Shown here: positions 1 through 64,000 of the stretch, in pieces
Numbering within the stretch: position 1 is the stretch's first letter
Layout: each line of letters begins with the position of its first letter
NCBI GenBank assembly: GCA_964654645.1
Contig: CAZZJO010000043.1
Coordinates: 24,650 to 88,649, forward strand
Length of the DNA stretch: 64,000 nucleotides
Source of the DNA: an uncultured Verrucomicrobiota bacterium
GTDB taxonomy: Bacteria; Verrucomicrobiota; Verrucomicrobiia; Limisphaerales; CAZZJO01
Direction of reading: 5' to 3'
Made by a program: the position numbers and the translations under genes
Notes under the pieces: generated by a model
Database searches by the model: none
What the model saw: the letters and a program-made list of their open reading frames with translations, nothing else
Told to the model about the DNA's origin: nothing

Positions 1-939
1 CTCATGCGGGGGATTCCCCGGCAAGCGGTACGTGATAATACTCCAATTTTGGGTACACCTTATCATGCTCGTGACATTGCAAATACTAACGATCGATGTC
101 CGTGGAACCCTGATATGTACGGGGTGGATATGACAAAACCGGGGGCGCAACAGTATTATAACTCAGTGTTCGATTTAATCGCTAGTTGGGGTGTGGATTT
201 TGTCAAGGTAGATGACATTGCACGGCCCTATCATACGAATGAGATTGAGGCGATCCGACGGGCAATCGATCGGACAGGCAGGCCGATGGTGTTGAGTTTA
301 TCACCTGGGGCAACGCCCTTAGGGGCTGGTGAACATGTGATGCGCCATGCGAATATGTGGCGAATAAGCGACGATTTTTGGGATCGGTGGCCCGAGCTTT
401 ACGCCCAGTTTGAACGCCTTCACAATTGGTCTCCATATCGTGGTGACGGTCATTTCCCTGATGCAGACATGCTTCCTTTAGGGGTAATTGCCTTTGGACG
501 CAAAACCAGGTTTACCCCAGAAGAACAATACACATTGATGACTCTGTGGTGCATTGCACGGTCTCCATTAATTTACGGGGGTGACCTTACAAAGATGGAT
601 CCTTTTACATTGTCGCTCTTAACTAATGAAGAGGTTCTCCGTGTAAACCAGTTAAGTTACAACAATAGGCAATTATTTAGAAGCAATGATATAGTTGCAT
701 GGGTGGCACGCGATCGAGAAACCCAGGCCATTTATTTGGCTATGTTTAACATTCGAGATCCAAAAGAGCCTGACGATCCCAGTGGGGTCCAGGTTGAGAT
801 CTTACTGGAAGAATATTCGTTCCCTAATCCATGCAACGTTCGAGACTTATGGCAAAAGAGGGACATTGGGCCGATCACAAACAAATTCGTAGTTAGAGTT
901 CCATATCACGGCAGTGTACTGTATTGTTTGACCAAATAG
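1..939 (+). CDS. GH27 alpha-galactosidase-like glycoside hydrolase, 5'-truncated by the window edge
   Basis: The frame is open from base 1. GH27 catalytic motifs DFVKVD and WRISDD are present, plus PDADML and a C-terminal beta-sandwich (VRDLW...VPYHGSVL). Confidence 0.85.
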   Translation, partial: LMRGIPRQAVRDNTPILGTPYHARDIANTNDRCPWNPDMYGVDMTKPGAQQYYNSVFDLIASWGVDFVKVDDIARPYHTNEIEAIRRAIDRTGRPMVLSLSPGATPLGAGEHVMRHANMWRISDDFWDRWPELYAQFERLHNWSPYRGDGHFPDADMLPLGVIAFGRKTRFTPEEQYTLMTLWCIARSPLIYGGDLTKMDPFTLSLLTNEEVLRVNQLSYNNRQLFRSNDIVAWVARDRETQAIYLAMFNIRDPKEPDDPSGVQVEILLEEYSFPNPCNVRDLWQKRDIGPITNKFVVRVPYHGSVLYCLTK

Positions 940-1284
940 GCAATGGTATGAAGTTCGGGTTTCGCTCGGCTTGCTGGACTTGTGGGGATGCGCGTGAGAG
1001 AATCTTCGGATCAACGTAGATTAATTTTGATGGCAAGCGTGCGGCGATGGTTAGGTTCTGGGTACCTACTTGAGGTTAGAATCTTATAACTATTCGGAAT
1101 TGGATCTAATTTTCCAAAAGTTACCCGAGCGGCCTCGGTGCCTCGATCATACACGGCTGCACCGCTGGAAGTGGGTCTTGTACTCAGGCATAGTCTGGAG
1201 TTAAGAGCGGTTGGGAGATTGACATGGTGTTGATTGCGCGTTTGTTGTAACTTTTTCAATACCGGCTGGATCGAAACACAAGGT

Positions 1285-1842
1285 ATGAAAACTACGACAA
1301 AGGTTTTAATATTAATTAGTTTGGGTGTGGCGGTGATAGGAGCCCTAATTATTAAGGAGCGCAATCAGGATGGTACGAATGGCTCGATAGCCAATTTAGG
1401 AGGGGAATCTGAGCTCACCAATGTTGTCGAAGGTAAACAAGGCGCTCCTAACGCGTCGAGAGCTATGGAGACAGACCTCAGCAATAACCAAGGTTTGGGA
1501 TCAATAGATACCAGTACTCAGTCTAAGCGACTGAAACTGCTCAGTTTTGGGGCGGGATGGTGTTTGCCATGTCGGATGATGGAACCTGTCCGTGAGGCGT
1601 TAAAACGTGAATATGGCCATGTGTTTGAGGTTTTACATTACGATGTCAATAAGGATGAAGCCATGGCGAAAAAATATGGAATCCATGTGATACCGACGCT
1701 TATTTTTATGGATACGGACGGGCAAGTTTTAGGTAGGCATGAGGGCTATATCCCAAAGGAAGGCATTTTGGCGAAATGGAAGCAATTTGGCATCGACGTT
1801 GAATCGCTAGCAACAAACAAGGTTTCCACTCGGGCGAATTAA
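1285..1842 (+). CDS. Membrane-anchored thioredoxin-family protein (TlpA/ResA-like)
   Basis: WCLPC redox motif and cis-Pro IPTL. An N-terminal hydrophobic segment follows ATG 1285 (the ORF track starts at 1234). Confidence 0.85.
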   Translation: MKTTTKVLILISLGVAVIGALIIKERNQDGTNGSIANLGGESELTNVVEGKQGAPNASRAMETDLSNNQGLGSIDTSTQSKRLKLLSFGAGWCLPCRMMEPVREALKREYGHVFEVLHYDVNKDEAMAKKYGIHVIPTLIFMDTDGQVLGRHEGYIPKEGILAKWKQFGIDVESLATNKVSTRAN

Positions 1843-1997
1843 ACAACCGACGGTGAACGGCTTTATAGCTTCAATACCCTAAGGTGAGGTGTTGTTGTTC
1901 AGCGATGTGTTAGTCTGGATAGTTCTGGTAGGATGAATTAACGGGAGTTTGCAGGTACTTTTACTGAGTCTCTAAGCAATGTTTGTTGGTTAGGTTT

Positions 1998-2693
1998 ATG
2001 GAAAGATTGTTTACTGAATTGACGCTTGGTGTGCAGGGGGCGCCATGGATTGCCACATTGGCGGCTTTGGCGTGGGGCGTCGTCAGTATGGTTTTAAGTC
2101 CCTGTCATCTAGGGAGTATTCCGTTGATCATTGCTTATATTGCCGGTCAAGAAGTCCCAAGTATCAAGCGTGCGTTCTGGATCGCCCTTTCGTTTGGAAT
2201 AGGGATGTTGCTAACCACAGCAGTGATAGGAGTGATTACAGCTGGGGTCGGCCATATAATGGGTGGATTAGGGGAAATAGGTAATTACCTAGTTGCCGGG
2301 GTGATGTTTTTGGTTGGGTTATATTTGCTGGGCTTTTTTGGAGAACGATTGACTTGCTCGGTTAATTTCGCGCACAAATTCCAAGGGGTAAATGGCGGAT
2401 TTATGCTCGGTTTGGTGTACGGGTTGGCGCTTGGACCTTGCACATTTGCATACATGGCGCCAATTTTGGCTATAACTTTTAAAGTCGGCGCCCAAAATTT
2501 AGTTTATGGAGTGTTTTTGCTTCTGGTTTACGGCCTGGGGCAAAGTTTAGTGATAGTGTTGGCAGGTACATTCACTAAGCTTGTGGAGCAATGGCTCAGA
2601 ATTCACATGAGTTCGAAGGGGGTGCAAACCTTTCGTTATGTTTGCGGGGTGATACTGCTTGTGCTTGGTGTTATCTGGATTTATAAGGCGTAA
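1998..2693 (+). CDS. ccdA: CcdA/DsbD-beta family cytochrome c biogenesis or redox relay membrane protein
   Basis: LSPCHL and LGPCTF redox Cys motifs, about 6 TM segments, directly after the thioredoxin gene. ATG 1998 preferred (ORF track 1983). Confidence 0.85.
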   Translation: MERLFTELTLGVQGAPWIATLAALAWGVVSMVLSPCHLGSIPLIIAYIAGQEVPSIKRAFWIALSFGIGMLLTTAVIGVITAGVGHIMGGLGEIGNYLVAGVMFLVGLYLLGFFGERLTCSVNFAHKFQGVNGGFMLGLVYGLALGPCTFAYMAPILAITFKVGAQNLVYGVFLLLVYGLGQSLVIVLAGTFTKLVEQWLRIHMSSKGVQTFRYVCGVILLVLGVIWIYKA

Positions 2694-2960
2694 AGAGGGA
2701 ACCGTGGATTGGAGTGGGTTTTAGTCACTGCTTAGAAGTGTTTTTGCAAGTGTTGTATTTGAACGGAAAGATGAAGGGTTGAAAACGGTTGGTGGGGTAA
2801 GTCTTAAACACAGGTGCGGAGAGCGAGTTTACTAAGCAGGCATGGGTTTTCCTCCGTTTGGTTGACTTGACACTTTATGGTCTGTTTGTGAACTTACCTG
2901 CAAGCAAATTTGCCAAGCAGTTTTGAGCGTTAACCTAGTTTAAGGAATAGGAGTTTAACC

Positions 2961-3719
2961 ATGAAACTTTTGATTCTAGCGGCAGGATACGCAACGCGTT
3001 TGTATCCATTGACATTAACGCAGGCAAAACCGCTTTTACCAGTAGCGGGAAAACCGATGATTGAACATGTTTTGGATAGTGTACTACCGATAGGGGGATT
3101 TGACCACATATACATAGTCACCAATGCAAAGTTTTTCCATCAGTTTGATGCTTGGGCTCGGGACTACACCGCCGGCCGTTCCTCTCAGCTTCCCCCAATA
3201 AAAATTGTCAACGATGGTTCAACTGATGACAGTAACAAGCTAGGGGCGATAGGCGACATCCACTTTGTGATGACGAGAGAAAACATCGATGATGATTTGG
3301 TTATAGTCGCGGGGGACAATTTGTTTAGCGAGAAGTTAAACGGGTTCGGCGAATTTTCTCAGCGAAAGAATGCGGTGGTGGTTGCTGTGTACGACGTGGG
3401 GAGCCTAGAACAAGCTAAGAAGTACAATGCAATCAGTTTGGATTCGGAGGGGCGGATAACGTTTTTCGAAGAAAAGCCCAAGAATCCAACGAGCAGTTTG
3501 TGTGCAATAGCTTTGTATTTTTACCCAAGACATGTTTTACCGTTGATCCACCAATACATTCGTGAGGGTAATAACCCTGATCAACCGGGACGACTTATCC
3601 AGTGGCTGTATCTGCGAACCCAGGTGTATACTTGGCGTGTGCCTGGGATTTGGTATGATATTGGCTCGAAAGAAACCCTCGAGGAAGCTAATCGGATTTT
3701 TAGTAGTTTAAAAACGTAA
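2961..3719 (+). CDS. Sugar-1-phosphate nucleotidyltransferase family protein
   Basis: LILAAGYATRL..LT..KPLLPV signature, plus GDN, EEKP and WYDIG motifs. Confidence 0.85.
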   Translation: MKLLILAAGYATRLYPLTLTQAKPLLPVAGKPMIEHVLDSVLPIGGFDHIYIVTNAKFFHQFDAWARDYTAGRSSQLPPIKIVNDGSTDDSNKLGAIGDIHFVMTRENIDDDLVIVAGDNLFSEKLNGFGEFSQRKNAVVVAVYDVGSLEQAKKYNAISLDSEGRITFFEEKPKNPTSSLCAIALYFYPRHVLPLIHQYIREGNNPDQPGRLIQWLYLRTQVYTWRVPGIWYDIGSKETLEEANRIFSSLKT

Positions 3720-3800
3720 CTGCAGTAGGGCTCTGTTGTTAGAATCTATATCCCTCTCTCCAGTGGGTAGCGAGACCGCAACTCTATCGAGAGGACGTAA

Positions 3801-4571
3801 TTAATTATTGGTGGGCGGAGTTTGTTTAGCTTTTAGAGCTCGGATACGGTCTCTAAGCTCCGCTGCTCGTTCAAAGGCTTGTTCTTCAATTGCCCAGCGC
3901 AATTCTTCTTCGAGGCGTTCTAGCTCTGATTTACCAAACGTGTTGCGGAGATGAGACAAGAGTTCTTCTAAGGCCTTTAGTGATCGGGCGTATTCAAACT
4001 GGAATGTTTCGTCTTCTAAAGGTGGGAGGCTTCGTATTTTGTTGATGGTATCCTGCACGATATTAATGGCGGCGTAAGGATCGCCGCTTTCAAGCAGGAG
4101 CATTGCGCGTGCGACTCCATTTATGCGCAGGATATAGGGACGCCATTTCTCTAGATACCACTTGTCGGTTTCCTCAGAGGCATATTCCTTAACGAAATCG
4201 AAGACGCGCAGGTTTCGGTTTGTATCCCGGATAGTTAATTCCCATCGTTGAAGTTGGAATAATCTCAGGTACCGAAGGTAGTAGAGGGTAGCTTCATTAA
4301 AAAGCTCGATACATTGCGCATGGTTGAGTTCGAACTCGGACTCACGGCCTTCTTTTTTGGCTTTCTCCAGCTGACTTAAGTAGTAATCGAAAAACGATTC
4401 CATACCCATTGGCCGTAAGCCGTCGGGTCTACCGTGTAATTCCATTTGTTCGATGCCGAGGGGTGTGCGTACTTGGATTACCTCCCGGCCATCGTTAGCA
4501 GAAATTATCCGCACCTCGTTGTCTGGATCGTACGGCCAGGACCTTAGCAATTCTGTAATATCAGGGTTCAT
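3801..4571 (-). CDS. Conserved hypothetical protein with a C-terminal UVR (UvrB/UvrC) coiled-coil motif
   Basis: C-terminal LEEELRWAIEEQAFERAAELRDRIRAL is a typical UVR motif. The N-terminal domain is not assigned. Confidence 0.7.
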   Translation of the reverse strand: MNPDITELLRSWPYDPDNEVRIISANDGREVIQVRTPLGIEQMELHGRPDGLRPMGMESFFDYYLSQLEKAKKEGRESEFELNHAQCIELFNEATLYYLRYLRLFQLQRWELTIRDTNRNLRVFDFVKEYASEETDKWYLEKWRPYILRINGVARAMLLLESGDPYAAINIVQDTINKIRSLPPLEDETFQFEYARSLKALEELLSHLRNTFGKSELERLEEELRWAIEEQAFERAAELRDRIRALKAKQTPPTNN

Positions 4572-4847
4572 TTAACTGGCATCGTGTGTTTGTTTTAATT
4601 TACAACGGATGCAGCGTACCGTGCAATATTGGCGCTTATACGTTGAGGGGTTTTGGAAGTAGCGAAGCTCCAGGAGTACCGCCAATTGAATAAGCAGGGT
4701 TCTTGGAAAATTTACCCATAGGGTTTACAGCATTCCCAACTCATGTTCTTCTCAACAATCTTGGGATAGCTGGGGTTGGTAAATGACAGTTTCTGGGCTG
4801 TTGATTGACGGTTTTAGCTTCAATATTAACGATTTCCGGCGTAATTT

Positions 4848-5660
4848 TTGGCGATGCAGTTACCGGCTGATTATCATGTTCATACGTTCTTGTGTAATCA
4901 TGCGGTGGGCGACCCAAATGAGTATGTGGTGCAGGCAAAAGTAATTGGGGTGAGTGAAATTGGGTTTGCGGATCATGCTCCTATGCCCAGGGAGGATTTT
5001 GATGATTGGCGGATGAGTAAATCGCAATTGGAGGAGTACATTCGGTTAATTGAGGGACTTCGAGCCCGGCATACTGGGTTGGAAATCAGGCTTGGGTTGG
5101 AAGTGGATTATATTCCCGGGTACGAATGGTGGACTGAGCGGCTGATCAAGACGTATGAATGGGACTATATCATTGGATCGGTTCACTATTTGGGGGATTG
5201 GGATTTCGATAACTCCCGCAAGATACAAAGATGGAACGAGGTTGAAGTTGATTCTGTGTGGCGGCAGTATGTGGAACTATTGATTAAAGCAGTGCAGTCT
5301 GGATTTTTTGATGTGATTGGCCATTTAGATTTGCCCAAAAAGTTCGGTCATCGGCCCAAAACGAATGTAGGTCTGTTATTTGCAGATTTTTTTAGGGTGG
5401 CGGCTAATGCAGGGATTGCAATTGAAATTAATACCTCGGGATTGCGGAAGGATTGCCGGGAGATATACCCGTCGATGGAGTTGTTGCAAGAAATGGTTAA
5501 ATTGGGAACTCCGATAACCTTTGGATCGGATGCCCATGCCCCAGGGGAAGTGGGCTGGGAATTCCCCCGGGCAGTAGCTCTAGCGCGTGAAGTTGGATTT
5601 AAATCGTGGGTGCGATTTATTGGCCGCAAGCGTGAGCACGTGGAGTTGAGGACAATTTAA
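4848..5660 (+). CDS. hisJ: PHP-family histidinol-phosphatase (HisJ/HisK type)
   Basis: DYHVHT, ADHAP, GSVH, GHLD and GSDAH metal-binding motifs, plus EINTSG. Confidence 0.8.
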   Translation: MAMQLPADYHVHTFLCNHAVGDPNEYVVQAKVIGVSEIGFADHAPMPREDFDDWRMSKSQLEEYIRLIEGLRARHTGLEIRLGLEVDYIPGYEWWTERLIKTYEWDYIIGSVHYLGDWDFDNSRKIQRWNEVEVDSVWRQYVELLIKAVQSGFFDVIGHLDLPKKFGHRPKTNVGLLFADFFRVAANAGIAIEINTSGLRKDCREIYPSMELLQEMVKLGTPITFGSDAHAPGEVGWEFPRAVALAREVGFKSWVRFIGRKREHVELRTI

Positions 5661-5725
5661 CGTTTTAGTATCCTGGGCAGCACATACCATTGGCTGTTGT
5701 TCACTTTTCAAAACTCGAATTTGTT

Positions 5726-6337
5726 ATGAGTCAGAGGCTACAAAGTATAGTCACCCTTGATTTGGAAGGGGTTTTGACCCCTGAGATTTGGATAGCCGTT
5801 GCAGAGAAAACTGGCATTCAAGAATTGAGAAGAACAACCCGGGACGAACCCGATTACGACAAACTGATGCGAGGGCGAATAAAGATTTTAGACAACCACG
5901 GGCTTAAATTGTCGGATATCCAGGCTGTCATCAGCACACTTAAACCTTTGCCAGGGGCAAAAGAGTTTTTAGATAAGCTGCGGTCAATAGTGCAAGTAAT
6001 TATCCTTTCTGACACGTTTGAGCAGTTTGCTCGCCCGCTGCTTGAACACTTGGGTTGGCCTACCTTGTTTTGCAATACGTTGGTCGTTGAGAACGACCGA
6101 ATTGTGGACTACCGATTGCGATTGCCTGACCAAAAGCGGAAGTCAGTCTTAGCACTCAAGGATCTTAATTACAAAGTGATTTCAGTGGGGGATTCATTTA
6201 ATGACATTTCCATGTTGATGACAGCTGATGTGGGTATCCTTTTCCACGCTCCAGAGGCGATCCGGAAACAATACCCGCAATTTAAAGCAGTGGATGAATA
6301 CGATGAGTTACTTGCGGAGATTAAACGGCATCTGTGA
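5726..6337 (+). CDS. thrH: Phosphoserine phosphatase / homoserine phosphotransferase (HAD family)
   Basis: LDLEGVL.PEIW, TTRDEPDYD.LM..R, LSDTF and GDSFND are ThrH signatures. ATG 5726 preferred (ORF track 5690). Confidence 0.92.
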   Translation: MSQRLQSIVTLDLEGVLTPEIWIAVAEKTGIQELRRTTRDEPDYDKLMRGRIKILDNHGLKLSDIQAVISTLKPLPGAKEFLDKLRSIVQVIILSDTFEQFARPLLEHLGWPTLFCNTLVVENDRIVDYRLRLPDQKRKSVLALKDLNYKVISVGDSFNDISMLMTADVGILFHAPEAIRKQYPQFKAVDEYDELLAEIKRHL

Positions 6338-6767
6338 GAAAACTTGTTATGGATGATGGGATTATTGCGCAAGGAAGCAGAGAAGCGCTTTTTGAAGGAG
6401 CTTGGGGTAGTAGCAAGTATGGCGTTGGGATTTTGATAATCTACGAGACGATGGTTGCTCACTTCATTATCGTTGCTGAGATGCAAACAAGTCTTGTGGC
6501 AGCCTTCGTACTTGCGGTTTGTGCTCCTTAGGTTCTGTCCTTGGTTTATTAAACTTTTGTATCTGTTGGGATTTGGTTTTTTAGCGGGGTGAGAAAATTG
6601 AGAGTCGTTGGCAGTACCTACGGTCCGTGCCATTAAGGTTTAGTTTATTACCAGGCAAGGCGTCAATATAAGCCTGCCTTCTCTGCATGCGAGTGGGGTT
6701 CAAGAACGGCAAACTTAAAAATTTGTTTCCTCGGGTGCCGGTGCCGTGGTTAATTATTTAAGAACTC

Positions 6768-9458
6768 ATGGCGGGTTCTCAGCACTCCCAACTCACGCCG
6801 ATGATGGCTCAGTACCGGCAAATAAAAAATCAGCTGCCGGATAATACCCTATTGTTGTTCCATCTGGGCGATTTTTATGAGTTGTTTTACGACGATGCGA
6901 AGATTGGGTCGAGCGTTTTGGGGTTGGTATTGACGAAACGGAATGGGGTGCCTATGTGTGGTATCCCAGTTCACTCTGCCGCCACTTACATAAATCGATT
7001 ATTGAAAGCGGGGTACCGAGTCGCTTTGTGTGATCAGTTGGAAGAACCACGACCCGGCAAACTTGTACGACGCGATGTGACTCAGATTTTGTCCCCAGGC
7101 ACGCATATTGACGAGCAGATACTTGAAGCGGATCGAAATAATTACTTAGCCGGCGTCTGCAGTGTGGGGAAGATGTATGGGTTGGCTTATTTGGACCTCA
7201 GTACGGGTGAGTTTAAGGTTACAGAGACTGATTCCGAATATAGGCTGTTGGTTGAGTTGATGGCAGTGCGTCCGGCTGAGGTGATTTATCCAGCAGAGGA
7301 TGTGGCATTGGTAGACTTGCTTAGGGGCAAGCGATTGCCAGCAGACCAACCACACAATGTGGTTTTTAGCCCAACTGATTCACGTTGGATTTTAAATGGG
7401 TATGACGGCTGGGTGTTTGATGTGGGCACTGCGGAGCAGGTTCTATCCGATCATTTTAAAGTGATTACACTCGATGGATTTGGCCTTAAAGGACACCAAG
7501 CTTCCATTTCAGCGGCCGGTGCAATAATCCATTATTTGACACAGCAATTGCGACGAGACTTACAACACGTTACTAGGATTTCGTTTTATCAGCAAAGCCA
7601 GTATCTGTTTTTGGATCATTCTACTATTAGGAATCTTGAGGTGCTTGAGCCTCTAAGTAAAGATGCGCCTCCGAACGCGAGTTTGTATGGGGTATTGAAC
7701 CGAACTGTTACGCCAATGGGTGCTAGGCGCCTGCGGCAGTGGCTTGTAAGGCCGTTAAATAATTTGAATGAAATTGTGCGCCGATTGGCAACGGTGGAAA
7801 TATTTACTCAGTTCCCGCAGTTTTTGGATCGGTTCCGTAAGCAACTAACGGAGGTGCGGGATTTAGAACGCACACTAAGTAGGATCACAGCAGGTAATGC
7901 TACAGCTCGCGAGTTGGTCAGATTACGTATAGCACTGGAGCTAATCCCTGCAATAAAACAGACCTTGACGGAGCTTGTAAACCACGCCAGCAATGTAACT
8001 GGGGGCGACACTTTAGTTGATAGTGCAGTTCCCAGTGATCAGCAAGTCAGAACGGGTTTGCTAAAGGAATTGATTTCAGATTTGGAAGAGCAACCGGAGT
8101 TGGTCGATGTAATCAAACGCGCGATTGTTGATGACCCCCCTGCTACTGTGAAGGAAGGAGGAATTATAAAGGATGGCTTTGATCCTCAGCTTGATGAGTT
8201 GCGGGCGGCGATGCGCAACCATCGGGAATGGATAGCCCAACTTCAGCAGCGTGAAATCCAACGAACTGGGATTCAATCCCTTAAGGTAAGGTACAACGCG
8301 GTTTTCGGATATTACATTGAAGTTACCAAAGCAAACCTGGACAAAGTACCGCCTGACTACATTCGTAAACAGACGCTGGTGGGTGCCGAGCGTTTTATCA
8401 CTCCTGAACTTAAAGAGATTGAGTCGAAGATTTTGGGTGCTGAAGAAAGAAGTGTGAAGCTGGAATATGAACTTTTCCAGCAGGTGCGTGAGCAGGTGTT
8501 GTCACGGGTGGCTTCGATGCAGCGGACTGCCAACGCGCTTGCAACCTTAGATGTTCTTGCTTCGTTTGCTGAGGTAGCGAGATTGTACGATTATTGCAAA
8601 CCGGAGATTGGAGATGAGGGCTTTATAATTATTCGTGACGGTAGGCATCCAGTGCTTGAACAGTGCATGGTGGGGGAACGTTTTGTGCCCAATGACACTG
8701 AGCTAGCTGCGAGTACATCCCCTCCATTGCGGGTCAAGCCCAGTAGTGAAGAAGGTGGTGGGGAATTAAGGCGCCTGCCGCAAATCGCCCTGATTACAGG
8801 GCCTAATATGGCCGGTAAAAGCACCTATATTCGGCAAGTTGCACTTATCACCCTTATGGCTCATGTAGGTTGTTTTGTGCCCGCGAAGGAGGCTAGGATA
8901 GACTTAGTAGATCGCATATTTACAAGGATAGGGGCGGGTGATGATCTTGCACGGGGTCAAAGCACCTTTATGGTTGAGATGACTGAGACCGCAAACATTT
9001 TAAACAACGCCACACCTAGGAGTCTGATAGTTCTTGATGAAGTGGGTCGAGGTACAAGCACGTTCGACGGGATTGCTTTGGCGTGGAGTATAGTGGAGTA
9101 CCTGCATAATCGGGTTGGTGCCAAAACATTGTTTGCAACCCATTATCATGAGTTGACTGAGCTTGCTGGGCAACTTCCACGGATGCGAAATTACAATGTA
9201 GCTGTGCGTGAATGGCAGGACAGGATCATATTCCTGCATAAGATAATCGAGGGAGCTACCGATCGAAGTTATGGTTTGCATGTAGCTCGCTTGGCTGGGG
9301 TACCCCAGGATGTTATTGCGCGGGCACGAGTAATCCTGGCGAATTTGGAAGAGACCGAACTTACACCCCAGGGTACCCGGAGATCTTTGCGTCGTGAACG
9401 CGATCGCGAGCGGTTACGACAGATTCAACCTACGACGCAGTTAGATCTGTTTGCGTGA
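6768..9458 (+). CDS. mutS: DNA mismatch repair protein MutS
   Basis: TPMMAQY, GDFYELF, TGPNMAGKSTY, STFMVEM, DEVGRGT, FATHYHEL and SYG.HVA.LAG motifs. Confidence 0.98.
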   Translation: MAGSQHSQLTPMMAQYRQIKNQLPDNTLLLFHLGDFYELFYDDAKIGSSVLGLVLTKRNGVPMCGIPVHSAATYINRLLKAGYRVALCDQLEEPRPGKLVRRDVTQILSPGTHIDEQILEADRNNYLAGVCSVGKMYGLAYLDLSTGEFKVTETDSEYRLLVELMAVRPAEVIYPAEDVALVDLLRGKRLPADQPHNVVFSPTDSRWILNGYDGWVFDVGTAEQVLSDHFKVITLDGFGLKGHQASISAAGAIIHYLTQQLRRDLQHVTRISFYQQSQYLFLDHSTIRNLEVLEPLSKDAPPNASLYGVLNRTVTPMGARRLRQWLVRPLNNLNEIVRRLATVEIFTQFPQFLDRFRKQLTEVRDLERTLSRITAGNATARELVRLRIALELIPAIKQTLTELVNHASNVTGGDTLVDSAVPSDQQVRTGLLKELISDLEEQPELVDVIKRAIVDDPPATVKEGGIIKDGFDPQLDELRAAMRNHREWIAQLQQREIQRTGIQSLKVRYNAVFGYYIEVTKANLDKVPPDYIRKQTLVGAERFITPELKEIESKILGAEERSVKLEYELFQQVREQVLSRVASMQRTANALATLDVLASFAEVARLYDYCKPEIGDEGFIIIRDGRHPVLEQCMVGERFVPNDTELAASTSPPLRVKPSSEEGGGELRRLPQIALITGPNMAGKSTYIRQVALITLMAHVGCFVPAKEARIDLVDRIFTRIGAGDDLARGQSTFMVEMTETANILNNATPRSLIVLDEVGRGTSTFDGIALAWSIVEYLHNRVGAKTLFATHYHELTELAGQLPRMRNYNVAVREWQDRIIFLHKIIEGATDRSYGLHVARLAGVPQDVIARARVILANLEETELTPQGTRRSLRRERDRERLRQIQPTTQLDLFA

Positions 9459-9484
9459 CTTAGGAGTTTTATTTTACCGTGGAT

Positions 9485-11146
9485 TTAGTGTAAGCCGATT
9501 GCACGTCCATCAGGTAGGACCTTAATTTTTACTGCGGCAGGGACTTTAGGTAGGCCAGGCATCGTCACGATATTCCCACATATAGCCACGACGAAACCGG
9601 CGCCGGCGGATACCCTGAGTTCGTTGACTCTTATTCGGAAGTTTTTTGGCCTACCAACCAGTTTAGGATTGTCGGAAAGCGATAATGGGGTTTTAGCTAC
9701 ACAAATTGCGAGTTTGTCGTAGCCATGTTTTTGTATCAGTTCCAGGTCTTCAAGTGCCCCACGATCAAAATCTACACCGTCAGCCCCGTAGATGCGCTTT
9801 GCGATAATTTCAATTTTTTCCCGTAAGGGTTGATCTAATCTGTACAAGAACTTCAAGTTTTTTGTTCGTCTACGTTTAGCTACTTCGACTGCTGTTCGGG
9901 CGAGGTCGGTGGCGCCTTCCCCTCCGCGAGTATAATGTTCGGTTACTACGGCGGGTACCTCGAGTTTTTCGCAGAACTTGGTTATCTGACGCAGCTCGGC
10001 TGGGGTGTCTGTTTCGAACCTATTTATAGCTACCACTGGTTCAACGCCAAAAGACCTTATGTTTTCTATGTGTTTTGCAAGGTTGCCGAGGCCGCCATCT
10101 GGGGTAAACCCACCATGATGTTTGATGGCTCTGACAGTGGCCACTATCACAGCCACCGCTGGTTTGAGACCGGTAAAACGGCATTTAATGTGAAAAAACT
10201 TTTCAGCTCCAAGATCAGTGCCAAAGCCAGCCTCTGTTACAACAAACTCTGAAAGTTTCAGAGCCAATTTTGTAGCCACGGCTGAGTTTGTGCCTTGTGC
10301 TATATTTGCAAAAGGGCCGCAGTGCACAAAGCCGGGGGTTCCTTCTAAGGTTTGAACAAGGTTTGGATGAATTGCATCCCTTAGAAGTACTTGCATTGCA
10401 CCTACTGCCTGGAGCTGTTCTGCTAGAACTGGTTGTCCTTCGTAAGTGTATCCAACCACGATTTTGCTAAGGCGTTCTCCAAGTTCGGTGAAGTTTGACA
10501 CTAAACACAGGATAGCCATTACCTCTGAGGCTGGGGTGATGTTAAAGCCATCGCGTCGTGGCACGCCGTGTCGCGGCCCGCCAAGCCCTATAATAATGTC
10601 GCGAAGCGAGCGGTCGTTTAAGTCTATCACGCGTTTAATTACGATTCTTCGGGGATCAATCCGAAGCTCGTTACCATGTTGGAGGTGGTTATCTACCAAA
10701 GTACAGAGGAGGTTATTTGCTTTTTCTACGGCGTACATATCGCCTACGAAATGTAGGTTTATATCTTCGGCTGGGACTACTTGGGATTTGCCGCCGCCAG
10801 TCCCCCCACCTTTAATTCCAAAGTACGGGCCAAGAGATGGTTCTCGAAGACAAAACATAGTACGATACCCCAGCCTTCTGAGTGCATCCGACAAGCCAAT
10901 GGTAGTGGAGGTTTTGCCCTCGCCGAAGGGCGTGGGGTTCATAGCCGTGACCAACACTAGCACTCCATCAGGTTTATTAGCTCGCTTATGGAGTTCGGAT
11001 ACGGGAATTTTAGCTATATAATGGCCGTGGAGTAGGATTTCCTCTGGATCTAATCCAACTTCTTTTGCCACCTCTATGATTTTCCTAGGTGGCAACCCGT
11101 TCTCGATGTGCGTAGTCTCGCTCATAGCCGGATTTACCGAAGCCAA
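9485..11146 (-). CDS. fhs: Formate--tetrahydrofolate ligase
   Basis: PTPFGEGKTST, FGIKGGGTGGG, INLHF, HCGPFANIAQG, TEAGFG.DLGAEKF and TMPGLPK motifs. ATG 11125 is an alternative start. Confidence 0.97.
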   Translation of the reverse strand: MASVNPAMSETTHIENGLPPRKIIEVAKEVGLDPEEILLHGHYIAKIPVSELHKRANKPDGVLVLVTAMNPTPFGEGKTSTTIGLSDALRRLGYRTMFCLREPSLGPYFGIKGGGTGGGKSQVVPAEDINLHFVGDMYAVEKANNLLCTLVDNHLQHGNELRIDPRRIVIKRVIDLNDRSLRDIIIGLGGPRHGVPRRDGFNITPASEVMAILCLVSNFTELGERLSKIVVGYTYEGQPVLAEQLQAVGAMQVLLRDAIHPNLVQTLEGTPGFVHCGPFANIAQGTNSAVATKLALKLSEFVVTEAGFGTDLGAEKFFHIKCRFTGLKPAVAVIVATVRAIKHHGGFTPDGGLGNLAKHIENIRSFGVEPVVAINRFETDTPAELRQITKFCEKLEVPAVVTEHYTRGGEGATDLARTAVEVAKRRRTKNLKFLYRLDQPLREKIEIIAKRIYGADGVDFDRGALEDLELIQKHGYDKLAICVAKTPLSLSDNPKLVGRPKNFRIRVNELRVSAGAGFVVAICGNIVTMPGLPKVPAAVKIKVLPDGRAIGLH

Positions 11147-11368
11147 ACTGTAGTGATTGCAGGTGGGTTTAGCAATACGGGACTTTTGGGAAACAAGCTG
11201 AGGTTTCGGGGTAGCAAACTAGCCGAGTTGGAAGGGCCCCAATCGCCATCTAACTTTTTGGGTGGGTGCGATCACAATGTCTGGGTCTCCACCGCAATTC
11301 GTATATGGGGCGGGGAATTTGTAGAATTGCAAAAAGCCGGTACTCGTGCACAAAATGCAACCTAAACA

Positions 11369-12937
11369 ATGAGTAAGCGGTTTTACATAACTACTGCGAT
11401 AGACTATGTGAATGGGCAGCCACATCTCGGCCACGCTTACGAAAAAGTGATTACAGATGTAATAGCGCGTGCGAGACGAAGTTTTGGTCAGGAGGTGTTT
11501 TTTTTGACTGGACTGGATGAGCACGGCCAAAAGGTTCAACAGGCTGCTCAAGCTGAAGGCAAGGACCCTCAGCAATTTTGTGACGAGTTGGCGGAACAGT
11601 GGTGGAAATTTGTGAGGTTATTGAATATATCAAACGATGATTTTATTCGCACGACTCAGCCGCGTCATAAAGCTGTTGTTCAAGCGCTTTTACAGAAGTT
11701 GTATGATCAAGGGGACATTTACAAAGCACCGTATCGGGGGTGGTATTCATGGAAGGAGGAAACGTTTTTGACTGATCGGGATCGTGAACCAGATGGCACA
11801 TGGCACCCGCGCTGGGGTGAGGTGACCGAGCTATCTGAGGACAACTGGTATTTTCGTCTGTCGAAGTATCAGGATTGGTTAATTAAGTACATTGAATCGC
11901 ATCCAGATTTTGTACATCCGGAAAGCCGGTTGAACGAGGTGCTTGGTTTTTTGAAATCTGAACGTCTCGAAGATCTTTGCATTAGTCGTCCGAAGTCCCG
12001 GCTTACCTGGGGAATAACGATCCCCTTTGATCCGGAGTATGTCACGTATGTATGGTTCGATGCATTGACGAATTACTACAGTGTACCAGTTTCGTTGGGC
12101 GATGATGAGGCGGCGGCGCCGTTGAAAGGTTACTATAAACCGGTAGATCAACCTTGTTGCCCTGGTATTCGACTTTGGCCAGCAGATATCCATGTGATTG
12201 GCAAGGACATTTTGCGTTTCCATGCAGTGTACTGGCCAATAATGCTTAAAGCAGCTGGGATACCGTTGCCTTCTCAAATCCTAGTTCATGGTTGGTGGCA
12301 AAAGGACGGCCAAAAAATGAGTAAAACAACGGGGAATGTGGTGGACCCTGTTGAAGTGATTGGTGAATGGGGGGTTGACGCTTTCAGATATTATGTAGTG
12401 CGGGAACTTGACATTGGACCGGATGGAAATTGGACCGATGCTAGTTTTTCAGCCCGGTACCACGCTGAACTAGCGAATGGACTAGGTAATTTGGTCAACC
12501 GATCCCTCTCAATGCTAAAAAAATATAGGGCTGGGCGCGTCCCACATCCTCATGATGAATTGGCACCATTTGTAAATGAGGTGGTGACGCAAACCAGGCA
12601 ATTACTCGAGCAAAACAAGCTCCAAGCCGCTTTGGTTAAGATTTGGGAATTAGTCGATCATGCCAACCAGTATGTGGATCGCACTATGCCGTTCAAGTTA
12701 GCCAAGGATCCAGCTCAAGCCGCTCGGCTTGATCAGGTACTATACAATTTAGCTGAAGTATGCCGGGTTTTGGCCGTTTTGTTGTGGCCTTTTATTCCTG
12801 ACGCCGCGGCGCGAATATATAAGCTGCTTAGATTGGAAGGGATTCCAAGCAAATTTGCTATGGCGGCATGGGGAGGATTGCCGCAAGGACATCAAATTGG
12901 CCAACTGGAGGTTTTGTTCCCTCGCAAGGATCGCTGA
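11369..12937 (+). CDS. metG: Methionine--tRNA ligase, short form without the C-terminal dimerisation domain
   Basis: YVNGQPHLGH (HIGH), GLDEHG.K, YVWFDAL, IGKDI..FH and KMSKT motifs. Confidence 0.97.
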   Translation: MSKRFYITTAIDYVNGQPHLGHAYEKVITDVIARARRSFGQEVFFLTGLDEHGQKVQQAAQAEGKDPQQFCDELAEQWWKFVRLLNISNDDFIRTTQPRHKAVVQALLQKLYDQGDIYKAPYRGWYSWKEETFLTDRDREPDGTWHPRWGEVTELSEDNWYFRLSKYQDWLIKYIESHPDFVHPESRLNEVLGFLKSERLEDLCISRPKSRLTWGITIPFDPEYVTYVWFDALTNYYSVPVSLGDDEAAAPLKGYYKPVDQPCCPGIRLWPADIHVIGKDILRFHAVYWPIMLKAAGIPLPSQILVHGWWQKDGQKMSKTTGNVVDPVEVIGEWGVDAFRYYVVRELDIGPDGNWTDASFSARYHAELANGLGNLVNRSLSMLKKYRAGRVPHPHDELAPFVNEVVTQTRQLLEQNKLQAALVKIWELVDHANQYVDRTMPFKLAKDPAQAARLDQVLYNLAEVCRVLAVLLWPFIPDAAARIYKLLRLEGIPSKFAMAAWGGLPQGHQIGQLEVLFPRKDR

Positions 12938-12965
12938 AACAATTTAAAACATTTTGTATTCGCGT

Positions 12966-14215
12966 ATGTTTCACCTCACGCCTCGGGAGCGCGAAATAGT
13001 AGCATTACTTATTTTTGCCTTTACTTATGTATTGATCAGTGGGCGTCGGCTCAAAGTCATCCCTTTGAACCGACCGGCCGCTGCAGTGTTTGGTACTGCG
13101 ATGATGGTGTTTTTTGGGGTTATGACCTCAGAGGAGGTGTACCACGCTATAAATTATGACACCTTAGTATTATTGTTAGGGATGAGTTTGATTTCAGCTT
13201 ATTTGCAGCTAGGTGGATTTTTCGATTGGTTGGCTGACGCAATTCTTAGGTTCGCACGGACGCCCACCCGTCTTTTGTTTTATTTAGTGATTGCTAGTGG
13301 GGTTTTATCAGCTTTATTGGTAAACGACACCATTTGTTTCATGCTGACTCCTGTGGTAATTGCGGTTGTGGTACGAGGTGGTTTACCTTTGGTTCCATAC
13401 TTATTGGCATTAGCGATGAGTGCCAATTTGGGCAGTGTGGCCACCTTGGTAGGCAATCCCCAAAACATGATTATTGGGCAAATGTCGGGAATAAAGTTTG
13501 CACGCTTTTTATTTCAATGGCTCCAGTTGCAGTTTTGGGTTTAACGGTTGAATTTGCGGTGCTTGCTATTGGTTTTAGGGGAAAACTTCGGAGGGCCCAG
13601 ATTAAAGTCCCTCCGGCCCGTGAATATCAGTTGGATCGGCGCTTAGTTTTCCTTGCATTGGCCGTTTTAGTTTTGGTGTTTACAGGTTTTATGGCAGGTT
13701 TGAATCTTGCATGGACGGCTTTGGCCGGGGGTGCGATTGTGATGTTGTTTGGTCGTCGAGATACACATCACGTGCTTAAATTGGTTGACTGGCATCTGTT
13801 GGTGTTGTTCGCAGGGTTGTTTGCCGTTGTGGGCGGGGTAAATAGCACCGGAGCCATTTCACAGGCATTTGACTTTATCCGGCCTATATTCGGGCATGAT
13901 GAACGTGTCCAAGCGATAAACTTGACATGGTTCAGTATGCTTGGTTCTAACATATTTTCTAACGTGCCCTTTGTGCTGGTGGCGGGGCAATGGGTTCCAA
14001 ATCTTGCGAATCCTGAGCTGATGTGGAAAGTGATGGCGATGGCCACCACGTTCGCGGGAAATCTCACCATACTTGCTTCTGTGGCGAACATCATTGTGGT
14101 TGAATCAGCGCGGGGGCATGTGGAAGTGGGCTTTTGGGATTATGCTAAGTTTGGGATACCCGTTACCATCCTCACCACGGTTGTAGGATTGGCTGTTTTG
14201 TTGCTTTTAGGGTAA
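12966..14215 (+). pseudogene. ArsB/NhaD (YbiR-like) anion permease split by a single frameshift near 13506-13514; real lesion or sequencing error
   Basis: ORF 12954-13544 carries the N-half ([20 protein letters not shown]). ORF 13334-14215 carries the C-half (SNVP, TTFAGNLTILASVANIIV). One extra T in CTTTTTATTTC would join them. Confidence 0.8.
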
Positions 14216-14292
14216 ATTGCACAACCAACAAGGGTTTACTGCTAAACGCAAACATAATGTGAATGTTTTTTTGATGGGTAACGGTTTTGGGG

Positions 14293-14301
14293 TGCTATAT
14301 T
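14293..14301 (+). promoter_or_regulatory. Candidate extended -10 element (TGcTATATT) for the ATP-cone kinase gene
   Basis: TG-n-TATATT lies about 33 nt before the start at 14334. TTGATG at 14271-14276 is a poorly spaced -35. Confidence 0.3.
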
Positions 14302-14333
14302 GTCAGACTATCAAAAGCATGTAATATGACATT

Positions 14334-15794
14334 GTGCCAGTCGAGAACCGTATAATTAAAGTCCAGAAACGGAACCGGGCGCTGGTCACCTTTGACCAGT
14401 CACGGATTCAGCAAGCCATTTTACGAGCGGCAAAGTCGATTGGGGGATTGAAAGAAGATTTTTTGCCAGGCATAAATGACCATCTATTCGACGCGTTTGG
14501 CTCGGATGAAAAGATTGCTGAGTTTTTATCGGATGTGGTCGTGGTTTGTTTGAATTCCGAACCTCAGCATTTGATATCGAATTTTCCGCCCACGATCGAA
14601 ATGATCCAAGACTTGGTGATCCATGTATTGCGCAGTTACGGGTTTCAAAATACCGCGGACGCATATGTGTGCTATCGTTGGGGCAGGCATTGGTTGCGGG
14701 AAGGTGCTATAACTGTTGATCAGTTCATGGGTAATGGGTACCCGATACAGCTGATGAACCGCGTATTGGAGTGGAATCGGGCTCGTGGATGTGACACTGT
14801 GGAAGGTCTGAATGAGATCGTTAGAAAGGGGCAAATAAAGGACTTGATACGTGATTGCATTGATCGGTACGAATCTGAGCTGGATCAGGTTGCCCAAAAA
14901 GTCATAGACCGCTTGAATAAAGGTGGCCAGATCCGGATGCTATGGATTACTGGACCGAGCTCTTCTGGCAAAACAACTACAACCGTCAAACTCACACAGC
15001 GATTAGAGAAACAGGGGTTAAGGTTTTTGATGTTGAATTTGGACGATTATTTTTGGTCGGTGGTTGAGCATCCTACAGATTGGATTAACGACAGAAATTT
15101 CGAAACCCCGGAGGCCCTGGATATCCAATTGCTCAACCAACATCTCAAAATGCTCTTGGATGGACAACCGATCGATAAACCCACCTATAGTTTCAAAGAA
15201 GGGCGGCGGGTTGCCACCAAACGTGTACAGCTTCAAAAAGACCAGATATTGCTTTTGGATTGCTTACATGGGTTGTATCCACCGATCACTGAGGGGATCG
15301 ATCCGTCAATGCAGTTCCGGGTTTATGTGGAAAACTTGAATGTAATTTATGAGGGCGATGGCAGCACCAAGCGAATTTGTCGGTTTACCGATGTTCGATT
15401 GCTCCGTCGCATTATACGGGACGCCTTGCATCGGAATCACAAACCCTTGCTTACAATTTTGCATTGGCATTATGTCCGTGCCGGTGAATTGTACAGTATA
15501 ATCCCGTTAATGGGGTTGGCTGATTATGTTATCAATGGCGGGATGGCATTTGAACTCCCCGTACTAAAGCCTTTCTTTGAAGGACCAGATAGTTTTTGGC
15601 CTACCCCTGAGGAAATCAGATTATATCCCACGTTTCTAGATGCACAAATTCGGTATCGCCGAGTTTCTGAATTGCTGGGGTCGGTTCATGGGTTGACTCG
15701 TGACCAGGTAAATGATCTTTCATTAATTCCAGGTGATGCTTTAATTCGCGAGTTTATTGGCGGCCATACAATTAAAATCCCTCACAATGAGTGA
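14334..15794 (+). CDS. ATP-cone domain fused to a uridine kinase/PRK-family P-loop kinase
   Basis: N-terminal VQKRN..LVTFDQSRIQQAI ATP-cone, then GPSSSGKTT Walker A, LDDYF, NFETPEALD and DVRLLRRIIRD. Confidence 0.8.
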   Translation: MPVENRIIKVQKRNRALVTFDQSRIQQAILRAAKSIGGLKEDFLPGINDHLFDAFGSDEKIAEFLSDVVVVCLNSEPQHLISNFPPTIEMIQDLVIHVLRSYGFQNTADAYVCYRWGRHWLREGAITVDQFMGNGYPIQLMNRVLEWNRARGCDTVEGLNEIVRKGQIKDLIRDCIDRYESELDQVAQKVIDRLNKGGQIRMLWITGPSSSGKTTTTVKLTQRLEKQGLRFLMLNLDDYFWSVVEHPTDWINDRNFETPEALDIQLLNQHLKMLLDGQPIDKPTYSFKEGRRVATKRVQLQKDQILLLDCLHGLYPPITEGIDPSMQFRVYVENLNVIYEGDGSTKRICRFTDVRLLRRIIRDALHRNHKPLLTILHWHYVRAGELYSIIPLMGLADYVINGGMAFELPVLKPFFEGPDSFWPTPEEIRLYPTFLDAQIRYRRVSELLGSVHGLTRDQVNDLSLIPGDALIREFIGGHTIKIPHNE

Positions 15795-15838
15795 GGCCGA
15801 GTGTTCGCGTAGGGATGTGAAATTGGATTTTTAGGGAT

Positions 15839-16804
15839 ATGATGCGGGTTATTAGACCTTTTGTGCTTAGGCGTGGCGATGCAATAGGAGTAGTCATGCC
15901 AGCGAGCCCCCCAACTCATGATGATTTGGAAATGGGTATTCAACATCTGGAAAAACTAGGGTTCCGCGTAGTGCTTGCTCCATATGCTACTGCCAAAAAT
16001 GGGTATTTGGCGGGGAGGGACTCCGTGCGAGTTCAGGAGCTAACGGGAATGGTAAACAACCCTCAAGTAAAAGCTATCATTTGTGCGCGTGGCGGATACG
16101 GTACATTTAGGATCCTTAAGCATATAGATTACGCGTTGTTCCGCGAACATCCCAAAATATTTGTCGGGCACAGTGACATAACGGCTTTGCAGTGTGCGAT
16201 ATGGAAAAGAGCGAGGTTAATTACGCTGCATGGGCCTATGGTGTGTTCTGATTTTGGTCGGCCTGAAATATCCAGGTTCACGGTGGATCATTTTTTAAAA
16301 ATGGTATTTGGACAGTGCACTGGTGAACTGTTCAATTGGCGTAAATCCATGCAAGGAGGTGAATCCTTGATTGTGGTCCAGACAGGACGTGCCCAAGGCA
16401 GGTTAATAGGAGGTAACCTATCGGTATTGTGTGGGTTAATCGGAACGCCGTGGTTTCCGGATTTGAGGGGGAACCTTTTGTTTGTGGAAGACGTGAATGA
16501 GCCACTTTACCGGTTGGACCGCATGTTTACCCAGTTAATTGAAAGTGGTTCTTTGGAGGGCGTAGCGGGAATCCTTGGGGGTAAATTTGCTGGGTGCACA
16601 TCAAATGGGGATGAGGATGCGATCCTGGAAAATGTGGCATTCCTGATGAAGGATCGGTTTAGTAAGTTGCGCGTTCCGATCGTGGTAGGGCTGCCATTTG
16701 GTCACGTTCCTGATAAACTCACAATCCCTTTCGGAGCGAAAGCAGAGCTTAATACCCGCTCTAAGCGGTTGACGTTGCTTGAGCCAGTGATTGTCGGGGT
16801 TTAA
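15839..16804 (+). CDS. ldcA: S66 family LD-carboxypeptidase
   Basis: ARGGYG, GHSDIT (Ser), GGNLS, FVEDVNE (Glu) and FGH (His). Confidence 0.9.
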   Translation: MMRVIRPFVLRRGDAIGVVMPASPPTHDDLEMGIQHLEKLGFRVVLAPYATAKNGYLAGRDSVRVQELTGMVNNPQVKAIICARGGYGTFRILKHIDYALFREHPKIFVGHSDITALQCAIWKRARLITLHGPMVCSDFGRPEISRFTVDHFLKMVFGQCTGELFNWRKSMQGGESLIVVQTGRAQGRLIGGNLSVLCGLIGTPWFPDLRGNLLFVEDVNEPLYRLDRMFTQLIESGSLEGVAGILGGKFAGCTSNGDEDAILENVAFLMKDRFSKLRVPIVVGLPFGHVPDKLTIPFGAKAELNTRSKRLTLLEPVIVGV

Positions 16805-17031
16805 GGGTTGTACGGGCCGACCAAGATTCTGTAGAATCGGACGTTATATTTGGCTGCGTTTGTATCGGTAACACGGATCGGCGTCGAGTTTGGGGTTATC
16901 CTCAGGATATCTTCCCAGTGGGTGAGATTTTGTGAGGCTTGGATGGTGTATTTAATGCCTGGGATGGCATCTATTTCAATTGCGGCAATTCCATTTTCGA
17001 AGCTGATTCTATTAATTCTGGGCTGTGGTGG
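16801..17031 (-). other. Shared C-terminal domain, copy 1 (..KYTIQASQNLTHWEDI..RFYRI)
   Basis: Aligned by eye with the three other copies in this window. Confidence 0.65.
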
Positions 17032-19713
17032 AGCGCAGACCGTTACTGCCAGCCATTGTGTAGCGCTGAGTGACGTTCCATTTGTGGTGATGGCCGATAC
17101 AGCAAAGTAGTATGTTGAACCTGCCTGGGCGATGGTGGGGTGCCATGTAATTAAGCCGGTTTCTGGATCGATTGACACCCCTTGTGGAGCATTTAGCAAG
17201 GTGTACGAGATACTGTTGGTAACCCAAGCCGGCAAGGTATAACCGGGTTGGATCCGGATTGGTATACCCGCCACTGCACTTATCAAAGGAGTGGGGTTAA
17301 GCGTTGTTTGAATAGTCGGGGTGTTCCTAATGGGGCCAGCTAAGAAGTTGCCGGCTATTTGTTCCGGTGTTAAGACACCTGCATGAATGCGGATGGAGTT
17401 TATGAACCCAGAAAAGAATTGGGATAATGTGCCATTGGAATTTCTCTGGCATCCGATGTTGATTGGTTTGTTGGTGGTACTAAGCGGGCCATTAAGTTTC
17501 CACTGCCATCTAAGGATCCCATCCACGTAGATTCTGACCCATTGATTGGAGTAGATATAGACGAGGTATTGCCAAGAGCCTGCTTTGGGTGGTGTGCCTC
17601 CCCAGGCAACGTCGTCGCCTCCGTGCGTAGCGGCTCCGCATGATGTGCTGGACCCAAAATTAAACGCGCAGTTAAACCTTAGGCTTTTGCGTTCCCCCCA
17701 GGAGACAAGGGTTTCTTCAGTGTTTAAATTAGGGTTATAAACCCACACTTCGATGGTACGGGGAGCATCGCCGAGGAGCGAGGTGGGTGGTATGGGTCCG
17801 ACAAAGCCGTCAGAGGAGCCATTAAAGTAGATCCCAGGGATGCCCGTGTTTGAAACGTTTAGCACAAGCACAGGTTTACCAGTCGGGATAAAATCACCTT
17901 TTCCAGTTCGGTTTGACCATAGTAATCCATTAAAGTCAGCTGCCCTGAGATCTGCTATTAGCTCGCTGGATGTATAGGGTGTGGTAGGTTGGAGCGCATC
18001 TGGACCAGCTAGCCAGCTCGAAAGGACTTCAGCGGGTGAAATAGCGCGGTTATAAATACGGATTTCTTCTACTTCGATTGCTGCGTTGTAGTTCGATGAA
18101 GCTTGGGCTCGGCCAATCCAATTGTTCACGTCCTGGATATCCTGCAGTTTGAAATCGACGTCGAGGTATCCGAGTGGTGTCCCATTTCGGTAAATGGTAA
18201 ATCTACCTCCATTATTAGCCCATTGTCCAACCCCAGCTTCGTAGGTGACAACGTATTGGTATGTTTGGCCTTTTGGAGTATCGCAGAGCATATTAAGATT
18301 CCTGGTTACGTTTGAGTGGGTGACGGAGAAGGTGATCCGAGAAAGATCGGTGTTTGTGCTTAGGCAAAGGGCGATTTCTTGTGCAGGGGTGGTTAACCCT
18401 GGGGCGGGGGCTTCGCTGGAGGAGACCCACTCGCCAGGCTCTGCATTTCCAAGTTCTGTAGTTCTACCAAAACTAAAGAGTCGTTGACCCGGCCTCGCAG
18501 TTACTGGGTTGACCCAGATTTCGATGGTCAGGTTGGAGAATGCTGAGATGATTTTGTTAGGCAAGTCCAGATACGCAGATATGCTGTCCCCTGCAACATT
18601 GCCTGTTGAAAAACCTGGTAGGTATAGCCCTCGTCCCGTAGCTACTGCGCCTTGGCCGCGAATTATTGCGGGGACCCCCGAAACGGAATCGAGTGTTATT
18701 GTCCCTGGTGCTAACGGTCCTAAAGTGCAATTGAACGACCATCGATAAGTTAAACCATTGGCGATGGGGGGAGGCGGTAATGCTCGGTTTCGCCGAGCAT
18801 AGACAGATTGGGCAGTGATGGCGATTTTTCGTGCATTTTCGCCGCCGTTTACAAGGCTACCCATTCCACAATTGCTTTTGGTGTTACCGAGAAGGGTTAT
18901 GCCCATAAACTGGAGATTTGAGCTTGTAAAGTACGGAATCGTAGTTCCTCCGCAGTAACCCATTAACATTACTGTCGTGTATTGGAGACCGTTTGTTCCG
19001 GTGAATTGGAGACCATCCTCGTGGGTGGCACCGAAGTTGTGAGCAAGTTCGTGCGCAAGTACGGTGTACCAAATCGCTTGATCTGAATAAACGGAGTATT
19101 GGCCTGGCAATTCCGCAACAGCGGAGTAACCCGTGGTTTTTGCAATATAAGCAACTAAGTCTGCCCCATTGCTAGCTGCAAAGGTTCGCACATCATTGAA
19201 TCCAGAATACCAGCTGAGCAGATCTAGTACATCCGCTGAATTAAGGTCGATTGGGTCGAGCGAGGATTTATAAAATCCACACACGCGAAATCTGACCTCT
19301 GTCCGACTATTTTCATAGATGCTGTTAGCGGTAAGAAGTGCTGTCGCAAATTGCAACTGTAAGTTTTCTTCGCCTCCTGCCCGCGCAACCGCGGTGGGGG
19401 AGTACGCGCATGCTACGTCGATTTCTACAACCTGGGCATGTAAGTGGTAAGACGTAAAAAGTGTGAAAGCTAAGAAAACAGCCAGTGATTTAAGGAGTAG
19501 GGATAGACTCAGGCACGAGGGTTTAGCAGGAGATGGGTTTTCCGATGGGGTGGTGTCATTAATTGCCGGGTACACCCCTTCCCTCGGGGTGTAACCTGCC
19601 TTGTTTCGCAGGGCGATCAAGGCACAAACGGGTCCCCACCCTCGCTTTTTGCCTGATCGGCTGCGTATGGAGTTTTTGCTCCATCGCAAGCCTGTCATTA
19701 TCCCACCTCCCAC
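16801..19713 (-). CDS. Exported metzincin (reprolysin/M12B-like) with two LamG-like domains, an Ig/cadherin-like domain and a C-terminal RFYR domain
   Basis: HELAHNFGATH zinc motif (19021-19053) and TVM Met-turn. Signal peptide ends ..YHLHA-QVVEID. LamG signatures (TIEIWVNP..RLFSFG, EEIRIYNRAIS; TIEVWVY, NSIRIH) and GVSIDPETGLITWHP. The true start may be ATG 19698 or later. Confidence 0.8.
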   Translation of the reverse strand: MGGGIMTGLRWSKNSIRSRSGKKRGWGPVCALIALRNKAGYTPREGVYPAINDTTPSENPSPAKPSCLSLSLLLKSLAVFLAFTLFTSYHLHAQVVEIDVACAYSPTAVARAGGEENLQLQFATALLTANSIYENSRTEVRFRVCGFYKSSLDPIDLNSADVLDLLSWYSGFNDVRTFAASNGADLVAYIAKTTGYSAVAELPGQYSVYSDQAIWYTVLAHELAHNFGATHEDGLQFTGTNGLQYTTVMLMGYCGGTTIPYFTSSNLQFMGITLLGNTKSNCGMGSLVNGGENARKIAITAQSVYARRNRALPPPPIANGLTYRWSFNCTLGPLAPGTITLDSVSGVPAIIRGQGAVATGRGLYLPGFSTGNVAGDSISAYLDLPNKIISAFSNLTIEIWVNPVTARPGQRLFSFGRTTELGNAEPGEWVSSSEAPAPGLTTPAQEIALCLSTNTDLSRITFSVTHSNVTRNLNMLCDTPKGQTYQYVVTYEAGVGQWANNGGRFTIYRNGTPLGYLDVDFKLQDIQDVNNWIGRAQASSNYNAAIEVEEIRIYNRAISPAEVLSSWLAGPDALQPTTPYTSSELIADLRAADFNGLLWSNRTGKGDFIPTGKPVLVLNVSNTGIPGIYFNGSSDGFVGPIPPTSLLGDAPRTIEVWVYNPNLNTEETLVSWGERKSLRFNCAFNFGSSTSCGAATHGGDDVAWGGTPPKAGSWQYLVYIYSNQWVRIYVDGILRWQWKLNGPLSTTNKPINIGCQRNSNGTLSQFFSGFINSIRIHAGVLTPEQIAGNFLAGPIRNTPTIQTTLNPTPLISAVAGIPIRIQPGYTLPAWVTNSISYTLLNAPQGVSIDPETGLITWHPTIAQAGSTYYFAVSAITTNGTSLSATQWLAVTVCAPPQPRINRISFENGIAAIEIDAIPGIKYTIQASQNLTHWEDILRITPNSTPIRVTDTNAAKYNVRFYRILVGPYNP

Positions 19714-20417
19714 TTTTTATTTCGGCATGAGGGAGGGCTAAGTTTAGCCTGGCAAAGCCCATTTTCGGAAAGGGTTGAGCAAGATTTCTGCGGACGAAGC
19801 CGTTTCAATTTCATCAGAAACGGTTTCAGCAATTGTTCCATTTGGTTTTAAAGGTGGTTTTGTGCTGTCTACGTACAGGTTTTTGACCGCAAGGCAGTGT
19901 GAGTATTGTGATTTGCACACTTTAGGGGGGATGCATCCCTGAACGGCTGTCGATTTAACGGCGGTTCCCGTAACAGATGCTATCCCAGTTAAGCAGTCAA
20001 AGAGCTAATGGAGTGTGGGTTTGGTGTCAGCATTAACCGCTAGACTGAGTCCGAAGGTCAGTGGTTCCGAAATACGAATTGTTTTCGGGGTGAAGCAGTC
20101 TTACGGCATCTTGAATTCAACGAGTAAGTGAGAAGAGATTTGCTACATGGGGCCGCTCAAATTGAGGTTCATTTGGGAGAAAGCGTAAGGCTAATCCTCA
20201 ACATTTTATGGCGTATGAAAGGGCGAAGAAGGGTGTTTGGTCCAATGGGTGGTTTTCTGGGAAATGAAAGGATGGCTCTGTACTTTGATACGAGTGCCAG
20301 CCTAAGAGACCAACGTTGACTTCAAGATTTGGGAAATAGGAAAGGTTAGGATGAGCCCCGGGTTATTTATAGGGGGTTAATTGTTTTTTTAAAAGTAGAA
20401 TATGATGGGGTGAGGTG

Positions 20418-21158
20418 TCACTCTTGAGGCGAAATCTTTTGATTTTCACGCTTGATGAAGTCTTGTGGCCACAACAGATCGGGGCGGCCATGTGTGGTGG
20501 GATCGACCTGTTTAACAATAAGTTCGCCTGGATGGCGTGGATCCCCTACTAAGTAGAGTCCCCAATCATAGTCAATGATTACAAAGGCTTCGCGGTTATT
20601 GATGAACGCCAGGCTGACGACAGAATTAGGTCTGCCTTTGATTCGAGCGGTGAGTTCACCTTTAGACGCATCGTGTGCTAGTTCAACCTTGATGGGTTCA
20701 ATAAGGAATTCTTGGCCATCGAGCCCTGGCAAAACGAGCTCTGTGATTGGTTCCCCGGTTAATTTGGCTTTTTGGAAAATAGATTGGGTAGGTATGTTTC
20801 TATACACAAGTTGCCGCCTAATAACCGAACTGTTTTCCTCAGCCATTTTTTCGTAATGGTGCGGGTTTAGTGCTAGCAAACGGAGGAAATTAGTGTCTTT
20901 CCCATCATCGATTATGACCCATCCATGGAGCTTTGAAGTCAGAGTTGGAACCAGCGAGAAGGCTTCGGATAAATTGGTCTTCGTATTGGTTTCGTAAGCA
21001 ACGGGACTCGTGCGCTGGGTAACTGAAGGATTTGGATGGGTTAGGGGCCCAGAATGAATTGGAAAGGCCTTTTTATTGATGAATTTGGCTGTTAACCACC
21101 CGAATAAGATGATTGCGGCGATTCCGAGCACAAATGCGAAATGGCGATATTTAGCCAC
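20418..21158 (-). CDS. Membrane-anchored or exported hypothetical protein resembling a reprolysin-type prodomain
   Basis: N-terminal hydrophobic helix. The beta-rich segment LVLPGLDG..GELTARIKGRPNSVVSLAF..REAFVI..GELIVKQVDP resembles bacterial M12B prodomains (recognised by eye). Confidence 0.6.
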   Translation of the reverse strand: MAKYRHFAFVLGIAAIILFGWLTAKFINKKAFPIHSGPLTHPNPSVTQRTSPVAYETNTKTNLSEAFSLVPTLTSKLHGWVIIDDGKDTNFLRLLALNPHHYEKMAEENSSVIRRQLVYRNIPTQSIFQKAKLTGEPITELVLPGLDGQEFLIEPIKVELAHDASKGELTARIKGRPNSVVSLAFINNREAFVIIDYDWGLYLVGDPRHPGELIVKQVDPTTHGRPDLLWPQDFIKRENQKISPQE

Positions 21159-21239
21159 AGCACTTTAAGATAAACCTTTTGTAGCTGTCAGGGAAGGCAG
21201 CTTTCTTAAGGTGCTTATTTGCGAGGGGGTACGCTTCAT

Positions 21240-21725
21240 TTAAAGGGAAGCGATCTTTTTTGCGATTGCTGTAGTAGATCTGCCTGGGGTTAAAGGAAGG
21301 ATCACAATTTTGGTCCCGAGTCTTTCGAGTATTCCTTTTTCTTTGGGGTTGAGTTTGTCCAGGGTGTAGTCTCCCCCCTTTACATATATGTCGGGGCGTG
21401 CAGATTCCAGGAGACGTTCGGCTGTAGTTTCTTCAAATACCACCAAGGCATCTATACACTTCAGCTCGGAAAGAATGGTTAGCCGATCTTCAAGGCAAAA
21501 GATTGGGCGGTCAGGACCTTTTATTTTGCGAATGGACTCGTCACTGTTTACTCCTACAAGTAGCACATCCCCTAAGGTGCGTGCCTGTCTCAGGTAATTA
21601 ATGTGACCTGCATGTATAATGTCGAAGCAGCCATTGGTAACGACCAAAATTTTATTTTGCTGCTTGAGGTCCTCTCGCCACTGTGGCAGCTGATCTATTG
21701 TGAGGATTTTGCTGAATTGGTTCAC
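21240..21725 (-). CDS. rfaE2: D-glycero-beta-D-manno-heptose 1-phosphate adenylyltransferase (stand-alone HldE domain II)
   Basis: TNGCFDIIHAGH, VGVNSDES...KG..RP, KGGDY and GRSTT motifs. Confidence 0.9.
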   Translation of the reverse strand: MNQFSKILTIDQLPQWREDLKQQNKILVVTNGCFDIIHAGHINYLRQARTLGDVLLVGVNSDESIRKIKGPDRPIFCLEDRLTILSELKCIDALVVFEETTAERLLESARPDIYVKGGDYTLDKLNPKEKGILERLGTKIVILPLTPGRSTTAIAKKIASL

Positions 21726-21855
21726 GTATGCCTATTGTATTTGCTTTGCGTTTTTTGCTCAATTAGTAATGAAGGGTGTCTTTTACTGCAAAATACGGTA
21801 TTTGCTGGCGTGTCCAGGCTTGATTCGAGCGGCGGCGTGGGAGTAGTTTGGCCTT

Positions 21856-24288
21856 ATGTTGTGGGTGTTAGGTTGGTTGGTATTGTCAGCTGCAATAGGA
21901 ATAGCGTCGGATTATCCAATCTCACCTGTGCCTTTCACAGAGGTTCGGTTTACTGGTGGGGTACTGTACGAACGGCAAATGACGAATTTACTGGTTACTT
22001 TGCCATTCGCAATGAAGCAGCTTGAGACATCGGGCAGGTTACGCAACTTTGATCTGGCTGCCGAGGTTATGCGCCGCAGACGCGCTGGTGAAACCAACTA
22101 CCAGGTCAAACCACCTACTGAATACCCGTTTGATGACTCGGATGTGTATAAAGTTATTGAGGGTGCGTCTTATTGTCTAAGTCTGCAGTACGATCCTCGT
22201 TTGGCGCAGACATTGGAAGAGATAATTGCTCGTGTGGCCGCAGCTCAAGAGCCAGACGGCTACCTGTACACGTTTCGAACAATGCACCCAGATTCGCCGG
22301 GACATCCTTGGATCGGCCACGAACGATGGGAGAAAGATCCCGAATTGAGTCACGAGCTATATAACCTTGGTCATTTGTTTGAGGCGGGTGTGGCACATTA
22401 TCAAGCCACAGGGAGTCGGTCTTTGTTAGATGTTTGCGTAAAAGCTGCTGAATTGTTGTGGCGGGACTTTGGTGACGGGAAGCGGAAAATTGCACCTGGA
22501 CATCAAGTGGTTGAGATGGGGTTAGTGAAATTGTATCGTGTGAGTCACGATGATCGTTGGTTACGTCTCGCGAAGTTCTTTTTGGACGTGCGGGGTTACA
22601 GGAACAATCCATACTCCCAGGACCACAAGCCGGTACTAGAACAGACGGAAGCCGTCGGTCACGCGGTGCGAGCCAATTATATGTATTGCGGCATGGCGGA
22701 CGTGGCCGCATTAACCGGTGATCCTCGGTACTTTGATGCAATCACGCGGATCTGGCAGAACGTGGTTAGTTGTAAGTTGCATCTGACGGGTGGGTGTGGT
22801 GCTCGCGCGGCGGGGGAAGCATACGGAGATAATTATGAGTTGCCGCATCGATGTTACAATGAGACATGCGCGGCTGTGGCATTCCTTTTTTGGAATCATA
22901 GGATGTTTCTCATGACGGGGGACGCGAAGTATATGGATGCGTTTGAACGCACATTATATAACGGGGCGCTTAGTGGTGTGTCATTGTCCGGCGACCGGTT
23001 TTTCTATCCTAATCCGTTGGAATACGATGGAAAATCCCGTTTTAATCATGGTCACGCTGGTCGTGCACCTTGGTTCGGTTGCGCTTGCTGTCCACCGAAC
23101 ATTATGCGTCTGCTAGCTTCGTTGGGCGGGTATGTGTATGCAGTTGCCAGCAATAGAGTGTATGTGAACCTATTTGCCCAGTCGGAGGCGAATGTGCACG
23201 TTTCGGGGCAGAAGATAAAGTTGATCCAAAAAACTGACTACCCTTGGAGTGGAGACATTGCGTTATTAGTTTATCCGGAGCGGACAGCAGAATTTACACT
23301 AAGCATCCGGGTGCCATGTTGGGTAGAAGGTAAACCTTTGCCGAGTGATTTGTATTACTACGGAGACCGTCTTCGAACTAACTGGAAAGTCACGGTGAAC
23401 GGTGCGCACTGTGGTGCTGTCAGGAGTAACGATGGTTATTTGAGTATCACCAGGCGATGGGAGCCTGGGGACATAATTTGGATTCATTTTCCTATGGTAC
23501 CTCGCCGGGTCTTAGGTAATCCTCACATAGTTGCTACGCGCAGGCAGGTGGCTTTGATGCGAGGACCAGTAGTTTACGCATTTGAAGGATTGGATAACGA
23601 TGGATACGTGTTTGATATTGTGTTGCCTGATTGCGCTAGGATTAGTACGGAATATAGGCCGGATTTCTTTGCCAAGGTACCATTGTTAAAAGTGCAAGGA
23701 GCGTTCCGCGCTGTTTATGATGACGCAGGCAGTAAAAAGCTTGTACGCTCGGGGGAACTAATAGCCATTCCTTATGCGTGGTGGGCAAACCGAGATCGGT
23801 CACCAATGGCTGTTTGGGTTGCAAAGGATCCAATTTTTGCGAGGCCAAAACTGCGTCCAACCCTGGCAAATAAGGCCAAAGTGAGCGTTTCGTTTGCCAG
23901 AGGTGGGATGAGCCTCGATCCCATTAACGATCAGGAAACTCCAGAAAATGCCCCAATAGGATCGGTGGCTAACTTTGATTTTTGGCCCCGAAAGGGAACA
24001 AAAGAGTGGATTATTTATGAATTCCCGCAACCGGTTACTTTACGCAAAACGCGTGTGTGGTGGTTTGACGACACGGGAATTGGCGAGTGTAGACTACCAG
24101 CTTGGTGGCAAATCCTTTATAAAGAAGGCGAGCAGTGGAAACCGGTCGAGGCTTTAGACCCCTACCGGATAGAAAAAGATCTCGGGGTGGAAGTCCGGTT
24201 TAAACCTGTTACTACAATTGCTGTACGTCTGGAGATTCAGTTGCTTCAGGGATACTCGGCCGGTGTGTATGAGTGGCAGGTGGAATGA
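21856..24288 (+). CDS. GH127 beta-L-arabinofuranosidase-like protein with a C-terminal discoidin/CBM32-like domain, exported
   Basis: HELYN.GH, GHAVRA.Y, NETC and CACCPPN Zn/Cys motifs, YPW.G and an N-terminal signal peptide. Confidence 0.9.
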   Translation: MLWVLGWLVLSAAIGIASDYPISPVPFTEVRFTGGVLYERQMTNLLVTLPFAMKQLETSGRLRNFDLAAEVMRRRRAGETNYQVKPPTEYPFDDSDVYKVIEGASYCLSLQYDPRLAQTLEEIIARVAAAQEPDGYLYTFRTMHPDSPGHPWIGHERWEKDPELSHELYNLGHLFEAGVAHYQATGSRSLLDVCVKAAELLWRDFGDGKRKIAPGHQVVEMGLVKLYRVSHDDRWLRLAKFFLDVRGYRNNPYSQDHKPVLEQTEAVGHAVRANYMYCGMADVAALTGDPRYFDAITRIWQNVVSCKLHLTGGCGARAAGEAYGDNYELPHRCYNETCAAVAFLFWNHRMFLMTGDAKYMDAFERTLYNGALSGVSLSGDRFFYPNPLEYDGKSRFNHGHAGRAPWFGCACCPPNIMRLLASLGGYVYAVASNRVYVNLFAQSEANVHVSGQKIKLIQKTDYPWSGDIALLVYPERTAEFTLSIRVPCWVEGKPLPSDLYYYGDRLRTNWKVTVNGAHCGAVRSNDGYLSITRRWEPGDIIWIHFPMVPRRVLGNPHIVATRRQVALMRGPVVYAFEGLDNDGYVFDIVLPDCARISTEYRPDFFAKVPLLKVQGAFRAVYDDAGSKKLVRSGELIAIPYAWWANRDRSPMAVWVAKDPIFARPKLRPTLANKAKVSVSFARGGMSLDPINDQETPENAPIGSVANFDFWPRKGTKEWIIYEFPQPVTLRKTRVWWFDDTGIGECRLPAWWQILYKEGEQWKPVEALDPYRIEKDLGVEVRFKPVTTIAVRLEIQLLQGYSAGVYEWQVE

Positions 24289-24346
24289 TTTGTTGTTTAA
24301 GTGTGATATTTCTACGCCATTTTTTAAGGTGGTTGGGATAAAAAAA

Positions 24347-24421
24347 TGGAGCCAGCTGTCGGATTCGAACCGACGACCGGCGGTTTACAAAACCGCTGCT
24401 CTACCGCTGAGCTAAACTGGC
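24347..24421 (-). tRNA. tRNA-Thr(TGT), CCA encoded
   Basis: Reverse complement GCCAGTTTAGCTCAGCGGTAGAGCAGCGGTTTTGTAAACCGCCGGTCGTCGGTTCGAATCCGACAGCTGGCTCCA forms a full cloverleaf with anticodon TGT. Confidence 0.97.
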
Positions 24422-24431
24422 TTTAAAATTC

Positions 24432-24460
24432 TTCTTAATCGCGGCTCTGGAAAATTGCAA
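24432..24460 (-). promoter_or_regulatory. Candidate sigma70 promoter for tRNA-Thr
   Basis: On the minus strand: TTGCAA (24455-24460), 17 nt spacer, TAAGAA (24432-24437). It ends about 10 nt upstream of the mature 5' end. Confidence 0.35.
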
Positions 24461-24760
24461 GTCTGTTTTCTAATAATGCGAGGCGGTATTGGACTTCGGC
24501 GATTTTGCCAAGGGGAGAAATGAAAGCTCTTCCCAAAAAAATCTAATTAAGACCCAACTGCGGACGGTTTGTTTTTTACCGTAGGGCGACACCTTTTAAG
24601 CTGGTTGGTATAAGGTTGACTTGGGTAAAACCCATTTTGGCGCATCGGTTTTAATGCATTAAGTGACAGGGTCCAAAAACTAAATGGGCTGTGGCTTGTC
24701 AGGTTTGATAGGGGGTGGTGGTTGTACAGGTGCGTGTATAATAAAATGCAAGTGATTTAG

Positions 24761-25699
24761 GTGTACTTGATTGAGTCCATTATAACTAAGTGGCTACATT
24801 CAGATGCTTACGCGTTCAAAGAGTTGCATAGGGTATGGGAACGCGCAAGGCACGTGGAAAAAGTGTTGTGCGTTGTGTGGGCGTCGGTGACCCCGTTGCA
24901 TTTTCGGGCAGTGCAGGAATTCAGGCCGGTATTGGTAGCTTCAGGAGGACTAGCACGGGGTGAAATATACCCAAAGAGTGACGTTGATGTGAGAGTGATT
25001 TACGCAGGTTCTATAACCGGGTCGGACCGGCTAGCCATTTTGGCGCGTTTGCTGGATGGATTACGGCGTAAGTTTCGAGGCTTTAAATGGTTGGCAAGTC
25101 CTGCGTTGATCGGAATAGAGGAGGCTTTAAGGCTTGCAAGACTTGAGCCGGAATTTTTCTCCGCTTTGTTGGAAGCACGGGTGATAGCGGGTAACATTGA
25201 TACGTTTTTAGCGTTTGAGGATAAATTTTGGAGTCAATGCGTAAAGGAAATGAGGGATCAGTATTTACGGACTCGAATCGAGGATCGGCGGGCTCGCATC
25301 AAGTCTTTAAATACAGTTACGCCCATCCTTGGGGTAAACGTAAAACGTGGGATTGGCGGAATGTTGGATTTTTGGGATTTGCTTTGGAGCAATTATGTCA
25401 TGTTTGGTAGTTGGGACATTGGGGTATTGGCCGATAAAAAGCTTTTGACGTGGGATGAATTAAAGTGGTTGCTCCGTGCATACATTTTTCTTGTCCGGGT
25501 TAGAGAACATTTGCACCGATTTGCACTACCGGAGAGGGATTCAATAGAAAGTAGCATTGTGGAAGACCTTGCGACTGCGCTGGGTTACGAAGGACCGCAA
25601 AAGGCAGCGCAGTTCAATCATGATCTACGAAGGATAATGAGTGGAATTGCAAGGATTACGCTCAAAGTCCAGCTGATGCTTCTGAGGAAGGCTTTCTGA
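24761..25699 (+). CDS. GlnD-like nucleotidyltransferase module only (NT plus substrate domain; no HD or ACT)
   Basis: SGGLARGEIYPKSDVDV (GG.GRGE..P.SD.D) and NVKRGIGGMLD (..K.G.GGLRD) match the GlnD/GlnE NT fold. It ends at 312 aa and the start is uncertain. Confidence 0.7.
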   Translation: MYLIESIITKWLHSDAYAFKELHRVWERARHVEKVLCVVWASVTPLHFRAVQEFRPVLVASGGLARGEIYPKSDVDVRVIYAGSITGSDRLAILARLLDGLRRKFRGFKWLASPALIGIEEALRLARLEPEFFSALLEARVIAGNIDTFLAFEDKFWSQCVKEMRDQYLRTRIEDRRARIKSLNTVTPILGVNVKRGIGGMLDFWDLLWSNYVMFGSWDIGVLADKKLLTWDELKWLLRAYIFLVRVREHLHRFALPERDSIESSIVEDLATALGYEGPQKAAQFNHDLRRIMSGIARITLKVQLMLLRKAF

Positions 25700-26255
25700 A
25701 CGCAAAGTCAAATGTTAGAGTGCGCGTAAATGGACTAATCGTTAGCCTGAGACCTGCAAGAACGAAGATGAATCAGCGTCACCTATTGGTTAACCGGGAA
25801 ATTATAAACTGGGCTTTTGGAATGAAAGAAATTGTAGGGGAGGCGTACCTATTAAGCCGGCATGGAAGCAGGGATTAGGCTTAAAAATACGGTCTGTTCT
25901 ATATTGAACATTTAAGTTTATGTGTTGGCAGGAGATGGAAATCTTGAGGAGAGCACCTCGATTCGAAGTTTTAAACTGAATGTATGCGGCTTTTGGGTAG
26001 GAAGGCTTATCGATCTTTATTTCCTAGCAAGTGGTCGGGGTTTGATTTTTATTGGAATGACATAGGCGTGCTTCGAATTCATCCAAATTCATAACTAAGC
26101 TTTTTGTCATTAAGTTGTTTAAGGCAACTGTGCTCGTGTCATTTAGCATTTCAAAGGCTTGGAAGTCTTGCATTACAGTGCAATTGGTGAGAGCTTGCCG
26201 GAGATGTTTGAATTGCGTTGGCGTGTGTTTGCGTCATAATCAGTCATGTTGTGCA

Positions 26256-26948
26256 ATGGCAAATTCAAAAAATATAGACTTAGTGTTCAGTGCGGCTGCA
26301 AAGACGATGCTGCTTTGGACAGCTGGGATGGTATTAGTGGCAGTTGTAGGGTGGATATTGAACCGGGTTTTTGGATGTGGGACTGGCTGTTTGAGCTGGC
26401 TTGTGTTGGTGTGGATAATTGGGGTTGGGTTTTTGGGGTTTTTTTATCGGAACCCCCGTAAGGTAATTCAGTCTGATCCGCATGATGTGCTTTGTCCCGC
26501 CTATGGAACCGTAGATGCGATAGATGAGGTGGAGGAACCTGAGGTAGTGGGTGGAAAATGTAAGAGAGTATCGATTTTTTTATCTGTGTTTGATGTGCAT
26601 GTGCAAAAAGCGCCGATTGCGGGGAAGGTTTTGCTGGTGAAGCATACCCCGGGCAAATTCCTCAACGCGCTTAGGCGTGAGTCTGCGAATGTAAACGAGA
26701 ATGTGTTGATTGGAATAGAGTCGGCTGATTTTCCTGGGTGTAGAATTGGAATCCGTTTAATTGCTGGTGCAATAGCGCGTCGGGTTACCCCGTTCATAGA
26801 GGTAGGCGATACTTTGTCAAAGGGGCAAACAATCAGTCTGATTCAGTTTGGTTCGAGGGTAGACATATATTTACCACCAAGGGTGGAATTGTGTGTGAAG
26901 TTGGGCGAGCGGGTAGCTGGCAGTCAAACGATTTTAGCTAGAATATAA
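26256..26948 (+). CDS. psd: Phosphatidylserine decarboxylase proenzyme
   Basis: FFYRNP, IFLSVFDVHVQKAP and FGSRVD self-cleavage site. ATG 26256 preferred (ORF track 26115). Confidence 0.93.
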   Translation: MANSKNIDLVFSAAAKTMLLWTAGMVLVAVVGWILNRVFGCGTGCLSWLVLVWIIGVGFLGFFYRNPRKVIQSDPHDVLCPAYGTVDAIDEVEEPEVVGGKCKRVSIFLSVFDVHVQKAPIAGKVLLVKHTPGKFLNALRRESANVNENVLIGIESADFPGCRIGIRLIAGAIARRVTPFIEVGDTLSKGQTISLIQFGSRVDIYLPPRVELCVKLGERVAGSQTILARI

Positions 26949-26958
26949 ATGCCGTCAT

Positions 26959-27825
26959 ATGCAAGGCGATGGACCATTAAAAAAGGCCCTTGTCTCTGGC
27001 GGGAACGTAAAGATATATCTGGTGCCGAATATCCTTACGGCGTGCAATTTGTTTTGTGGGTTTGTGGCGTTGACTAAGATCGTTGAAGCACGGATCGGCC
27101 CAGATATGCCTCCTGAAATGGTAGCTATGGGATATTACGAGATCAAAGTGGCACTAGCTTTTATTTTGTTAGCATGCATTTTTGATATTCTAGACGGCCG
27201 GGTGGCGCGCATGGTTGGAACGGACAGTGCTTTTGGCCGCGAATTGGATTCGTTAGCTGACTTGATTTCATTTGGGGTTGCACCGGCATTTCTTGTCCAT
27301 CGGGTGGTGTTAAAGGATGTGTTTATGCAACATCCAGAGATAGGCTGGTTCATTGCCTCAATTTACTTGCTTTGTGGAGCATTTAGGTTAGCTAGGTTCA
27401 ATTGTTTGGCTGCAATGGGCGATCCTCGGGGGGCTAAAGATTTTATTGGTTTTCCTATTCCGGCGGCCGCTGGACTAATAGCGTCTTTGACCCTGTTGTT
27501 AATATGGTGGGACGAACGTGAGTTTGTCATGGGAAAATGGCGGTATATTTTGCCGGTGCTGTTGATATTTCTTTCTGTCATGATGGTCAGCAACGTGCAT
27601 TACCCGAGCTTTAAATCCCTTGACCTTAAGGCTACCAGCACTTTTACTAAGTTGTTGATAGTGGCTTTGTTTGTGGGTGCGGTCCTCATAATCCAGAAGA
27701 AGCTTTTGGTATTTGTGTTGCCCCTGATTTTCACTGCATACTTGCTTTACGGATTTGTAAGGCCATACCTTTCGAAACAGCTGAGACGTGAAATAGAAGA
27801 AGAGGATGAAGCCGACCAGGACTAG
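26959..27825 (+). CDS. pssA: CDP-diacylglycerol--serine O-phosphatidyltransferase
   Basis: PNILT, DILDGRVAR....S.FG.ELDSLAD..SFG, RLARFN and G.PIPAAA motifs; adjacent to psd. Confidence 0.95.
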   Translation: MQGDGPLKKALVSGGNVKIYLVPNILTACNLFCGFVALTKIVEARIGPDMPPEMVAMGYYEIKVALAFILLACIFDILDGRVARMVGTDSAFGRELDSLADLISFGVAPAFLVHRVVLKDVFMQHPEIGWFIASIYLLCGAFRLARFNCLAAMGDPRGAKDFIGFPIPAAAGLIASLTLLLIWWDEREFVMGKWRYILPVLLIFLSVMMVSNVHYPSFKSLDLKATSTFTKLLIVALFVGAVLIIQKKLLVFVLPLIFTAYLLYGFVRPYLSKQLRREIEEEDEADQD

Positions 27826-27912
27826 CGCCGAAAGAATTAGTAAAGGATGGCAAAGTAGTAGGAAACAGCTGTGCCGTTAATAGATGTGCGAGGCAAAAGG
27901 AAGTAATGATCA

Positions 27913-28740
27913 ATGCATTTCCCTTTGTCCCCAGTTGAACTTGCCTTCGTTATCGGTGTCACGAGCGGATTTATCCTGGCGCTTCCAGTTGGCCCGATCA
28001 ATCTTACAATCATAAATGAGGCGGGACGTAGTGGCTTTTTAAAGGGGTTAGTCATCGGGTTTGGAGCCACGCTGATGGAACTAGTTTACGTCGGAATTGC
28101 GTTTACCGGATTAGCGTCATTTGTTGTGGATCCATTTGTGATGTCGTTCTTAGAACTGTGCAGCTTCGTATTTTTAATTTATTTGGGGGTTCGATTTCTG
28201 GGGCTTAAGTCGATCCTGAATGCAGTGGAGTTAGGTAAGACGGATTGCGCGCTTGATAAAAAATGGCGCAATCGGGTTGAGACGCGGTGGACCCCACATA
28301 GTGCTTTTGGCATAGGGGTTATTCGGGTATTGGCTAACCCTGCGCTGTTGGTATTCTGGGTGGTGGTAGCTACCAATTTTTGGGGTCGTGGTTGGGTCGA
28401 CCCCGAGCATAGATTCACAATAGTAGCGTGCATAGCCGGTGTAGGATTAGGAACTCAACTGTGGTATGCCTTTCTGAGTTGGCTTGTCTCCATCAGGCAT
28501 AAATCATTGAGCGAGCTTGCCATGTTGAGACTCGCGAGGATGACGGGTGTTATTTTGCTTGTTCTGGCACTGGTACATGGGGTTAGCCTTGCCTGGTCCA
28601 TTGCCAGGCATCGGATGCATCAAAGATTTCAGTTACGTCCAAGAACTGAATTGAAGACTCCCGTTTTTCCCTTGGGTGGCATGGTTGAAGATTGGAATAA
28701 GGATGGTAATGTGAAAGATTCAAATGACTCACGAGTCTGA
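27913..28740 (+). CDS. LysE/RhtB family transporter
   Basis: PVGPINL motif, ANP...FW and about 6 TM segments. Confidence 0.8.
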   Translation: MHFPLSPVELAFVIGVTSGFILALPVGPINLTIINEAGRSGFLKGLVIGFGATLMELVYVGIAFTGLASFVVDPFVMSFLELCSFVFLIYLGVRFLGLKSILNAVELGKTDCALDKKWRNRVETRWTPHSAFGIGVIRVLANPALLVFWVVVATNFWGRGWVDPEHRFTIVACIAGVGLGTQLWYAFLSWLVSIRHKSLSELAMLRLARMTGVILLVLALVHGVSLAWSIARHRMHQRFQLRPRTELKTPVFPLGGMVEDWNKDGNVKDSNDSRV

Positions 28741-29332
28741 AAGGGAAAGCCCATGGATTGATGATGTGGAATTGATGCGCCGCGTTCGGCGGGGTGATTT
28801 AACGGCTTTTGCGCAGTTAGTTGAGAGACACAAGGCGGCTGTATACACGTACCTAGTTCGGATGGTGGGGGATGAAACTGAGGCAGAGGACCTTGCACAA
28901 ATGGTGTTTTTGCAGATTTTTAGATCAGCTCGAAGGTATAAACCCACTGCAAAATTCACTACTTGGCTTTTTACAATAGCCAGGCATTTGTGCCTTAACG
29001 AATTGAGAAGGCGGAAACGACACGCAGCTGACTATATAGAAGATTTGCATGGTGGCCCAGCAAGGGAAATTGAGGTCCAGCTGCCTGATCCCCGCCCTGC
29101 AATGCCTGATAGCGAGGTTTTAAAAGCGGAGTTTTTTCAAATGTTAGAAAAGGCGCTTAGCCAACTTCCTGAAAATCAGCGTACAGCTATAATTTTATTC
29201 AGTCAGCAGGGACTAAGTTATGAAGAGATTGCTTGTGTGTTAGGGTGTTCGGTCCAGGCCACCAAATCTATCATTCACAGGGCGCGGCTCTATTTGCGCG
29301 AGGTGCTAAAACGATACCTAAGATATGGTTAA
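28724..29332 (+). CDS. ECF RNA polymerase sigma factor
   Basis: GD..AF..LV, AEDLAQ.VF, FTTWLFTIAR (region 2) and LPENQR..LSYEEIA..LG.S...KS.IHRAR (region 4). Confidence 0.95.
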   Translation: MTHESERESPWIDDVELMRRVRRGDLTAFAQLVERHKAAVYTYLVRMVGDETEAEDLAQMVFLQIFRSARRYKPTAKFTTWLFTIARHLCLNELRRRKRHAADYIEDLHGGPAREIEVQLPDPRPAMPDSEVLKAEFFQMLEKALSQLPENQRTAIILFSQQGLSYEEIACVLGCSVQATKSIIHRARLYLREVLKRYLRYG

Positions 29333-29356
29333 CGCAATGGCAACTTTTAGTCGTTC

Positions 29357-29884
29357 ATGGGGTTTAAAAAAATGAAAATGGAAGAACGTATACAAAGGCT
29401 ACGAGAAGCCGTTTGGCAGCGAGAGTTGACGCCTGAAGAGAACGTCGAGTTGGATTTGTATTTACAAGCGAATCCACGGGCTCGGCCAGATTGGGAGTTT
29501 GAATATCAATTGGCCAGTGCGTTTCGGTCAATGCCACCCTTAGAACCGGGGAAGGGATTTACCGAGCGGGTTGTGGCCTCGGCTACGGAAATTCAAACTC
29601 AAGACACCACAAGGCGGTTAAAAGGATTTGCTATAGATTTTGATTTAATCAGGGCGTGGCGCTTAGGATTCGGACTCGCTCTGTTGATAATAGGGATAGG
29701 GCTATTTTTATGGTTTGGGCATCGACCTACACCCGGGGGGTATAACGGAGCAATCGCAGTGGTATGTGAAACTGCAAAACGGATATCCATCGATACTTTG
29801 GCTGACTATGATGTCATACTTAAACTGGGGAGTGTTAGGACGTTGCCAGAACCTGACTACGAATTGTTGCAGTTACTTCAATGA
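29357..29884 (+). CDS. Putative single-pass anti-sigma factor
   Basis: Follows the ECF gene. N-terminal helical domain, one TM segment (LGFGLALLIIGIGLFLWF) and a short C-terminal tail. Confidence 0.7.
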   Translation: MGFKKMKMEERIQRLREAVWQRELTPEENVELDLYLQANPRARPDWEFEYQLASAFRSMPPLEPGKGFTERVVASATEIQTQDTTRRLKGFAIDFDLIRAWRLGFGLALLIIGIGLFLWFGHRPTPGGYNGAIAVVCETAKRISIDTLADYDVILKLGSVRTLPEPDYELLQLLQ

Positions 29885-30861
29885 ACAGGTGCGGAAGAAA
29901 CAAGCTGATTTTTGCAAGTTTAATTGTGACGTGTGTATTTGCAGCGTTTATAAGTGGCTTTGAAGGGGTTGTCTCGCAAAGCGAGTCAAAATCCCCACAT
30001 ATAAGCACAAGCCTTGGTAATAAGCTCGATAAAACGAGTGAATTTAAGTCGCCGGTGCATTTTTTCCGGCTGATGCTGGAGGCTTCACCAGAAGAATTGA
30101 AAGAACTGCTCAGTAACAAACCACCTGAGGTACAAACGCGGTTACTCGAAAAGATTAAGGAGTATCGGAATTTAAGCCCGACCGAACGTGAGTTGAAGTT
30201 GCGAGTTACTGAGCTTCAGTGGTATTTCTTGCAGCTAGTTAATCTGGACGTTACTAACCGCTTGGCCAAGCTGGAAGTGGTTCCGCCGGAAATGCGCAAG
30301 ATGCTTGAGGAGCGGCTAACCATCTGGGATATTTTGCCACCACCCGTGAAGGATGAATTGTCCCAGGATGTCCGGCGGTTACAAGGGCTGATTCAAGTGG
30401 AATTTGTGCCCACCCCCTTACAACAAAAAAGTGATTCGGAAAGCCAGCCAAGTAAAACGGAGCTTCAGGAGGCGATAAATCGTCTGTCTACGTTCTTTAC
30501 TTTAAACTCAAGGGAGAGGGAACAATTATTGAAGTCGTTGTCTAAAACGGAACGAATGCAAGTTGAAAAAGCCCTAGAACAATTCCACAAGCTGCCTTTA
30601 CGGGAACGTGCACGTTGTTTGAGTGCTTTCTCGGTGCTTGCTGAAATGTCACCAGAGGAACGGATTGAATTTTTAAAGAATGCGGAAAAATGGCAATCCT
30701 TGGCTCCCGATCAACGGCAAGCGTGGCGTCGGATAGTCAGAGAAGCGCCCTTTTGGCCTCCAGTACCTGGGGAAGAAGTCAGCACTGATAAGTTTAGTTC
30801 CCAGCACATTGGGGAGACAGCGGTGTCCTTAACTAACGTGTCACAGGAAGGAAGTTGGTGA
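29881..30861 (+). CDS. DUF3106-like exported helical-repeat protein
   Basis: Signal or TM segment, then repeated W/F..L.PE.R helices (YRNLSPTER, WDILPP, FHKLPLRER, WQSLAPDQR). Overlaps the anti-sigma stop by 4 nt. Confidence 0.7.
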   Translation: MNRCGRNKLIFASLIVTCVFAAFISGFEGVVSQSESKSPHISTSLGNKLDKTSEFKSPVHFFRLMLEASPEELKELLSNKPPEVQTRLLEKIKEYRNLSPTERELKLRVTELQWYFLQLVNLDVTNRLAKLEVVPPEMRKMLEERLTIWDILPPPVKDELSQDVRRLQGLIQVEFVPTPLQQKSDSESQPSKTELQEAINRLSTFFTLNSREREQLLKSLSKTERMQVEKALEQFHKLPLRERARCLSAFSVLAEMSPEERIEFLKNAEKWQSLAPDQRQAWRRIVREAPFWPPVPGEEVSTDKFSSQHIGETAVSLTNVSQEGSW

Positions 30862-31333
30862 TTTGTGACAATTGCTTATCTAATTCATTGAGATTTCCTA
30901 TTATCGAATTCCGGTGTTTTTAGTGAGCGTGCAGCCTTTTTAACGGCAAAGGGTTAAGTGACTACCGTTTTAAGGTGAACGAGGGGTTGTGAGGGATTGT
31001 TGGGACCGTGTGCGAATTGCACTAAATGGATGCGATTTTAGGTGCGGTGTTTGTAAGGGGGTGAGGGATATAAAACCGGAGCTAAGTCTAAATTTCAGGC
31101 GTAACTACTTTCATTTAAGCATGGGGTGTTCCTAGGATGTGAGCTTTCAATAAAATGGAATTTTGGCTGAGCTTCCACTTCCACACCTGTGAGCTATGCA
31201 TTCTGAATTCTCGGCATTATTAGCCTGGTCCTTGCTATCTCACTGAGAGTGGGATTTCGGCTGATATTCTCTGAGAGGGATTGTAAATCCAAAATCCAGC
31301 CATGGATTTAGTGGTGGTGTTGCTGTGACCGAT

Positions 31334-32524
31334 CTAACCAGCGGGGTATTCACAAATTTGGTCACGGTAGTTTCTTATAATCACCTTGGTTTGTGTTATC
31401 CGTACGATGTAGTTGGGCGAAAGTGGGATTTTCCCCCCTCCATGTGGAGCATCGATTACATAGTGTGGCAGTGCGTACCCAGTAGTAAACCCCTGGATGG
31501 ATTTAAGGATTTGCAACCCCTTTTGCACAGGCACACGGAAATGGCCGGTGCCAGTAATAGGGTCACACTGATAAAGGTAATAAGGTTTCACGCGACAAAT
31601 AAGGAGCTTTTGAAACAATGCAATTAGGATGGCAGGATCATCGTTAATGCCACGCAATAGCACTGTTTGGCTTCCCAATGGAAAGCCTGCATCTGCAAGT
31701 TTTTCAAGCGCTGTACGGGCTTCAACAGCCAATTCGGTGGGGTGGTTAACATGAACGCTTATGTAAATTGGATGGAATTTTCGCAGTGTTTTAATGAGCT
31801 CATCTGTCACTCGCTGGGGAAGAAAAATTGGTGCCCGAGTGCCAATGCGGATTATCTCTATGTGAGGAATGGCCCGGACTGACTCAAGGATGAATGCGAG
31901 TTTTTCGTCACACAAGAGTAAAGGATCCCCACCGCTTATCAACACATCGCGGATCTCACGATTGGATCGGAGGTACTTTATTTGTTCGTTAAAGCTTTGT
32001 GGGTTCCAAAAATACGTACTATGGCTTACCAATCGGGATCGGGTACAGAATCGGCAATAACCAGCGCAAATGGTATTTGCTATGAGCAAAACCCGATCGG
32101 GATACCGGTGGATAAGTCCGGGTACAGGGGTGGTTTTGTCTTCGCCACATGGGTCTAATGTTTCGCCAGGACTTGTTTTGAGTTCCTGTTTGAGAGGGAC
32201 AACTTGTCGTCTAAGTGGGCATGTTGGGTTATTCCAATCGATAAGGCATGCGAAGTATGGCGTAAAGCCGAATTTTAGCCTGTGTGTAGTGAGGGCAATG
32301 CCTTCAATTTCCTCTGGGCTGAGCTGGAGGCCGAGTTTTCTAAGTTGCGCGTGTGTCTGGATCTGGTTTCGAAGTTGCCAATGCCAATCTTCCCATAATT
32401 GGTCGGGTACATGAGCCCAAAATGACCGATTAGCGGGCTTAAATTTTTTCAGTTCCAAGATCTTATCTTCTGCCCCTGGTGCTGAGGTATATGTTTTGGA
32501 GGTTTTTCCAATCACATCCATCAC
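31334..32524 (-). CDS. kamA: KamA family radical SAM enzyme (lysine 2,3-aminomutase-like)
   Basis: HRYPDR, CAGYCRFC, SGGDPL, IRIGTR.P, SQTVLL.GIND and YVIDAPHGGGK (PLP lysine). Confidence 0.88.
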   Translation of the reverse strand: MMDVIGKTSKTYTSAPGAEDKILELKKFKPANRSFWAHVPDQLWEDWHWQLRNQIQTHAQLRKLGLQLSPEEIEGIALTTHRLKFGFTPYFACLIDWNNPTCPLRRQVVPLKQELKTSPGETLDPCGEDKTTPVPGLIHRYPDRVLLIANTICAGYCRFCTRSRLVSHSTYFWNPQSFNEQIKYLRSNREIRDVLISGGDPLLLCDEKLAFILESVRAIPHIEIIRIGTRAPIFLPQRVTDELIKTLRKFHPIYISVHVNHPTELAVEARTALEKLADAGFPLGSQTVLLRGINDDPAILIALFQKLLICRVKPYYLYQCDPITGTGHFRVPVQKGLQILKSIQGFTTGYALPHYVIDAPHGGGKIPLSPNYIVRITQTKVIIRNYRDQICEYPAG

Positions 32525-32605
32525 TATAGCATGATCAATAGCTGGTGAAACACTTACTGGTGATGTGTCGTAAAACGGTTTTGTGCAAGGAAAGTGAGTT
32601 GCAGA

Positions 32606-32836
32606 TTACTGGTCAAGCACGCGGACTCTATAAAAGCTGGTTGGCAGATTCGGCTCGATCGCTAATATGTAGGCGATAGGCTCACCGGTCCCGCTTATGA
32701 TTGGTGTTACTGGTTGCCAATTTTTGGAGGTTAGGTCGCTGGTCGTTTCAATTACAAATTTTTGGCCTGGGTATGAATTCCATTGTAAGAGGATCGAAGT
32801 AGGGTCATTTGCTGAAGCGTGAATGGTTGGTGGGGA
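32606..32836 (-). other. Shared C-terminal domain, copy 2 (..LQWNS..KFVIETTSDLTSKNWQPV..SFYRV)
   Basis: Aligned by eye with the other copies. Confidence 0.65.
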
Positions 32837-35800
32837 AACTACGATGATGGTGAATGTAGTAGAGGATGAAAGTGGAGGCGTGCCATTGTCTGTGACGATT
32901 ACCGAAACGATGTTTGTTGAGGGAGCATTGTTCGGGGTCCATATAATCAATCCGGTTGTGGGGTTGATTGTCATTCCTTCTGGTGCTTCTGGTCCCAGTG
33001 AAAACGTCAGTGTTTGTGGGGGTATATCCGTATCAGTGGCCACGAGTTGAATCGTGATTGTTTGCCCAAGAATAGCAACTCGGTTAGACACGGGAGCGAT
33101 AACAGGGGCCGAGTTAGATAGGGCGTTTGGCGCTAATGGTGTAGGTGGCATGAAGTAAATGTTTGCTCCGCCGTCGGGGAATCGGCCTTGACTCACGTCC
33201 GTGATCTGCGGTCCAAAAACTACCACATCAACTGGTGTGCCTTCAGGGGTGAATAACCCTATTGCCTCTCCAGCCTTTGATAGTGCGAAGTTCACGTGAA
33301 GTTGTGGGTTATTAGTGCTATTTTGATTACTTTCTCCGTCAGCCCAAACAAGTAAGAAGCCTCCGGGTGGTATTACGTATTGTCCAGTTTCTGGTATACG
33401 GAATTTGAATGGGTTATCGAGAGTATCAGTGAGATAGTACCCCCCTAAATCAACAGCTTCTGAGCCAGCATTCCAAAGTTCAAACCAATCTTCGAAATTG
33501 CCGTCTACCGGATCGGCGAGGGTTCTGGTGTTATCAGCCATCCATTCGTTTATGAAGACTTGGATTGGAGGCGAGGCCGGGTTGTTAGATGCGCCAGCTG
33601 TTGCATAGTAAAGGTTCCGGCGGTAGAACGGTTGGCCATCAGGGATGCTGCCATGGGACCAGTTAGCGGGTACATTGTTGTACGACACGTAGTCAAGCAC
33701 CTGTGTTGAATTATTGATGACGCGGCTTAAAATAACAATGCCACTGGTTGGAGTAATTCGGAATGAGGTGTGCAGGTGATTTGTAGTTGTTTGGTTAATT
33801 TGGCCGTCACACCAAATTACTAGGAAACCGTTGGCTGGGATTGTGGCATTGGATGGGAATGCCCATTTTGTTAGGTTAGTTGTGGTATCGCTGAGGTAAA
33901 GTCCCCCTAGGGTTACAGGTGATCCGCCTAGGTTGATTATTTCAACCCAGGGATCGCGCTCATTATAGTTATCTGCAGGTCCCGTAATGTTTTCTGGCTG
34001 AACCTCATTTAACCAAATTGGTGGGAATGGAGGAAGCGTGTCGACGAGGGAGTTTTCCCAGCCCGGCGTGCATGGATAGGGTGCAGATTGAAGAACATTT
34101 GTTAGGACTGCTTCCATGCGCATGCCAAAGACTATGTCGCTGCTGTTAGCGGCGTTTTGGTGTACGCTTACGGCAATTACGTTAGTGCCAGTCACAAACA
34201 CGTTGCCGGGGATGGTGAAAGTATCGGGAGAAGTCGCGTCCCCGTTAGGAGGTATCCCGCTTGCAAGGGTTGAATTAGATACAGGTCCAGGGTTCATTCG
34301 AATGCGGGCTACCTCGGTGCCGTTGACGTAGAAGACCGCACCATCGTCAATATAAGCTGATACATTGACTGCATAGTACTTAAGTGAGTTTGTAATAACT
34401 ACGTAGGTTCGGAAGTAATATGCATGACCACTTGGCATACCGTTAGTGGCAATCCGTGGGTCTAACAAAGTGGTTTTGATCAACGGAGTAATAGCAGGAT
34501 TATTTTCATAAGCTAGCAGGCCTTGTCCCGAAGGCCATTTCGAATCATCGTAGTTCGGGCTTTGCCAAGCCACGTTGTCGAGATTTGATACCTGCATGTA
34601 TTTCCAGGTGGAGGAATGGTCCAGCAGTAAAATGTTGGTCGAGGGTGGAGTCGGTATGTTGGTGAGCAATATCCAGTTGGCTACTCGGCTATTATCTTGG
34701 TATGCGTCGATCAATTGTAATGAAGCTGCATTAGTTGGCATGGGCCATGGTGGAGCAGCTTCGTACTTAATTCGATCTACAACAACAAAATTAGTGGTGT
34801 TGGGGACTGGCCGAGAGAGGGTTAGTACAGCGCCCCGTGGTGGTATAGGAGTAGGCAAGGTGTCAAATGGTACGCGATAGATTCCGTATGTTTCATTGAA
34901 CACAAATGGGTTTTCTGCCAAGACAAGGTAGTTTTGCGGTAGCAAAACTGTGCCTGTTGGGAACACATATTGCAATTCTTCGATCCGCCATCCTGTAAGG
35001 TCAAAGGCAATGTTTGTGTGGGCGTTGTAGATTTCAATAAACCCAGCACCTAAGCGAGGGGGAGCATACATTATTTCGTTGAACACGACCCAGCCTGCTG
35101 GATCTGGTTCTTCGAAGTTATTAGTGAGGGTGATTGTGACTGTAGTATCAGGGATTTGATTGCTGTAGCGGTCGGATGCGGCAATTTCTAGCACATTGTT
35201 CGTTTTACTGACAGGGATTATCACTTGCCAGTTTGTGACGCTTGTCCAGGTTGGTTTGTAAAGGACGCCATTGACGCTGATGAAGCTAACTTGTAAGGGT
35301 GCAGTACCATTCAAAACCAATACATTGGAGGTTTGCAGCGTAATGTTGGTGGGTGAAGAAATTGTGAACATGGCTTTGGGTAGCACATTTGTTAGGTATG
35401 CAGTTCTTGTAACCAAAAAATTTTTTATTGAAGTGGGCGGTTGGACAGGGATGCCGTTAAGGACAAGGTTTTGATACCGTTCGTCCAAGATAGGTTCGTA
35501 AACTTCTGGTTTGAGCACTGTTCTGAGTGCTTCGTCAAACCCTTGCAGGTATTCCCGATGTATTTCTGGGATTGAGTTTATCATCCACGCGAGCCTTGGA
35601 TCGTGGATTGAATAGATACTGTCTGTGGGGGAGCTGCTTGATGAGCCCAAGGCAAGCTCCATATCCCAAACCCAAAGGCGCCACGGTTTATTGTCGGGTT
35701 TGTACGCGTACATATTTTTCCCGCGACTGTAGCCGTAGCTGTCCCAATTCCCACAAATGTGATTTACTACTATTGGTCTTAGGAAGTTGGGCAGGTCTAT

Positions 35801-38800
35801 CCATGTTCGGACAAGGTCTAAGTAATTTGGAGCATTGGTGGCATTTACCGCTGCGATGAAATTGGTAAATGGAGCCCAGTCATCGGGGTTACGTGTAACT
35901 CGTGGTCTCCAGTTCCAACGGTATCGTTTGGTATCAATTTCTCCGGTTGCTTTGTTAAACCGTTCAATTGTTGCTGTGGTAATTCCGTGGCTTGTGGCGG
36001 TGTCCTCAAACTCAAACCAATCCTCGATTTTTCTAAGCTGTCCATTTTCGTCGTTTGGGAAGAACTCCTTGATTGTATCGCTATTTGGTTGTTGAACGTC
36101 GTCGTAAATTGTACCCCTGGTAAGGCCGTTTACGACAACATGGACGTGTCTGCGATAGTTGTATGGTTGACCGAGTTTTCTTGCAATCCAATTTGCTGTT
36201 AGGTCGATTTGGGTAGTCCGGTCGTTATGGAAGAAATGGCCTGTGGTCACGTCGTAAGCGTTTAGTACAAAAGCCTCGGCACCTAAGAATTTTTCGTCGG
36301 GTGGGAAGTTTACTTCGTAGTCACACGCGAAGCCCAAAGGCCCATCATAGGTTGGAGTATGGAATGGGCTTCCGCTGTACATTGTGCCGACGTTGTAAAC
36401 TACACGGCAGTTGTTGTAGACAAAGGTTGCATCGATTGGGTCATTTGCATTCTTTTCACGTTGTGTCCAGAAGTTAATATTGGAGCTGGTTAACCAAAGC
36501 CTGTAGGTACCTAGGGACCCGGGTTTGGATGTTTCGCCCCAACGCACTAAACATTCCCGGGCTGGGGCAGTCGCTGGGAACGCGTTTGTTGCGTTGCGAG
36601 TGTCGATAGCGTAGATGTAGAAAGCTGCCAGGGTATTCGAAGCGCATCCGGGTATTATGCCGGTATAAATACCGTCGTTTGCAACCTCGTCGCCACCAGT
36701 GATACCGTCGTCTGACATCCGAACTTCATAGTAAGAAGTTGAGGGATCAATTCTGTACCTCAGATAGACTCCACCTACCCCGTCAGGGTCTGATACTCTT
36801 GCTGTGACTAAGACTCGCTGACCCGGGTTGGGAAGAATAGGAAGGTGTTTGACTTCGGTTATAGTGGGGCCGGCGTTAGGTATACGTCTTGAATTTGGTA
36901 AACCAGGTGTTCCACAGTTGTTTGGTACGTTAAGTTTGTAAGAGGCTTCCATCCAATTACCTTGGAGTCGGAAAACGATGTATGGTGAGCCTCGCAACCA
37001 CCGTACGGCCGCGCGAACGGTGCCTGTATTAGGAGCGTTGGTGACTACTGTCCCAGTAAGACGCGTCCAGACTTTGTTTGGACCCGTGTCGCCTCGTGCG
37101 ACTGAAACCATGTGTAATGCTTTGCTACCATTGAGACCCACACCGTCTTGGACGTAAGAGTTTCTAAGCACGCCTCCCCAGGACCAAGAATTGGTGCCGG
37201 ATTCGAACGTGCCGTTGGCTAACAAGTTAGGCCCGTTATTGTTGCGGAACTCTAAGTTATCGACGAGTGATTCTCCGGGGCCTTGTAAGAAGAACTCGAA
37301 TCGCGTAGGTGCTCCGTAGTAAGTGCCTTGATTGATCATGCTAGGTGTTTGCCCATTTTCGAGGATTTGTGTTACGTCGATTTGAGTCCATGGAGCCTTG
37401 CTACTTTCGTCACTGTCAGCCCAATTTTGGCCGATGGAGTTATCGGCAAATGGGTCGATGAGTTCTAAGGAACTACCCCACCCATCAGCCCAAATGCTCC
37501 ATTGTCCCCCCTCATTGTAGGTGACGTCGTTTACTACGACATAGAGGAAGTTGGTGCGTGGTAACCCAGCTGCATTAGTAGTGATTTGAGGTTCAGGCAT
37601 AAGTAGTATTATTCGGTCGCTGCTATTCCGGAGTCTGCCTAAGTAGTTACCAGTGAGGTTGGTCGCATTCAATTGCGGATATTTGGCTAATAAGTTTGTG
37701 AGGTTCTTGGCTACTACGAGGTATGAATCCGGCCCGATAATCGTATTTGATGGAAAAGTGAAACGTACCCCGCCCTGGATTTGCCATCCGCTTAAATCAA
37801 CTGGTTCTTGGCCACGATTGTAGAGTTCAATGTATTCGTCGTCATCAGAACCAGAGATCGGGTTATACATGATCTCATTTATGACGATTGGCCGTATGAG
37901 TGGAGAGGAATTGGGTTGTCCAGGAGTACGTGTACTAAGCTCTCGGATACAGGGATGACCGTCTGGATAACGTCCAGAGGCGATGCCTTTTGCTTGTCCG
38001 CCAAATGCGACGGCATCGAGCACACGGGTAGCATTCGAGTTGATCAGGAAGATTCGGTCGCCAGCCGCATCAAGCCCAAACCCTAGGGTGGATCTATAAA
38101 AAACTGCAAGACTGCGAGGTGGTAAGATTGTGCCCACTGGAATTTGGAATTTTAGTAGGTTGGGGTCGTCCGTAAGCCACGCCCCGGACAAATCAATAGT
38201 TTTTGTGGTGGTGTTAAATAGTTCGATGTAGTCTTCGGCAGAGGTATCGGTGTGTGCTAAGAATTCGTTTATAACTACACCTGCTGCTGGGTCGGTTGTA
38301 TAAGGGTCGAATCTACCTGGGGAGCCTCCGATAAAGCTGCTTGGACCCCAAGCACGTGGATCGTTTTCGCCGTAGGAGGGATTGCGCAGAACAAGTGAAT
38401 GACCGCTACCATCCGGTGAAACGGGCCATGGGTAGGTGGTGTCGTATTCAATTTCTAGCAACACACCTCCCAGCTCGTTTAAAAGTCGCACGGTACCCCC
38501 ATTATTGGGTAGGGAGCCTGTGTAGGGTCCTAGGCAATCAACCCCGTAAAACTGTTTAGCGGCAGTTGGATTTTTGGCGACCACCAAGAACTGGCCCGGT
38601 GCTAATTTAGTGCCTGGAGGGAATTCGTAGCTGATACTACCGGCAAGCTGGTGGCCGGTGAGATCTTCAGTGACAAGACCAGAATTCCATATTTCAATGA
38701 ATTCTAGGTCTTCACTATCTGGCCACGACCCGGGTGGGTTATACATGATTTCGGTAATGACAATGGGAGTCCGTCTGCTGGAGGGACCAGGCGGTTCGAA

Positions 38801-40723
38801 TGGGAGGAGCTGGTTAGTAACAATCACTCCAGTTGCATTGGTAAGTTCTGTGAACCGTGCAGTGATAAAGGTGTCGGGTTTACTTGCTGTGACTGCTAGG
38901 CCGACTTGAATCGCTTCCGGCATTGTTATTACAGCATTTCCTAGGAATTCCCATGTGCGTCCATTAATGCTGGCATATCCAGAGAACTCGTTCCCAGATC
39001 GCTTTAGTCGAAGCCACGTGTATGGGAAGTTTGGCGCAAAATAGCCACTCATGTTTGCAAAGCCTCCTTGATATGCACGCCACTGGAAATGGCATCCGAC
39101 ATGGGAAGGGGTGGCGAAAGTTGCAGCAAACACTGCGTTAGACTGTAATCCTGCGCGAGCCATTAATCCTGCCCTAGTCCATATTTCCCCGAACTCTAAC
39201 AAATTGACCCGTATTTGTAGGTCGAAGTCGTTGGTGACCGTGCGCCATAAGAAAATAAATTGATCGTTTGTGTTTCCGATGCCTTCTCCTGAAGCGGTAA
39301 TTTCAAACCCGGAGGGGATTGGTTGAAACTCCCCATTTGTGATTGCAAAGCCGATCGGGGTGAACATGTAAGGTGAGGCGATGAACTTAACGGTGGAACC
39401 TGGGATAATTAGGTTTCGAGCTGCGGCAAGGTCACGCACTCCGGATACCGTAAGTGTATATGTGATGCCCTCTGTTTGTGGAGCTGTATGGAGTAAGATT
39501 GCCGAATTTGTTTCATAGAATGAGGCTGCGATTACAGGTAACTGGCCATTTGTGCTAGTTATTTGATAATTGACTATGTTGGTGGCAGTTGTAGGTTCTA
39601 AGCCTTCTGAGAAATGTACTATTACTCCGGTTGGGAAAACGCTAATAGCCCGCAAGAGTACCGGTCCATTTGTATCAGGCAAAACCGTCAGAATAGCGTT
39701 ACTTGATATGGCCCATTTTACCACGCCCTGATATACATTGGTTAGTCTTGCGTGGAAAACATCGTTGTTGTTTGTGAGGTAAACAATAGGGATGGTAAGC
39801 GTGGTATTGGTGGCTCCAGGAATAGGTTGGCCATTTCGATACCACTGAATTGTGATCGGTCTTCGTCCAATTGGGTAGAGGCTAAAGGTTGCTGAGGCCA
39901 GTTCCGTTACAATGCAATTGGTCGGCTGTCTATAAACTTCTACAGGACCATCCAGAGCGCAAATGTCGGGTCCTAATTGGTAGCTTATAGCGATTTCCTC
40001 GGGAGTGAGAATACCGTCGTAAATCCGAAATTCGTGAATGGACCCTTTAAAATAGGGATCCCACACCCATTGAGATCGGCCTAACCAGTTATTGACGGTA
40101 TATCCTAGCATGGTTGGGTTGTGTGTCATTGAAGGATTTTCACCTACCAGTTGGCCGTCGACGTACAGTCGCCCAATACGATTTCCTGCATCAATTGTAA
40201 ACACGACATGGGCAGGCCGTCCGATTGGCAAACGGGAACCCGGCCACTCCACAACTTGTTCGTTACCGCTACCTCCAACGGTTATTGCTGCGCGGAGTAC
40301 GCCGCCCCCGCTTTGCGGGGTTATAAAGACATAGTTTGTACCTTGGTTGGGATTGTTTTCCCCGCCCGTGCTAAAGCCAAAATCGAAGATCCGCGCCCAA
40401 GTTCCGCTGCCTTCGTCTGTTACCCAGGCCTCAAAGGTGATGTTGGATCGTGTGGCTATTATGCCATTTGGTAGATCTACATAGGCTGAAGACCCATTTA
40501 GTACGACGCTGCCGTTTGCAATTGAGGCCCCACCCATGAGTGTGCCATGGGCATTCCCCACCGAGTCTGAGGCATCTGATGTGAATGAGTATCTATTCAC
40601 TATCTCGGCCGTTAGTGCAGAGACACTGAGTGTTAGCATTGCAGTGAATTTTAGACAGGCAATTAGACTTCGGGCGAGTCGCGGTTTGGATTTTGGTCTC
40701 ATAGTTTGGCGCTTTATCAGCAT
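32606..40723 (-). CDS. 2705-aa exported protein: LamG, Ig, about 6 lamin-tail domains, CotH-like kinase, Ig and C-terminal SFYR domain
   Basis: Signal peptide. Six (I/V)x(I/F/L)(N/T)E..(Y/A)NP-type lamin-tail starts. CotH motifs GNWDSYG, KNMYAY and WDMELALG (about 35640-35750). GMTINPTTGLIIWTP. Confidence 0.85.
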   Translation of the reverse strand: MLIKRQTMRPKSKPRLARSLIACLKFTAMLTLSVSALTAEIVNRYSFTSDASDSVGNAHGTLMGGASIANGSVVLNGSSAYVDLPNGIIATRSNITFEAWVTDEGSGTWARIFDFGFSTGGENNPNQGTNYVFITPQSGGGVLRAAITVGGSGNEQVVEWPGSRLPIGRPAHVVFTIDAGNRIGRLYVDGQLVGENPSMTHNPTMLGYTVNNWLGRSQWVWDPYFKGSIHEFRIYDGILTPEEIAISYQLGPDICALDGPVEVYRQPTNCIVTELASATFSLYPIGRRPITIQWYRNGQPIPGATNTTLTIPIVYLTNNNDVFHARLTNVYQGVVKWAISSNAILTVLPDTNGPVLLRAISVFPTGVIVHFSEGLEPTTATNIVNYQITSTNGQLPVIAASFYETNSAILLHTAPQTEGITYTLTVSGVRDLAAARNLIIPGSTVKFIASPYMFTPIGFAITNGEFQPIPSGFEITASGEGIGNTNDQFIFLWRTVTNDFDLQIRVNLLEFGEIWTRAGLMARAGLQSNAVFAATFATPSHVGCHFQWRAYQGGFANMSGYFAPNFPYTWLRLKRSGNEFSGYASINGRTWEFLGNAVITMPEAIQVGLAVTASKPDTFITARFTELTNATGVIVTNQLLPFEPPGPSSRRTPIVITEIMYNPPGSWPDSEDLEFIEIWNSGLVTEDLTGHQLAGSISYEFPPGTKLAPGQFLVVAKNPTAAKQFYGVDCLGPYTGSLPNNGGTVRLLNELGGVLLEIEYDTTYPWPVSPDGSGHSLVLRNPSYGENDPRAWGPSSFIGGSPGRFDPYTTDPAAGVVINEFLAHTDTSAEDYIELFNTTTKTIDLSGAWLTDDPNLLKFQIPVGTILPPRSLAVFYRSTLGFGLDAAGDRIFLINSNATRVLDAVAFGGQAKGIASGRYPDGHPCIRELSTRTPGQPNSSPLIRPIVINEIMYNPISGSDDDEYIELYNRGQEPVDLSGWQIQGGVRFTFPSNTIIGPDSYLVVAKNLTNLLAKYPQLNATNLTGNYLGRLRNSSDRIILLMPEPQITTNAAGLPRTNFLYVVVNDVTYNEGGQWSIWADGWGSSLELIDPFADNSIGQNWADSDESSKAPWTQIDVTQILENGQTPSMINQGTYYGAPTRFEFFLQGPGESLVDNLEFRNNNGPNLLANGTFESGTNSWSWGGVLRNSYVQDGVGLNGSKALHMVSVARGDTGPNKVWTRLTGTVVTNAPNTGTVRAAVRWLRGSPYIVFRLQGNWMEASYKLNVPNNCGTPGLPNSRRIPNAGPTITEVKHLPILPNPGQRVLVTARVSDPDGVGGVYLRYRIDPSTSYYEVRMSDDGITGGDEVANDGIYTGIIPGCASNTLAAFYIYAIDTRNATNAFPATAPARECLVRWGETSKPGSLGTYRLWLTSSNINFWTQREKNANDPIDATFVYNNCRVVYNVGTMYSGSPFHTPTYDGPLGFACDYEVNFPPDEKFLGAEAFVLNAYDVTTGHFFHNDRTTQIDLTANWIARKLGQPYNYRRHVHVVVNGLTRGTIYDDVQQPNSDTIKEFFPNDENGQLRKIEDWFEFEDTATSHGITTATIERFNKATGEIDTKRYRWNWRPRVTRNPDDWAPFTNFIAAVNATNAPNYLDLVRTWIDLPNFLRPIVVNHICGNWDSYGYSRGKNMYAYKPDNKPWRLWVWDMELALGSSSSSPTDSIYSIHDPRLAWMINSIPEIHREYLQGFDEALRTVLKPEVYEPILDERYQNLVLNGIPVQPPTSIKNFLVTRTAYLTNVLPKAMFTISSPTNITLQTSNVLVLNGTAPLQVSFISVNGVLYKPTWTSVTNWQVIIPVSKTNNVLEIAASDRYSNQIPDTTVTITLTNNFEEPDPAGWVVFNEIMYAPPRLGAGFIEIYNAHTNIAFDLTGWRIEELQYVFPTGTVLLPQNYLVLAENPFVFNETYGIYRVPFDTLPTPIPPRGAVLTLSRPVPNTTNFVVVDRIKYEAAPPWPMPTNAASLQLIDAYQDNSRVANWILLTNIPTPPSTNILLLDHSSTWKYMQVSNLDNVAWQSPNYDDSKWPSGQGLLAYENNPAITPLIKTTLLDPRIATNGMPSGHAYYFRTYVVITNSLKYYAVNVSAYIDDGAVFYVNGTEVARIRMNPGPVSNSTLASGIPPNGDATSPDTFTIPGNVFVTGTNVIAVSVHQNAANSSDIVFGMRMEAVLTNVLQSAPYPCTPGWENSLVDTLPPFPPIWLNEVQPENITGPADNYNERDPWVEIINLGGSPVTLGGLYLSDTTTNLTKWAFPSNATIPANGFLVIWCDGQINQTTTNHLHTSFRITPTSGIVILSRVINNSTQVLDYVSYNNVPANWSHGSIPDGQPFYRRNLYYATAGASNNPASPPIQVFINEWMADNTRTLADPVDGNFEDWFELWNAGSEAVDLGGYYLTDTLDNPFKFRIPETGQYVIPPGGFLLVWADGESNQNSTNNPQLHVNFALSKAGEAIGLFTPEGTPVDVVVFGPQITDVSQGRFPDGGANIYFMPPTPLAPNALSNSAPVIAPVSNRVAILGQTITIQLVATDTDIPPQTLTFSLGPEAPEGMTINPTTGLIIWTPNNAPSTNIVSVIVTDNGTPPLSSSTTFTIIVVSPPTIHASANDPTSILLQWNSYPGQKFVIETTSDLTSKNWQPVTPIISGTGEPIAYILAIEPNLPTSFYRVRVLDQ

Positions 40724-40824
40724 AATTATAGTGCTGGGCGGAAACCGGTTCCAGTGTTAATTTTAAATGGTACAAAGGAAAGCTACTTAAAGCTGCAAAT
40801 GTTGATCTGGCAAAGCCCCTTCCA

Positions 40825-41394
40825 TTACCAGCCACCCTTGCTAAGTTTGTGGACTATGTGCCGGGCTAAGTTTTCTGCTAGGATGTCTACACCCCGCCGT
40901 TCAGAGGCTGAAAAATCTTCGCCACTTCGGATTATTGTAGTACCCCTAGCTGATCCACTCCAAACAACGTCTTTGGATCCACACTGGTATAGTTTTGCTT
41001 GGGCGGTGGCTATCAATTCGTAATCCACCCCTGCCACAACCTCTACTGGACTATAACTGATAGCGCGGCGTTCATACCGAACAATTTCAATTTCCAGTAT
41101 ATAGTCGGCGGATCTAGAGTCAGCGAGTCGAAACGTTCCGTCCAGTTGAATTGCTTTTCGAAGTGCTGCAGTAATTGGTTCTGTCAGATATGGCTGAGTT
41201 GTTTTATTTGCAACTGGGGGGACGGCGATTTGGCTACCAGGGGGGATTATTGGTGCGACTGTGCCCAATCGATATCCTGCACATCCCACAGTCAATAGCA
41301 GTAATGCACAAACTACTAAAGTGGCGGTGTTATTGAGTGGTTTTTTGTCTTTTTTCCTGGAGTTGGGCGATTCGCTTGAGCGCTTCTTTTGCAT
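40825..41394 (-). CDS. lptE: LptE family lipoprotein
   Basis: Lipobox LLTVG-C followed by AGYRLG; IAVPPVANKT and ENLA..IV. The nearest in-frame ATG is 41394, inside bamD (ORF track 41430). Confidence 0.75.
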   Translation of the reverse strand: MQKKRSSESPNSRKKDKKPLNNTATLVVCALLLLTVGCAGYRLGTVAPIIPPGSQIAVPPVANKTTQPYLTEPITAALRKAIQLDGTFRLADSRSADYILEIEIVRYERRAISYSPVEVVAGVDYELIATAQAKLYQCGSKDVVWSGSARGTTIIRSGEDFSASERRGVDILAENLARHIVHKLSKGGW

Positions 41395-42313
41395 AGTCAG
41401 AGTTGGGGGCTTTTTTGATGGCGTCGGCATAGTAGATTAAGGCTGCGTTGGTTCGGTTGTGCTTTTGATAGTAAACAGCGATTTGGAAGCTTCCACGTGC
41501 CTGTTCGGTCCGTAATTCATCCACCAATCTTTGCGCTTGTTCTACACGAGGGTCGTTGGGGTAAAGGGCAATAAAGTCGGAGAGAAGATTGATGGCTCTA
41601 TAGGCTGCAGTTTGGTCGTACTCGCTTTTTCGGGCTAGTTTAGTATGACATATTCCAGCTTTGTACATGGCGTCGGCGGCTGTTTCGCCGCGTGTATTGT
41701 ATCGGTCTGCAGCACGTTCATATAAATGGGCGGCCATTTCATAATCTTTGCGTTTTTCATAGGCCTCAGCGGCTTTTAATTGGGCTTGAATCCCAATGTC
41801 ACTGAATATCGCATTTGTGACGATCGTTTGGAACAAATCCGCGGTTCTACTCATCGAGGGAAAAGTGGGGATTAGTCCAAAAAGTTTAAACCGCTGGCCA
41901 GCTAGAAATCGGGTTGCAATTTGCATTTGTCTTTGGAGCGCAGTTTCGCGTAGTGGACATCGGGGATAACGCTCGATGAGTTTCTGGTATTCTTTGAATG
42001 CGCGTTCGTCATGGCGTTTGGCTTCGTAACATTGCGCAATGATAAATTGTGCATTTGGGGCATAATCAGATAGAGGCCACACCCGGAGAATGCGTTTAGC
42101 TGCTTTCAAAGCGGTTCCGTAATCTCCCTTTTGAAATGCTTGTTCAGCAACTTGTAATTGAGCTAGCGCGGTTTCTCGCCGCCACTTGACTTGTTTGCCT
42201 GGGGGTTCATACGTCCAGCCTTCCCCCGGGGTGTAGACCAGGGGTGCTGGCGCCTGGTAGACCATGGCTAAGAATAATACGGCAGCGAAGACCCAAATAC
42301 ACCGCCAATTCAT
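41330..42313 (-). CDS. bamD: Outer membrane protein assembly factor BamD-like TPR protein
   Basis: Several TPR repeats (YQKLIERYP, FIALYPNDPRVEQA) and IAVYY..AALIYY; adjacent to lptE. Confidence 0.75.
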   Translation of the reverse strand: MNWRCIWVFAAVLFLAMVYQAPAPLVYTPGEGWTYEPPGKQVKWRRETALAQLQVAEQAFQKGDYGTALKAAKRILRVWPLSDYAPNAQFIIAQCYEAKRHDERAFKEYQKLIERYPRCPLRETALQRQMQIATRFLAGQRFKLFGLIPTFPSMSRTADLFQTIVTNAIFSDIGIQAQLKAAEAYEKRKDYEMAAHLYERAADRYNTRGETAADAMYKAGICHTKLARKSEYDQTAAYRAINLLSDFIALYPNDPRVEQAQRLVDELRTEQARGSFQIAVYYQKHNRTNAALIYYADAIKKAPNSDYAKEALKRIAQLQEKRQKTTQ

Positions 42314-42402
42314 ACGGGCAAACCGTACATGAGTGCTGCTAGCGTAGTCAAGAAGACCGAATACCTAATTTCCGTAGCCGGAGGATTTAATGGGGTTTAC
42401 GC

Positions 42403-42933
42403 TTACCCGCGGTACACAATCATGACACCAAAGTCTGTAATCAATTTCTGCGTTGCTATGTCCAAATACGTGTAGGTAATAGGTGTGATGCTAATGATGT
42501 TATTTTCACCAACGCGTTGTAGGAACTCTGTCACGCGTTCATCAAATCTGTCGTGTCCTACTTCTACACAGTCAATCCGGCGAATTGTTTTTACTCGGAG
42601 TTTTTTATCGGTTTCTTTGGCTGCAAATTCGAGGGGTTTGGGGGGTTTATTTATGAGGCTTTCGGATGGTTTTTCTCGGATGGGTACCTGGAAATGTTTT
42701 TCCTCCCTTGCGGCAGCGGAGACGGCGATTGGATTAAGAACTCCTCCTGTAGCCGTAGTTGGTGTTTTACGCTGCTCAGTTTGTGCAGGTTGAGTGGGTG
42801 GACGTGTCGCTGATTCAGGTGCAGGTATCACGATCGGTTTACCACAGGTAGGGCAATTAATTTCGGTGCCAGCCGCACTTGCATCAGCTTCTAGCTCCTG
42901 ACCACAAAACGGACATGTGAAAATTACATCCAT
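42403..42933 (-). CDS. Zinc-ribbon protein with a Pro/Thr linker and a small C-terminal alpha/beta domain
   Basis: CPFCG...CPTCG, a low-complexity linker, and a C-terminal domain ending FGVMIVYRG. Confidence 0.7.
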   Translation of the reverse strand: MDVIFTCPFCGQELEADASAAGTEINCPTCGKPIVIPAPESATRPPTQPAQTEQRKTPTTATGGVLNPIAVSAAAREEKHFQVPIREKPSESLINKPPKPLEFAAKETDKKLRVKTIRRIDCVEVGHDRFDERVTEFLQRVGENNIISITPITYTYLDIATQKLITDFGVMIVYRG

Positions 42934-43439
42934 AATACCCTCCTACTTCTGTTAAAATGATAGCCTACTTTTTAGATGGCTGCCAAGGGAAATTGTGTAT
43001 TGGGCCTGTTAATTAAGTTGGTACCTATTTCCCGTAATGCTTTCAAAAAGCATAGTACGCGAGAATTGTTTTCTCTCGAAGTGGGAGGCCGTGGATAGTT
43101 GTCCGTTGCAAATATTCGTCACCGGCTGAAATTGCGGATTGCAAAGGCTTGCTAAGGGCGAGGTGGAGTAAGGTCTGAGAGTGTGAAGGTTCCCAGGATT
43201 TGCTTTCAACTTTCCATTGAAAGTGGGGCCTTTGTTGAAGGTGGTGAAGATGGGTAAAGAGTGGTTTTCCGGTTGGCAATAAGGTGGGGGTTTATGGGGA
43301 CGCCGCGGCTGAGCGGCCCAGTGCTCAATATATATGGCTAACAATGGGTAAGCCCACAATATGTAGTGCAAATTACCCATTATTTGGGCAAAAATTGAAT
43401 TGTACGGGTGGGGTTAAAATGGTATTTTAGGGGTGAACT

Positions 43440-46017
<2,578 letters not shown>

Positions 46018-46025
46018 CGTAAGCT

Positions 46026-48647
46026 GTGTCTGTTGATTCCCTATCAACAATGGAAAACCGAAACGACAACAACCAAAACGTTGGCCAACCAAAGTCTGCA
46101 TACAGTGCAGGCGAAAGAATCCAACGTGTTAACATAGCCGAGGAACTAAAGGCATGTTTCCTCGACTATGCGATGTCGGTCATCATTTCGCGTGCGCTTC
46201 CCGATGCGCGTGATGGTTTAAAGCCGTCGCAACGGCGAATCTTATATGCAATGCATGAGCTTGGGTTGGCACCGAATAAGAAACATTTAAAGTGTGCTCG
46301 TATAGTCGGGGAGACTATTGGTAAGTACCATCCCCATGGTGATCAGGCTGTGTATCCCACGCTTGTTCACATGGCCCAGCCTTGGTCCATGCGGGAGGTT
46401 TTAGTCGATGGCCAGGGCAATTTCGGGTCGATTGAGGGTGATCCACCAGCTGCAATGAGGTATACGGAGGCTCGGTTAGCGCCATTGGGAGCGTTGCTGA
46501 TGGAGGACATGGACAAGGACACAGTGGATTTTGTCCCTAACTACGATAATACCCATCTAGAACCGGTAGTTTTCCCGGCGGCTTTCCCAAATCTTCTTGT
46601 GAATGGAGCCACTGGTATTGCCGTAGGAATGGCTACTAACATTCCCCCACATAACTTGGCAGAGGTCATAGATGCCATTTGTGCACAGATAGACAACCCA
46701 GACATCACAATTGACGAGTTGATCACTTACATAAAAGGGCCGGATTTCCCCACGGGGTGTATGGTCTGTGGAGTTGAGGGGATCCGCCAATATTTTGCGA
46801 CAGGTCGTGGAACTTTAAAGATTCGTGGCCGCGTGGGAGTAGAAGAGCTTAAAGGGGGCAAACAACAAATTGTTATCACGGAGATCCCGTTTGGTGTAAA
46901 CAGAGCCCAGTTGGTTGAGAAGATCGCTGAATTGGTAAATAACAAGACTCTTCAAGATATAACTGCAATTCGAGACGAGTCGGACGAAAACACCCGCGTA
47001 GTGATTGAAATCAAGCGCGATGCGATTCCCAAGGTAATTATAAACAATCTTTACAAGCATACCCAGTTGGAAACGACATTTGCCGTAAACATGTTGGTAA
47101 TCGACCATGGGCGACCTAAAACGCTTAACATTAAGGAGCTAATCAACTGCTACATAGAACATAGGCGTGAGGTGATTTTAAGACGGACTAGGTTTGAGTT
47201 AAAAAGAGCTGAGGATAGGGCAGAGGTGTTGGAAGGATTCCTTATTGCATTGGCAAATTTGGATGAATTCATTCGCATAATTAGGACGTCGCGGACTCGG
47301 GAAGAGGCCAAAGTGAAACTAATGGCATTTGAGTTTACCCGCGCACAGGTGGAGAAATGGGGGATCCACATTCGCAAACCGGACCGCCTAGTAAATGGCC
47401 GATACGCGTTTAGTGAGGTCCAAGCTGATGCGATTTTAGACTTGAGATTGTATCAATTGACAGGAATGGAGGCGGATAAGGTCCGGAATGAATACAAGAG
47501 TTTATTGGAGCGAATTGGTGATCTGAAAGACATACTGTCGAAGGAATCACGGGTATTGGCGATAATTAAGGAAGGTCTCCAGACTGTTAAGGCAAAATAT
47601 GCCAATCCACGGCGGACGCAAATCGTGCCTGACGAAGGTGAAATGGCTATTGAAGATTTAGTTGCGAACGAGCCAGTCATAATCACTATCACTCACAATG
47701 GGCTTATCAAACGCACCAATGTCAGTGCGTATCGTGCCCAACGACGGGGTGGTAAAGGGGTTATAGGAATGAGTACCCGAACTGATTCAGATTCGGATGG
47801 GGATGCAGATTTTATTGAGCACCTTTTTACGGCTAGCACGCACGATTACATGATGTTCTTTACCAACACTGGGCGTGTGTATGTAGAGCGCGTGTTGGAA
47901 TTGCCTGACATGGGACGGGCTGCAAAGGGCCGCAGTATAGCCAACTTTCTTGAATTGAAACCGGAAGAAAAAATTGCAGCATTGATTCCCGTGCCGGTCA
48001 AATATGGGCCGAACCGCGAGGACCAAACATGGCAACAACCCTATTATGTATTTTTCGCTACCAAGAAGGGTACGGTGAAAAAGACCGCTCTTTCTGAGTT
48101 TGCTCACGTGCGTAGAGGTGGAATTATTGCCATCAACATTGAAGAAGGTGACACTCTTATTGACGTGCGTTTAACTCGTGGAAATGACGAGGTTGTTTTG
48201 ATTACTCGATATGGGATGAGTATTCGGTTCCACGAATCTGAGGTTAGGGAGATGGGGCGGCAGGCTGCAGGCGTCCGGGGTATATCACTTGAGGAGGGAG
48301 ACGAAGTAGTTGCGCTTTCAGTAGTAGTGCCGGATGCACATCTTTTAGTAGTAGGTGAGAACGGTATCGGGAAACGTACATCCTTTGAGGAGTACCGTGT
48401 CCAGGGGCGGGGTGGAAAAGGTATAATAACCATGAAAACTACTGAAAAGACGGGACCCGTAATTGGTGCTCTTACAGTTCGGAATTCTGATGAAGTAATG
48501 GTCATTACCGCAAAAGGGCAAATGGTTAGGATCCGTGTTGCCGATATCCGAGAAACAGGACGAATCGCCCAAGGTGTGAAATTGATAGAACTAGAGGCCG
48601 GTGACAAGGTTCAGGCGGTGGCACCTGTCATACAAGAAGATTACTAG
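46026..48647 (+). CDS. gyrA: DNA gyrase subunit A
   Basis: [22 protein letters not shown], the GyrA-box QRRGGKG and C-terminal pinwheel repeats. Confidence 0.99.
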
Positions 48648-48926
48648 GAAGAAAAGGTTGCTGAGAGGACCTGAGTGAATTTTCGAAACGCGATTAAGGG
48701 TGGATTCAAAAGGTTTTCTGTCACATAGGGATCTGAGGTTTGTGCCAATAAGTAAGAAAGTGTGTGTGGAATTGTGGCACTTACGGGTACCCCCAAGGCA
48801 AACCTCCCTTTATAGTTGGGCTTTTACCTTGGACGTTCAGGGTTGTTAAAAACATTGTTTTGTTGAAAGCGGTCCTTACCCTTAGGAGTATCGCTTCCCG
48901 GTGTAATGCCTGCGAAAAAATGCAAT

Positions 48927-50594
48927 TTAGGGTTTAGAGTGTATTTGGACACCTGTCATTCCAATTTGGTCCCAATGTAGGTTTTTGATGGCTGGGATAT
49001 CATCCTTCATGCTGTTGAAAATCTCCTCTGGTTGTGTTCCAAGTTTTTTCCCGTTAAGGCAAGCTAGCAGATTATTTATCCAAATATAGGCAGGGCGAGC
49101 CTCGCTGGGAGGTTCTACTGCCTGGAAGAATTTTTGGATTCGACCGCTTTTATTAATGAATGTGCCAGTTTTTTCAGCAAAGGTTGCCCCAGGGAAAACC
49201 ACGTGAGCTTGATCGGTCAGTGCTGTGCGAACGACATCATACACTACAAGTAGGTCTAGTTTACCTAAGATAGGTTGGGTCAGTTCAGGGACTTGGGTGT
49301 TTTCGCCAAACACAAAAAGTATTTTCACGCGTCCTACTTCGATATCGTGGATAATTTTTGGTATGTATAAGCCCACTTCTGAGTAACATACGCCTGTAAG
49401 GATTGCGCCTTGGGTGTTTGGGTTTCGGTCGGACGAAAGCAACAGATGATCGTGTGGGCCTTGTGCCACGAGGATGTCGGAGGTGCAATTTAAAAGAGAT
49501 TTAAGCTTAGCTACGAGCCAAAGCTCCTCTGTTGATAGTTGCCCAGAGGCTATAATTGCTGCTTGTTTGGAACTGTTTTTTCGGAGGAAATTTGCAACAT
49601 ACTCGACAGCATGCTGGGGGGATATGCTCGTTCCGTTAACGGTCGGACGGACCAACCGGGTAGGACTTTGGGTAAGCTTGTATTGAAACCTTCCGTGATC
49701 ACACATCCATGGACCATTAACTTCGTCGTTTTGACGGGGAGTAATGCGGTAGATCACATTTTGTCGAGACCAGATTGTTATATTGCAGCCTGTGCTACAG
49801 CCTGGGCATATACTGGGTGTTTCTTTGAGGAACCAAACCCGCATTCGAAACCGGAAATCCACAGACGTTAAGGCACCTACAGGGCAGATATCCACCGTGT
49901 TTAACGTGTAATTATTGTCGAATTTTTTACCGGGATAAACTGCAATCATTGAACGGGCTCCTCTGTTAATGATCCCTAGCACGTCATCGCCTACTATTTC
50001 TCGGGTAAACCGTATACATCGTGTACATAAAATGCAACGTTCAGCGTCATACATTACCCGCGGCCCAAGTTGGACGGCTTTGGGTTTGTGGAGCTTTGTT
50101 TCGTTAAATCTAGAGCTGTCTCTCCCGTAAGCTACTACGTGTTCTTGGAGGGTACATTCCCCGGCTTGGTCACAAATTGGGCAGTCTAAAGGGTGGTTCG
50201 CAAGAAGGAATTCAAGGATGCCTGTGCGCATTTGTTTAACTGCGGGCGTATCGGTATAAATTTCCATGCCTGGGGTGATGGGGGTTGCACATGCAATTAC
50301 AGGCCGTGGGGATTTTTGTACTTTGGGCGTACCGTCTGGGTTCAAGACGAGTTTGCCACTTGAATCTTTCACCGGGAAACCTACCTCGACAAGGCACATT
50401 CGACAGTTCCCGGCTATGGGGAGTTTTGGGTGGTAACAGAAATGGGGGACTTCTACCCCAGCCAAAATGCATGCTTGCATGATCGTAGTGGGGGCTGGTT
50501 GCCCTCGCCAGTCAGGCGTGAGCAGACTCACGGTAATGGGCTTCCCATTTACTTTGACGGTAGCCAGTTGGTCTTTTTCATCCATTTGGCTCAT
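48927..50594 (-). CDS. nuoG: NADH:quinone oxidoreductase subunit G
   Basis: PHFCYHP, GNCRMC, HPLDCPICDQAGEC, CILCTRC and CPGCSTGC..C Fe-S motifs. Confidence 0.95.
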   Translation of the reverse strand: MSQMDEKDQLATVKVNGKPITVSLLTPDWRGQPAPTTIMQACILAGVEVPHFCYHPKLPIAGNCRMCLVEVGFPVKDSSGKLVLNPDGTPKVQKSPRPVIACATPITPGMEIYTDTPAVKQMRTGILEFLLANHPLDCPICDQAGECTLQEHVVAYGRDSSRFNETKLHKPKAVQLGPRVMYDAERCILCTRCIRFTREIVGDDVLGIINRGARSMIAVYPGKKFDNNYTLNTVDICPVGALTSVDFRFRMRVWFLKETPSICPGCSTGCNITIWSRQNVIYRITPRQNDEVNGPWMCDHGRFQYKLTQSPTRLVRPTVNGTSISPQHAVEYVANFLRKNSSKQAAIIASGQLSTEELWLVAKLKSLLNCTSDILVAQGPHDHLLLSSDRNPNTQGAILTGVCYSEVGLYIPKIIHDIEVGRVKILFVFGENTQVPELTQPILGKLDLLVVYDVVRTALTDQAHVVFPGATFAEKTGTFINKSGRIQKFFQAVEPPSEARPAYIWINNLLACLNGKKLGTQPEEIFNSMKDDIPAIKNLHWDQIGMTGVQIHSKP

Positions 50595-51994
50595 GCAGAT
50601 ACAAGGGATTTATCAGTAAGTTTGCCGGTGTGGGTATGGTTTGAAAGGTAGTGGAGTATTTCGTGCCTGAATTTCGTGGCGATGCTTTGGACTGGTCCAG
50701 CGCATGCGTCCCCGAATGCGCAAACGGTTTTCCCACCACCAATATTATTAGCAAGCTCAATCAGTAGATCTAAGTCAGATTCTGTTGCATTCCCGGATTG
50801 AATTCGTTGTGCAATTTTTAGCATCCAAAGGGTGCCTTCCCTGCAGGGAGTGCATTGGCCACAACTTTCATGTGCAAAAAACTCAAGTACACTCACAAGG
50901 ACGTCAACCATGTTTGTGGAATCGTCGATCACAATTATCCCTCCTGAACCGCTCATGGTGCCTGCTGATGAAAGGGTGTCGAAATCATACGGGAGGTCGA
51001 GTATGTTCAGAGTATTTGTTGTAGTTTTGCCTGGCAGCTGTACTGTAAAGGTTTCATCAAGACGGAGGACTTTAGACGATATACCCCCGGGAAAAATGGC
51101 TTTGAGTTTTCTATTGGGTGGAAGACCGCCGCCAAATTCGGGGTCAAAGACCAGATCACCCAGTGTAAACTTGCCCAATTCAATTTCGTAGACGCCTGGT
51201 TTTTTGACTGCGCCACTAAGGCAAACAAGCCGTGTACCGGTATTATTGGGTGTGCCAAGCCTAGCATAATTTTCCCCACCCATTTCCACGATGTGTTTAA
51301 CTGCGCACAATGTTTCCACATTGTTGACGATGGTTGGGCAACCATACAAACCGTACACTGCGGGGAAGTATGGGGGTTTGATACGTGGGTATGGGCGTTT
51401 ACCTTCCAAAGATTCGATTAGGCCTGTTTCCTCCCCACAGATGTAGGCGCCTGCACCTCGATGAATTACCACTTCTAAGTCATACCCGGTGTTGAGAATG
51501 TTTTTTCCTAGAAACCCATGCTGGACAGCTTCTTGAATTGCGTTTTCGAGGATTTTAGCTCCCTGGGGGAATTCGCCCCGGATATAAATGAAGGCCTTAT
51601 GAACGTGGTTGGCAAAGGCAGCTATAGCAAGGCCTTCCAGAAGCTGGTGAGGATCTCTGTGAATTATTTGTCTATCTTTGAAAGTACCTGGTTCGGATTC
51701 GTCTGCGTTACAGATCAGGTAAATGGGTTTATCTTGCTTATTTTGGTGAACAAACTCCCACTTTGTTCCTGTGGGAAAACCGGCGCCACCGCGCCCACGC
51801 AAACCAGAACGTTTAATTTCGTTTCTAATTAATTCTTGGGGTGAGATAACCCGACCATTTGATTCCAAAGAAGGTTGCATTGTAAAGACACGACGTAGGG
51901 TTTGGTATCCCCCGTGCCTGAGGTAGCATTGGATGTCGGGGGTATAATCCGGGTTAGAAAAGTTCTTCGTGATAAGTTTGGTTTGTTTGCTCAT
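50591..51994 (-). CDS. nuoF: NADH:quinone oxidoreductase subunit F
   Basis: GLRGRGGAGFPTG, CNADESEPGT, AYICGEET and ESCGQCTPCREG motifs. Confidence 0.97.
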   Translation of the reverse strand: MSKQTKLITKNFSNPDYTPDIQCYLRHGGYQTLRRVFTMQPSLESNGRVISPQELIRNEIKRSGLRGRGGAGFPTGTKWEFVHQNKQDKPIYLICNADESEPGTFKDRQIIHRDPHQLLEGLAIAAFANHVHKAFIYIRGEFPQGAKILENAIQEAVQHGFLGKNILNTGYDLEVVIHRGAGAYICGEETGLIESLEGKRPYPRIKPPYFPAVYGLYGCPTIVNNVETLCAVKHIVEMGGENYARLGTPNNTGTRLVCLSGAVKKPGVYEIELGKFTLGDLVFDPEFGGGLPPNRKLKAIFPGGISSKVLRLDETFTVQLPGKTTTNTLNILDLPYDFDTLSSAGTMSGSGGIIVIDDSTNMVDVLVSVLEFFAHESCGQCTPCREGTLWMLKIAQRIQSGNATESDLDLLIELANNIGGGKTVCAFGDACAGPVQSIATKFRHEILHYLSNHTHTGKLTDKSLVSA

Positions 51995-52037
51995 TTTCTA
52001 GTAAAAACTTTGTTTGTCGCTGTCCCTGTGTGAAGTC

Positions 52038-52065
52038 TTGACAGGTACCCTGGGCCGACTAATTT
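52038..52065 (+). promoter_or_regulatory. Sigma70 promoter for tRNA-Gln
   Basis: Perfect TTGACA (52038-52043), 16 nt spacer, TAATTT (52060-52065), 11 nt upstream of the mature tRNA 5' end. Confidence 0.6.
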
Positions 52066-52076
52066 TAGGGCAGAGC

Positions 52077-52150
52077 TGCCCGATGGTGTAACGGTAGCAC
52101 AGCAGACTCTGGATCTGCGTGTCTTGGTTCGAATCCAAGTCGGGCAGCCA
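52077..52150 (+). tRNA. tRNA-Gln(CTG), CCA encoded, antisense within the nuo cluster
   Basis: TGCCCGATGGTGTAACGGTAGCACAGCAGACTCTGGATCTGCGTGTCTTGGTTCGAATCCAAGTCGGGCAGCCA forms a full cloverleaf with anticodon CTG. Confidence 0.97.
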
Positions 52151-52169
52151 AATTTGTTTGCGCCACATT

Positions 52170-52721
52170 TCATTTCGGTATTTCCGCACGATTGCAATTG
52201 CGGATTATTTCTTCCAAGGTCGATATGGTGCATCTTTCCAGGAGTTGATCACTTAACATTGCTACGGGAGCTAGGTCACATGCGGCAAGACATTCTACTT
52301 GTTCTACAGTGATGTGTCCGTCAGGGGTTGTTTGTGGGCCTGGATTGTTGGGGTCCAAATTAAGCTGGGCGCAAAGTGTGTGATAAAGATGTAAACTGCC
52401 TTTTAGCATGCATGGGAGAGACTTGCAGATTTTAATGTGGATTTGGCCGCTGGGTGTTTGTCTAAGCATGGGATAAAAGGTTACCAGTTCTAGCACGTGA
52501 ATGGGATCCACCCCCACTTTAGATGCGGTCCATTCTATTAATTGTGGGGTGAGGTACCCAAATTTTTCCTGCAAGGTATGGAGGATCATAAGGACGGCGC
52601 TTCGTGGTACCGGATACTGTTTAATGATCGAATCCACGTGAAATTCAATCTCTGGTGTGATCCGGGTATGATCACACACTTGGTGTGAATCAAATTGGGC
52701 TTTGGTCAGATCGTTTTCCAT
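52170..52721 (-). CDS. nuoE: NADH:quinone oxidoreductase subunit E
   Basis: YP..RSA.L, VTFY, CKSLPC and ECLAAC..AP 2Fe-2S ligands. Confidence 0.95.
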   Translation of the reverse strand: MENDLTKAQFDSHQVCDHTRITPEIEFHVDSIIKQYPVPRSAVLMILHTLQEKFGYLTPQLIEWTASKVGVDPIHVLELVTFYPMLRQTPSGQIHIKICKSLPCMLKGSLHLYHTLCAQLNLDPNNPGPQTTPDGHITVEQVECLAACDLAPVAMLSDQLLERCTISTLEEIIRNCNRAEIPK

Positions 52722-52732
52722 GGTTTTTACTT

Positions 52733-54001
52733 CTATCTATCGCATTCGCCCATGACAAAATCCAATGAGCCTAGGATGGCAGGTATATCGGCTAGCAGGT
52801 GGCCGGGGAGAATTACAGGTAAAATACTTAGGGTGAAAAATGAGGGAGGTCGGATCCTTAACCGGTAAGGCACACCACCACCGCGGCTTTGAATGTAGAA
52901 GCCTAATTGGCCCTTTGGGTTTTCGTGGGCAAAATAGACTTCGCTGGGTGGACAGTCAGGACCGCGTGTAACATTCATAAAATGATGGATTAACTCTTCC
53001 ATTTGCGTCATTACGTTCGATTTTGGTGGCAGGGCTACCTTGAAGTTACTGATCATAATTGGCTCATGGCTGGTATTGTCTGGTCCGCCGGGAATTTTTT
53101 GGATGCATTGGCGGATGATCGAGGCGCTCTGACGGATTTCTTCTAACCTGACCAGGTACCGGTCGTAACAATCTCCTATTGTACCTATGGGTATGTCAAA
53201 CTGGAGTTCATCGTAACATAGGTACGGTTGATCTTTCCGAAGGTCTAATGGCACGCCGCTGGCTCGCAAGTTGGGTCCAGTCAATGCATAGTCGATCGCA
53301 GTTTGTGGTGGGATCGTACCTACATTTTTAGTTCGTTTTATCCAAATGATATTCCGTGTAAGTAACCGGTCGATCTCATCTACGGTTCTAAGGAGTTCAT
53401 CGAGAAATTTGTTGAGTGTGGTGCACCACCCAGGTGGGAGATCACGAGCTACACCGCCGATTCGAGTGTAGCTGGTGGTGAATCTCGCACCTGTGAGCGC
53501 TTCGCAGAGGTTGTAGATTTTTTCGCGTTCTGTGAATTGGTATAGGAAGACAGTGACAGCGCCGCAGTCCATTGCAAATGCGCCTAGCCCAAGCAGGTGT
53601 GAAGAGATTCTAGCTAATTCACTACAGATTGTTCGTATGTAAACTGCGCGTGGCGGGATTTGATCTTCTATACCCAGCAATTTTTCAACTGCCAACACGT
53701 AAGCTACATTGTTTGCCAAGGGTGCTAAATAGTCCAATCTGTCGGTGTATGGGATGAATTGGGTATAGGTGAGATGCTCAGCAATTTTTTCAAAACCGCG
53801 GTGCAGGTATCCGATATGAGGCCGGACTGACACGATCCGTTCGCCGTCCAATTCTAATTCGATTCGAAGCACACCGTGTGTGGATGGGTGGGAGGGGCCC
53901 ATGTTCAAGTGTAATAGGTCGTTTTCTGACCAGGTGTGCGCAGGGGCCCCCCCTGGATGGTAGATCAACTGAAAAGTTTGATTTTCGTTCTGGTTAAGCA
54001 T
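52733..54001 (-). CDS. nuoD: NADH:quinone oxidoreductase subunit D
   Basis: NMGPSHPSTHGVLR, GYLHRG.EK, DRLDYLAP, GDCYDRY and GSLDFVMGECDR motifs. Confidence 0.97.
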   Translation of the reverse strand: MLNQNENQTFQLIYHPGGAPAHTWSENDLLHLNMGPSHPSTHGVLRIELELDGERIVSVRPHIGYLHRGFEKIAEHLTYTQFIPYTDRLDYLAPLANNVAYVLAVEKLLGIEDQIPPRAVYIRTICSELARISSHLLGLGAFAMDCGAVTVFLYQFTEREKIYNLCEALTGARFTTSYTRIGGVARDLPPGWCTTLNKFLDELLRTVDEIDRLLTRNIIWIKRTKNVGTIPPQTAIDYALTGPNLRASGVPLDLRKDQPYLCYDELQFDIPIGTIGDCYDRYLVRLEEIRQSASIIRQCIQKIPGGPDNTSHEPIMISNFKVALPPKSNVMTQMEELIHHFMNVTRGPDCPPSEVYFAHENPKGQLGFYIQSRGGGVPYRLRIRPPSFFTLSILPVILPGHLLADIPAILGSLDFVMGECDR

Positions 54002-54002
54002 T

Positions 54003-54572
54003 TTACTGTTGGGGATGGGCCCGTGGTTCGCTGGGATGATGGCCTGGGAGTATGTGGAATGGCCCGCCTTCCAGAGGTGCGGGCTCAGTGAAAAGACCGT
54101 TAGATCCTTGCCAGGATCTTCCAGCTAACGGGAAATCTTTTCTCATTGGATGCCATGGGTATTCATCCCACATTAGAATCCGCCGCAGATCAGGATGCCC
54201 TTGGAATCGTATACCGAACATATCGTAAACTTCACGTTCTAACCAATTACTCGCAGGCCATATATGGGAAACTGTGGGGAATGTAGGCGGATCTTCGTTT
54301 GTACTGATACGCAACCGAAGCATGCAATTTTCTTTTATGTTCCATAAATGATACACCAACATCCATCTTGGCGAAGTTTCCAGGTTATCCACCGCAGTCA
54401 GGTCTAGCAGCATCTCAAACCCCAACTGGTGTTTTAGAAAATGGCAGATCTTTAGCAGGTCTGACCCAGAATTGATTACCAAAGTAGTCTGACCACGGAA
54501 CTCGGTGTGTTCTACAATAAGCTTAGGGAAGGCCGATTTAAGTAAGTTTACCTTTTCTGCGAGTGTGGACAT
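54003..54572 (-). CDS. nuoC: NADH:quinone oxidoreductase subunit C
   Basis: DLTAVD, WLEREVYDMFGI.F.GHPDLRRILM and HPMRKDFPL. ATG 54572 preferred (ORF track 54707 overlaps nuoB). Confidence 0.95.
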   Translation of the reverse strand: MSTLAEKVNLLKSAFPKLIVEHTEFRGQTTLVINSGSDLLKICHFLKHQLGFEMLLDLTAVDNLETSPRWMLVYHLWNIKENCMLRLRISTNEDPPTFPTVSHIWPASNWLEREVYDMFGIRFQGHPDLRRILMWDEYPWHPMRKDFPLAGRSWQGSNGLFTEPAPLEGGPFHILPGHHPSEPRAHPQQ

Positions 54573-54591
54573 AGACTGTGTGTGTAAAGTT

Positions 54592-55095
54592 TTAGCTTTC
54601 AATTTGGCGCCGGAAGAGAGGTTGTGTTTGGATTTTTTGCTGGAGTTGTATAAGTGCCTGAAGGATTGCTTCTGGTCTAGGGGGGCATCCAGCAATGTAC
54701 AAGTCAACCGGTATAATGCGGTCTACGCCTTGTAATACTGAGTACGACCTGAACATTCCTCCTGTGCATGCACAGGCACCCATGGCAATGACCCATTTAG
54801 GTTCCGTCATTTGTTCGTACAAGGTTTTAATTATGGGCGCCATTTTGTAAGTAACAGTACCTGCAACAATCATCACATCTGCTTGGCGGGGGCTAAACCG
54901 CATTATTTCTGATCCAAATCTTGCGAGGTCAAAACGTGCGCCACCGCTTGCCATAAGTTCGATGGCACAGCATGAAGTCCCAGCCGGTAACGGCCAAATA
55001 GAGTATTTCCTGAACCAGTTTATCAATGCTTCCAGCCTGGTCAGCAGCACCGTACCATCGTAAATACCAGTTCCGGCTTTGCAACTTCTCTGCAT
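54592..55095 (-). CDS. nuoB: NADH:quinone oxidoreductase subunit B
   Basis: SCCAIE, RFG, SPRQAD, MGACA and GCPPRPE motifs. ATG 55095 preferred (ORF track 55140). Confidence 0.95.
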
Positions 55096-55352
55096 CTTAT
55101 TTACGCACAGCGAATATTCGGTTCGGAAAAGTAACCGCATTTTGCTACCGAGGTAAATCAGTTGGCAAGCCAGATCCTGAATAATATTAAGCTGGGTCAG
55201 TTCGAGCCTGATTTTGGCGGATTGGCAAGGGAAAGCGTTTATTTGTATGTCCGAAACCGTTCCCAGACCTTATAGGTTTGCTTTTTAACCCGATGGGTAA
55301 GGATTTGCGTAATGTGTGTTTTAACGGATTGTAAGCCTGGGCAAGACAATGG

Positions 55353-56312
55353 TTAAGTGTGAGTGTTTGATTTTTCGTAGTGAGTTTGGTGAGCCAGGCG
55401 TGTGGCAACAAATAGACTCAAACCGTATACGAGAAGGGTGCCAAGAACACCTGCTAGAATTGTTCCGAGTAACCCAAGGTTAACATCCCCGAGTTTTATA
55501 TTGTAGTCTTGCGCCGGGGCAGGGAATATAGGCTTATTAGACGCTTTTTCAATAAATCCGAAGTTGTGGGCTACGCGCTCAAGACCGTCAGGCCAACCAC
55601 ATGCCACCGGCGTGCCTATAATCACAAGGCCGATCACAGCAGCGAATCCGAACCCAATTGCATGTCGTGCTGGTGTTTGAGAAGGTTTTTCTTGTAGATT
55701 TAGCAGGTGGGGGAAAAGCCTATGCAGAGTAGCTACAAGTAAAGCTGAGATTACCCCCTCGCCAAGCCCGATTATTGCATGAATGCCCATCATGATTGGG
55801 AAAACCAGATTACTTTTAACGGTGCCTGAGATTTTTAGTTCTGCTGCGCAGGCAAAAGCGGCTGCTACAGTACTTGCCCAGCCCCCGAAGCAAACGCCTG
55901 CGTACATGCCGAGTGGATCACCTAAAATTTTTCTTAGCTTTTTGGCGAGGAAGTAACCTCCCGTGGGGGCAATGATTGCCATGTTAATGATATTTGCGCC
56001 AAGGGCGGTTACCCCACCATCCGCAAACATAAACGTTTGTGCTACCAAGACTGTGGTCATGATTAAGATTGCGGGTGGAAGCCCCAGCACGGTTGCCATT
56101 AATGTGGCACCGAGTAAGTGACCAGAGGTGCCTTTGGCTACAGGGAAGTTTATCATTTGCGCGGCAAAGACAAACGCGGCGCCCAAACCAATAAGCGGTA
56201 CAGTGCGTGGATGAACCCGAAGTTTGACAAAGGTAGGTATGACTACAGCAGCGGCTAAAATTCCCGTGCCCACAGCCGTTTTGATGTCTAAGAAACCATC
56301 GGGTATGTGCAT
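55353..56312 (-). CDS. cbiM: CbiM/NikM ECF-type Ni/Co S component fused to a PDGLE (NikN) domain
   Basis: N-terminal MHIPDGFL, AQMINFP..GTSGH, GG.TALGAN and H..IG.GE motifs, with C-terminal WPDGLERVA. Confidence 0.92.
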   Translation of the reverse strand: MHIPDGFLDIKTAVGTGILAAAVVIPTFVKLRVHPRTVPLIGLGAAFVFAAQMINFPVAKGTSGHLLGATLMATVLGLPPAILIMTTVLVAQTFMFADGGVTALGANIINMAIIAPTGGYFLAKKLRKILGDPLGMYAGVCFGGWASTVAAAFACAAELKISGTVKSNLVFPIMMGIHAIIGLGEGVISALLVATLHRLFPHLLNLQEKPSQTPARHAIGFGFAAVIGLVIIGTPVACGWPDGLERVAHNFGFIEKASNKPIFPAPAQDYNIKLGDVNLGLLGTILAGVLGTLLVYGLSLFVATRLAHQTHYEKSNTHT

Positions 56313-56322
56313 AACCAGTGGC

Positions 56323-57837
56323 TTAGTTCAAATGGTTTTGATTATTTGTGATCTCAAACTCGAGTTGTTCTTCAAAGATGTTTTTACGATCGAGGGAAAG
56401 CCAAGTTTCCAGGGAGATTTTTCTTAACGTGTGGAAATATTCGGGTGAGTTTGTGCCATATAAGGCTGCGGCTTTGTTGATTTTGTCTTGAATTTCTTTC
56501 AAAGGTCCCGGCTTGGGTTTCAGTATGAGTTTTTTCCCTTTTGCGTGGAATATAGCTATGGGTTGAGGCTTGTCAGCAGGGTGGATTGTGATCGTACCTC
56601 GGCCGAGACTTGCCCCAGTTGAGAATTGGATACCATCGTTTAGACAGCTGATAGGTGGGTTTGTGCTTGCAAGCGTTTCCACGTAAATAGAATCTCGGGG
56701 TACCCCAAGTATTTCTCGAGCTCGCAAACCCATCTTCACTCCAAGTATAGAGTACAATCCTAGGTGTCCATGCATCTCGGTGGCCATGACACCGAGTGCC
56801 CATTCCTCAACTCCATGCCGGAGAATGATCTGCTGTACATATGGGGCGACGTCGGGCTTATAGAACTCCGGCTCGGAGGGGAACCGAGATAGAAGGACCA
56901 TGTTGAGCATTCCTTCCTGTAGAATATCGAGATATGTGTTTGATGCTTTGGCGGTGTCGAGACCAGTTACCATCGTGACGTTTGAACATGTTGTGACGTG
57001 AGTTGGAAGCGCAATCGCAGGTTCATGCATAAGCAGCACTACCGCATCATCCCAGGCCCGGAAATGTCCAGATGCTACTAGGGATTTGACTCGTGGATGG
57101 GAATGGATTTGAAGAATGAGTGATGCGCCGGGCGAGTTGATAGATTTGAGAGATTCGAAGAAGTTGCTTGTTAGTACTAGGGTAAACTGCGGTAGCAAAC
57201 TCACGCACGTAATCGGAATGCCCGATGCAAATGCTTTTTTAGCTGCTTCAAGGTCTTGGGCTGTGTTCCATCCTTTTGGTTCCGTATCCGGAGGCGTGCC
57301 ATAATAGTAAACCCTCGAGATCATGTGTTTTAAATTGGGATATCGGCTTAGAAATTCGGCAAGATTTGACATTGGTCCTAAACAAACCCAGGTCACAGGT
57401 CTTGAAGAAGTGGCTATTGTATTGGAAAGAACCACGTGTGCAGGTTGAATATTAATTTGTGCTGGGAGCAGTAGTTCAGTCCAACCCAAGGTCCGCGACC
57501 ATGCCGACCATACGGGGTATGGTTGGTTAAGCTTATTGCCCTGGCCGACCGGAATGTTTGCTTTGTTCATAGCAGCAAGTATTTTGAGAACGTTCGTGAC
57601 ACCTATTTCGGAGGGGGTTGAACCGTCAGAAGTCACAATTGCCCTAACATCGCAATTTGGATCCTGCAATATGAGTATAATGGCGCGAGCATCATCCAAC
57701 GCCATGTCAGTATCAATAACAAGGGGCGCTGACATTTCATGAGCGATTACCTGAAATGAGAACACAACAGCAACTATTACCAGGTGTGAAAGCTTGTTTG
57801 CGGGTGCAATGGTAGTATTACTTAATGCTGGCACCAT
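56323..57837 (-). CDS. Exported nucleoside-hydrolase-fold protein fused to a C-terminal FmdE/FwdE domain
   Basis: Signal peptide, then IDTDMALDD, LGPMSNLA and WN..QDLEAA (IU-NH fold). C-terminal HGHLG..S..GVKMG and SCLNDGIQ.STGASLG.G.I (FmdE). ATG 57837 preferred (ORF track 57867). Confidence 0.8.
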   Translation of the reverse strand: MVPALSNTTIAPANKLSHLVIVAVVFSFQVIAHEMSAPLVIDTDMALDDARAIILILQDPNCDVRAIVTSDGSTPSEIGVTNVLKILAAMNKANIPVGQGNKLNQPYPVWSAWSRTLGWTELLLPAQINIQPAHVVLSNTIATSSRPVTWVCLGPMSNLAEFLSRYPNLKHMISRVYYYGTPPDTEPKGWNTAQDLEAAKKAFASGIPITCVSLLPQFTLVLTSNFFESLKSINSPGASLILQIHSHPRVKSLVASGHFRAWDDAVVLLMHEPAIALPTHVTTCSNVTMVTGLDTAKASNTYLDILQEGMLNMVLLSRFPSEPEFYKPDVAPYVQQIILRHGVEEWALGVMATEMHGHLGLYSILGVKMGLRAREILGVPRDSIYVETLASTNPPISCLNDGIQFSTGASLGRGTITIHPADKPQPIAIFHAKGKKLILKPKPGPLKEIQDKINKAAALYGTNSPEYFHTLRKISLETWLSLDRKNIFEEQLEFEITNNQNHLN

Positions 57838-57870
57838 AATAAATCGTGCTTTACAGAAGCTTTTCATATG

Positions 57871-57898
57871 GTATTAATGACATCAGAAAGCGTAATAC
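57871..57898. promoter_or_regulatory. Candidate NikR-type operator GTATTA-N16-TAATAC
   Basis: Perfect 6-bp inverted half-sites at 57871-57876 and 57893-57898 with a 16-nt spacer, upstream of a nikMN-type gene. The E. coli NikR operator is GTATGA-N16-TCATAC. Confidence 0.6.
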
Positions 57899-57899
57899 T

Positions 57900-59048
57900 A
57901 TGAAGCGACTCAGGTCAAGTTCAGTCAGATTGGCGTGTTTTGCGTTTGCAAGCCTTGTTGCTGTAAGTACGCCTGCTACAACAAATTGTCAAATAAGGTT
58001 TGTGCGGCACTGGGATTTGCAGGCTGTGACTGAAACCGGCACCAGTGCGTGGGCCGGATCATACCCGTTTACGATAATTGGTGTTCTTTTGACTGATCCA
58101 GATGAGATGTTGGATTCCACTCCGAACTTTCAGCCGGCAAGCTCGAATAACATGGGCGGTCAATGGCAGATGGTTATCCAAGCGTTGCCGCCAGATCGTG
58201 GCGGCACGTTTTTGTGGATGGGCCAAAATTACGCAATTCGGCGACCACCCTATGACGATGCCTTCAGCTATACTGATGAAGAATGGGTAGCTGAGATAAA
58301 TAGATTGAATCATGATCCATATACTGGGCATGCGTTCCGGAAAGGCGATTTAGTCGCTGTTACAGCAAACGCGAGCTTGTTTTACGGTGGCAAACGCAAC
58401 GTGAATGAGGCGCACCGGAAGGAACCAGAGTATGATTTTAACATTGTTTTACTTGCAACGAATTACGGGCTTCCCGAGCCGGAGGTAATTACATTGGCCT
58501 CTTTGGTTAGGCCTGACGACGGAAATCCGGCCACTAGTGAGGATATATTTGACCCCACGCGAATGAGTGGAGGGGAGTATTGGCAAGGGATGCGAGTCCG
58601 GATAAATGGATTAAAGTTAGTCACCACGAATGGTTGGGATCCAACTCTTTCTTGGAGTCAGCGGGTGTGTATTGTTACGGATGGTGAGAATAGATTTTTT
58701 AGAGTTCGGCATCCTAGGTATTCGTTGGGACCCGCTCCAACCAACTGGTTCGATGCCATAGGGATTCTGAATCAAGAGAGTGGATCAGGTATCCAGGGAA
58801 CAAATGGATACGAGTTGTTTATCCAAGAAGTATTGCCAGCGGAGGAACCGCGGCTCAAAGTAGAACAGGCTGTTGTGGTTAGTTGGCCCTCCTCATTGAG
58901 TAATTACAGATTGCTATCGGCAGAATCGCCCGTGTCCACCAATTGGGTTCCAGTGACTAACAAACCCGTTCTCATAGGAGATACCTTAAATGTGCTTTGC
59001 ACTCTAAATAATACACAACGGTTTTTCCGTCTTGAACGGATACGGTAG
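57900..59048 (+). CDS. Exported hypothetical protein with a probable tandem OB-fold-like region and a C-terminal RFFR domain
   Basis: Signal peptide after ATG 57900 (ORF track 57846). PEPEVITLASL..GEYWQGMRVRINGL and FDAIGIL resemble OB-fold modules of extracellular nucleases (by eye). Confidence 0.6.
   Translation: MKRLRSSSVRLACFAFASLVAVSTPATTNCQIRFVRHWDLQAVTETGTSAWAGSYPFTIIGVLLTDPDEMLDSTPNFQPASSNNMGGQWQMVIQALPPDRGGTFLWMGQNYAIRRPPYDDAFSYTDEEWVAEINRLNHDPYTGHAFRKGDLVAVTANASLFYGGKRNVNEAHRKEPEYDFNIVLLATNYGLPEPEVITLASLVRPDDGNPATSEDIFDPTRMSGGEYWQGMRVRINGLKLVTTNGWDPTLSWSQRVCIVTDGENRFFRVRHPRYSLGPAPTNWFDAIGILNQESGSGIQGTNGYELFIQEVLPAEEPRLKVEQAVVVSWPSSLSNYRLLSAESPVSTNWVPVTNKPVLIGDTLNVLCTLNNTQRFFRLERIR
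58842..59048 (+). other. Shared C-terminal domain, copy 3 (..VVSWPS..NYRLLSAES..TNWVPV..RFFRL)
   Basis: Aligned by eye with the other copies. Confidence 0.65.
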
Positions 59049-59135
59049 AGACGCCGCATCGATAGCATAGTGCACAGGGTCGTAAAAGAGCCGAGGAGTC
59101 AGAAAAATGGGGGGCGGGTAGGAAGCACTGTTTTG

Positions 59136-59786
59136 ATGATGCTCGCCCCCCGTATCTTTAGTTGGGGGTTTACTCTGGTGGAGTTATTGGTGGTAATTGG
59201 GGTTATTGGCTTGCTGGCAGGGTTGATGCTACCTGTAATCCGACACGTAGCTGAAAAAAGTAAGGTAGTGGCCGTCCATTCGGATTTGTATCAGATAGGC
59301 TTAGCCTTACACGTGTATGCGGATGACCATGGTGGACGTGTTCCTCCAGTGCGTGTCAATTGCAACAATGATTTGCGGGATCATTGGTGTCAACTACCGC
59401 CCGAGTTAGCTGCAGGCAACTATCTCCCTACAGGCATAGAAGCCGGTCGTGAAGTGGCATTTTTTGATCGCTTTAACCCCGGTTTTACATACAAATACGC
59501 AGCCCCTGGGCCAATGCTGCTTAACAACGAGCCAATAGGCAACTACGCTTTATGGATACCCACCAGTTTCCCTAACTTGGAAAGCACAAATGGACGGTAC
59601 TTTGAGACACCGTCAGATAGCCCAGTAAAATGGGTGATTTGGAGTGTCGGTCCACGCCCCAACAGTCCAAAGAGTACTAGCAAATATGCCCCTATGAGTT
59701 CGACCACGTGGTATAAACGTGTGGGTGACTCAGGCGTGATTATCCGGTATGCCACACGGGATGGAATCCAGTTTAAGAGTCCTTAG
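59136..59786 (+). CDS. Prepilin-type N-methylation domain protein (GspG-like pseudopilin)
   Basis: G-FTLVELLVVIGVIGLLAGLMLP cleavage/methylation motif and C-terminal IWSVGP. ATG 59136 preferred (ORF track 59070). Confidence 0.85.
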   Translation: MMLAPRIFSWGFTLVELLVVIGVIGLLAGLMLPVIRHVAEKSKVVAVHSDLYQIGLALHVYADDHGGRVPPVRVNCNNDLRDHWCQLPPELAAGNYLPTGIEAGREVAFFDRFNPGFTYKYAAPGPMLLNNEPIGNYALWIPTSFPNLESTNGRYFETPSDSPVKWVIWSVGPRPNSPKSTSKYAPMSSTTWYKRVGDSGVIIRYATRDGIQFKSP

Positions 59787-59941
59787 CCATTTGAACCACA
59801 GTAGGGGCCGGATTTTAAGTCGCCATTTACGTATAGCAGGAGCGGTAATGTCTGTGTAGTTTGGATGAGTGTAACAGTTCACTATTGTAGGCAGCAGCGT
59901 TTAGTTTGCACGTGGTAGCGGGATTATGTCAGGGGAAAATA

Positions 59942-59977
59942 TCAACCCCGCAACTATTCCAATAGTTGCGAGGTTGA
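59942..59977. terminator. Long hairpin between convergent genes, probable bidirectional intrinsic terminator
   Basis: TCAACCCCGCAACTATT-CC-AATAGTTGCGAGGTTGA has 17-nt arms with one mismatch (G-U on the minus strand). It is followed by ATTTTGT on + and TATTTT on -. Confidence 0.7.
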
Positions 59978-60039
59978 ATTTTGTATAACGCGTAGCTCGG
60001 GGTTACACTCCGGGAGAGTAAAGGCAACAAACCGACCGC

Positions 60040-60243
60040 CTATTGGTCTAGCGGAGTCCACATCAGCCGGAAAAACCGCGTCTGAGAATCAATCCGGTTG
60101 GTGTATGGGCTCGTTGCATTTGTTACTCTGGTGTAAGGACCTAGCACGTTTGTGGCGGTGTAAAGTGAGAATCTTGGCTCAGTCCATTGCAGCACTACGT
60201 TATCGCCCTGGCGCTGTAGATGTAGTGGCACGGGAGCGGGTGG
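60040..60243 (-). other. Shared C-terminal domain, copy 4 (..VVLQWT..FSLYTATNV.GPYTRVTNA..RFFRL)
   Basis: Aligned by eye with the other copies. Confidence 0.6.
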
Positions 60244-62178
60244 TTCGACTGGCAAGTCTATAACGGCTATGTAGAGGTTGCTTACGATAAACTGGGATGC
60301 TGAGCTTTGTGCGCTGGCAACTCTTATAGCGAATGCGTCGAACCTGTGGAACGGAAAGTTGGTTTCTACTCCTACCACAGTCCAGTTAGTGCCACCGCCT
60401 ATGATGGAATTTGTAATGCGGACCATGTTTTTTGCGATGCGGCTGATAGTAAGCCGATTTGTGTAAAACACGTTTTCCTGGAAGGCGGGGGCACCCAGAA
60501 GGCCCGCTGGTCCAGCAGTAATTGATACGAAATCGCCTATTGTGCCCATTAAGTTAGCTGAATCGAGTGCTGCCCTATAGTAAAGCCCGATTGGACTGTT
60601 TATGGAGAATACTTTACCAAAGTCGATATTCACCATGAATCCATTGACCATGGTGCCGTTCCCACCGCTACCACTGAACCCACTTGCGGTTGGTCGAGTT
60701 GCGCCATCGGCATAGTTAAATAGCCCAAGCCTTAGCCCACCATTGCTTTCCACGATTCCATTTGCTTGGAAGACAAACTCAGTAACTAGCCCTTTACCTA
60801 CGTCTAAATGAATAGGAGGAGCATCTTTGTCGGTGAAAAACGCAAGTACCAGCATTGAAGATGTCTGAGGAGGTTCTAGGACTAGATTATATCTAGTGGT
60901 TTGGTTTTCGTCGTCCCAGTAGCCATATAGGTAACGCCCCGTACCAGATGAGTAAAGCCAAGCCGCATTGGTTGTGTTAACGGGATATCCAGGTACAGTG
61001 TCACCCCATTCGTAATCTTCCCACCGTTCATCTAAAACCAAGCCGGTTGGGGTTTTAACTGCTTGTGTAACGTTGACCGTTATTATCGAGGATGTGGCCC
61101 AGCTATTGTTGCATGGGACGTTTACAAGACATCTATATCTAATCCCATTGTCAGCCAGGCTGAGAAGGGGGGTAAAGTACTTGCTTGCATATGACCCGAT
61201 GCCTCCACTTGCATTAACCCAAGTGATACCGTTGTCGCGACTTTCCTGCCAGGAATGAACACGAGCCGTGCCGCGGCTGATGACGGAGAGCATTGTAAGT
61301 GCCCCCTCAGAAATAGTTGGATTGTTTGTTGGCAGAGTAAAATCTATCGCGGCCTTCACACACGTACCTACCGGTGGAGTTACGTCTGCCCAGTTTGTTG
61401 AGAACCGGAATTCGTCAAATGTTGCATTAGCCTCCGGCCAGACATCGAGATAAAAGCGGCCAGGCCCCGTACTGCTACTGTCTTCGTATCCTTCGCTGGT
61501 AGATGCATCTGGCGGGGGAACTTCCTCTTCAGATTTCGCAAATGTGCTTGGGGGTGGGTTGACCCAGAGGTCAACAATATCATCCGACCTTGTAGCGCCA
61601 ATCATTTGTTGCCTGGCTACCACGAAAACTGTTTCCCCCACTGCTATATTTTTTGGTACCCAAACAGGGATACCATTGGATTTTGCTATTCCTAATTGGA
61701 TGTAGTTGCCGCTTAATCGCGCTTGAATGCTGAAATTTGTTGGACTGGATCCGTTCTGCCTTGTGACTACCGCGATCACCTTGCCCTGTGGATCCAAACC
61801 GCTTGTAGAGTTAAATCTGTAGAGAAATGAGAAATATAGCTTTGCTTCAGCTGAGGGTGGATACGCCCTGTTAGTTGCAAACAGGCAATAGTGGGAATGC
61901 ACATATCCCGTTCCCCCTCGTATTTCTGCTTTATCGCCAGCAGATGCTACCAGTCCAAGAGGGGTGCCATCCAAGCTGCCGCTGCCAAACTCGACAAATA
62001 CATTGGTGGCTGTACCATACCACCCTTCGTGGGCGGCAACACCGACTTGCCCAACAGGCCCGCTTTGGCTTGCCATGAACTGGCTTTCTATAGGCGGCGT
62101 TTGCCCGAGAGCTTGTAATATGAGAGTAATTCCGAAGATACCCGCAAGGCCGATTGCGTTTGGTTTCATAGTGGTCAC
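60040..62178 (-). CDS. Exported hypothetical beta-rich protein (lectin-like regions plus an Ig-like domain) with a C-terminal RFFR domain
   Basis: Signal peptide, FDEFRFSTNWADVTP, Ig-like WQESRDNG...GIRYRCLV, and ends SQTRFFRL. ATG 62169 is the likely start. Confidence 0.65.
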   Translation of the reverse strand: MTTMKPNAIGLAGIFGITLILQALGQTPPIESQFMASQSGPVGQVGVAAHEGWYGTATNVFVEFGSGSLDGTPLGLVASAGDKAEIRGGTGYVHSHYCLFATNRAYPPSAEAKLYFSFLYRFNSTSGLDPQGKVIAVVTRQNGSSPTNFSIQARLSGNYIQLGIAKSNGIPVWVPKNIAVGETVFVVARQQMIGATRSDDIVDLWVNPPPSTFAKSEEEVPPPDASTSEGYEDSSSTGPGRFYLDVWPEANATFDEFRFSTNWADVTPPVGTCVKAAIDFTLPTNNPTISEGALTMLSVISRGTARVHSWQESRDNGITWVNASGGIGSYASKYFTPLLSLADNGIRYRCLVNVPCNNSWATSSIITVNVTQAVKTPTGLVLDERWEDYEWGDTVPGYPVNTTNAAWLYSSGTGRYLYGYWDDENQTTRYNLVLEPPQTSSMLVLAFFTDKDAPPIHLDVGKGLVTEFVFQANGIVESNGGLRLGLFNYADGATRPTASGFSGSGGNGTMVNGFMVNIDFGKVFSINSPIGLYYRAALDSANLMGTIGDFVSITAGPAGLLGAPAFQENVFYTNRLTISRIAKNMVRITNSIIGGGTNWTVVGVETNFPFHRFDAFAIRVASAQSSASQFIVSNLYIAVIDLPVEPPAPVPLHLQRQGDNVVLQWTEPRFSLYTATNVLGPYTRVTNATSPYTNRIDSQTRFFRLMWTPLDQ

Positions 62179-62195
62179 GCTGTTCTCAGTATAGG

Positions 62196-62224
62196 CTAAT
62201 ACTTTACGCTGAATGTTTTGTCAA
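62196..62224 (-). promoter_or_regulatory. Candidate sigma70 promoter for the 712-aa exported protein
   Basis: On the minus strand: TTGACA (62219-62224), 17 nt spacer, TATTAG (62196-62201). Confidence 0.4.
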
Positions 62225-62341
62225 AAATAAGTGGTTCTGAAATTCTGCACGGCGGTTTCAAAAAAATGCACCCTCCACATCCGAATGCCCAAAAGGAATG
62301 AGGGTTGGAGATAATTTTTGAGGGTGAGATTGCTTGTTTAG

Positions 62342-64000
62342 CTAATCACCGGTTTCCGAATATTCGAACCAATCGAAATCCGCCGGTGCAGAACACGGTT
62401 TGCCATTACCGGAAGCATATAGACCTATTACAACACCAGTGAAGTTGAAGTTGGCTCCTGGCTGAGAACTTAGCGTTTCAGTTGATAGGTCTCGAGTTAG
62501 AAGTTCGCCCAACTTGGTTTCCCCGCCATCTGGTTTAACGAAAAAGAATTCGTAGCGTAATGGAGTAGCTCTTATCCCTAGTTCAATGAAGCCAGGTTGA
62601 ACGTTAATGATCTTTTCTGGGGCAATTTGACCATTCCGGATAATTTTTAGGGCAACCACGGTTTGGTTTTCGCGGCGGGTCACGACAAGAACTGCGTGGT
62701 TCCGTTCATTACCGCGAATTGCTAAGCCAGCCTCTTCGTTTTCCGCAGTAGGCGTGAAAAATACTCGGGTACGGACCACGCAATTGAACGCAGTTTGGCG
62801 TCGGCCGACAAAGGTGGGCGAGCCTATGTCTCGTAGGCTCACAGAAGCGCCTTTGAGCCGCAGGATTCCTGGCCGTTCGGTAAGCGAGTAGTTTTCTTCT
62901 ATTGGGTTGCGGACGAATACCCAGTCAACCGGGAGGTTAGACTCTGAAAACTCGACTCGTGTTGGTGGTTTTGGCCAAGGGCATGGTGGCAGTTTCGGGG
63001 CTGTCATAACTTCGGCAATGGGTTTGTTGTCGTTTATCACAGGCCATCCTTTTTCATTCCATTTCAAGGGTGCTAGAAAAGTTTCCCTACCAAGGTGGTG
63101 ATGTCGTCCACCGACTGGGCGGAACCCGAGAAAGACAATCCACCATCCGTCGGGTGTTTCTACCAGGTCTCCATGGCCAAGGCCCTGGAATGGATGATCA
63201 GGAAGGTGTTTATGAGTGAGAATCGGGTTGTGTGGACACGGTTCATAAGGACCCCAAGGCGAATCGCTGCGTGCAATCGTGATGCAGTGGCCGTAGCTTG
63301 TGCCTCCTTCCGAGATCATGAGGTAGTATTTCCCGTTAATCTTGTAGAGATGTGGACCTTCTGGCCAGACGCCACCCGTACCCCGCCAAATTTCTTTCAT
63401 TTCTCCGATCAGTTTTCCCGTTTGGATGTCAATGAGTTGGAGCCCAATATATCCACGTTCTCCGCCTACTTGCCTGTGGTAATATACCTTTCCGTCTTCA
63501 TCGAAGAAAAGGGACGGATCGATGCCCTCTCGGTCAAGCCACACTGGGTCTGACCAGGGTCCCGCAGGATTTGTCGCGTACACATAGAAATTGCCTCCAC
63601 CCCACACGTGGGTAGTGATCATGTAGAAGACACCATTGTGATACCGGATGGTGGGGGCAAAGATCCCATGGGACGATTGCCGTCCTTCTAGGTTGAGTTG
63701 CGATTTACGTGTGAGGCAATGACCGATTAAACGCCAGTTTACTAAATCGCGGCTGTGGAAAACTGGGACCCCTGGGAAATATTCGAATGTACTATGCACC
63801 ATGTAATAGTCGTCTCCCACCCGGCAAATGCTAGGATCTGGGTAAAAACCTCGTATGATTGGATTCCGGTACATAGCAGGTTGAGTTAATTGGCCGTCAG
63901 TTTTTGTTGGAGACGCAGAAATGGTTTGTGATGTAACCAACGCTATGATTGGAATAAAAAGCCTTGTTAAGCATTTATGAAGGTAGAACCTTCGGAGACC
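62342..64000 (-). CDS. GH43 beta-xylosidase/arabinofuranosidase with a C-terminal lectin-like domain; start may lie outside the window
   Basis: GFYPDPS, IDPS and WPEGPH catalytic motifs, plus HGDLV and GRETFL. The frame stays open from 63940 to the window edge through a signal-peptide-like stretch. Confidence 0.9.
   Translation of the reverse strand, partial: GLRRFYLHKCLTRLFIPIIALVTSQTISASPTKTDGQLTQPAMYRNPIIRGFYPDPSICRVGDDYYMVHSTFEYFPGVPVFHSRDLVNWRLIGHCLTRKSQLNLEGRQSSHGIFAPTIRYHNGVFYMITTHVWGGGNFYVYATNPAGPWSDPVWLDREGIDPSLFFDEDGKVYYHRQVGGERGYIGLQLIDIQTGKLIGEMKEIWRGTGGVWPEGPHLYKINGKYYLMISEGGTSYGHCITIARSDSPWGPYEPCPHNPILTHKHLPDHPFQGLGHGDLVETPDGWWIVFLGFRPVGGRHHHLGRETFLAPLKWNEKGWPVINDNKPIAEVMTAPKLPPCPWPKPPTRVEFSESNLPVDWVFVRNPIEENYSLTERPGILRLKGASVSLRDIGSPTFVGRRQTAFNCVVRTRVFFTPTAENEEAGLAIRGNERNHAVLVVTRRENQTVVALKIIRNGQIAPEKIINVQPGFIELGIRATPLRYEFFFVKPDGGETKLGELLTRDLSTETLSSQPGANFNFTGVVIGLYASGNGKPCSAPADFDWFEYSETGD

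Follow-up and report, generated by a model that had tools for sequence, protein, structure and literature searches.

A probable split zymogen in Verrucomicrobiota: a reprolysin-like peptidase and a separately encoded, membrane-anchored prodomain homolog

Two neighbouring genes in a stretch of 64,000 nucleotides from an uncultured Verrucomicrobiota bacterium (“the window”) probably encode a split zymogen, in which the prodomain forms a polypeptide of its own that is tethered to the inner membrane. The usual account of metzincin latency is a covalent propeptide that needs to be cleaved; in a conserved Verrucomicrobiota family, the propeptide would instead be a distinct membrane-anchored protein, and some members have a cysteine-switch-like motif at the very C-terminus. 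The pair would offer a natural system in which folding assistance and latency can be studied in trans, and an evolutionary origin from cis prodomains is suggested for dedicated secretion chaperones such as CpaB. A function is thereby proposed for an unannotated family that forms 171 clusters at 50% identity and is not covered by a Pfam model. Heterologous expression of these giant LamG/PATR metalloproteases, found in environmental and gut-associated Verrucomicrobiota, will probably require the small partner.

The small protein and its family

The small gene (20418..21158, minus strand; 246 aa, GTG start), which appears to encode a trans-acting, membrane-anchored prodomain homolog, lies just upstream of the peptidase gene and on the same strand; both open reading frames were confirmed there, as the first-pass annotation had placed them. 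That annotation described the product as membrane-anchored or exported and beta-rich, and the AF2 model bears this out: a hydrophobic helix at residues 5-26 (21081..21146), which is a signal anchor or possibly a cleavable signal peptide, is followed by a variable, disordered linker (residues 27-69; 20952..21080) and a folded domain (residues 70-222; 20493..20951), all on the minus strand. The strings LVLPGLDG, GELTARIKGRPNSVVSLAF, EAFVI, LYLVG and GELIVKQVDP are all found in the protein, and HExxH is absent from its sequence. In the linker, pLDDT is below 50 at residues 29-41 and 50-66, and conservation is absent from residues 27-69 in the family alignment. The folded domain of some 150 aa reached a pLDDT of 91.5 and a pTM of 0.85 in a domain-only AF2 model; its beta-rich half (residues 139-222; 20493-20744, minus strand) is the part that hhalign aligns with cis prodomains, as described below. 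The C-terminal tail HGRPDLLWPQDFIKRENQKISPQE (residues 223-246; 20421..20492, minus strand) has a lower pLDDT of 66-77 in the same model. A hydrophobic N-terminus is present in every full-length homolog, and we predict a single N-terminal transmembrane helix and a protein that is otherwise largely periplasmic, a cleavable signal peptide being the alternative.

Searches of the small protein against Pfam, NCBIfam and PDB sequences returned zero matches. A total of 67 homologs were found, and neither these nor the window member matched PF01562 (the M12B propeptide), even at E <= 5. At 50% identity the family has 171 representatives, almost all of them stand-alone proteins of 110-290 aa. One candidate for a natural fusion of small gene and peptidase, P0114, was rejected as a frameshift artefact that joins two genes.

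Tail classes were counted over the 88 complete C-termini of the family. A cysteine-switch-like CG motif is found at the C-terminus of 42, mostly as ..CG(N/T)P, and a further 5 contain some other Cys; among the CG-bearing members, ..VCG(N/T)P is typically the very C-terminal end of the protein. The window member belongs to an acidic “DFIK” tail class (..WPQDFIKRE) and its tail contains no Cys, which agrees with the earlier remark that a cysteine-switch Cys is missing, though about half of the family has one.

The partner peptidase

The partner gene (16801..19713, minus strand; maximal ORF 970 aa) encodes an exported, multidomain, reprolysin-like protein without a prodomain. Its catalytic domain (18673..19437, minus strand) is matched by an HMM over ORF residues 93-347 at E 1.7e-108, and Reprolysin_3/4/5 match over approximately residues 98-270, above the Pfam cut-offs. 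The zinc motif HELAHNFGATHED (residues 221-233; 19015-19053, minus strand) has the form HExxHxxGxxH, its third His being followed by E-D and not by D directly, and motif alignment places the Met-turn region TVMLMGY at residue 247 (18955-18975, minus strand). With zinc motif, Met-turn and Reprolysin models all in agreement, the partner is by its sequence a metzincin of the adamalysin/reprolysin type. Further Pfam matches are two Laminin_G_3 stretches and He_PIG, and NCBIfam gives a weak match to the CpaA catalytic region (E 3.7e-8).

The catalytic match begins at residue 93-98, right behind a signal-peptide-like hydrophobic stretch, KSLAVFLAFTLFTSYHLHAQ (19426..19491, minus strand), which leaves no room for a prodomain in cis; the claim that the peptidase lacks exactly this part is therefore upheld. 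That it has a signal peptide of its own is upheld in part. The hydrophobic stretch is there, and homologs of the partner have canonical signal peptides at the equivalent position; the n-region, however, would be unusually long, since 27 codons separate GTG 19575, the last canonical in-frame start, from the hydrophobic core downstream of it. The likely start is either this codon or ATG 19698, which is preceded by GGGAGGTGGG.

Pairing and co-inheritance

The pairing of the two genes is close to universal. Of 40 further contexts inspected, 39 have a gene for a prodomain-less reprolysin-like domain on the same strand, either directly after the small gene or one gene further on, and at all 31 loci on genome contigs the small gene is followed by a same-strand reprolysin-like gene with its domain at or near the N-terminus and no prodomain. 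The same arrangement is seen in three further distinct metagenome loci, in genome G316, in the frameshift product P0114 and in a paralog within the window's own genome, which contains two small genes and two catalytic domains in total, arranged as two adjacent pairs. The search for co-occurrence that the first-pass annotation had proposed came out in its favour on a wider scale also: in two scans of about 340 Verrucomicrobiota genomes, both families were confined to the same four genomes, where their genes lie next to each other and match in copy number, and strong catalytic-domain matches were found only in the genomes with a small gene (G000, with two, G171, G264 and G316). Pairwise distances within the two families correlate (r 0.48), a value reached by 0 of 2000 permutations; the window pair is the outlier in both trees and has the same nearest neighbours, L020 and L030, in each. 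Every partner also has a LamG-like segment behind the catalytic domain, and for this reason synteny alone cannot single out the catalytic domain as the client. The window's own genome also encodes secretins and GspF-like proteins.

Relationship to cis prodomains

Other Verrucomicrobiota encode reprolysin-like zymogens with the prodomain in cis, laid out as transmembrane anchor, linker, prodomain body, ..(V/I)DPxxxPxCG.. and catalytic domain. Comparison of the small family with these prodomains by hhalign gave a colinear alignment of 88 columns (E 5.6e-5, score 37.9), with a probability of 66%, below 90%, and confined to the beta-rich half of the small-protein domain. The alignment ends on a Cys-Gly in common (..DPxxxxxCG), the CG(N/T)P terminus of the family falling on the Cys-Gly of the cis zymogens. 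Control scores were 16.1 for the reversed profile and, for 30 column shuffles, 13.3 on average and 19.1 at most. On this evidence the folded domain of the small family is distantly homologous to the cis prodomains of related Verrucomicrobiota zymogens. The proposed search for fusions thus had a divided outcome: none of the 171 representatives is a true fusion of exactly this family to a peptidase, but the prodomains of cis zymogens align with it significantly and colinearly up to the shared Cys-Gly. Taken with the near-universal pairing, this homology supports the earlier proposal of a trans-acting pair that would replace the cis propeptide.

Structural likeness to metzincin prodomains had also been put forward as a check. 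Foldseek with the small-protein model gave no match at E <= 0.001, and ADAM17 prodomain entries, although among the top hits (probability 0.44-0.84), superposed poorly (TM ~0.25). The best superposition was instead with the CpaB chains of 6o38, a known trans-acting chaperone and inhibitor (probability 0.89-0.99; TM 0.51-0.57 normalised to CpaB and ~0.40 to the query; rmsd ~5 A; E-values 0.07-0.3). Similarity to CpaB was not seen in sequence, with no PDB sequence match at E <= 10 for either the single protein or the family profile.

Metzincin zymogen prodomains usually both assist folding and confer latency, and the homology of the small protein to cis prodomains speaks against its being purely a periplasmic inhibitor or immunity protein that protects the envelope and has no role in folding or secretion. 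The model for such a function is AprI/Inh, which are encoded with a serralysin protease and block its active site in the periplasm. We consider this explanation unlikely, also because CpaB, the closest structural match, is needed for secretion and stability of its client (PMC4713064, PMC7542363). It does account for a predicted membrane-tethered periplasmic domain encoded alongside a protease; tails bearing Cys, Asp or Glu are compatible with blockade of the active site, and the CpaB tail obstructs that of CpaA (PMC7542363). Both models predict strict 1:1 co-inheritance equally well, so computation cannot separate a pure inhibitor from a split zymogen.

All partners examined are large, multidomain and exported (970 aa in the window, roughly 1,100-2,300 aa where the locus is complete); they contain LamG_3 and, in many cases, PATR repeats. 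The small protein could then be an adaptor for the secretion, anchoring or sorting of giant LamG/PATR surface proteins that binds a non-catalytic part, its likeness to prodomains being incidental, and the Foldseek E-values, which are not significant, would allow for this. It is nonetheless a highly improbable reading: what stays constant among the partners is a reprolysin-like domain, located N-terminally or nearly so; neighbouring large LamG/PATR proteins do not each have a small gene of the family in front of them; the profile match to cis prodomains stands far above the controls; and the family's CG(N/T)P end falls on the Cys-Gly of the cis zymogens.

The spacer in the window

The spacer between the two genes (19714..20417, minus strand) is unusually long and has no recognisable content. 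Its length is 704 bp to the maximal ORF, as first reported; with the peptidase start at ATG 19698 it becomes 719 bp, and with GTG 19575, 842 bp. At other loci the catalytic domain mostly begins about 70-170 nt beyond the small-protein match, a span that takes in the signal peptide, and at three of them the called genes are 0-26 bp apart. The spacer contains no ORF with homologs, no Rfam match above threshold, no consensus promoter, terminator or terminator-like site, and no remnant of a PTP-like gene or of an N-terminal extension; its sequence is not repeated anywhere in the genome, and its RNA fold z-score is -2.18. Co-transcription across the gap is uncertain for the window pair, at 704-842 bp as against tens of bp elsewhere.

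P0104, the closest relative found of the window small protein (40% identity, same tail type), has the same upstream CTP_transf_like neighbour; in its 5.9-kb contig (locus L048) it is followed downstream by clpP, with no peptidase next. This, together with the featureless spacer of 704-842 bp and the missing switch Cys, might be read as a decaying or historical pairing, with the genes separately transcribed and uncoupled and the small protein otherwise employed, perhaps in connection with the conserved CTP_transf_like neighbour; we find that scarcely credible, as both ORFs are intact, each protein is the most divergent member of its family and the two have nearest neighbours in common, a pattern that co-evolving partners should show, no terminator-like site was found in the gap, and on so short a contig the L048 peptidase could sit elsewhere.

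Proposed mechanism and origin

For the split zymogen that we favour, the small protein, a distant relative of cis prodomains, would most likely fold and silence the peptidase as a separate protein. The peptidase would cross the inner membrane via Sec without a prodomain; the tethered prodomain-like domain would then bind the catalytic domain and aid its folding, maintain its latency, or both. The flexible C-terminal tail would sit in the active-site cleft. This role of the tail is proposed on the model of the CpaB tail (PMC7542363) and of cysteine and aspartate switches. In about half of the family the ..CG(N/T)P end could ligate zinc as a cysteine switch, and in the window the acidic ..QDFIKRE tail would serve as an aspartate-type or purely steric plug. 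Activation would come about as the enzyme is pulled off its anchored partner during outer-membrane export, so that proteolytic removal of a propeptide would not be needed. The same logic was shown experimentally for CpaB and CpaA of Acinetobacter.

As to origin, we give about even chances to a metzincin zymogen family born by gene fission just past the cysteine switch. The prodomain would have kept the ancestral membrane anchor as a tethered “trans-propeptide,” often ending ..CG(N/T)P-COOH, and the catalytic part would have gained a signal peptide, with activation driven by export and not by proteolysis.

Comparison with known systems

AprI/Inh differ from the small protein in being soluble, with cleavable signal peptides, in having another fold and in having no relation to prodomains. 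The lipase-specific foldases (Lif, LipB, LipH), steric chaperones of the periplasm with a membrane anchor, are encoded beside a single secreted client and are needed before type II secretion (PMC4713064, PMC13381987); the likeness is one of functional analogy only, as their fold is unrelated and all-helical, the client is a lipase and the active site is not blocked.

M12B (reprolysin/ADAM) and Verrucomicrobiota cis prodomains share with the small protein a colinear beta-rich body ending ..DPxxxxxCG and, as we propose, the function of folding aid and latency. Unlike them, the small protein is a separately encoded, membrane-anchored polypeptide not covalently linked to the catalytic domain, and its release would be by dissociation and not by proteolytic cleavage. 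Further differences are the lack of a PF01562 match and of a switch Cys in the window member.

CpaB of Acinetobacter (PDB 6O38) is the type II secretion chaperone and inhibitor of CpaA, an adamalysin-like glycoprotease. CpaB has a membrane anchor, its gene lies 22 bp from cpaA, and CpaA secretion depends on it (PMC4713064); the C-terminal tail of CpaB closes off the active site of CpaA “similar to zymogens” (PMC7542363). The system described here has in common with the CpaB/CpaA pair a small protein composed of an N-terminal transmembrane helix (predicted here) and a periplasmic domain, a gene that adjoins that of a secreted adamalysin/reprolysin-like metallopeptidase on the same strand (with a gap of 704 bp in the window), and a client with a related catalytic domain, according to the NCBIfam CpaA match. 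The small gene, however, lies upstream here, whereas cpaB is downstream of cpaA; the domain is of ~150 aa with an extra helical N-terminal part, as against ~120 aa, and has no detectable sequence similarity to CpaB; the phylum is another one, and the clients are giant LamG/PATR proteins. Unlike CpaB, the present family has a demonstrable relationship to cis prodomains, and a terminal Cys-Gly is common in it. If the gene fission is real, CpaB-type chaperones of adamalysin-like proteases may generally descend from cis prodomains.

The two genes and the start of the peptidase

The small gene (20418-21158, minus strand) is an ORF of 246 aa, and downstream of it, on the same strand, lies the ORF of its reprolysin-like partner peptidase (16801-19713, up to 970 aa). 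The first-pass annotation had positioned both genes correctly, and every peptide string that it quoted is found in the ORF translations. In Pfam, the peptidase matches Reprolysin_3/4/5 at approximately residues 98-270 and also has two Laminin_G_3 stretches and one He_PIG domain; in NCBIfam the CpaA catalytic region is matched weakly (E 3.7e-8). The zinc motif HELAHNFGATHED occupies residues 221-233 and is followed by a Met-turn-like TVMLMGY. The hydrophobic stretch KSLAVFLAFTLFTSYHLHAQ is followed immediately by the catalytic-domain match, which starts at ORF residue 93-98; the peptidase therefore has no cis prodomain, as had been claimed from the initial reading.

The peptidase start is ambiguous (19426-19713). 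The ATG at 19698 has a strong Shine-Dalgarno sequence (GGGAGGTGGG) and would add a basic extension of ~70 aa. No further canonical in-frame start lies between the GTG at 19575 and the hydrophobic core of the signal peptide; ATG, GTG and TTG are absent from the 27 codons that precede this core. The spacer between the two genes is therefore 704 bp (maximal ORF), 719 bp (ATG 19698) or 842 bp (GTG 19575).

The small protein belongs to a family of stand-alone proteins

Neither the single sequence nor the family profile gave a Pfam, NCBIfam or PDB sequence match for the small protein. Homologs numbered 67 at E <= 1e-23, and the family comprises 171 representatives at 50% identity, nearly all of them stand-alone proteins of 110-290 aa, with source names and locus titles indicating Verrucomicrobiota. 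In the family alignment, a hydrophobic N-terminus precedes a variable linker, behind which lies a conserved domain of ~150 aa; likewise, the full-length AlphaFold2 model has a helix at 5-26, disorder at residues 29-66 and a folded part at residues 70-220, and the domain modeled alone reached pLDDT 91.5 and pTM 0.85. Searching the family profile against 1.84 billion representatives revealed no real fusion of small gene and peptidase: the candidate P0114 is a frameshift artefact joining both genes, thereby showing their adjacency once more, and P0161, P0179 and P0198 merely have longer N-termini.

Cysteine switches are known from the MMP and ADAM motifs PRCG(V/N)PD and PKMCGV, and many members of the small family end in a tail that looks like them. 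Over the 88 complete C-termini, a CG motif occurs in 42, which mostly finish with ..VCG(N/T)P, and five have another Cys; a further 18 are acidic (..GDDFIKT..), 10 are of the type ..GGEPI(K/L)T.. and 13 are of other types. The protein in the window ends ..LLWPQDFIKRE and falls in the acidic class. The earlier statement that a switch Cys is lacking is right for this member but does not extend to the family.

Conserved synteny and co-occurrence

A prodomain-less peptidase follows the small gene in nearly all contexts looked at, with one exception in 41. The next same-strand gene is matched by the catalytic-domain HMM in all 31 genome-contig loci, and in three metagenome/MAG contexts the same-strand peptidase gene starts 0-26 bp downstream, its product having a signal peptide, at once the catalytic-domain homolog, and then LamG_3 and PATR repeats. 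In most loci the distance from the end of the small-protein match to the start of the catalytic domain is roughly 70-170 nt, and since this includes the signal peptide, very little can be left for an intergenic spacer. Three loci (L017, L035, L045) have ~900-1000 nt instead, because a PATR-like beta-helix segment of ~290 aa lies between signal peptide and catalytic domain. Two loci have, upstream, either an ECF sigma factor together with a kinase or a GntR-type regulator, which raised the idea of an anti-sigma or regulatory role; it was rejected because these neighbors, unlike the peptidase, are not conserved.

The genome from which the window derives (G000) encodes a second pair (contig C20, locus L008, 5673-10831, minus strand), in the order small gene, 271-aa PTP-like gene (HCEHGADRTG) and 1190-aa peptidase with HETGGHNYGRTHNDG; this small protein ends ..VCGTP, and the peptidase carries the same catalytic domain as the partner peptidase in the window. 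Scanning 301 genomes from the phylum and 41 from the order gave strong small-family matches in no genome other than G000 (with two copies), G171, G264 and G316, and strong catalytic-domain matches (E below 1e-90) occur in the identical genomes, in equal copy numbers and adjoining the small gene. Between the two partners, pairwise distances are correlated (r 0.48, reached in 0 of 2000 permutations). Both members of the pair in the window are the most divergent of their families, and both have L020 and L030 as nearest neighbors. The pairs L026 and L030 sit in MAGs labeled Bifidobacteriaceae or Bifidobacterium, probably through mis-binning. Among the carriers, Verrucomicrobia bacterium IMCC26134 (locus L037) is cultivable.

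Relation to cis prodomains

The weaker reprolysin-like paralogs of other Verrucomicrobiota are classical cis zymogens, with a TM anchor, a linker, a body of ~130 aa, the motif ..(V/I)DPxxxPxCG.., a further linker and a catalytic domain with HELGHNFGCxHD. When eight cis prodomains were combined into a profile, it gave a colinear alignment with the small family over its beta-rich half (hhalign: E = P = 5.6e-5, probability 66%, score 37.9 over 88 columns), and at the end of the alignment IDPxxYxxGxCG of the small family stands opposite VDPxxxPxCG. The controls scored far lower: 16.1 for the reversed alignment, a mean of 13.3 (sd 2.2, maximum 19.1) for 30 column shuffles and 8.6 for an unrelated alignment (A3). 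Significance was reached only with the eight-sequence profile; single cis prodomains gave probabilities <= 1.5%, a homolog search started from the L055 prodomain retrieved no other sequence, and a first cis-prodomain alignment (A4) was of too low quality for use. These profile comparisons identify the small protein as a remote homolog of the Verrucomicrobiota cis prodomains, with the gene boundary located just after the cysteine-switch position.

The zinc helix was also compared, in an alignment including 19015-19053 of the window and loci L001, L003, L005, L008, L015 and L017-L047. A one-residue insertion (AHExGGHxYGxxHxDG, hence HExxxH and not HExxH) is present in 32 of 36 partner peptidases. 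The classical spacing is kept by the window, L020, L030 and L047, by L046, in which N replaces the motif Gly, and by all cis zymogens.

The long spacer and the exception

Two observations count against a split zymogen for the pair in the window. The spacer (19714-20417, 704 bp) is unusual in its length and lacks any recognisable feature: none of its ORFs has homologs, Rfam gives nothing above threshold, there is no plasmid match, no repeat within the genome and no promoter or terminator consensus, and its RNA fold z-score is only -2.18. Nor does it retain a remnant of the PTP-like gene that separates the paralogous C20 pair or of the PATR-like N-terminal extension known from L017, L035 and L045. 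The second observation is L048 (Logan DRR318519, a 5.9-kb contig), the sole exception to the synteny, which encodes the closest relative found of the small protein (P0104, 40% identity, same tail type). Upstream is CTP_transf_like, as in the window; downstream are clpP and an ABC transporter, genes which lie on a different contig in G000, and a rearrangement breakpoint is located directly behind the small gene.

As to composition, the spacer is C-rich on the coding strand (29.5% C vs 15.6% G), and plus-strand GC skew is positive in all 2-kb bins of the 64-kb window (0.02 to 0.27), whatever the gene orientation.

Comparison with CpaAB

Foldseek with the small-protein model returned nothing at E <= 0.001. 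The only good superpositions were with the CpaB chains of 6o38 (probability 0.89-0.99, rmsd ~5 A, TM 0.51-0.57 normalised to CpaB and ~0.40 to the query); ADAM17 prodomain entries ranked high by E-value and superposed poorly (TM ~0.25).

Several lines support the proposal that the small protein and the partner peptidase are a split zymogen: their synteny is conserved, the two families occur together 1:1 and diverge together, the small family is homologous to cis prodomains at the profile level, and its predicted fold may resemble that of CpaB. The small protein would bind the peptidase and aid its folding, its C-terminal tail may confer latency, and the peptidase would be released upon export. 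With four secretins and four GspF-like proteins, G000 has a route for periplasmic proteins that are already folded, and the peptidase may use it.

The chaperone CpaB is anchored in the membrane, its gene lies 22 bp from cpaA, and type II secretion of the adamalysin-like protease CpaA depends on it (PMC4713064); much as in a zymogen, the active site of CpaA is blocked by the C-terminal tail of CpaB (PMC7542363). Given this known precedent, the Verrucomicrobiota pair is not a new principle. A literature search found no description of the cis-prodomain descent, the terminal cysteine-switch-like motif or the Verrucomicrobiota pair family; to our knowledge, what is new is the small protein's demonstrable descent from cis prodomains, the cysteine-switch-like motif at the C-terminal end of family members, and the entire Verrucomicrobiota family of such pairs.

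Follow-up and report, generated by a model that had tools for sequence, protein, structure and literature searches.

Why should Thr directly followed by Asn (TN) be so much commoner than the reverse order (NT) in the exported proteins of one bacterial locus, and could the dipeptide mark a site that is recognized, or even modified, in the cell envelope? The window in which the question arises is a 64,000-nucleotide stretch of DNA from an uncultured Verrucomicrobiota bacterium. A reading made from the letters of the window and their translations (the sequence-only reading) had counted TN by hand, and had proposed that T-N is the acceptor of a lineage-specific glycosylation or a similar modification, with Asn beta-turn capping as the main alternative.

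Thr-Asn in the proteins of the window

All of the hand counts proved exact when repeated, both for the three proteins in which the excess had been noticed (the 2705-aa big protein, p712 and p400) and for the few TN in the cytoplasmic controls. The proteins and the counts on which the argument depends are as follows.

32606..40723, minus strand: exported giant protein of 2705 aa (the big protein), with signal peptide, Laminin_G_3, Ig-like domains, DUF1349, six lamin-tail domains, CotH kinase-like domain, He_PIG and C-terminal FYRV sandwich (Pfam); TN 41, NT 8, 19.5 expected for each order
39230..39922, minus strand: the part of the big protein in which TN is most concentrated (residues 268-498, with Ig-like domain, SbsA-type Ig and start of DUF1349); 11 of the 41 TN sites
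60040..62178, minus strand: 712-aa exported protein (p712) without Pfam match; TN 13, NT 1, expected 3.8
57900..59048, plus strand: exported protein of about 382 aa (p400) without Pfam match, C-terminal FFRL; TN 7, NT 2, expected 2.0
21856..24288, plus strand: GH127 beta-L-arabinofuranosidase, exported, non-beta-sandwich; TN 3, NT 0, expected 1.2, thus above expectation
1234..1842, plus strand: thioredoxin, exported or membrane-anchored; TN 3, NT 1, expected 0.8
20418..21158, minus strand: 246-aa protein with N-terminal hydrophobic anchor, without Pfam match; TN 3, NT 1, expected 0.8
41330..42313, minus strand: BamD/YfiO-like TPR lipoprotein, exported, alpha-helical; TN 2, NT 1, expected 0.5
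29881..30861, plus strand: DUF3106 protein, exported; TN 2, NT 0, expected 0.5
56323..57867, minus strand: nucleoside hydrolase and FmdE domain protein with N-terminal hydrophobic segment; TN 4, NT 4, expected 1.8
4..939, plus strand: alpha-galactosidase (Melibiase_2), C-terminal part only, truncated by the start of the window; TN 4, NT 2, expected 0.9
16801..19713, minus strand: reprolysin-like metalloprotease of 970 aa (p970), exported, with LamG, He_PIG and C-terminal FYRI; a counter-example with TN 6, NT 5, expected 6.0
43477..48647, plus strand: GyrB and GyrA, cytoplasmic controls; GyrB TN 2, expected 1.6; GyrA TN 3, expected 2.3
9485..11146, minus strand: formate-tetrahydrofolate ligase (Fhs), cytoplasmic control; TN 1, NT 0, expected 1.3

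For p400 the longest open reading frame begins at 57846, and translation probably starts at Met19 (57900), directly ahead of the signal peptide.

In the big protein TN ranks first among the 400 dipeptides (z +5.4), a count matched by none of 2000 within-protein shuffles. NT has a z of -2.9, and the two form the pair with the largest order asymmetry. Once composition is controlled for, the named proteins have ratios of observed to expected TN between 2.1 and 3.4 rather than about 1. The 11 remaining signal-peptide proteins of the window, pooled, hold 39 TN against about 12.1-12.3 expected (z 8.3, ratio 3.2); the 20 cytoplasmic proteins hold 15 against about 17.2-17.3 (z -0.5). The sequence-only reading had put the excess in exported proteins only. 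As a statement about the two pools this stands, the exported one being raised and the cytoplasmic one at expectation, but it does not extend to each exported protein: p970 has just the number expected and hence no excess, and the exported LptE has no TN at all.

The excess lies at the amino-acid level

Could such a signal be spurious, produced by composition or strand skew, by low-complexity stretches rich in T and N, by DNA motifs, by the choice of one dipeptide in 400 after the fact, or by the non-independence of homologues? There are grounds for suspicion: Thr and Asn are each commoner in exported proteins, the minus-strand genes of the window are A+C-rich, and the dipeptide was chosen by the sequence-only reading after viewing the data. 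However, the observed/expected ratios and the within-protein shuffles already correct for composition, and NT, TT and NN are not elevated. In the gene for the big protein, ACNAAY occurs 41 times in frame 0 and 12 and 13 times in frames 1 and 2, and the excess is distributed over every synonymous Thr/Asn codon pair. It is present on both strands, p400 being coded opposite to the big protein and p712, and it persists across 41 to 70% GC. Taken together, the restriction to the reading frame, the use of all codon pairs, the presence on both strands and the persistence over this range of GC place the signal at the amino-acid rather than the DNA level, and the earlier claim that neither composition nor strand skew explains it is borne out. 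TN is also first of the 400 dipeptides in independent data sets that the sequence-only reading had not seen, and the excess survives counting by homology cluster. The artefact explanation is not supported on testing, and we regard it as very improbable.

Compartment and pair specificity in related loci

The same contrast between compartments is found in 72 Verrucomicrobiia-type loci, with signal-peptide classes assigned by a crude in-house heuristic: unrelated, non-family exported proteins have 440 TN against 284 expected (z 9.4), and cytoplasmic proteins 171 against 164. Across the window and the related loci, the ratio ranges from 1.55 to 3.2 in exported proteins and from 0.87 to 1.05 in cytoplasmic ones.

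The signal is specific to this pair of residues. In the exported set TN comes top among all adjacent and gapped residue pairs (z 10.3), and related pairs are not raised (SN 0.91, TD 0.87, TQ 0.78); T-x-N is at about 1.0, so that only adjacent T-N is elevated, and NT is at about 0.9 in exported and cytoplasmic proteins alike. Nor is the excess due to a few protein families, since TN exceeds NT in 59 homology clusters and the reverse holds in 22 (p = 5e-5), and singleton clusters have 221 TN against 130 expected (1.70). It is also independent of fold class: when exported proteins are divided into thirds by composition, the helix-like third has a ratio of 1.48 and the beta-like third 1.62. We conclude that selection at the amino-acid level holds TN at 1.5 to 3 times the composition expectation in exported, but not in cytoplasmic, proteins.

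The excess is restricted to one clade

If TN were a universal feature of Asn-containing turns, it should be enriched in the beta-rich exported proteins of all lineages. Asn beta-turn and strand-cap motifs, such as type I' N-G turns and Asx turns, are indeed universal, and several TN sites coincide with strand ends or with hairpin turns of the form T-N-G or T-N-D. However, the excess is missing in E. coli, where exported fimbrial, usher and porin proteins have a ratio of 0.72 (a small sample, n=52, from regions picked for envelope genes), and in sister lineages: in Kiritimatiellae and Lentisphaerae, homologues have a ratio of 1.29 and exported neighbours 0.89 (again a small sample, of 25 exported proteins). 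Family members P0117-P0119 are at about 0.65, and in a LamG homologue from Ralstonia 3 TN occur where 3.6 are expected. The universal motif was rejected on these values, which also show that the enrichment is not one common to homologues from all phyla. The excess is restricted to one clade of Verrucomicrobiota, the Limisphaerales/Limisphaera-type 'Verrucomicrobiia', to which the window belongs.

Turnover, conservation and structural position of the sites

Judged by its domains and homologues, the 2705-aa protein is a member of the lamin-tail-domain/CotH giant exported proteins of Verrucomicrobiota. The Pfam matches (LTD, 296 bits over six stretches; CotH, 67 bits; Laminin_G_3, 93 bits) are all above gathering thresholds, and its full-length homologues, at 50 to 64% identity, are Verrucomicrobiota 'lamin tail domain-containing' proteins. 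Pooled over 120 homologues, there are 3909 TN and 1625 NT against 2021 expected, and the density of TN across the family reaches 4.2 per 100 aa at residues 301-400. For p712 and 29 homologues the corresponding counts are TN 376, NT 125 and 176 expected; in the alignment of this family TN falls in 97 distinct columns, just 5 of which are conserved. In the big-protein family, Thr within TN has a conservation of 0.60 against 0.475 for the remaining Thr. Thus TN sites turn over fast among orthologues with their density kept, yet they are conserved above other Thr or Asn.

These data bear on a second explanation, namely that T-N is a lineage-specific solution to a structural or folding problem, with Thr as strand residue and Asn as turn or cap, for folding in the ATP-free envelope. 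It would have been fixed early in the clade and spread with expanded Ig-like, LamG, LTD and BACON-like domains. In the big protein, roughly 17 of its 41 TN (about 40%) stay conserved across 27 or more of 47 homologues, and several of these belong to recognizable domain motifs, 'GATN' and 'TATNxxNY' among them; a repeat protein in a related locus (L080) carries 35 TN in a recurring pattern, 'SPTNR / AATNS / TTNxW'. The GH127 enzymes, which are strongly constrained, have no excess (pooled over 120 close orthologues, the ratio is just 1.11), and paralogues within one genome differ; one subfamily with signal peptides is at about 0.9 to 1.0 within TN-rich genomes. All of this speaks for a structural role. 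The same folds, however, manage without TN, as the outgroup values above show and as does the big protein itself, whose lamin-tail domains 1 and 2 lack TN, and helix-rich exported proteins and singleton clusters are enriched as well. The high positional turnover in the p712 family also speaks against a structural role, as does the mirror pair N-T, which would be expected at turn-to-strand junctions but is not raised in either compartment.

Predicted structures were examined for the positions of the sites. The AF2 model of p712 (pLDDT 83.4) comprises one or more ConA/legume-lectin-like (LamG-type) jelly-roll domains, one or more Ig-like domains and the C-terminal FFRL sandwich, and its Foldseek matches are legume lectins and LG domains. 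In the model of big-protein residues 250-700, TN is found at strand starts and in the loops that precede them, at hairpin turns, in the middle of strands and in short helices. The two models together place 25 sites with usable confidence. About 14 of these are at most 2 residues from the end of a beta-strand, classic T-N-G and T-N-D hairpins among them; the rest are mid-strand or in a helix, linker or loop. In these models the 25 sites appear to share no single structural position. Asn capping, the main alternative of the sequence-only reading, is weakened overall, although the sites near strand ends continue to speak for it, and we consider the structural explanation as a whole rather unlikely.

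Flanking residues and known glycosylation systems

The residues that follow T-N differ from those that follow other Asn in the same proteins. Pro is reduced to 0.41-fold immediately after the Asn (p = 9e-5), and Trp is raised 3.5-fold at the second residue past it; hydrophobic residues are preferred at 2 and 4 positions past the Asn, a pattern also like that of a strand start and in this respect favorable to a structural role. Other Asn favor N-P and N-G, and the Asn of T-N shuns Gly two residues on. The disfavor of Pro right after T-N is a further difference from universal turn motifs. On the other side, G before the T of T-N is at 1.26-fold, which is not significant.

In N-glycosylation by PglB/STT3, the Asn of exported proteins is recognized in the sequon N-x-S/T or D/E-x-N-x-S/T, and Pro next to the Asn is excluded. 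The depletion of Pro after T-N is similar, but the hydroxy residue is at -1 instead of +2. The canonical sequon was rejected as an explanation: as the sequence-only reading had observed, most TN lie outside it (in the big protein, x-S/T follows just 5 of the 41), and in exported proteins N-x-T (1.02) and N-x-S (1.07) are not enriched.

A closer parallel is O-glycosylation in Bacteroidota, where the motif D-(S/T)-(A/I/L/V/M/T) is used phylum-wide, in non-cytoplasmic proteins only and in a large fraction of those exported; it has been termed the sole motif-driven bacterial O-glycosylation known to date (PMC12871550). The T-N signal is likewise restricted by compartment and clade, is spread over unrelated proteins and has a downstream preference for hydrophobic residues and Trp. 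It differs in that its flanking residue stands after, not before, the hydroxy amino acid, and in that Ser is no substitute for Thr. The D-(S/T) motif itself does not explain the data, as DT (0.83) and DS (0.87) are not enriched in exported proteins of TN-rich loci and the enriched pair is T-N. The Bacteroidota system is experimentally proven, whereas the T-N signal is known from sequences alone. In Kuenenia stuttgartiensis, a planctomycete and thus also a PVC bacterium, the S-layer protein is heavily O-glycosylated, with a tentative motif G-(T/S)-X from 13 sites (PMC5088730). There, too, an exported protein carries a minimal motif around Thr or Ser; this is a single protein, however, and the fixed residue precedes Thr/Ser instead of following it.

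A candidate recognition motif for an envelope enzyme

Our tentative reading, which we hold to be a serious possibility and not yet a probable one, is that T-N is the core of a recognition motif for a lineage-specific envelope enzyme, most likely one of general glycosylation, and hence a candidate modification site. The putative motif would be roughly [S/T]-x-T-N-{P}-[W/V/hydrophobic], read by the enzyme on many different substrates in a manner like that of the Bacteroidota D-(S/T)-hydrophobic motif. The enzyme would most likely be part of a general system for protein glycosylation, and the glycan would be attached to Thr (O-linked) or Asn (N-linked) after Sec export. Sites would be gained and lost at many surface-compatible positions, and selection would keep their overall density.

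The sequon-like behavior of T-N and its limits of clade and compartment lend partial support to the earlier proposal of glycosylation, but no oligosaccharyltransferase could be tied to the signal. There is no glycosyltransferase or oligosaccharyltransferase in the 64-kb window, and no STT3-type WWDxG protein in the window and 80 loci (1.7 Mb of related sequence), the sole match to the regular expression WWD[YWF]G being a 455-aa signal-peptide protein. Related genomes do contain GT-C-type membrane proteins, namely a PAP2+PMT_2 fusion (L028) and a polytopic protein with TPR (L065). Our literature search found no report of a T-N modification motif and no proteomic data. Three further observations count against glycosylation at T-N. 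Ser does not replace Thr (SN is at about 1), which is unusual for O-glycosylation; the conserved positions that hold some 40% of the TN in the big protein could be structural; and p970, the GH127 orthologues and the one paralogue subfamily are exported proteins without an excess.

Alternatively, T-N might be read by an envelope process that involves no glycan, such as Thr phosphorylation by the secreted CotH-type kinase domains of the giant proteins themselves, binding by a periplasmic chaperone or by a secretion or sorting factor, or the tuning of protease susceptibility. Specificity for compartment, clade and sequence fits such a process as well as it fits glycosylation, the strict preference for Thr over Ser is in its favor, and CotH kinase-like domains are plentiful in exactly these exported giants. 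However, the giant gene shows no synteny with any candidate partner. No periplasmic or extracellular source of ATP is known, which counts against phosphorylation, nor is any dipeptide-specific chaperone, which counts against chaperone binding; we judge a process of this kind quite unlikely. The CotH domain is itself nearly free of TN, an observation that is neutral with respect to phosphorylation.

Thr-Asn dipeptides in the window proteins

We counted dipeptides in all 44 open reading frames (ORFs) of at least 150 aa that were treated as the genes of the window; ORFs here and in the related loci described below were called with our own caller as the longest non-overlapping frames. Expected numbers of adjacent Thr-Asn (TN) were computed from protein composition, and O/E denotes observed over expected. 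The sequence-only reading had counted TN and its reverse, NT, by hand, and our recount reproduced those numbers exactly, both for the first three proteins listed below and for the cytoplasmic controls GyrB, GyrA and formate-tetrahydrofolate ligase (Fhs), which contain 2, 3 and 1 TN, respectively.

TN and NT counts in exported proteins of the window
32606-40723, minus strand: giant LTD/CotH protein, 2705 aa; TN 41, NT 8, TN expected 19.5
60040-62178, minus strand: p712, 712 aa; TN 13, NT 1, TN expected 3.8
57846-59048 (likely start 57900), plus strand: p400; TN 7, NT 2, TN expected 2.0
Thioredoxin, not a beta-sandwich: TN 3, expected 0.8
BamD-like protein, not a beta-sandwich: TN 2, expected 0.5
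DUF3106 protein, not a beta-sandwich: TN 2, expected 0.5
GH127, not a beta-sandwich: TN 3, expected 1.2

In 2000 within-protein shuffles of the giant protein, no other of the 400 dipeptides was as over-represented as TN (z +5.4), and NT/TN was the most order-asymmetric pair, NT being depleted (z -2.9). Because TN ranks first of the 400 and also leads in asymmetry, a post-hoc choice of dipeptide does not explain the result.

The excess persists after composition control when proteins are split by signal peptide, using a home-made and crude rule for export (a hydrophobic stretch of 12 residues without charges close to the N-terminus, plus an n-region that is not acidic). Leaving out the giant protein and p970, an exported metalloprotease/LamG protein (16801-19713, minus strand), the 11 signal-peptide proteins contain 39 TN against 12.1 expected (z 8.3), with 7 NT; the 20 cytoplasmic proteins contain 15 TN against 17.2 expected, with 18 NT. 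The earlier claim that enrichment occurs in exported proteins only thus stands for the cytoplasmic set, but it does not extend to every exported protein: p970 has 6 TN against 6.0 expected, and LptE has none.

The giant protein combines a signal peptide with Laminin_G_3, DUF1349, six lamin-tail domains, a CotH kinase-like domain and He_PIG, and its full-length homologues, at 50 to 64% identity, all come from Verrucomicrobiota where the source is named. Along its length, the Ig-like region and several of the lamin-tail domains are dense in TN; hardly any occur in the CotH core or in lamin-tail domains 1 and 2. Neither p712 nor p400 has a match in Pfam. The AlphaFold model of p712 (pLDDT 83) is all-beta, and its Foldseek matches are legume lectins and LG/LNS domains. 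Besides thioredoxin, GH127, the DUF3106 protein, LptE and the BamD-like TPR protein, the exported proteins of the window include a pseudopilin-like protein and an unusual fusion (56323-57867) of inosine-uridine nucleoside hydrolase and FmdE domains behind an N-terminal hydrophobic segment.

The giant protein, p712, p400 and p970 share a similar C-terminal beta-sandwich (32606-32830, 60040-60260, 58830-59048 and 16801-17010, respectively), with a 'W..v' strand and a terminal [RQ]-F-[FY]-R-[LVI] near the stop; most homologues of the giant protein elsewhere end in the same way. This common domain could be a sorting or anchoring signal.

DNA-level and other trivial causes

The bias arises at the level of amino acids. 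In the genes of the giant protein, p712 and p400, ACNAAY occurs 41, 13 and 7 times in frame, against 0 to 13 in either alternative frame, and at the TN sites every Thr codon pairs with both Asn codons. Exported proteins are TN-rich whichever strand encodes them (thioredoxin, GH127, DUF3106 and p400 lie on the plus strand), and minus-strand cytoplasmic genes (Fhs, NuoC-G, a radical-SAM protein) have no excess. We therefore reject a DNA-level origin, given that ACNAAY is enriched in frame 0 alone, in all synonymous codon pairs and on both strands. The contention that composition or strand skew is not a sufficient cause is upheld by the composition-controlled ratios and shuffles and by the same in-frame, both-strand pattern. 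As a separate observation, GC skew is +0.04 to +0.26 per 4 kb throughout the window (1-64000) regardless of gene orientation, and T mostly exceeds A; with G above C on the plus strand over its whole length, the window lies on one replichore with an unusually strong skew.

Other candidate causes were rejected in turn. GC content is not the driver (Spearman rho 0.23), and the excess in the giant protein's family is seen from 41 to 70% GC; nor is Asn content (rho 0.11 with the Asn fraction). Local low complexity rich in Thr and Asn is dismissed because NT, TT and NN are not raised. A hidden N-x-S/T sequon was also discarded: as the sequence-only reading had remarked, most TN lack a following x-S/T, which is present at just 5 of the 41 sites in the giant protein, and O/E in exported proteins is 1.02 for N-x-T and 1.07 for N-x-S. 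The C-terminal FYRV-type domain is not the source, with O/E 1.59 in proteins that have it and 1.47 in those without. Together with the tests on relatives below, artefact as a cause of the TN excess is essentially excluded.

The bias in related genomes

In the best 120 homologues of the giant protein, pooled, we found 3909 TN and 1625 NT, with 2021 TN expected. An independent family, p712 and 29 homologues, has 376 TN and 125 NT, with 176 expected. We then scanned the family alignment of the giant protein against one genome per species and recovered 80 loci (L001-L080) totalling 1.6 Mb. Almost all carry Verrucomicrobiota labels (Limisphaera, Limisphaerales, 'Verrucomicrobiia'), with seven from Pontiella/Pontiellaceae (Kiritimatiellae) and one from Lentisphaerae; labels of metagenome-assembled genomes (MAGs) were taken as given, and a few, such as 'Bifidobacteriaceae', are plainly wrong. 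Cultured Limisphaera strains show the bias too, O/E for the family being 1.8 to 2.8 in L011, L012, L020 and L051.

TN by protein class in the 72 Verrucomicrobiia-type loci
Signal-peptide proteins outside the query family (n=155): TN 440, expected 284, z 9.4; NT 252
Cytoplasmic proteins (n=326): TN 171, expected 164, z 0.6; NT 142
Membrane proteins (n=112): TN 139, expected 93.4, O/E 1.49; NT 85

In exported proteins, TN far outranks every other residue pair, whether adjacent or spaced by one to three positions (z 10.3), and its near-variants show no such excess (O/E 0.91 for SN, 0.87 for TD, 0.78 for TQ and 1.02 for T-x-N). Counting per homology cluster (blastp, E 1e-5) rules out a few paralogous families as the source: TN exceeds NT in 59 exported clusters and falls below it in 22 (p = 5e-5), against 73 and 65 cytoplasmic clusters, and exported proteins without a relative in the set have 221 TN against 130 expected. 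Beta-sandwich folds as the source are likewise rejected, by a split of exported proteins on helix-favouring composition (O/E 1.62 in the beta-like, 1.64 in the middle and 1.48 in the helix-like third). These results confirm and generalise the bias as clade-wide, compartment-specific, residue-exact and maintained by selection.

Lineages and proteins without the excess

The excess is not shared by all phyla. In the Kiritimatiellae and Lentisphaerae loci, a small sample, homologues of the giant protein have 103 TN against 79 expected (1.29) and other exported proteins 32 against 36 (0.89). The other outgroup samples are small as well. In 250 kb of E. coli K-12, picked non-randomly for fimbrial, porin and usher genes, the exported set contains 47 TN against 65.5 expected (0.72), and cytoplasmic proteins have an O/E of 0.74. 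A search of plasmids with tblastn matched only LamG, in Ralstonia megaplasmids, where a protein with the common LamG domain has 3 TN against 3.6 expected; one 50-kb stretch was too poor in Sec-exported proteins. Within the giant protein's family, P0117-P0119 have O/E of 0.63 to 0.67 and several further members about 1.0. The lack of enrichment in all of these groups means that the bias is not a property of such homologues in every phylum, the outcome that would have counted against the sequence-only reading. The search for GH127 homologues, aimed at exported and cytoplasmic versions across phyla, returned close orthologues only (P0150 at 96% identity, the rest at 61-72%) and so provided no outgroup; pooled over 120 of these close orthologues of the exported GH127, O/E is just 1.11.

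Paralogues from the same MAG can diverge, as in L017 against L045 (1.09 vs 2.29) and L033 against L003 (1.15 vs 2.47). A subfamily of giant LTD/CotH paralogues (L013:5111-, L034:9248-, P0075, P0077) has O/E of about 0.9 to 1.0 and is TN-normal even where the other exported proteins of the genome are TN-rich. Its members have a signal peptide, an N-terminus of the form '...ADMTPV.V.GYNLDVV' and the C-terminus 'KKF[YF]RIRL'; a missing signal peptide is thus rejected for the TN-poor paralogues, in which signal peptide and the same C-terminus are present.

Site turnover, structural position and context

TN density is kept while the positions of sites shift. Of the 41 sites in the giant protein, about 17 have TN in 27 or more of 47 homologues, and 18 are unique to it or almost so. 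TN sites of the p712 family are scattered over 97 alignment columns in 29 sequences; only five of these columns are conserved in at least 15 sequences, and 8 of the 13 query sites are essentially private. Pairwise conservation is 60% for Thr in TN vs 47.5% for other Thr, and 63% for Asn in TN vs 57.5% for other Asn. Glycosylation sequons typically evolve with a kept density and moving positions; the turnover of TN sites appears sequon-like in this respect, without proving T-N a sequon.

We mapped 26 sites on two AlphaFold models (p712, pLDDT 83; residues 250-700 of the giant protein, pLDDT 81), reading positions off secondary-structure strings; 25 lie in regions of usable confidence.

Position of 25 TN sites in the predicted structures
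One or two residues ahead of a strand: 6
At the start of a strand (residues one and two): 3
Thr as the final residue of a strand or just past it (T-N-G and T-N-D hairpins among them): 6
Middle of a strand: 4
In a short helix or capping a helix: 2
Within a longer loop or a linker: 4

In these models the sites tend to lean to strand ends, and a single geometry is absent. A lineage-specific structural habit of strand-end design is a serious rival explanation, to which the predicted positions lend some weight and against which the similar excess in the helix-like third speaks; we judge it somewhat unlikely.

Compared with other Asn of the same exported proteins, the Asn of T-N is directly followed by Pro 0.41-fold as often (p = 9e-5). 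Two residues past it, Trp is enriched 3.5-fold (p = 7e-7) and Val 1.7-fold, and Gly is reduced to 0.48-fold; Lys and Arg are under-represented both at N+2 and at N+3, and Ser or Thr is 1.55 to 1.6-fold enriched two residues ahead of the Thr. The combined context is a loose motif, [S/T]-x-T-N-{P}-[W/V/hydrophobic]. We also observed that N-x-x-x-W is over-represented in exported proteins of the 80 loci and the window (O/E 1.61, z 5.2), and that 'TTNxW[ILV]x[ILV]' turns up repeatedly in BACON-like repeats, such as those of L080:25256-30505, which has 35 TN.

Interpretation and known systems

The best-supported reading is that T-N may be a recognition motif of an envelope process of this clade, with general protein glycosylation as the most natural candidate; we hold it tentatively, at somewhat less than an even chance. 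The fuller proposal, that Limisphaerales-type Verrucomicrobiia would modify their envelope proteins through a general system, most probably of glycosylation, with the sequon core Thr-Asn, Pro excluded after Asn and an aromatic or hydrophobic residue two on, is possible and decidedly tentative. Such a putative system would act on much of the exported proteome. Recognition of another kind, namely phosphorylation by secreted CotH-type kinases or binding by a chaperone or sorting factor, is a lesser and improbable alternative; the giant protein carries a CotH kinase-like domain, its CotH core nearly free of TN.

The D-(S/T)-hydrophobic system of Bacteroidota is the only motif-driven bacterial O-glycosylation known according to a 2025 review (PMC12871550), which also gives its oligosaccharyltransferase as still unknown. 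The verrucomicrobial signal differs from it: T-N is raised, and the Bacteroidota motif is rejected as its cause, with DT at 0.83 and DS at 0.87 in exported proteins. For Kuenenia, also of the PVC group, a G-(T/S)-X site has been proposed in the S-layer glycoprotein (PMC5088730). In E. coli mature domains, the MatureP paper found Asn and Thr enriched as single residues only. Our literature search found no protein glycosylation motif or glycoproteome reported for Verrucomicrobiota, and nothing on a Thr-Asn bias in secreted proteins.

If T-N glycosylation is real, bacteria would have a second known general glycosylation system driven by a motif, besides that of Bacteroidota, and it would have come to light through sequence statistics alone. 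A T-N sequon would mean an undescribed, proteome-wide envelope modification in major, mostly uncultured polysaccharide degraders of soil, freshwater and hot springs, with sites predictable straight from sequence. It would bear on annotation, heterologous expression and modelling of giant surface proteins and secreted glycoside hydrolases, offer glycoengineering a new minimal acceptor motif, and inform the hunt for the still-unknown enzymes of motif-driven O-glycosylation. Should no modification exist, so large and strictly ordered a dipeptide bias, specific to compartment and clade, would still be a rule of protein evolution in want of an explanation, and would show that plain compartment-split dipeptide statistics can uncover lineage-specific envelope biology.

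Candidate enzymes and gene neighbourhood

The window encodes no GT-C type glycosyltransferase, oligosaccharyltransferase or other candidate enzyme. The search for oligosaccharyltransferase homologues suggested earlier came back empty: no STT3-type protein is present among the called ORFs of the window and loci, the lone match to WWD[YWF]G being a 455-aa signal-peptide protein. Ten large polytopic proteins of the loci include a PAP2+PMT_2 (GT-C) fusion (L028:18449-20641) and a protein with a polytopic N-terminus and a long TPR array (L065:2278-5058); both are of a kind that could modify exported proteins, and we treat them simply as leads.

No conserved neighbour or operon partner was found for the giant gene. 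Directly upstream of it on the same strand, the LptE and BamD-like genes (40825-42313), taken as longest ORFs, share about 100 nt; this gene order is kept in none of the 80 loci. Elsewhere in the window, a CitMHS-type transporter (12954-14215) is encoded in two pieces by ORFs that overlap, 12954-13544 (profile positions 8-160) and 13334-14215 (158-335), which indicates a frameshift that could reflect a pseudogene or a sequencing error.

Follow-up and report, generated by a model that had tools for sequence, protein, structure and literature searches.

A promoter-bearing tRNA-Gln gene lies head-on between nuoE and nuoF and stays linked to nuoF in relatives

The 64,000-nt stretch of DNA analyzed here (the window), from an uncultured Verrucomicrobiota bacterium of the Limisphaerales, carries a minus-strand run of complex I genes that is interrupted between nuoE and nuoF by a tRNA gene reading in the opposite direction. 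Such a layout raises the question of how transcription reaches the genes beyond the tRNA, and whether the tRNA gene plays a part in their expression or is simply lodged there. The genes concerned are as follows.

48927..50594, minus strand: nuoG-like gene, 555 aa (PF22117, PF10588, PF00384, PF04879)
50591..51994, minus strand: nuoF, 467 aa, divergent from tRNA-Gln(CTG) (PF01512, PF10589)
52077..52150, plus strand: tRNA-Gln(CTG), 74 nt, CCA encoded (ARAGORN; Rfam RF00005)
52170..52721, minus strand: nuoE, 183 aa, convergent with tRNA-Gln(CTG) (PF01257, 2.3e-41; open reading frame list)
52733-54001, minus strand: nuoD (Pfam; nuoBCD set PF01058, PF00329, PF00346)
54003-54707, minus strand: nuoC, start uncertain (Pfam, same set)
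54592-55140, minus strand: nuoB (Pfam, same set)

The nuoF–nuoE spacer (51995-52169) is 175 nt long, made up of 19 nt, the 74-nt tRNA gene and 82 nt, so that 82 nt separate the nuoF ATG from the 5' end of the tRNA, and 43 nt separate it from the −35 box of the tRNA promoter. Alignment of NuoF with its relatives begins at residue 1, and the nuoF stop overlaps the start of the nuoG-like gene (ATGA). Leaders of the genes here are A-rich and devoid of Shine-Dalgarno sequences, and arguments from ribosome-binding sites are therefore of no help. The gene before nuoB in the window is cbiM or nikM, and no nuoA is found there. Genes for nuoH and two antiporter-like subunits (nuoL, nuoM or nuoN type) lie on another contig (C59:17353-22992) and a third antiporter-like gene on yet another (C62:54542-55432); the genes for complex I are therefore spread over several loci of this small genome (assembled to 95% completeness as 70 contigs totaling 2.63 Mb). 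Over the whole of window positions 48000-56000 the plus strand has a positive GC skew; if the skew reflects replication, tRNA-Gln would be co-oriented with the leading strand and the nuo genes would face the fork.

ARAGORN found two tRNA genes over the window, tRNA-Gln(CTG) and tRNA-Thr(TGT). The former scored 61.9 bits against the Rfam tRNA model RF00005 (gathering score 29, E = 8e-12), with its encoded CCA at 52148-52150, and is single-copy among the 45 tRNAs of the genome, in which every anticodon is single-copy except CAT (three copies). Among relatives, 100 copies of homologous tRNA-Gln(CTG) collapsed into 36 distinct sequences, each 74 nt long with CCA, and across these 36 the acceptor and T stems carry compensatory changes (5/66, 6/65, 7/64 and 48-49/61-62 covary). 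Cloverleaf score, stem covariation and the lack of a second copy are all those of a bacterial elongator tRNA-Gln(CUG), and the tRNA is an essential-looking, single-copy one. Its presumed signals for initiation, and the one feature resembling a signal for termination, are listed below.

52038..52043, plus strand: −35 box TTGACA of the tRNA promoter (read from the sequence; conserved in relatives)
52060..52065, plus strand: TAATTT, the −10 box of the same promoter (16 nt after the −35 box and 11 nt ahead of the mature tRNA 5' end)
52183..52213, plus strand: weak hairpin (52183-52204; 6 bp, 10-nt loop) followed by a U-rich run, within the 3' coding region of nuoE (found by folding; absent from the terminator scan)

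A generic promoter scan missed the tRNA-Gln promoter, TAATTT being a 3/6 match to TATAAT. All 92 distinct related loci nevertheless carry TTGAC ahead of the tRNA 5' end, at 39-46 nt (mode 44) apart from one at 51 nt, and all 92 carry TAnnnT 15-19 nt after it; several other tRNA genes of the genome have similar TTGAC-type −35 boxes about 40 nt upstream. The recurrence in 92 of 92 loci, together with the similar boxes at other tRNA genes, therefore places the tRNA-Gln promoter far beyond chance. It has the makings of a sigma-70-type tRNA promoter (a class marked by hexamers 16-18 nt apart, fixed in distance from the gene and conserved) and, by this comparison, is conserved as strongly as the tRNA gene itself. 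The comparative evidence thus establishes a functional, autonomously promoted tRNA-Gln(CTG) gene. The tRNA leader (window 52068-52082) contains GGGCAG, a repeat of the 3' acceptor strand that could pair with the 5' acceptor strand; in relatives this leader copy is not conserved, and the distribution of matches equals that of shuffled leaders.

No significant terminator was found within the window between or around tRNA-Gln and its neighbors on either side, and the 93 nt downstream of the tRNA fold no better than shuffled sequences (z = −0.84). The hairpin inside nuoE is the sole terminator-like feature after the tRNA. The original prediction, made from the letters of the sequence, had described an intact tRNA-Gln(CTG) on the plus strand inside a minus-strand cluster, its CCA ending 19 nt from the nuoE stop, TTGACA-16-TAATTT upstream and no evident terminator hairpin. 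ARAGORN, the Rfam score and the flanking Pfam matches agree with the first of these points, the coordinates with the second, the sequence and the 92 related loci with the third, and the terminator scan and the fold against shuffles with the last.

Relatives were found with NuoE among metagenome-assembled genomes titled Verrucomicrobiota, Verrucomicrobiia or Limisphaerales. Limisphaera and Pedosphaera are cultured members of the order. Several of the related metagenome-assembled genomes derive from peat sites of the kind whose metatranscriptomes record Limisphaerales (bioRxiv 10.64898/2026.05.27.727921). From 30 same-order relatives, each of a different family and with NuoE 42-53% identical, 28 (28 of the 29 that could be evaluated) have tRNA-Gln(CTG) antisense just after nuoE; of the remaining two, one locus is cut by a contig end and the other has nuoFG relocated together with the tRNA. 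Conservation of the arrangement, which had been proposed as a check on the idea, therefore holds order-wide. Over the larger set the tRNA is present in 89 of 110 loci, and in each of these it converges with nuoE and diverges from nuoF. Outside the order but within the class, nuoE directly precedes nuoF, with no tRNA, at 11 of 12 loci (orthologous nuoF, 54-65% identity), and tRNA-Gln(CTG) lies far from nuo in the sister orders. In one sister family (f45; loci L137, L139, L142, L143, L145, L146 and L147) a single TTGACA-type promoter serves a compact tRNA-Lys(CTT)-Thr(TGT)-Gln(CTG) operon in which it comes third and last; the gene now in the nuo cluster may have had its ancestral place there.

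On the NuoF tree the loci with the tRNA form one clade (SH-aLRT 99). Since the tRNA-bearing loci are monophyletic and the sister orders have contiguous nuoE-nuoF, there was a single gain of the tRNA, dating to the base of the order or close to it; on this phylogenetic evidence, the tRNA-Gln gene was inserted a single time, head-on, into an ancestral contiguous nuoBCDEFG cluster. A single locus, L120 (which is the same place as L078), lacks the tRNA; it branches in the unresolved basal part of the tRNA-bearing NuoF clade. At that place (L078:4440-4760) NuoE is extended at its C-terminus by about 70 residues rich in Lys and Ser, and 40 nt further on nuoF begins; the contig is of very low coverage.

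Loci at which the cluster has come apart indicate which of its two neighbors the tRNA is tied to. Fifteen loci have nuoBCDE with nothing related downstream. NuoF was searched for in 13 of these 15 genomes plus the L078 genome, and was found in 12 of the 14. In 11 of the 12, tRNA-Gln(CTG) stands divergent from the relocated nuoF, 51-108 nt upstream of it; the twelfth is L120. The split between nuoBCDE and nuoFG arose seven times on the NuoF tree, at least five of these events falling on well-supported branches, and each time the tRNA remained with nuoF. The genomic comparison thus establishes the tRNA–nuoF pair, and not nuoE–tRNA, as the conserved link. Because the two halves separated at least five times with the tRNA staying with nuoF, nuoFG can be expressed without nuoBCDE upstream. 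At the split loci the DNA beyond the tRNA varies; some have a co-directional gene that ends 200-700 nt away, and at two of them, L111 (where it is ffh) and L119, the next gene shares the strand of the tRNA.

Two other tRNA neighborhoods served as controls for synteny, both anchored on this one long-branch genome. On contig C59 (156677-158589) a tRNA-Gln(TTG), a small response-regulator-like open reading frame and gltX, for glutamyl-tRNA synthetase, lie on the same strand, a suggestive functional pairing. This tRNA is about 500 nt upstream of gltX, and none of 29 relatives has a tRNA within about 1.5 kb of the gltX start. In the window itself, tRNA-Thr(TGT) (24347-24421, minus strand) is antisense between open reading frames at 21856-24288 and 24761-25699, both on the plus strand, and lies 58 nt past the stop of the first. 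Its neighborhood was kept in 0 of 7 relatives (best homologs of the neighbor protein), a weak control given that the 810-aa neighbor family is patchy with many paralogs; the gltX control is the cleaner one. The values of 0/29 and 0/7 therefore mark the tRNA-Gln(CTG)–nuoF adjacency as exceptionally stable in comparison with these two.

Spacing among the relatives shows how closely the two are packed. Between the tRNA 5' end and the nuoF ATG there are never fewer than 46 nt, most often 50-54 nt and, in the tail of the distribution, up to 597 nt; the gap is at most 61 nt in 46 of 84 loci (55%, gaps 46-61 nt) and exceeds 100 nt in about a quarter of relatives. At short-gap loci the nuoF ATG is 3-10 nt from the tRNA −35 box. 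Such a gap leaves no room for a nuoF promoter plus leader, and the 5' end of the nuoF mRNA must therefore fall within the tRNA gene or past it. At the nuoE end of the spacer, 19 loci have 1-11 nt between the nuoE stop and the 3' end of the tRNA, with a tail to 1750 nt, and in 11 loci the nuoE frame overlaps the tRNA by 22-96 nt (96 nt in L079; also L003, L004, L029, L030, L043, L052, L084 and L109), so that the C-terminal residues of NuoE are there encoded opposite the tRNA. With the nuoE stop near or inside the tRNA gene, nuoE transcripts must therefore also enter it. For the short-gap majority these distances argue well that nuoFG transcription traverses the tRNA promoter and gene in antisense, so that mutual interference is probable. 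The same traverse in the window's own genome, where the gap is 82 nt, and any regulatory use of it, are more tentatively suggested by the layout. Gaps of up to 597 nt exist, and tight overlap is therefore not required. Many relatives have spacers filled, on either side of the tRNA, with heptamers repeated in short tandem arrays (ATTTACG, three to four times; GGCTGAA, three to four times; GGAGTGC, three times; TGCGTGA or GAAACGT, three times). They lie downstream of the tRNA in L061, L021, L086, L055, L101, L105, L050 and L052, and upstream of the −35 box in L018, L058, L075 and L110, and they recall the heptamer repeat families of cyanobacteria.

Two candidate promoter elements were noted on the nuoF strand.

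52062..52067, minus strand: candidate −10 box TAAAAT, overlapping the tRNA −10 box (read from the sequence; −35 region inside the tRNA, weak, 3/6)
52292..52320, minus strand: promoter-like CGGACA-17-TAGAAT inside nuoE (scan, at background frequency; no positional counterpart in relatives)

If active, the element inside nuoE would send polymerases across the tRNA gene in antisense and on into nuoF. A search of 92 loci, from 200 nt beyond the tRNA to the nuoF ATG, for a conserved sigma-70-like promoter on the nuoF strand (TTGAC[AT]-like plus TAnnnT) gave scattered matches with no positional conservation.

To the reading that best accommodates these data we assign a probability of about 0.5: the tRNA-Gln unit was inserted head-on and locked to nuoF, the nuoFG mRNA crosses it, and the whole would work like a noncontiguous operon. 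Under this reading tRNA-Gln would be its own strongly promoted unit, inserted once in the ancestor of the order and thereafter physically locked to the start of nuoF. The nuoFG mRNA would come from polymerases that pass over the tRNA promoter in antisense and, as a rule, over the tRNA gene from end to end. These would set out either from the nuoB promoter, by read-through, or from a weak promoter situated within the tRNA gene or immediately past it. Sharing of this DNA would bring interference through polymerase collisions and promoter occlusion, and the antisense tRNA in the nuoFG leader could pair with transcripts of the tRNA strand and be cut by RNase III, the gene for which is present in the genome (contig C20). 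Growth-rate-dependent gating of nuoFG would be a possible regulatory use.

The original prediction had cast the locus as a noncontiguous operon in which transcription of the tRNA could uncouple nuoBCDE from nuoFG. The first part fares well in its anatomy: nuoBCDE, the opposite-strand tRNA-Gln and nuoFG follow one another in order, as in the embedding typical of such operons, the embedded gene is intact and has its own promoter, no terminator intervenes, and the layout is order-wide. It needs modifying in that the conserved link joins only the tRNA and nuoF, and the locus is best said to resemble a noncontiguous operon in its layout. Two points speak against the second part, the uncoupling, as an adaptation. 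NuoE and NuoF are partners in the NADH-oxidizing module, so the break separates NuoE from its own partner; the insertion point is no module boundary and not where adaptive uncoupling would be expected, and it suits a historical accident better. Moreover, nuoFG works when moved away from nuoBCDE, and read-through from the nuoB promoter is therefore not essential.

A serious rival, to which we would give slightly less than even odds, is that the linkage is a frozen accident. The tRNA would have landed in a permissive spacer, shrinkage would have overlapped its promoter with the start of nuoF, and the resulting interference would be tolerated or compensated rather than used, so that the linkage could be lock-in by overlapping signals with no regulatory benefit. 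This explanation concerns adaptive value and is compatible with either read-through or a two-unit architecture. It draws strength from the single origin, from an insertion point that is not a functional module boundary, from the difficulty of relocating a single-copy tRNA gene, and from the way breaks and insertions pile up on the nuoE side, where the DNA is free (gaps to 1750 nt, and full separation). Yet lineages with gaps of 100-597 nt have room to part the two, and the tRNA and nuoF are unseparated in every tRNA-bearing locus, which weakens lock-in by overlapping signals. Nor are the two control tRNA neighborhoods kept (0/29 and 0/7), and tRNA-Gln(CTG) itself relocates in the sister orders over comparable time.

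The cluster could alternatively be two independent back-to-back units, an explanation we regard as possible though tentative. Transcription of nuoBCDE would then stop by collision at the tRNA or by Rho, nuoFG would have its own promoter in the 82-nt gap (for example within TAATTTTA, giving TAAAAT on the minus strand), and the tRNA would be a mere divergent neighbor with no interference. TAAAAT at 52062-52067 could indeed provide such a promoter, with a nuoF leader of about 60 nt, and bidirectional promoters built on −10 symmetry are common in bacteria (PMC10268837, PMC12825309). The genomes with split loci lend further weight: nuoFG works apart from nuoBCDE in at least five lineages, and at L111 and L119, where the tRNA is followed by a gene on its own strand, nuoF must have a nearby promoter. 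Against this, TAATTTTA in the window is offset by 2 and does not form the canonical TAnnnTA with reciprocally paired −11A and −7T, the −35 region of TAAAAT falls within the tRNA and matches at only 3/6 positions, and symmetric TAnnnTA −10 boxes occur in 21 of 92 relatives, about the level of chance, so that a bidirectional −10-symmetry promoter was rejected as a candidate. The 55% of loci with gaps of 46-61 nt have no room for a promoter and leader, and the search of 92 loci returned no conserved promoter on the nuoF strand. In this genome, separate transcription units for nuoBCDE and nuoFG are possible.

It is unlikely, in our view, that the tRNA-Gln unit has been selected as a cis-acting regulator of complex I expression, either as a head-on valve responsive to growth rate or as the carrier of the nuoFG promoter and leader. 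As a valve, the growth-rate-sensitive tRNA promoter would set the number of polymerases that reach nuoFG; as a carrier, the antisense D-arm TGcTACCGT might speculatively act as an extended −10-like box for nuoFG. Either version would explain why nuoF never parts from the tRNA. As a specific signal the D-arm motif was rejected, the same D-arm being found in sister-order tRNA-Gln and in the TTG isoacceptor, none of them near nuo.

Very improbable is a further alternative, in which the antisense tRNA in the nuo mRNA forms a mirror-image cloverleaf that serves as a processing or stability signal (for RNase P, RNase Z or RNase E) separating the nuoBCDE and nuoFG messages. Mitochondrial tRNA punctuation is the model for a tRNA as a processing signal. 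The spacer RNA of the nuo strand is predicted to fold strongly (−52.4 kcal/mol, z = −2.3) and its antisense stems are all Watson-Crick except for one U-G pair, but a strong fold is the automatic by-product of any tRNA gene read in antisense, the antisense T-loop and D-loop lose the identity elements of a tRNA, and the D-arm and acceptor match those of sister-order tRNA-Gln that is not near nuo, and so give no sign of adaptation. Finally, a recent insertion, a mobile-element remnant or an assembly artefact, for which only the 6-nt GGGCAG copy of the 3' acceptor strand in the window's tRNA leader would speak, has a negligible probability, given an order-wide and monophyletic layout, a cluster with no integrase or other mobile-element gene and only nuo genes as neighbors, and a leader copy whose counterparts in relatives match the acceptor strand no better than shuffled leaders do; an integrative element at the tRNA is likewise refuted by the conservation, and the locus does not qualify as one.

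Comparative genomics by itself reveals a tRNA gene kept head-on in the cluster for the peripheral arm of complex I, order-wide and through at least five break-ups. A full-text literature search returned no paper on a tRNA gene between nuoE and nuoF, or on an embedded antisense tRNA in an operon. Head-on or antisense overlap is known to couple or exclude neighboring genes, in cases that are protein-coding and were described strain by strain from transcriptomes; tRNA genes are among the most heavily transcribed DNA in the cell. If the tRNA-Gln unit were a selected cis-regulatory element, it would be the first switch of the noncontiguous-operon type with an embedded tRNA, and would link translational capacity to the supply of the NADH-oxidizing subunits. 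Were the tRNA promoter to gate or drive nuoFG, growth-rate control of translation would be linked to assembly of the respiratory chain, and gating would extend the noncontiguous-operon concept to stable-RNA genes. If the tRNA does nothing, the locus would be a clean natural case of lock-in by signal overlap and of the tolerance of an operon for head-on conflict.

Among known systems the closest are noncontiguous operons, exemplified by S. aureus menE-menC with the embedded MW1733 (Saenz-Lahoya et al., 2019, PNAS, PMC6358700; S. aureus atlas, PMC11034616). The authors of the S. aureus atlas consider that noncontiguous operons cannot be called without transcriptome data and are not computationally predictable, and their text makes no mention of tRNA (PMC11034616). 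As in those operons, an opposite-strand gene is embedded here between co-directional, linked genes of one pathway with no isolating terminators, and overlap and mutual repression are expected. The embedded member here is a short, very strongly transcribed tRNA gene rather than a protein-coding antagonist, and the conserved linkage is to the downstream gene only. Excludons, first described in Listeria and also cited in PMC11034616, are a second relative, in which the long untranslated region of an mRNA covers a neighboring gene. They share with the present locus opposite-strand neighbors with overlapping transcripts, the expression of one lowering that of the other, whereas here a tRNA gene and its promoter would be overlapped by the leader of an mRNA or by the spacer of an operon.

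Bidirectional promoters with −10 symmetry have the sequence TAnnnTA in common, and 18 bp separate their start sites (Warman et al., 2021, cited in PMC10268837; PMC12825309). The divergent tRNA/nuoF pair resembles them in its shared AT-rich −10 region (TAATTTTA) and differs from them in that the canonical geometry is lacking in the window and not enriched in relatives (21/92). For a tRNA kept beside the same protein gene over long evolutionary time, the nearest likeness is a co-directional one, the conserved tRNA-protein operon thrU-tyrU-glyT-thrT-tufB of E. coli. There the tRNAs are co-transcribed with the protein gene from the same strand, whereas tRNA-Gln is held on the opposite strand, inside a respiratory cluster.

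Follow-up and report, generated by a model that had tools for sequence, protein, structure and literature searches.

A locus of four genes in two divergent arms, at positions 55353–59786 of a 64-kb stretch of Verrucomicrobiota DNA (the window), is predicted from sequence comparisons to be a widely conserved nickel-uptake cluster of this phylum, in which a known permease is combined with a pilin-like protein and two other exported proteins, all three uncharacterised. We consider it likely that the locus functions in nickel acquisition and that a NikR whose gene lies elsewhere in the genome represses it. The original prediction of a nickel-acquisition divergon appears to be supported wherever comparative genomics can test it, and its statement that no system of this composition has been described agrees with our literature searches, which found no description of one. 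The nickel uptake of Verrucomicrobiota and Planctomycetota is so far undescribed, and a 2009 census of Ni/Co transporters had found none in the few genomes of Verrucomicrobia and Planctomycetes then available.

Organization of the locus

The left arm lies on the minus strand and consists of a nik(MN) fusion gene (55353–56312), which encodes the S component of an ECF-type Ni/Co transporter joined to an N-like domain (Pfam CbiM and PDGLE), and a gene for an exported fusion of the Pfam domains IU_nuc_hydro and FmdE (56323–57867, with an uncertain start codon at 57867 or further in). The two genes are 10 nt apart (spacer 56313–56322), as originally noted. The right arm, on the plus strand, comprises ORF3 (57900–59048), which encodes a 382-residue exported protein, and a type IV pilin-like or pseudopilin gene (59070–59786) whose product has N_methyl and a GspG-type N-terminus and probably begins at the ATG at 59136. 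The listed open reading frame of ORF3 begins with a GTG at 57846, and it is the ATG at 57900 that agrees with the homologues. The gap between the arms had been given as 62 bp; it is 32 bp from the first ATG of one arm (57867) to that of the other (57900), and the larger figure holds in the gene calls of contig L065, whose ORF3 is 97% identical to that of the window. The two lengths differ because different start codons were chosen.

The strong hairpin proposed to close the right arm is present at 59942–59977, where the terminator scan returned a 16-bp stem with a 4-nt loop. It sits between the pilin-like gene and a convergent gene for a 712-residue protein, and T-rich tails are found on both sides. 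The stem is complete on the minus strand, with one G-U pair, and makes a better terminator there than on the plus strand, where it has one C-A mismatch; the terminator is probably bidirectional. A search of the whole 64 kb bore out the stated absence of nikR and of any nickel enzyme gene, tblastn of the window with the NikQ and NikO sequences of locus L003 gave no match, and no genes for secretion or pilus machinery were found in it. Nor was a TonB-dependent receptor (plug plus β-barrel domains) found in or beside the locus.

NikR-type boxes in the shared promoter

The NikR-like palindrome predicted between the arms is real. It is a 28-bp inverted repeat at 57871–57898 (box B, GTATTAA-N14-GTAATAC) that ends 2 nt before the ORF3 ATG and matches GTATTA-N16-TAATAC perfectly. 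A weaker copy at 57815–57842 (box A, GTATTAC-N14-ATAATAA) has one mismatch to this pattern and lies 58–85 nt upstream of the same ATG and, if the fusion gene is taken at its longest, inside the first codons of that gene. With up to one mismatch allowed, the pattern occurs three times in the window against 0.10 expected, and two of the three matches are in this promoter region. When about 128,000 positions in the 64 kb were scored with a box matrix trained on other species only, the window being left out, box B ranked first with 19.1 bits and box A second with 13.3 bits. The third match, in nuoB (54711–54738), scored 6.9 bits and is probably due to chance.

Relatives with a 97% identical ORF3 differ from box B by three substitutions, which are confined to the spacer and spare the half-sites, and the box A half-site GTATTAC is unchanged in relatives L065–L067. 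An equivalent box passes the matrix threshold upstream of the ORF3 homologue in 57 of the 62 loci that were compared across species, and of the 55 strict box matches found in 1.05 Mb, 45 are located no more than 380 bp upstream of ORF3, a 200-fold enrichment. The architecture of an inverted repeat of 27–28 bp, with half-sites of 6–7 bp placed 13–14 (or 16) bp apart, fits that of the NikR operator, for which GTGTTAC-N13/14-GTAACAC and GTATGAT-N13/14-ATCATAC are published signals (Rodionov et al. 2004, PMC545781). By these comparisons the palindrome is a conserved NikR-type box, and NikR is predicted to bind it. Because two such boxes lie in a short divergent gap, one nickel-sensing repressor may control both arms. 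The boxes overlap the promoter and start region, the placement expected of repression under plentiful nickel, and NikR would act here as a repressor and not as an activator. The box is clear enough for the regulon to be traced across genomes by sequence.

A nikR gene is found within 10 kb of the pair formed by ORF3 and the pilin-like gene in 31 of the 62 loci, and in L003 boxes are present in front of both nikR and ORF3. Among the NikR homologues encoded beside the system, 31 of 32 retain an intact nickel site, namely H76, H87, H89 and C95 in the numbering of what we take to be the E. coli NikR sequence.

Conservation of gene order

The comparison set comprised 62 species-level loci, one per species. 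The pilin-like gene directly follows ORF3 in 55 of these, and it belongs to an orthologous family of its own that is tied to ORF3, not to a generic set of pilin-like paralogues, which justifies its earlier description as a dedicated pseudopilin. The hydrolase–FmdE gene accompanies the pair in 18 of the 62 loci, NikMN in 11 and NikQ/NikO in 4–5, nikQ and nikO both being present in L003, L014, L018 and L055. In L003 the order nikR, ORF3, pilin, fusion, nikMN, nikQ, nikO forms a single operon. The two arms are thus found together in 18 loci, and the prediction that they belong together was not refuted by synteny.

A ZnuABC-like transporter, recognised by Pfam, is encoded beside the pair in 21 of the 62 loci. 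Only one locus combines the ECF type with the Znu type, and 23 have neither importer type nearby. Many loci have the pair on the same strand as the importer genes (NikMNQO or ZnuABC-like), tightly spaced and directly before them. In L006 the hydrolase–FmdE gene is divergent from the pair and precedes the gene for a permease of a third kind, which is DsbD_2/HupE-UreJ-like. Judged by gene order, the conserved unit is the right arm with its NikR box, not the four-gene divergon, and the left arm is one of at least three interchangeable importers. Outside Verrucomicrobiota the hydrolase–FmdE gene lies directly behind a TonB-dependent receptor gene in six of seven loci, and in one such locus a perfect GTGCTAC-N13-GTAGCAC is found upstream of the receptor. 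ORF3 and the pilin-like protein seem to take the position that the outer-membrane receptor holds in other bacteria.

Permease and hydrolase–FmdE fusion

Nik(MN) matches Pfam CbiM (PF01891) with an E-value of 2.6e-50 (171.6 bits against a cut-off of 23.1) over profile positions 1–204 of 205, and its C-terminal region matches PDGLE (1.5e-06, 28.4 bits against 27); matches to CbiN are weak. The NCBIfam CbiM models match below their equivalog cut-offs, the best scoring 155 against 219. The protein begins with MHIPDG, and comparison of positions by eye brings its Met1, His2 and His65 (within GTSGH) into correspondence with Met1, His2 and His67, the ligands of the planar Ni site of TtNikM2 (PMC3945884). 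Natural Nik(MN) fusions are known, and M and N proteins alone give basal uptake. CbiM and NikM bind their metals by one mechanism, and there are CbiMNQO systems that transport both.

The hydrolase–FmdE protein has at least 239 homologues of the same architecture. The IU_nuc_hydro domain is matched with an E-value of 1.6e-31 and the FmdE domain (PF02663) with one of 3.7e-16 (59.8 bits against 22.9), the FmdE profile being covered in full. A His following the signal peptide is invariant in the family, as are the DxDxxxDD motif, H366, H368 and C408. The motif reads DTDMALDD in the window protein, and its Asp residues (D52, D54, D58 and D59) do not vary among 32 sequences. In nucleoside hydrolases the catalytic His presumably precedes the last Ca-binding Asp, as His239-Asp240 in E. 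coli RihA/RihB. In our reading of the alignment this position is occupied by Trp in the fusion (W272-D273, with the Trp nearly invariant and the Asp invariant), the HMMER alignments to RihA ending before this region. NCBIfam scores were 84.7 against 382 for RihC and 82.4 against 433 for RihA, and the domain probably has the fold without belonging to the inosine-uridine nucleoside hydrolase enzyme family.

In the FmdE domain H366, H368 and C408 are equivalent to H15, H17 and C55 of B8FYU2_DESHY, with Gly at the position of C19, so that the fusion retains three of the four residues that form the mixed Zn/Ni site of a solved FmdE protein (PMC2954224). Most FmdE genes adjoin metal transporters (PMC2954224), and the gene for the fusion adjoins Ni/Co transporters or TonB-dependent receptors elsewhere. 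The fusion may act as a periplasmic nickel handler.

ORF3 and the pilin-like protein

The original description of ORF3 as an exported OB-fold-like protein holds for the signal peptide, and the OB likeness comes from weak Foldseek matches only. The AlphaFold2 model (pLDDT 86.9) contains two β-barrel, OB-like domains and a C-terminal β-sandwich tail. The top Foldseek matches were SSB, RPA, Teb1, HIN and DUF3299, none with E≤0.001 and all with low TM-scores, and no sequence relative was found in the PDB. The proposal that the tail domain is shared with the 712-residue neighbour received no statistical support. ORF3 itself gave no match in Pfam or NCBIfam, and none of the 961 homologues retrieved by a word-index search (166 clusters at 50% identity, E≤1e-30) has a Pfam domain or a name. 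Distant relatives carry PEP-CTERM, dockerin or PATR modules or a CorA/MopE-like copper-binding region. The signal peptide of the window protein is of the ordinary kind, and the protein has no motif for surface anchoring. Conservation of His and Cys is sparse, with H172 invariant and almost no variation at H37, H271 and C257, and no metal-binding motif was recognised. An X-X-His N-terminus is predicted in 71 of the 120 homologues listed; the window protein, which would begin with FVRH, is without it. ORF3 may nevertheless be the protein that captures nickel outside the inner membrane.

The description of the second right-arm protein as a GspG-like pseudopilin applies to its N-terminal helix and not to the rest of the protein. 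Translated from the ATG at 59136, the leader is MMLAPRIFSWG|FTLVE within a prepilin-type N-terminus (SWG|FTLVELLVV), and it has the features of a class III leader: it is short, with Gly or Ala at −1, Phe at +1, Glu at +5 and a hydrophobic helix. No other gene of the 64-kb window encodes a pilin-type N-terminus. E38 does not vary across the family. The TIGR02532 domain is matched with a score of 18.1 (cut-off 16.3), and the GspG model TIGR01710 with 35.6 bits (equivalog cut-off 88.85), over residues 33–87 only. The AlphaFold2 model features a 50-residue N-terminal helix (36–86) and a β head. The head has no significant structure match, and the PDB profile search matched the N-terminal helix only. 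The protein has 495 homologues at 55–72% identity. H105, C98 and C107 of the head are invariant in the family, and few other His or Cys residues are conserved. Position −1 is occupied by Ala instead of Gly in 22 of the 35 family members, which makes it uncertain whether prepilin peptidase processes the protein.

Proposed mechanism and alternatives

In the proposed mechanism a nickel-sensing repressor would act on both arms through the two boxes in the shared gap. ORF3 and the pilin-like protein would form the front end, in which nickel is caught beyond the inner membrane and delivered to the periplasm, and the pair would do the work of the TonB-dependent receptor of other phyla. The pilin-like protein may tether or export ORF3 by way of a type II secretion or type IV pilus-like machine, or it may anchor ORF3 to the inner membrane. 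The fusion would hand nickel to Nik(MN), with the His-His-Cys set, the DxDxxxDD motif and the predicted N-terminal His as candidate sites, and Nik(MN) would import it alone at a basal rate or together with NikQ and NikO encoded elsewhere. Several observations count against this explanation. Conserved His and Cys residues are sparse in ORF3 and in the pilin head, neither of which has a significant structure match; nikR, nikQ, nikO and nickel enzyme genes are all missing from the window; no importer lies near the pair in 23 of 62 loci; the window ORF3 is without the X-X-His N-terminus predicted for many of its homologues; the frequent Ala at −1 makes cleavage of the pilin leader doubtful; and the hydrolase domain, with Trp in place of the catalytic His, has an uncertain role.

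A bolder form of the explanation, which we offer tentatively, is that in Verrucomicrobiota and some Planctomycetota nickel crosses the outer membrane without a TonB-dependent receptor, by means of a pseudopilus-based device for capture or export, formed by the nickel-repressed pilin-like protein with ORF3 as its private cargo, that feeds whichever importer is present. It is rather unlikely, although conceivable, that the pilin-like protein is instead a bitopic inner-membrane anchor that never forms a fibre, with ORF3 a soluble periplasmic accessory that binds nickel like NikK/NikL or a substrate-binding protein and with nothing at the cell surface. Such an arrangement would agree with the Ala at −1 of most family members, a poor residue for prepilin peptidase, with the ordinary, anchorless export of the window ORF3, with the lack of secretion and pilus machinery genes in the window, and with the frequent location of the pair directly before importer genes. 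However, ZnuABC-like loci already have ZnuA and NikMN loci the hydrolase–FmdE protein, so that a third periplasmic binder would be redundant; the matching genomic position outside Verrucomicrobiota is filled by an outer-membrane receptor; and PEP-CTERM, dockerin and PATR, found in the distant ORF3 relatives, are modules of surface proteins.

Uptake of cobalt or a corrinoid, with the permease as CbiM and the hydrolase domain trimming a nucleoside-like corrinoid moiety, is improbable. The best NCBIfam models do bear the name cobalt transporter CbiM, CbiM and NikM have the binding mechanism in common, dual-metal CbiMNQO systems exist, and a domain of the nucleoside-hydrolase fold might in principle have a ribosyl ligand as its substrate, but the equivalog scores are all far under their cut-offs, no cobalamin riboswitch was found in the window or in six related loci, and the neighbouring regulator is a NikR with a complete high-affinity nickel site and boxes of NikR type. 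Quite improbable, too, is a NikR-regulated function of the pair other than uptake, either envelope nickel sequestration or detoxification or nickel-dependent adhesion or secretion. NikR can regulate genes that are not importers, as in a predicted hydrogenase target (PMC545781), and ORF3 lacks a recognisable metal-binding motif. Against this stand the placement of the pair directly before two kinds of nickel importer (NikMNQO and ZnuABC-like) in many loci, the permease that follows the divergent fusion gene in L006, and box positions that fit repression when nickel is plentiful. That the locus brings together four unrelated genes by coincidence, with a chance palindrome in an AT-rich gap, is contradicted by the comparisons between species. 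Chance can produce a 6-bp inverted repeat, as it probably did in nuoB, but gene order is conserved over 62 loci and the window boxes rank first and second with the enrichment described above.

With the nickel-uptake reading preferred here, three families that had no assigned role (ORF3, the pilin-like protein and the hydrolase–FmdE fusion) gain a testable, nickel-linked one. If the pair does replace the receptor, this would bear on the trace-metal supply of diderms that are without TonB-dependent receptors and on the function of the large pilin-like families of the PVC group (Planctomycetota-Verrucomicrobiota-Chlamydiota). A pseudopilus-based device, if real, would be a new route for a trace metal into a diderm cell and the first function assigned to an orphan pilin-like family of these phyla.

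Relation to known systems

The closest known counterparts are the NikR-repressed Nik(MN)QO systems (Rodionov et al. 2004, PMC545781; PMC3945884), with which the locus shares the Met1-His2 N-terminus of Nik(MN) and a 28-bp NikR-type repeat; in L003, L014, L018 and L055 nikQ and nikO also follow, as they do in the known systems. In contrast to these, the window is without nikQ, nikO and nikR, neither of the known accessory proteins (NikK and NikL) is present, and three other exported proteins (the fusion, ORF3 and the pilin-like protein) are predicted to be co-regulated. Relative to the FmdE family (PF02663; 2GLZ, 2GVI, 3D00; PMC2954224), the α+β core and the H-x-H plus Cys are common to both, whereas the FmdE domain of this locus is joined to an exported nucleoside-hydrolase-like domain, has neither the second Cys nor the zinc-finger domain, and has no link to formylmethanofuran dehydrogenase.

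The same regulatory logic, with one nickel repressor over an outer step and an inner-membrane importer, is found in Helicobacter pylori, where NikR controls TonB-dependent outer-membrane nickel uptake, in which FrpB4/FecA3 operate with NixA or NiuBDE. The verrucomicrobial loci differ in having no TonB-dependent receptor and, in its stead, a double β-barrel protein and a pilin-like protein. PA4066 of Pseudomonas aeruginosa (an OB-like DUF3299 protein, structure 4HSP) offers another parallel, since an exported OB-like protein is combined there, as here, with a metal importer and a metal-sensing repressor; we take its operon, PA4063–PA4066, to be Zur-regulated and to encode a metal importer. The match of ORF3 to 4HSP is not significant (Foldseek E 0.046), and ORF3 is three times larger, with two barrels and a tail; the metal and the regulator also differ.

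The pilin-like protein resembles GspG pseudopilins and type IV pilins in its class III leader (Phe +1, Glu +5), its helix of about 50 residues and its β-sheet head. It differs from them in that the head has no detectable solved relative and the gene is found in a predicted nickel regulon, not among genes for secretion or pilus assembly. The nearest functional precedent for a pilin in metal acquisition is PilA of Synechocystis, where trace-metal acquisition, in that case of manganese, is pilin-assisted (PMC5634550).

Gene content and layout of the locus

The locus comprises four genes in two divergent arms. In the left arm, a Nik(MN) fusion of 319 residues (55353–56312, minus strand) begins with MHIPDG and matches the Pfam families CbiM (2.6e-50) and PDGLE (1.5e-06). 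Its partner, a protein of 514 residues (56323–57867, minus strand) with a hydrophobic N-terminus, joins an inosine-uridine nucleoside-hydrolase domain (Pfam, 1.6e-31) to an FmdE domain (Pfam, 3.7e-16), and the 10-nt spacing first noted between these two genes was confirmed. The right arm encodes ORF3, a 382-residue protein with a signal peptide and no match in Pfam or NCBIfam (57900–59048, plus strand), followed by a pilin-like protein (59070–59786, plus strand) with a leader and helix reading SWG/FTLVELLVV, whose true start is likely the ATG at 59136. This is the sole pilin-type N-terminus in the window. The 62-bp gap originally described between the arms depends on the choice of start codons: the first ATGs are separated by 32 bp, and 62 bp is obtained in the gene calls of a contig carrying a 97 %-identical ORF3.

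A 16-bp hairpin at 59942–59977 separates the right arm from a convergent gene for an exported protein of 712 residues without a Pfam match (60040–62178, minus strand), which stays beside the locus only in the close relatives L065–L067. As the original prediction stated, neither nikR nor a nickel enzyme gene was found in the window, and nikQ and nikO were likewise not found within it.

Conservation of gene order

The ORF3 family is unnamed and numbers 961 homologues by word-index search, or 166 clusters at 50 % identity by exhaustive profile search (E≤1e-30). A scan limited to a single genome from each species yielded 59 loci, of which nearly all belong to Verrucomicrobiota and a few to Planctomycetota, and the window and two metagenome loci brought the set to 62; most of the related loci come from metagenome-assembled genomes. 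A pilin gene follows ORF3 in 55 of the 62 loci, and nikR lies within 10 kb of ORF3 in 31, often directly after the pilin gene. Importer genes are more varied: a ZnuA, ABC ATPase and ABC-3 permease set (Pfam) follows the ORF3-pilin pair in 21 loci, NikMN is near ORF3 in 11, NikQ and NikO in 4–5, both importer types occur together in one locus and neither is present in 23. The hydrolase-FmdE gene is adjacent in 18. By these counts, the conserved unit is the NikR box with ORF3 and the pilin gene, and the left arm of the window is one among several interchangeable importers. The locus L003 contains nikR, ORF3, pilin, fusion, nikMN, nikQ and nikO in one operon, and in another locus, L006, a DsbD_2/HupE-UreJ-like permease comes next after the fusion. 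The NikR proteins adjoining the system have RHH and NikR_C domains, and the four high-affinity nickel-site residues are kept in 31 of 32 of them, judged by residue correspondence to E. coli NikR.

The Znu-like set lies between the pair and nikR in L015, L016, L020, L022–L024, L031, L034, L036, L037, L039, L043, L044, L048, L050, L052–L054 and L064 (for example, at 11721–14692 of L024) and only part of it is present in L040 and L051, where the locus ends. Within the Zn/Mn ABC importer family, this set is a candidate for a nickel-specific member.

NikR-type operator sites

Two inverted repeats lie between the arms. Box B (57871–57898) reads GTATTAA-N14-GTAATAC, with a perfect GTATTA-N16-TAATAC, and box A (57815–57842) has the same pattern with one mismatch; at up to one mismatch, there are three matches of this type in the window where 0.10 are expected. 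Published NikR signals are inverted repeats of 27–28 bp, GTGTTAC-N13/14-GTAACAC in delta-proteobacteria and GTATGAT-N13/14-ATCATAC in enterobacteria (PMC545781), and the two boxes share this architecture. In L003, where nikR adjoins the system, GTATTAC-N14-GTAACAC is found just before the nikR start codon and the motif recurs at the start of the ORF3 homologue.

Across the 62 loci, which represent different species and 1.05 Mb of DNA, 45 of 55 strict matches fall within 380 bp upstream of ORF3, a region making up 2.2 % of the DNA (200-fold enrichment), and most of the remaining matches precede nikR or a displaced pilin gene. With a weight matrix, a site above the 99.99 % background level is present in 57 of the 62 loci, a count that is partly circular. 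One of these relatives, L001, has no promoter match by the strict search and a degenerate site by the matrix. Leaving the window out of the training removes the circularity, and of all positions in the 64 kb the resulting matrix ranks box B first (19.1 bits) and box A second (13.3 bits). The palindrome first called NikR-like can be described as a conserved NikR-type operator. Three close relatives share the half-sites without change and show three substitutions in the 14-nt spacer of box B. The third pattern match lies within nuoB (54711–54738); the cross-species matrix gives it 6.9 bits, and it is probably due to chance.

Control by a B12 or NiCo riboswitch was rejected because Rfam searches returned only two tRNAs in the window, and in six related loci nothing at the gathering threshold and nothing meaningful at E≤1.

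The hydrolase-FmdE fusion within and outside Verrucomicrobiota

For the hydrolase-FmdE architecture, at least 239 homologues were found, spread across Verrucomicrobiota, Desulfobacterota, Aminicenantes, Abyssubacteria and other groups. Outside Verrucomicrobiota, a gene for a TonB-dependent receptor directly precedes the fusion gene in six of the seven loci examined, with CbiM, CbiQ and DUF4198 among the nearby genes, and the Aminicenantes locus has a perfect GTGCTAC-N13-GTAGCAC 20 nt before the receptor gene. In other phyla, then, the slot beside the fusion belongs to an outer-membrane receptor, and Verrucomicrobiota have ORF3 and the pilin there. Since receptor and pair share this slot, gene order suggests that the pair serves a step outside the inner membrane, and this is our main argument for such a role.

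The sole examined locus outside Verrucomicrobiota without the receptor is L073 (5004–5777 and 7775–12152), in which the fusion gene follows a TauE-family permease and is near two glyoxalase-fold proteins. In three distant lineages, the receptor gene ahead of the fusion gene has upstream of it a long hairpin, with conserved arms (CCAYGAA ... TTCRTGG) and a T-run (L005, 5480–5720; L069, 4800–5030; L071, 4800–5040). The hairpin matches no Rfam family and may act as an attenuator, as a riboswitch platform of a new type or simply as a terminator.

In an alignment of 32 fusion sequences, the signal peptide ends in a small residue and the next position is invariably His (A/HE), so that the mature protein is predicted to start with this His. 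The DxDxxxDD motif, N201 and D273 are conserved, and equivalog scores are far below the cut-offs. As we read the alignment, with residues matched to those of RihA, Trp stands in place of the nucleoside-hydrolase catalytic His. The FmdE part keeps H366, H368 and C408, which are three of the four ligands of a mixed Zn/Ni site in a solved FmdE protein (PMC2954224). Most FmdE genes adjoin metal transporters (PMC2954224).

Structural features of ORF3 and the pilin-like protein

The AF2 model of ORF3 is confident (pLDDT 86.9) and predicts two β-barrel domains with a C-terminal β-sandwich. Foldseek gave weak OB-fold matches, none of them significant, and a profile search of PDB sequences found no relative. 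The C-terminal modules of more distant relatives (PEP-CTERM, dockerin or PATR) suggest that the family is located at the surface or secreted. In one distant relative, P0363, a CorA/MopE-like copper-binding region is joined to the ORF3 domain.

In 71 of the 120 ORF3 homologues listed, E-T-H comes right after a small residue at the predicted signal-peptidase cleavage site and would yield an X-X-His N-terminus. An ATCUN-type N-terminus is plausible for most homologues and absent from the protein of the window, and was not counted as evidence.

The tail domain that ORF3 was proposed to share with the 712-residue neighbor was not recovered: an HMM of the ORF3 tail had no match there, and BLASTP was not significant. 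As 6–8 tandem copies of the tail occur in the unrelated proteins P0422 and P0497, it is a generic module. The same HMM grazes (i-E 0.039) the extreme C-terminus of a 2705-residue protein (32606–40723, minus strand) with six lamin-tail domains, Laminin_G_3, CotH kinase and He_PIG, the only other ORF in the window to touch the model.

The pilin family is tight (495 homologues, 55–72 % identity). The model (pLDDT 86) predicts a 50-residue N-terminal helix and a β head; only the helix matches GspG and solved pilins, so that the first description as GspG-like holds for this part alone, and the head has no significant structural match. Two Cys, one His and several proline-rich motifs are retained in the head. 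In 22 of 35 family members, Ala stands just ahead of the cleavage site, which makes processing uncertain.

Comparison with known systems and a proposed mechanism

Both the permease and the operator belong to known kinds and are ordinary examples of them; the front end of the locus may prove new in kind. In agreement with the view that no such system had been described, our literature search found no description of it or of the fusion, ORF3 or the pilin, and among the Verrucomicrobia and Planctomycetes genomes available to a 2009 census, none was recorded with a Ni/Co transporter. The closest analogues are NikR-controlled TonB-dependent nickel receptors, which follow the same logic with different parts; further analogues are pilin-assisted manganese acquisition in Synechocystis (PMC5634550) and the OB-like exported proteins of Zur regulons.

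Taken from sequence, predicted structure and gene order, the locus is probably a NikR-controlled nickel-acquisition system made of these four parts. At high nickel, NikR would bind both boxes and, judging from their position and conservation, close both divergent promoters; at low nickel, ORF3 and the pilin would be produced together. ORF3 would then capture nickel outside the inner membrane, with the pilin either anchoring it or coupling it to a secretion or pilus machine. We regard the specific surface or pseudopilus model as doubtful, and a purely periplasmic role for ORF3 and the pilin as slightly less likely still. In the periplasm, the His-rich sites of the fusion would take up the metal, and the fusion would hand it to Nik(MN), in which the N-terminal Met1-His2 and a further His form the known planar Ni/Co site (PMC3945884). 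Basal uptake is possible with M plus N alone, and NikQ and NikO may be encoded elsewhere.

Other features of the window

The rest of the window carries housekeeping genes, glycoside hydrolases and nuoBCDEFG. The NADH dehydrogenase run directly follows NikMN and has a tRNA gene (52077–52147, plus strand) on the opposite strand between nuoF and nuoE; the 212 bp that separate nuoB from NikMN showed no nuoA-sized ORF. At 12954–13544 and 13334–14215, a single CitMHS-type transporter is split across two overlapping frames by a frameshift, as a pseudogene or through sequencing error.
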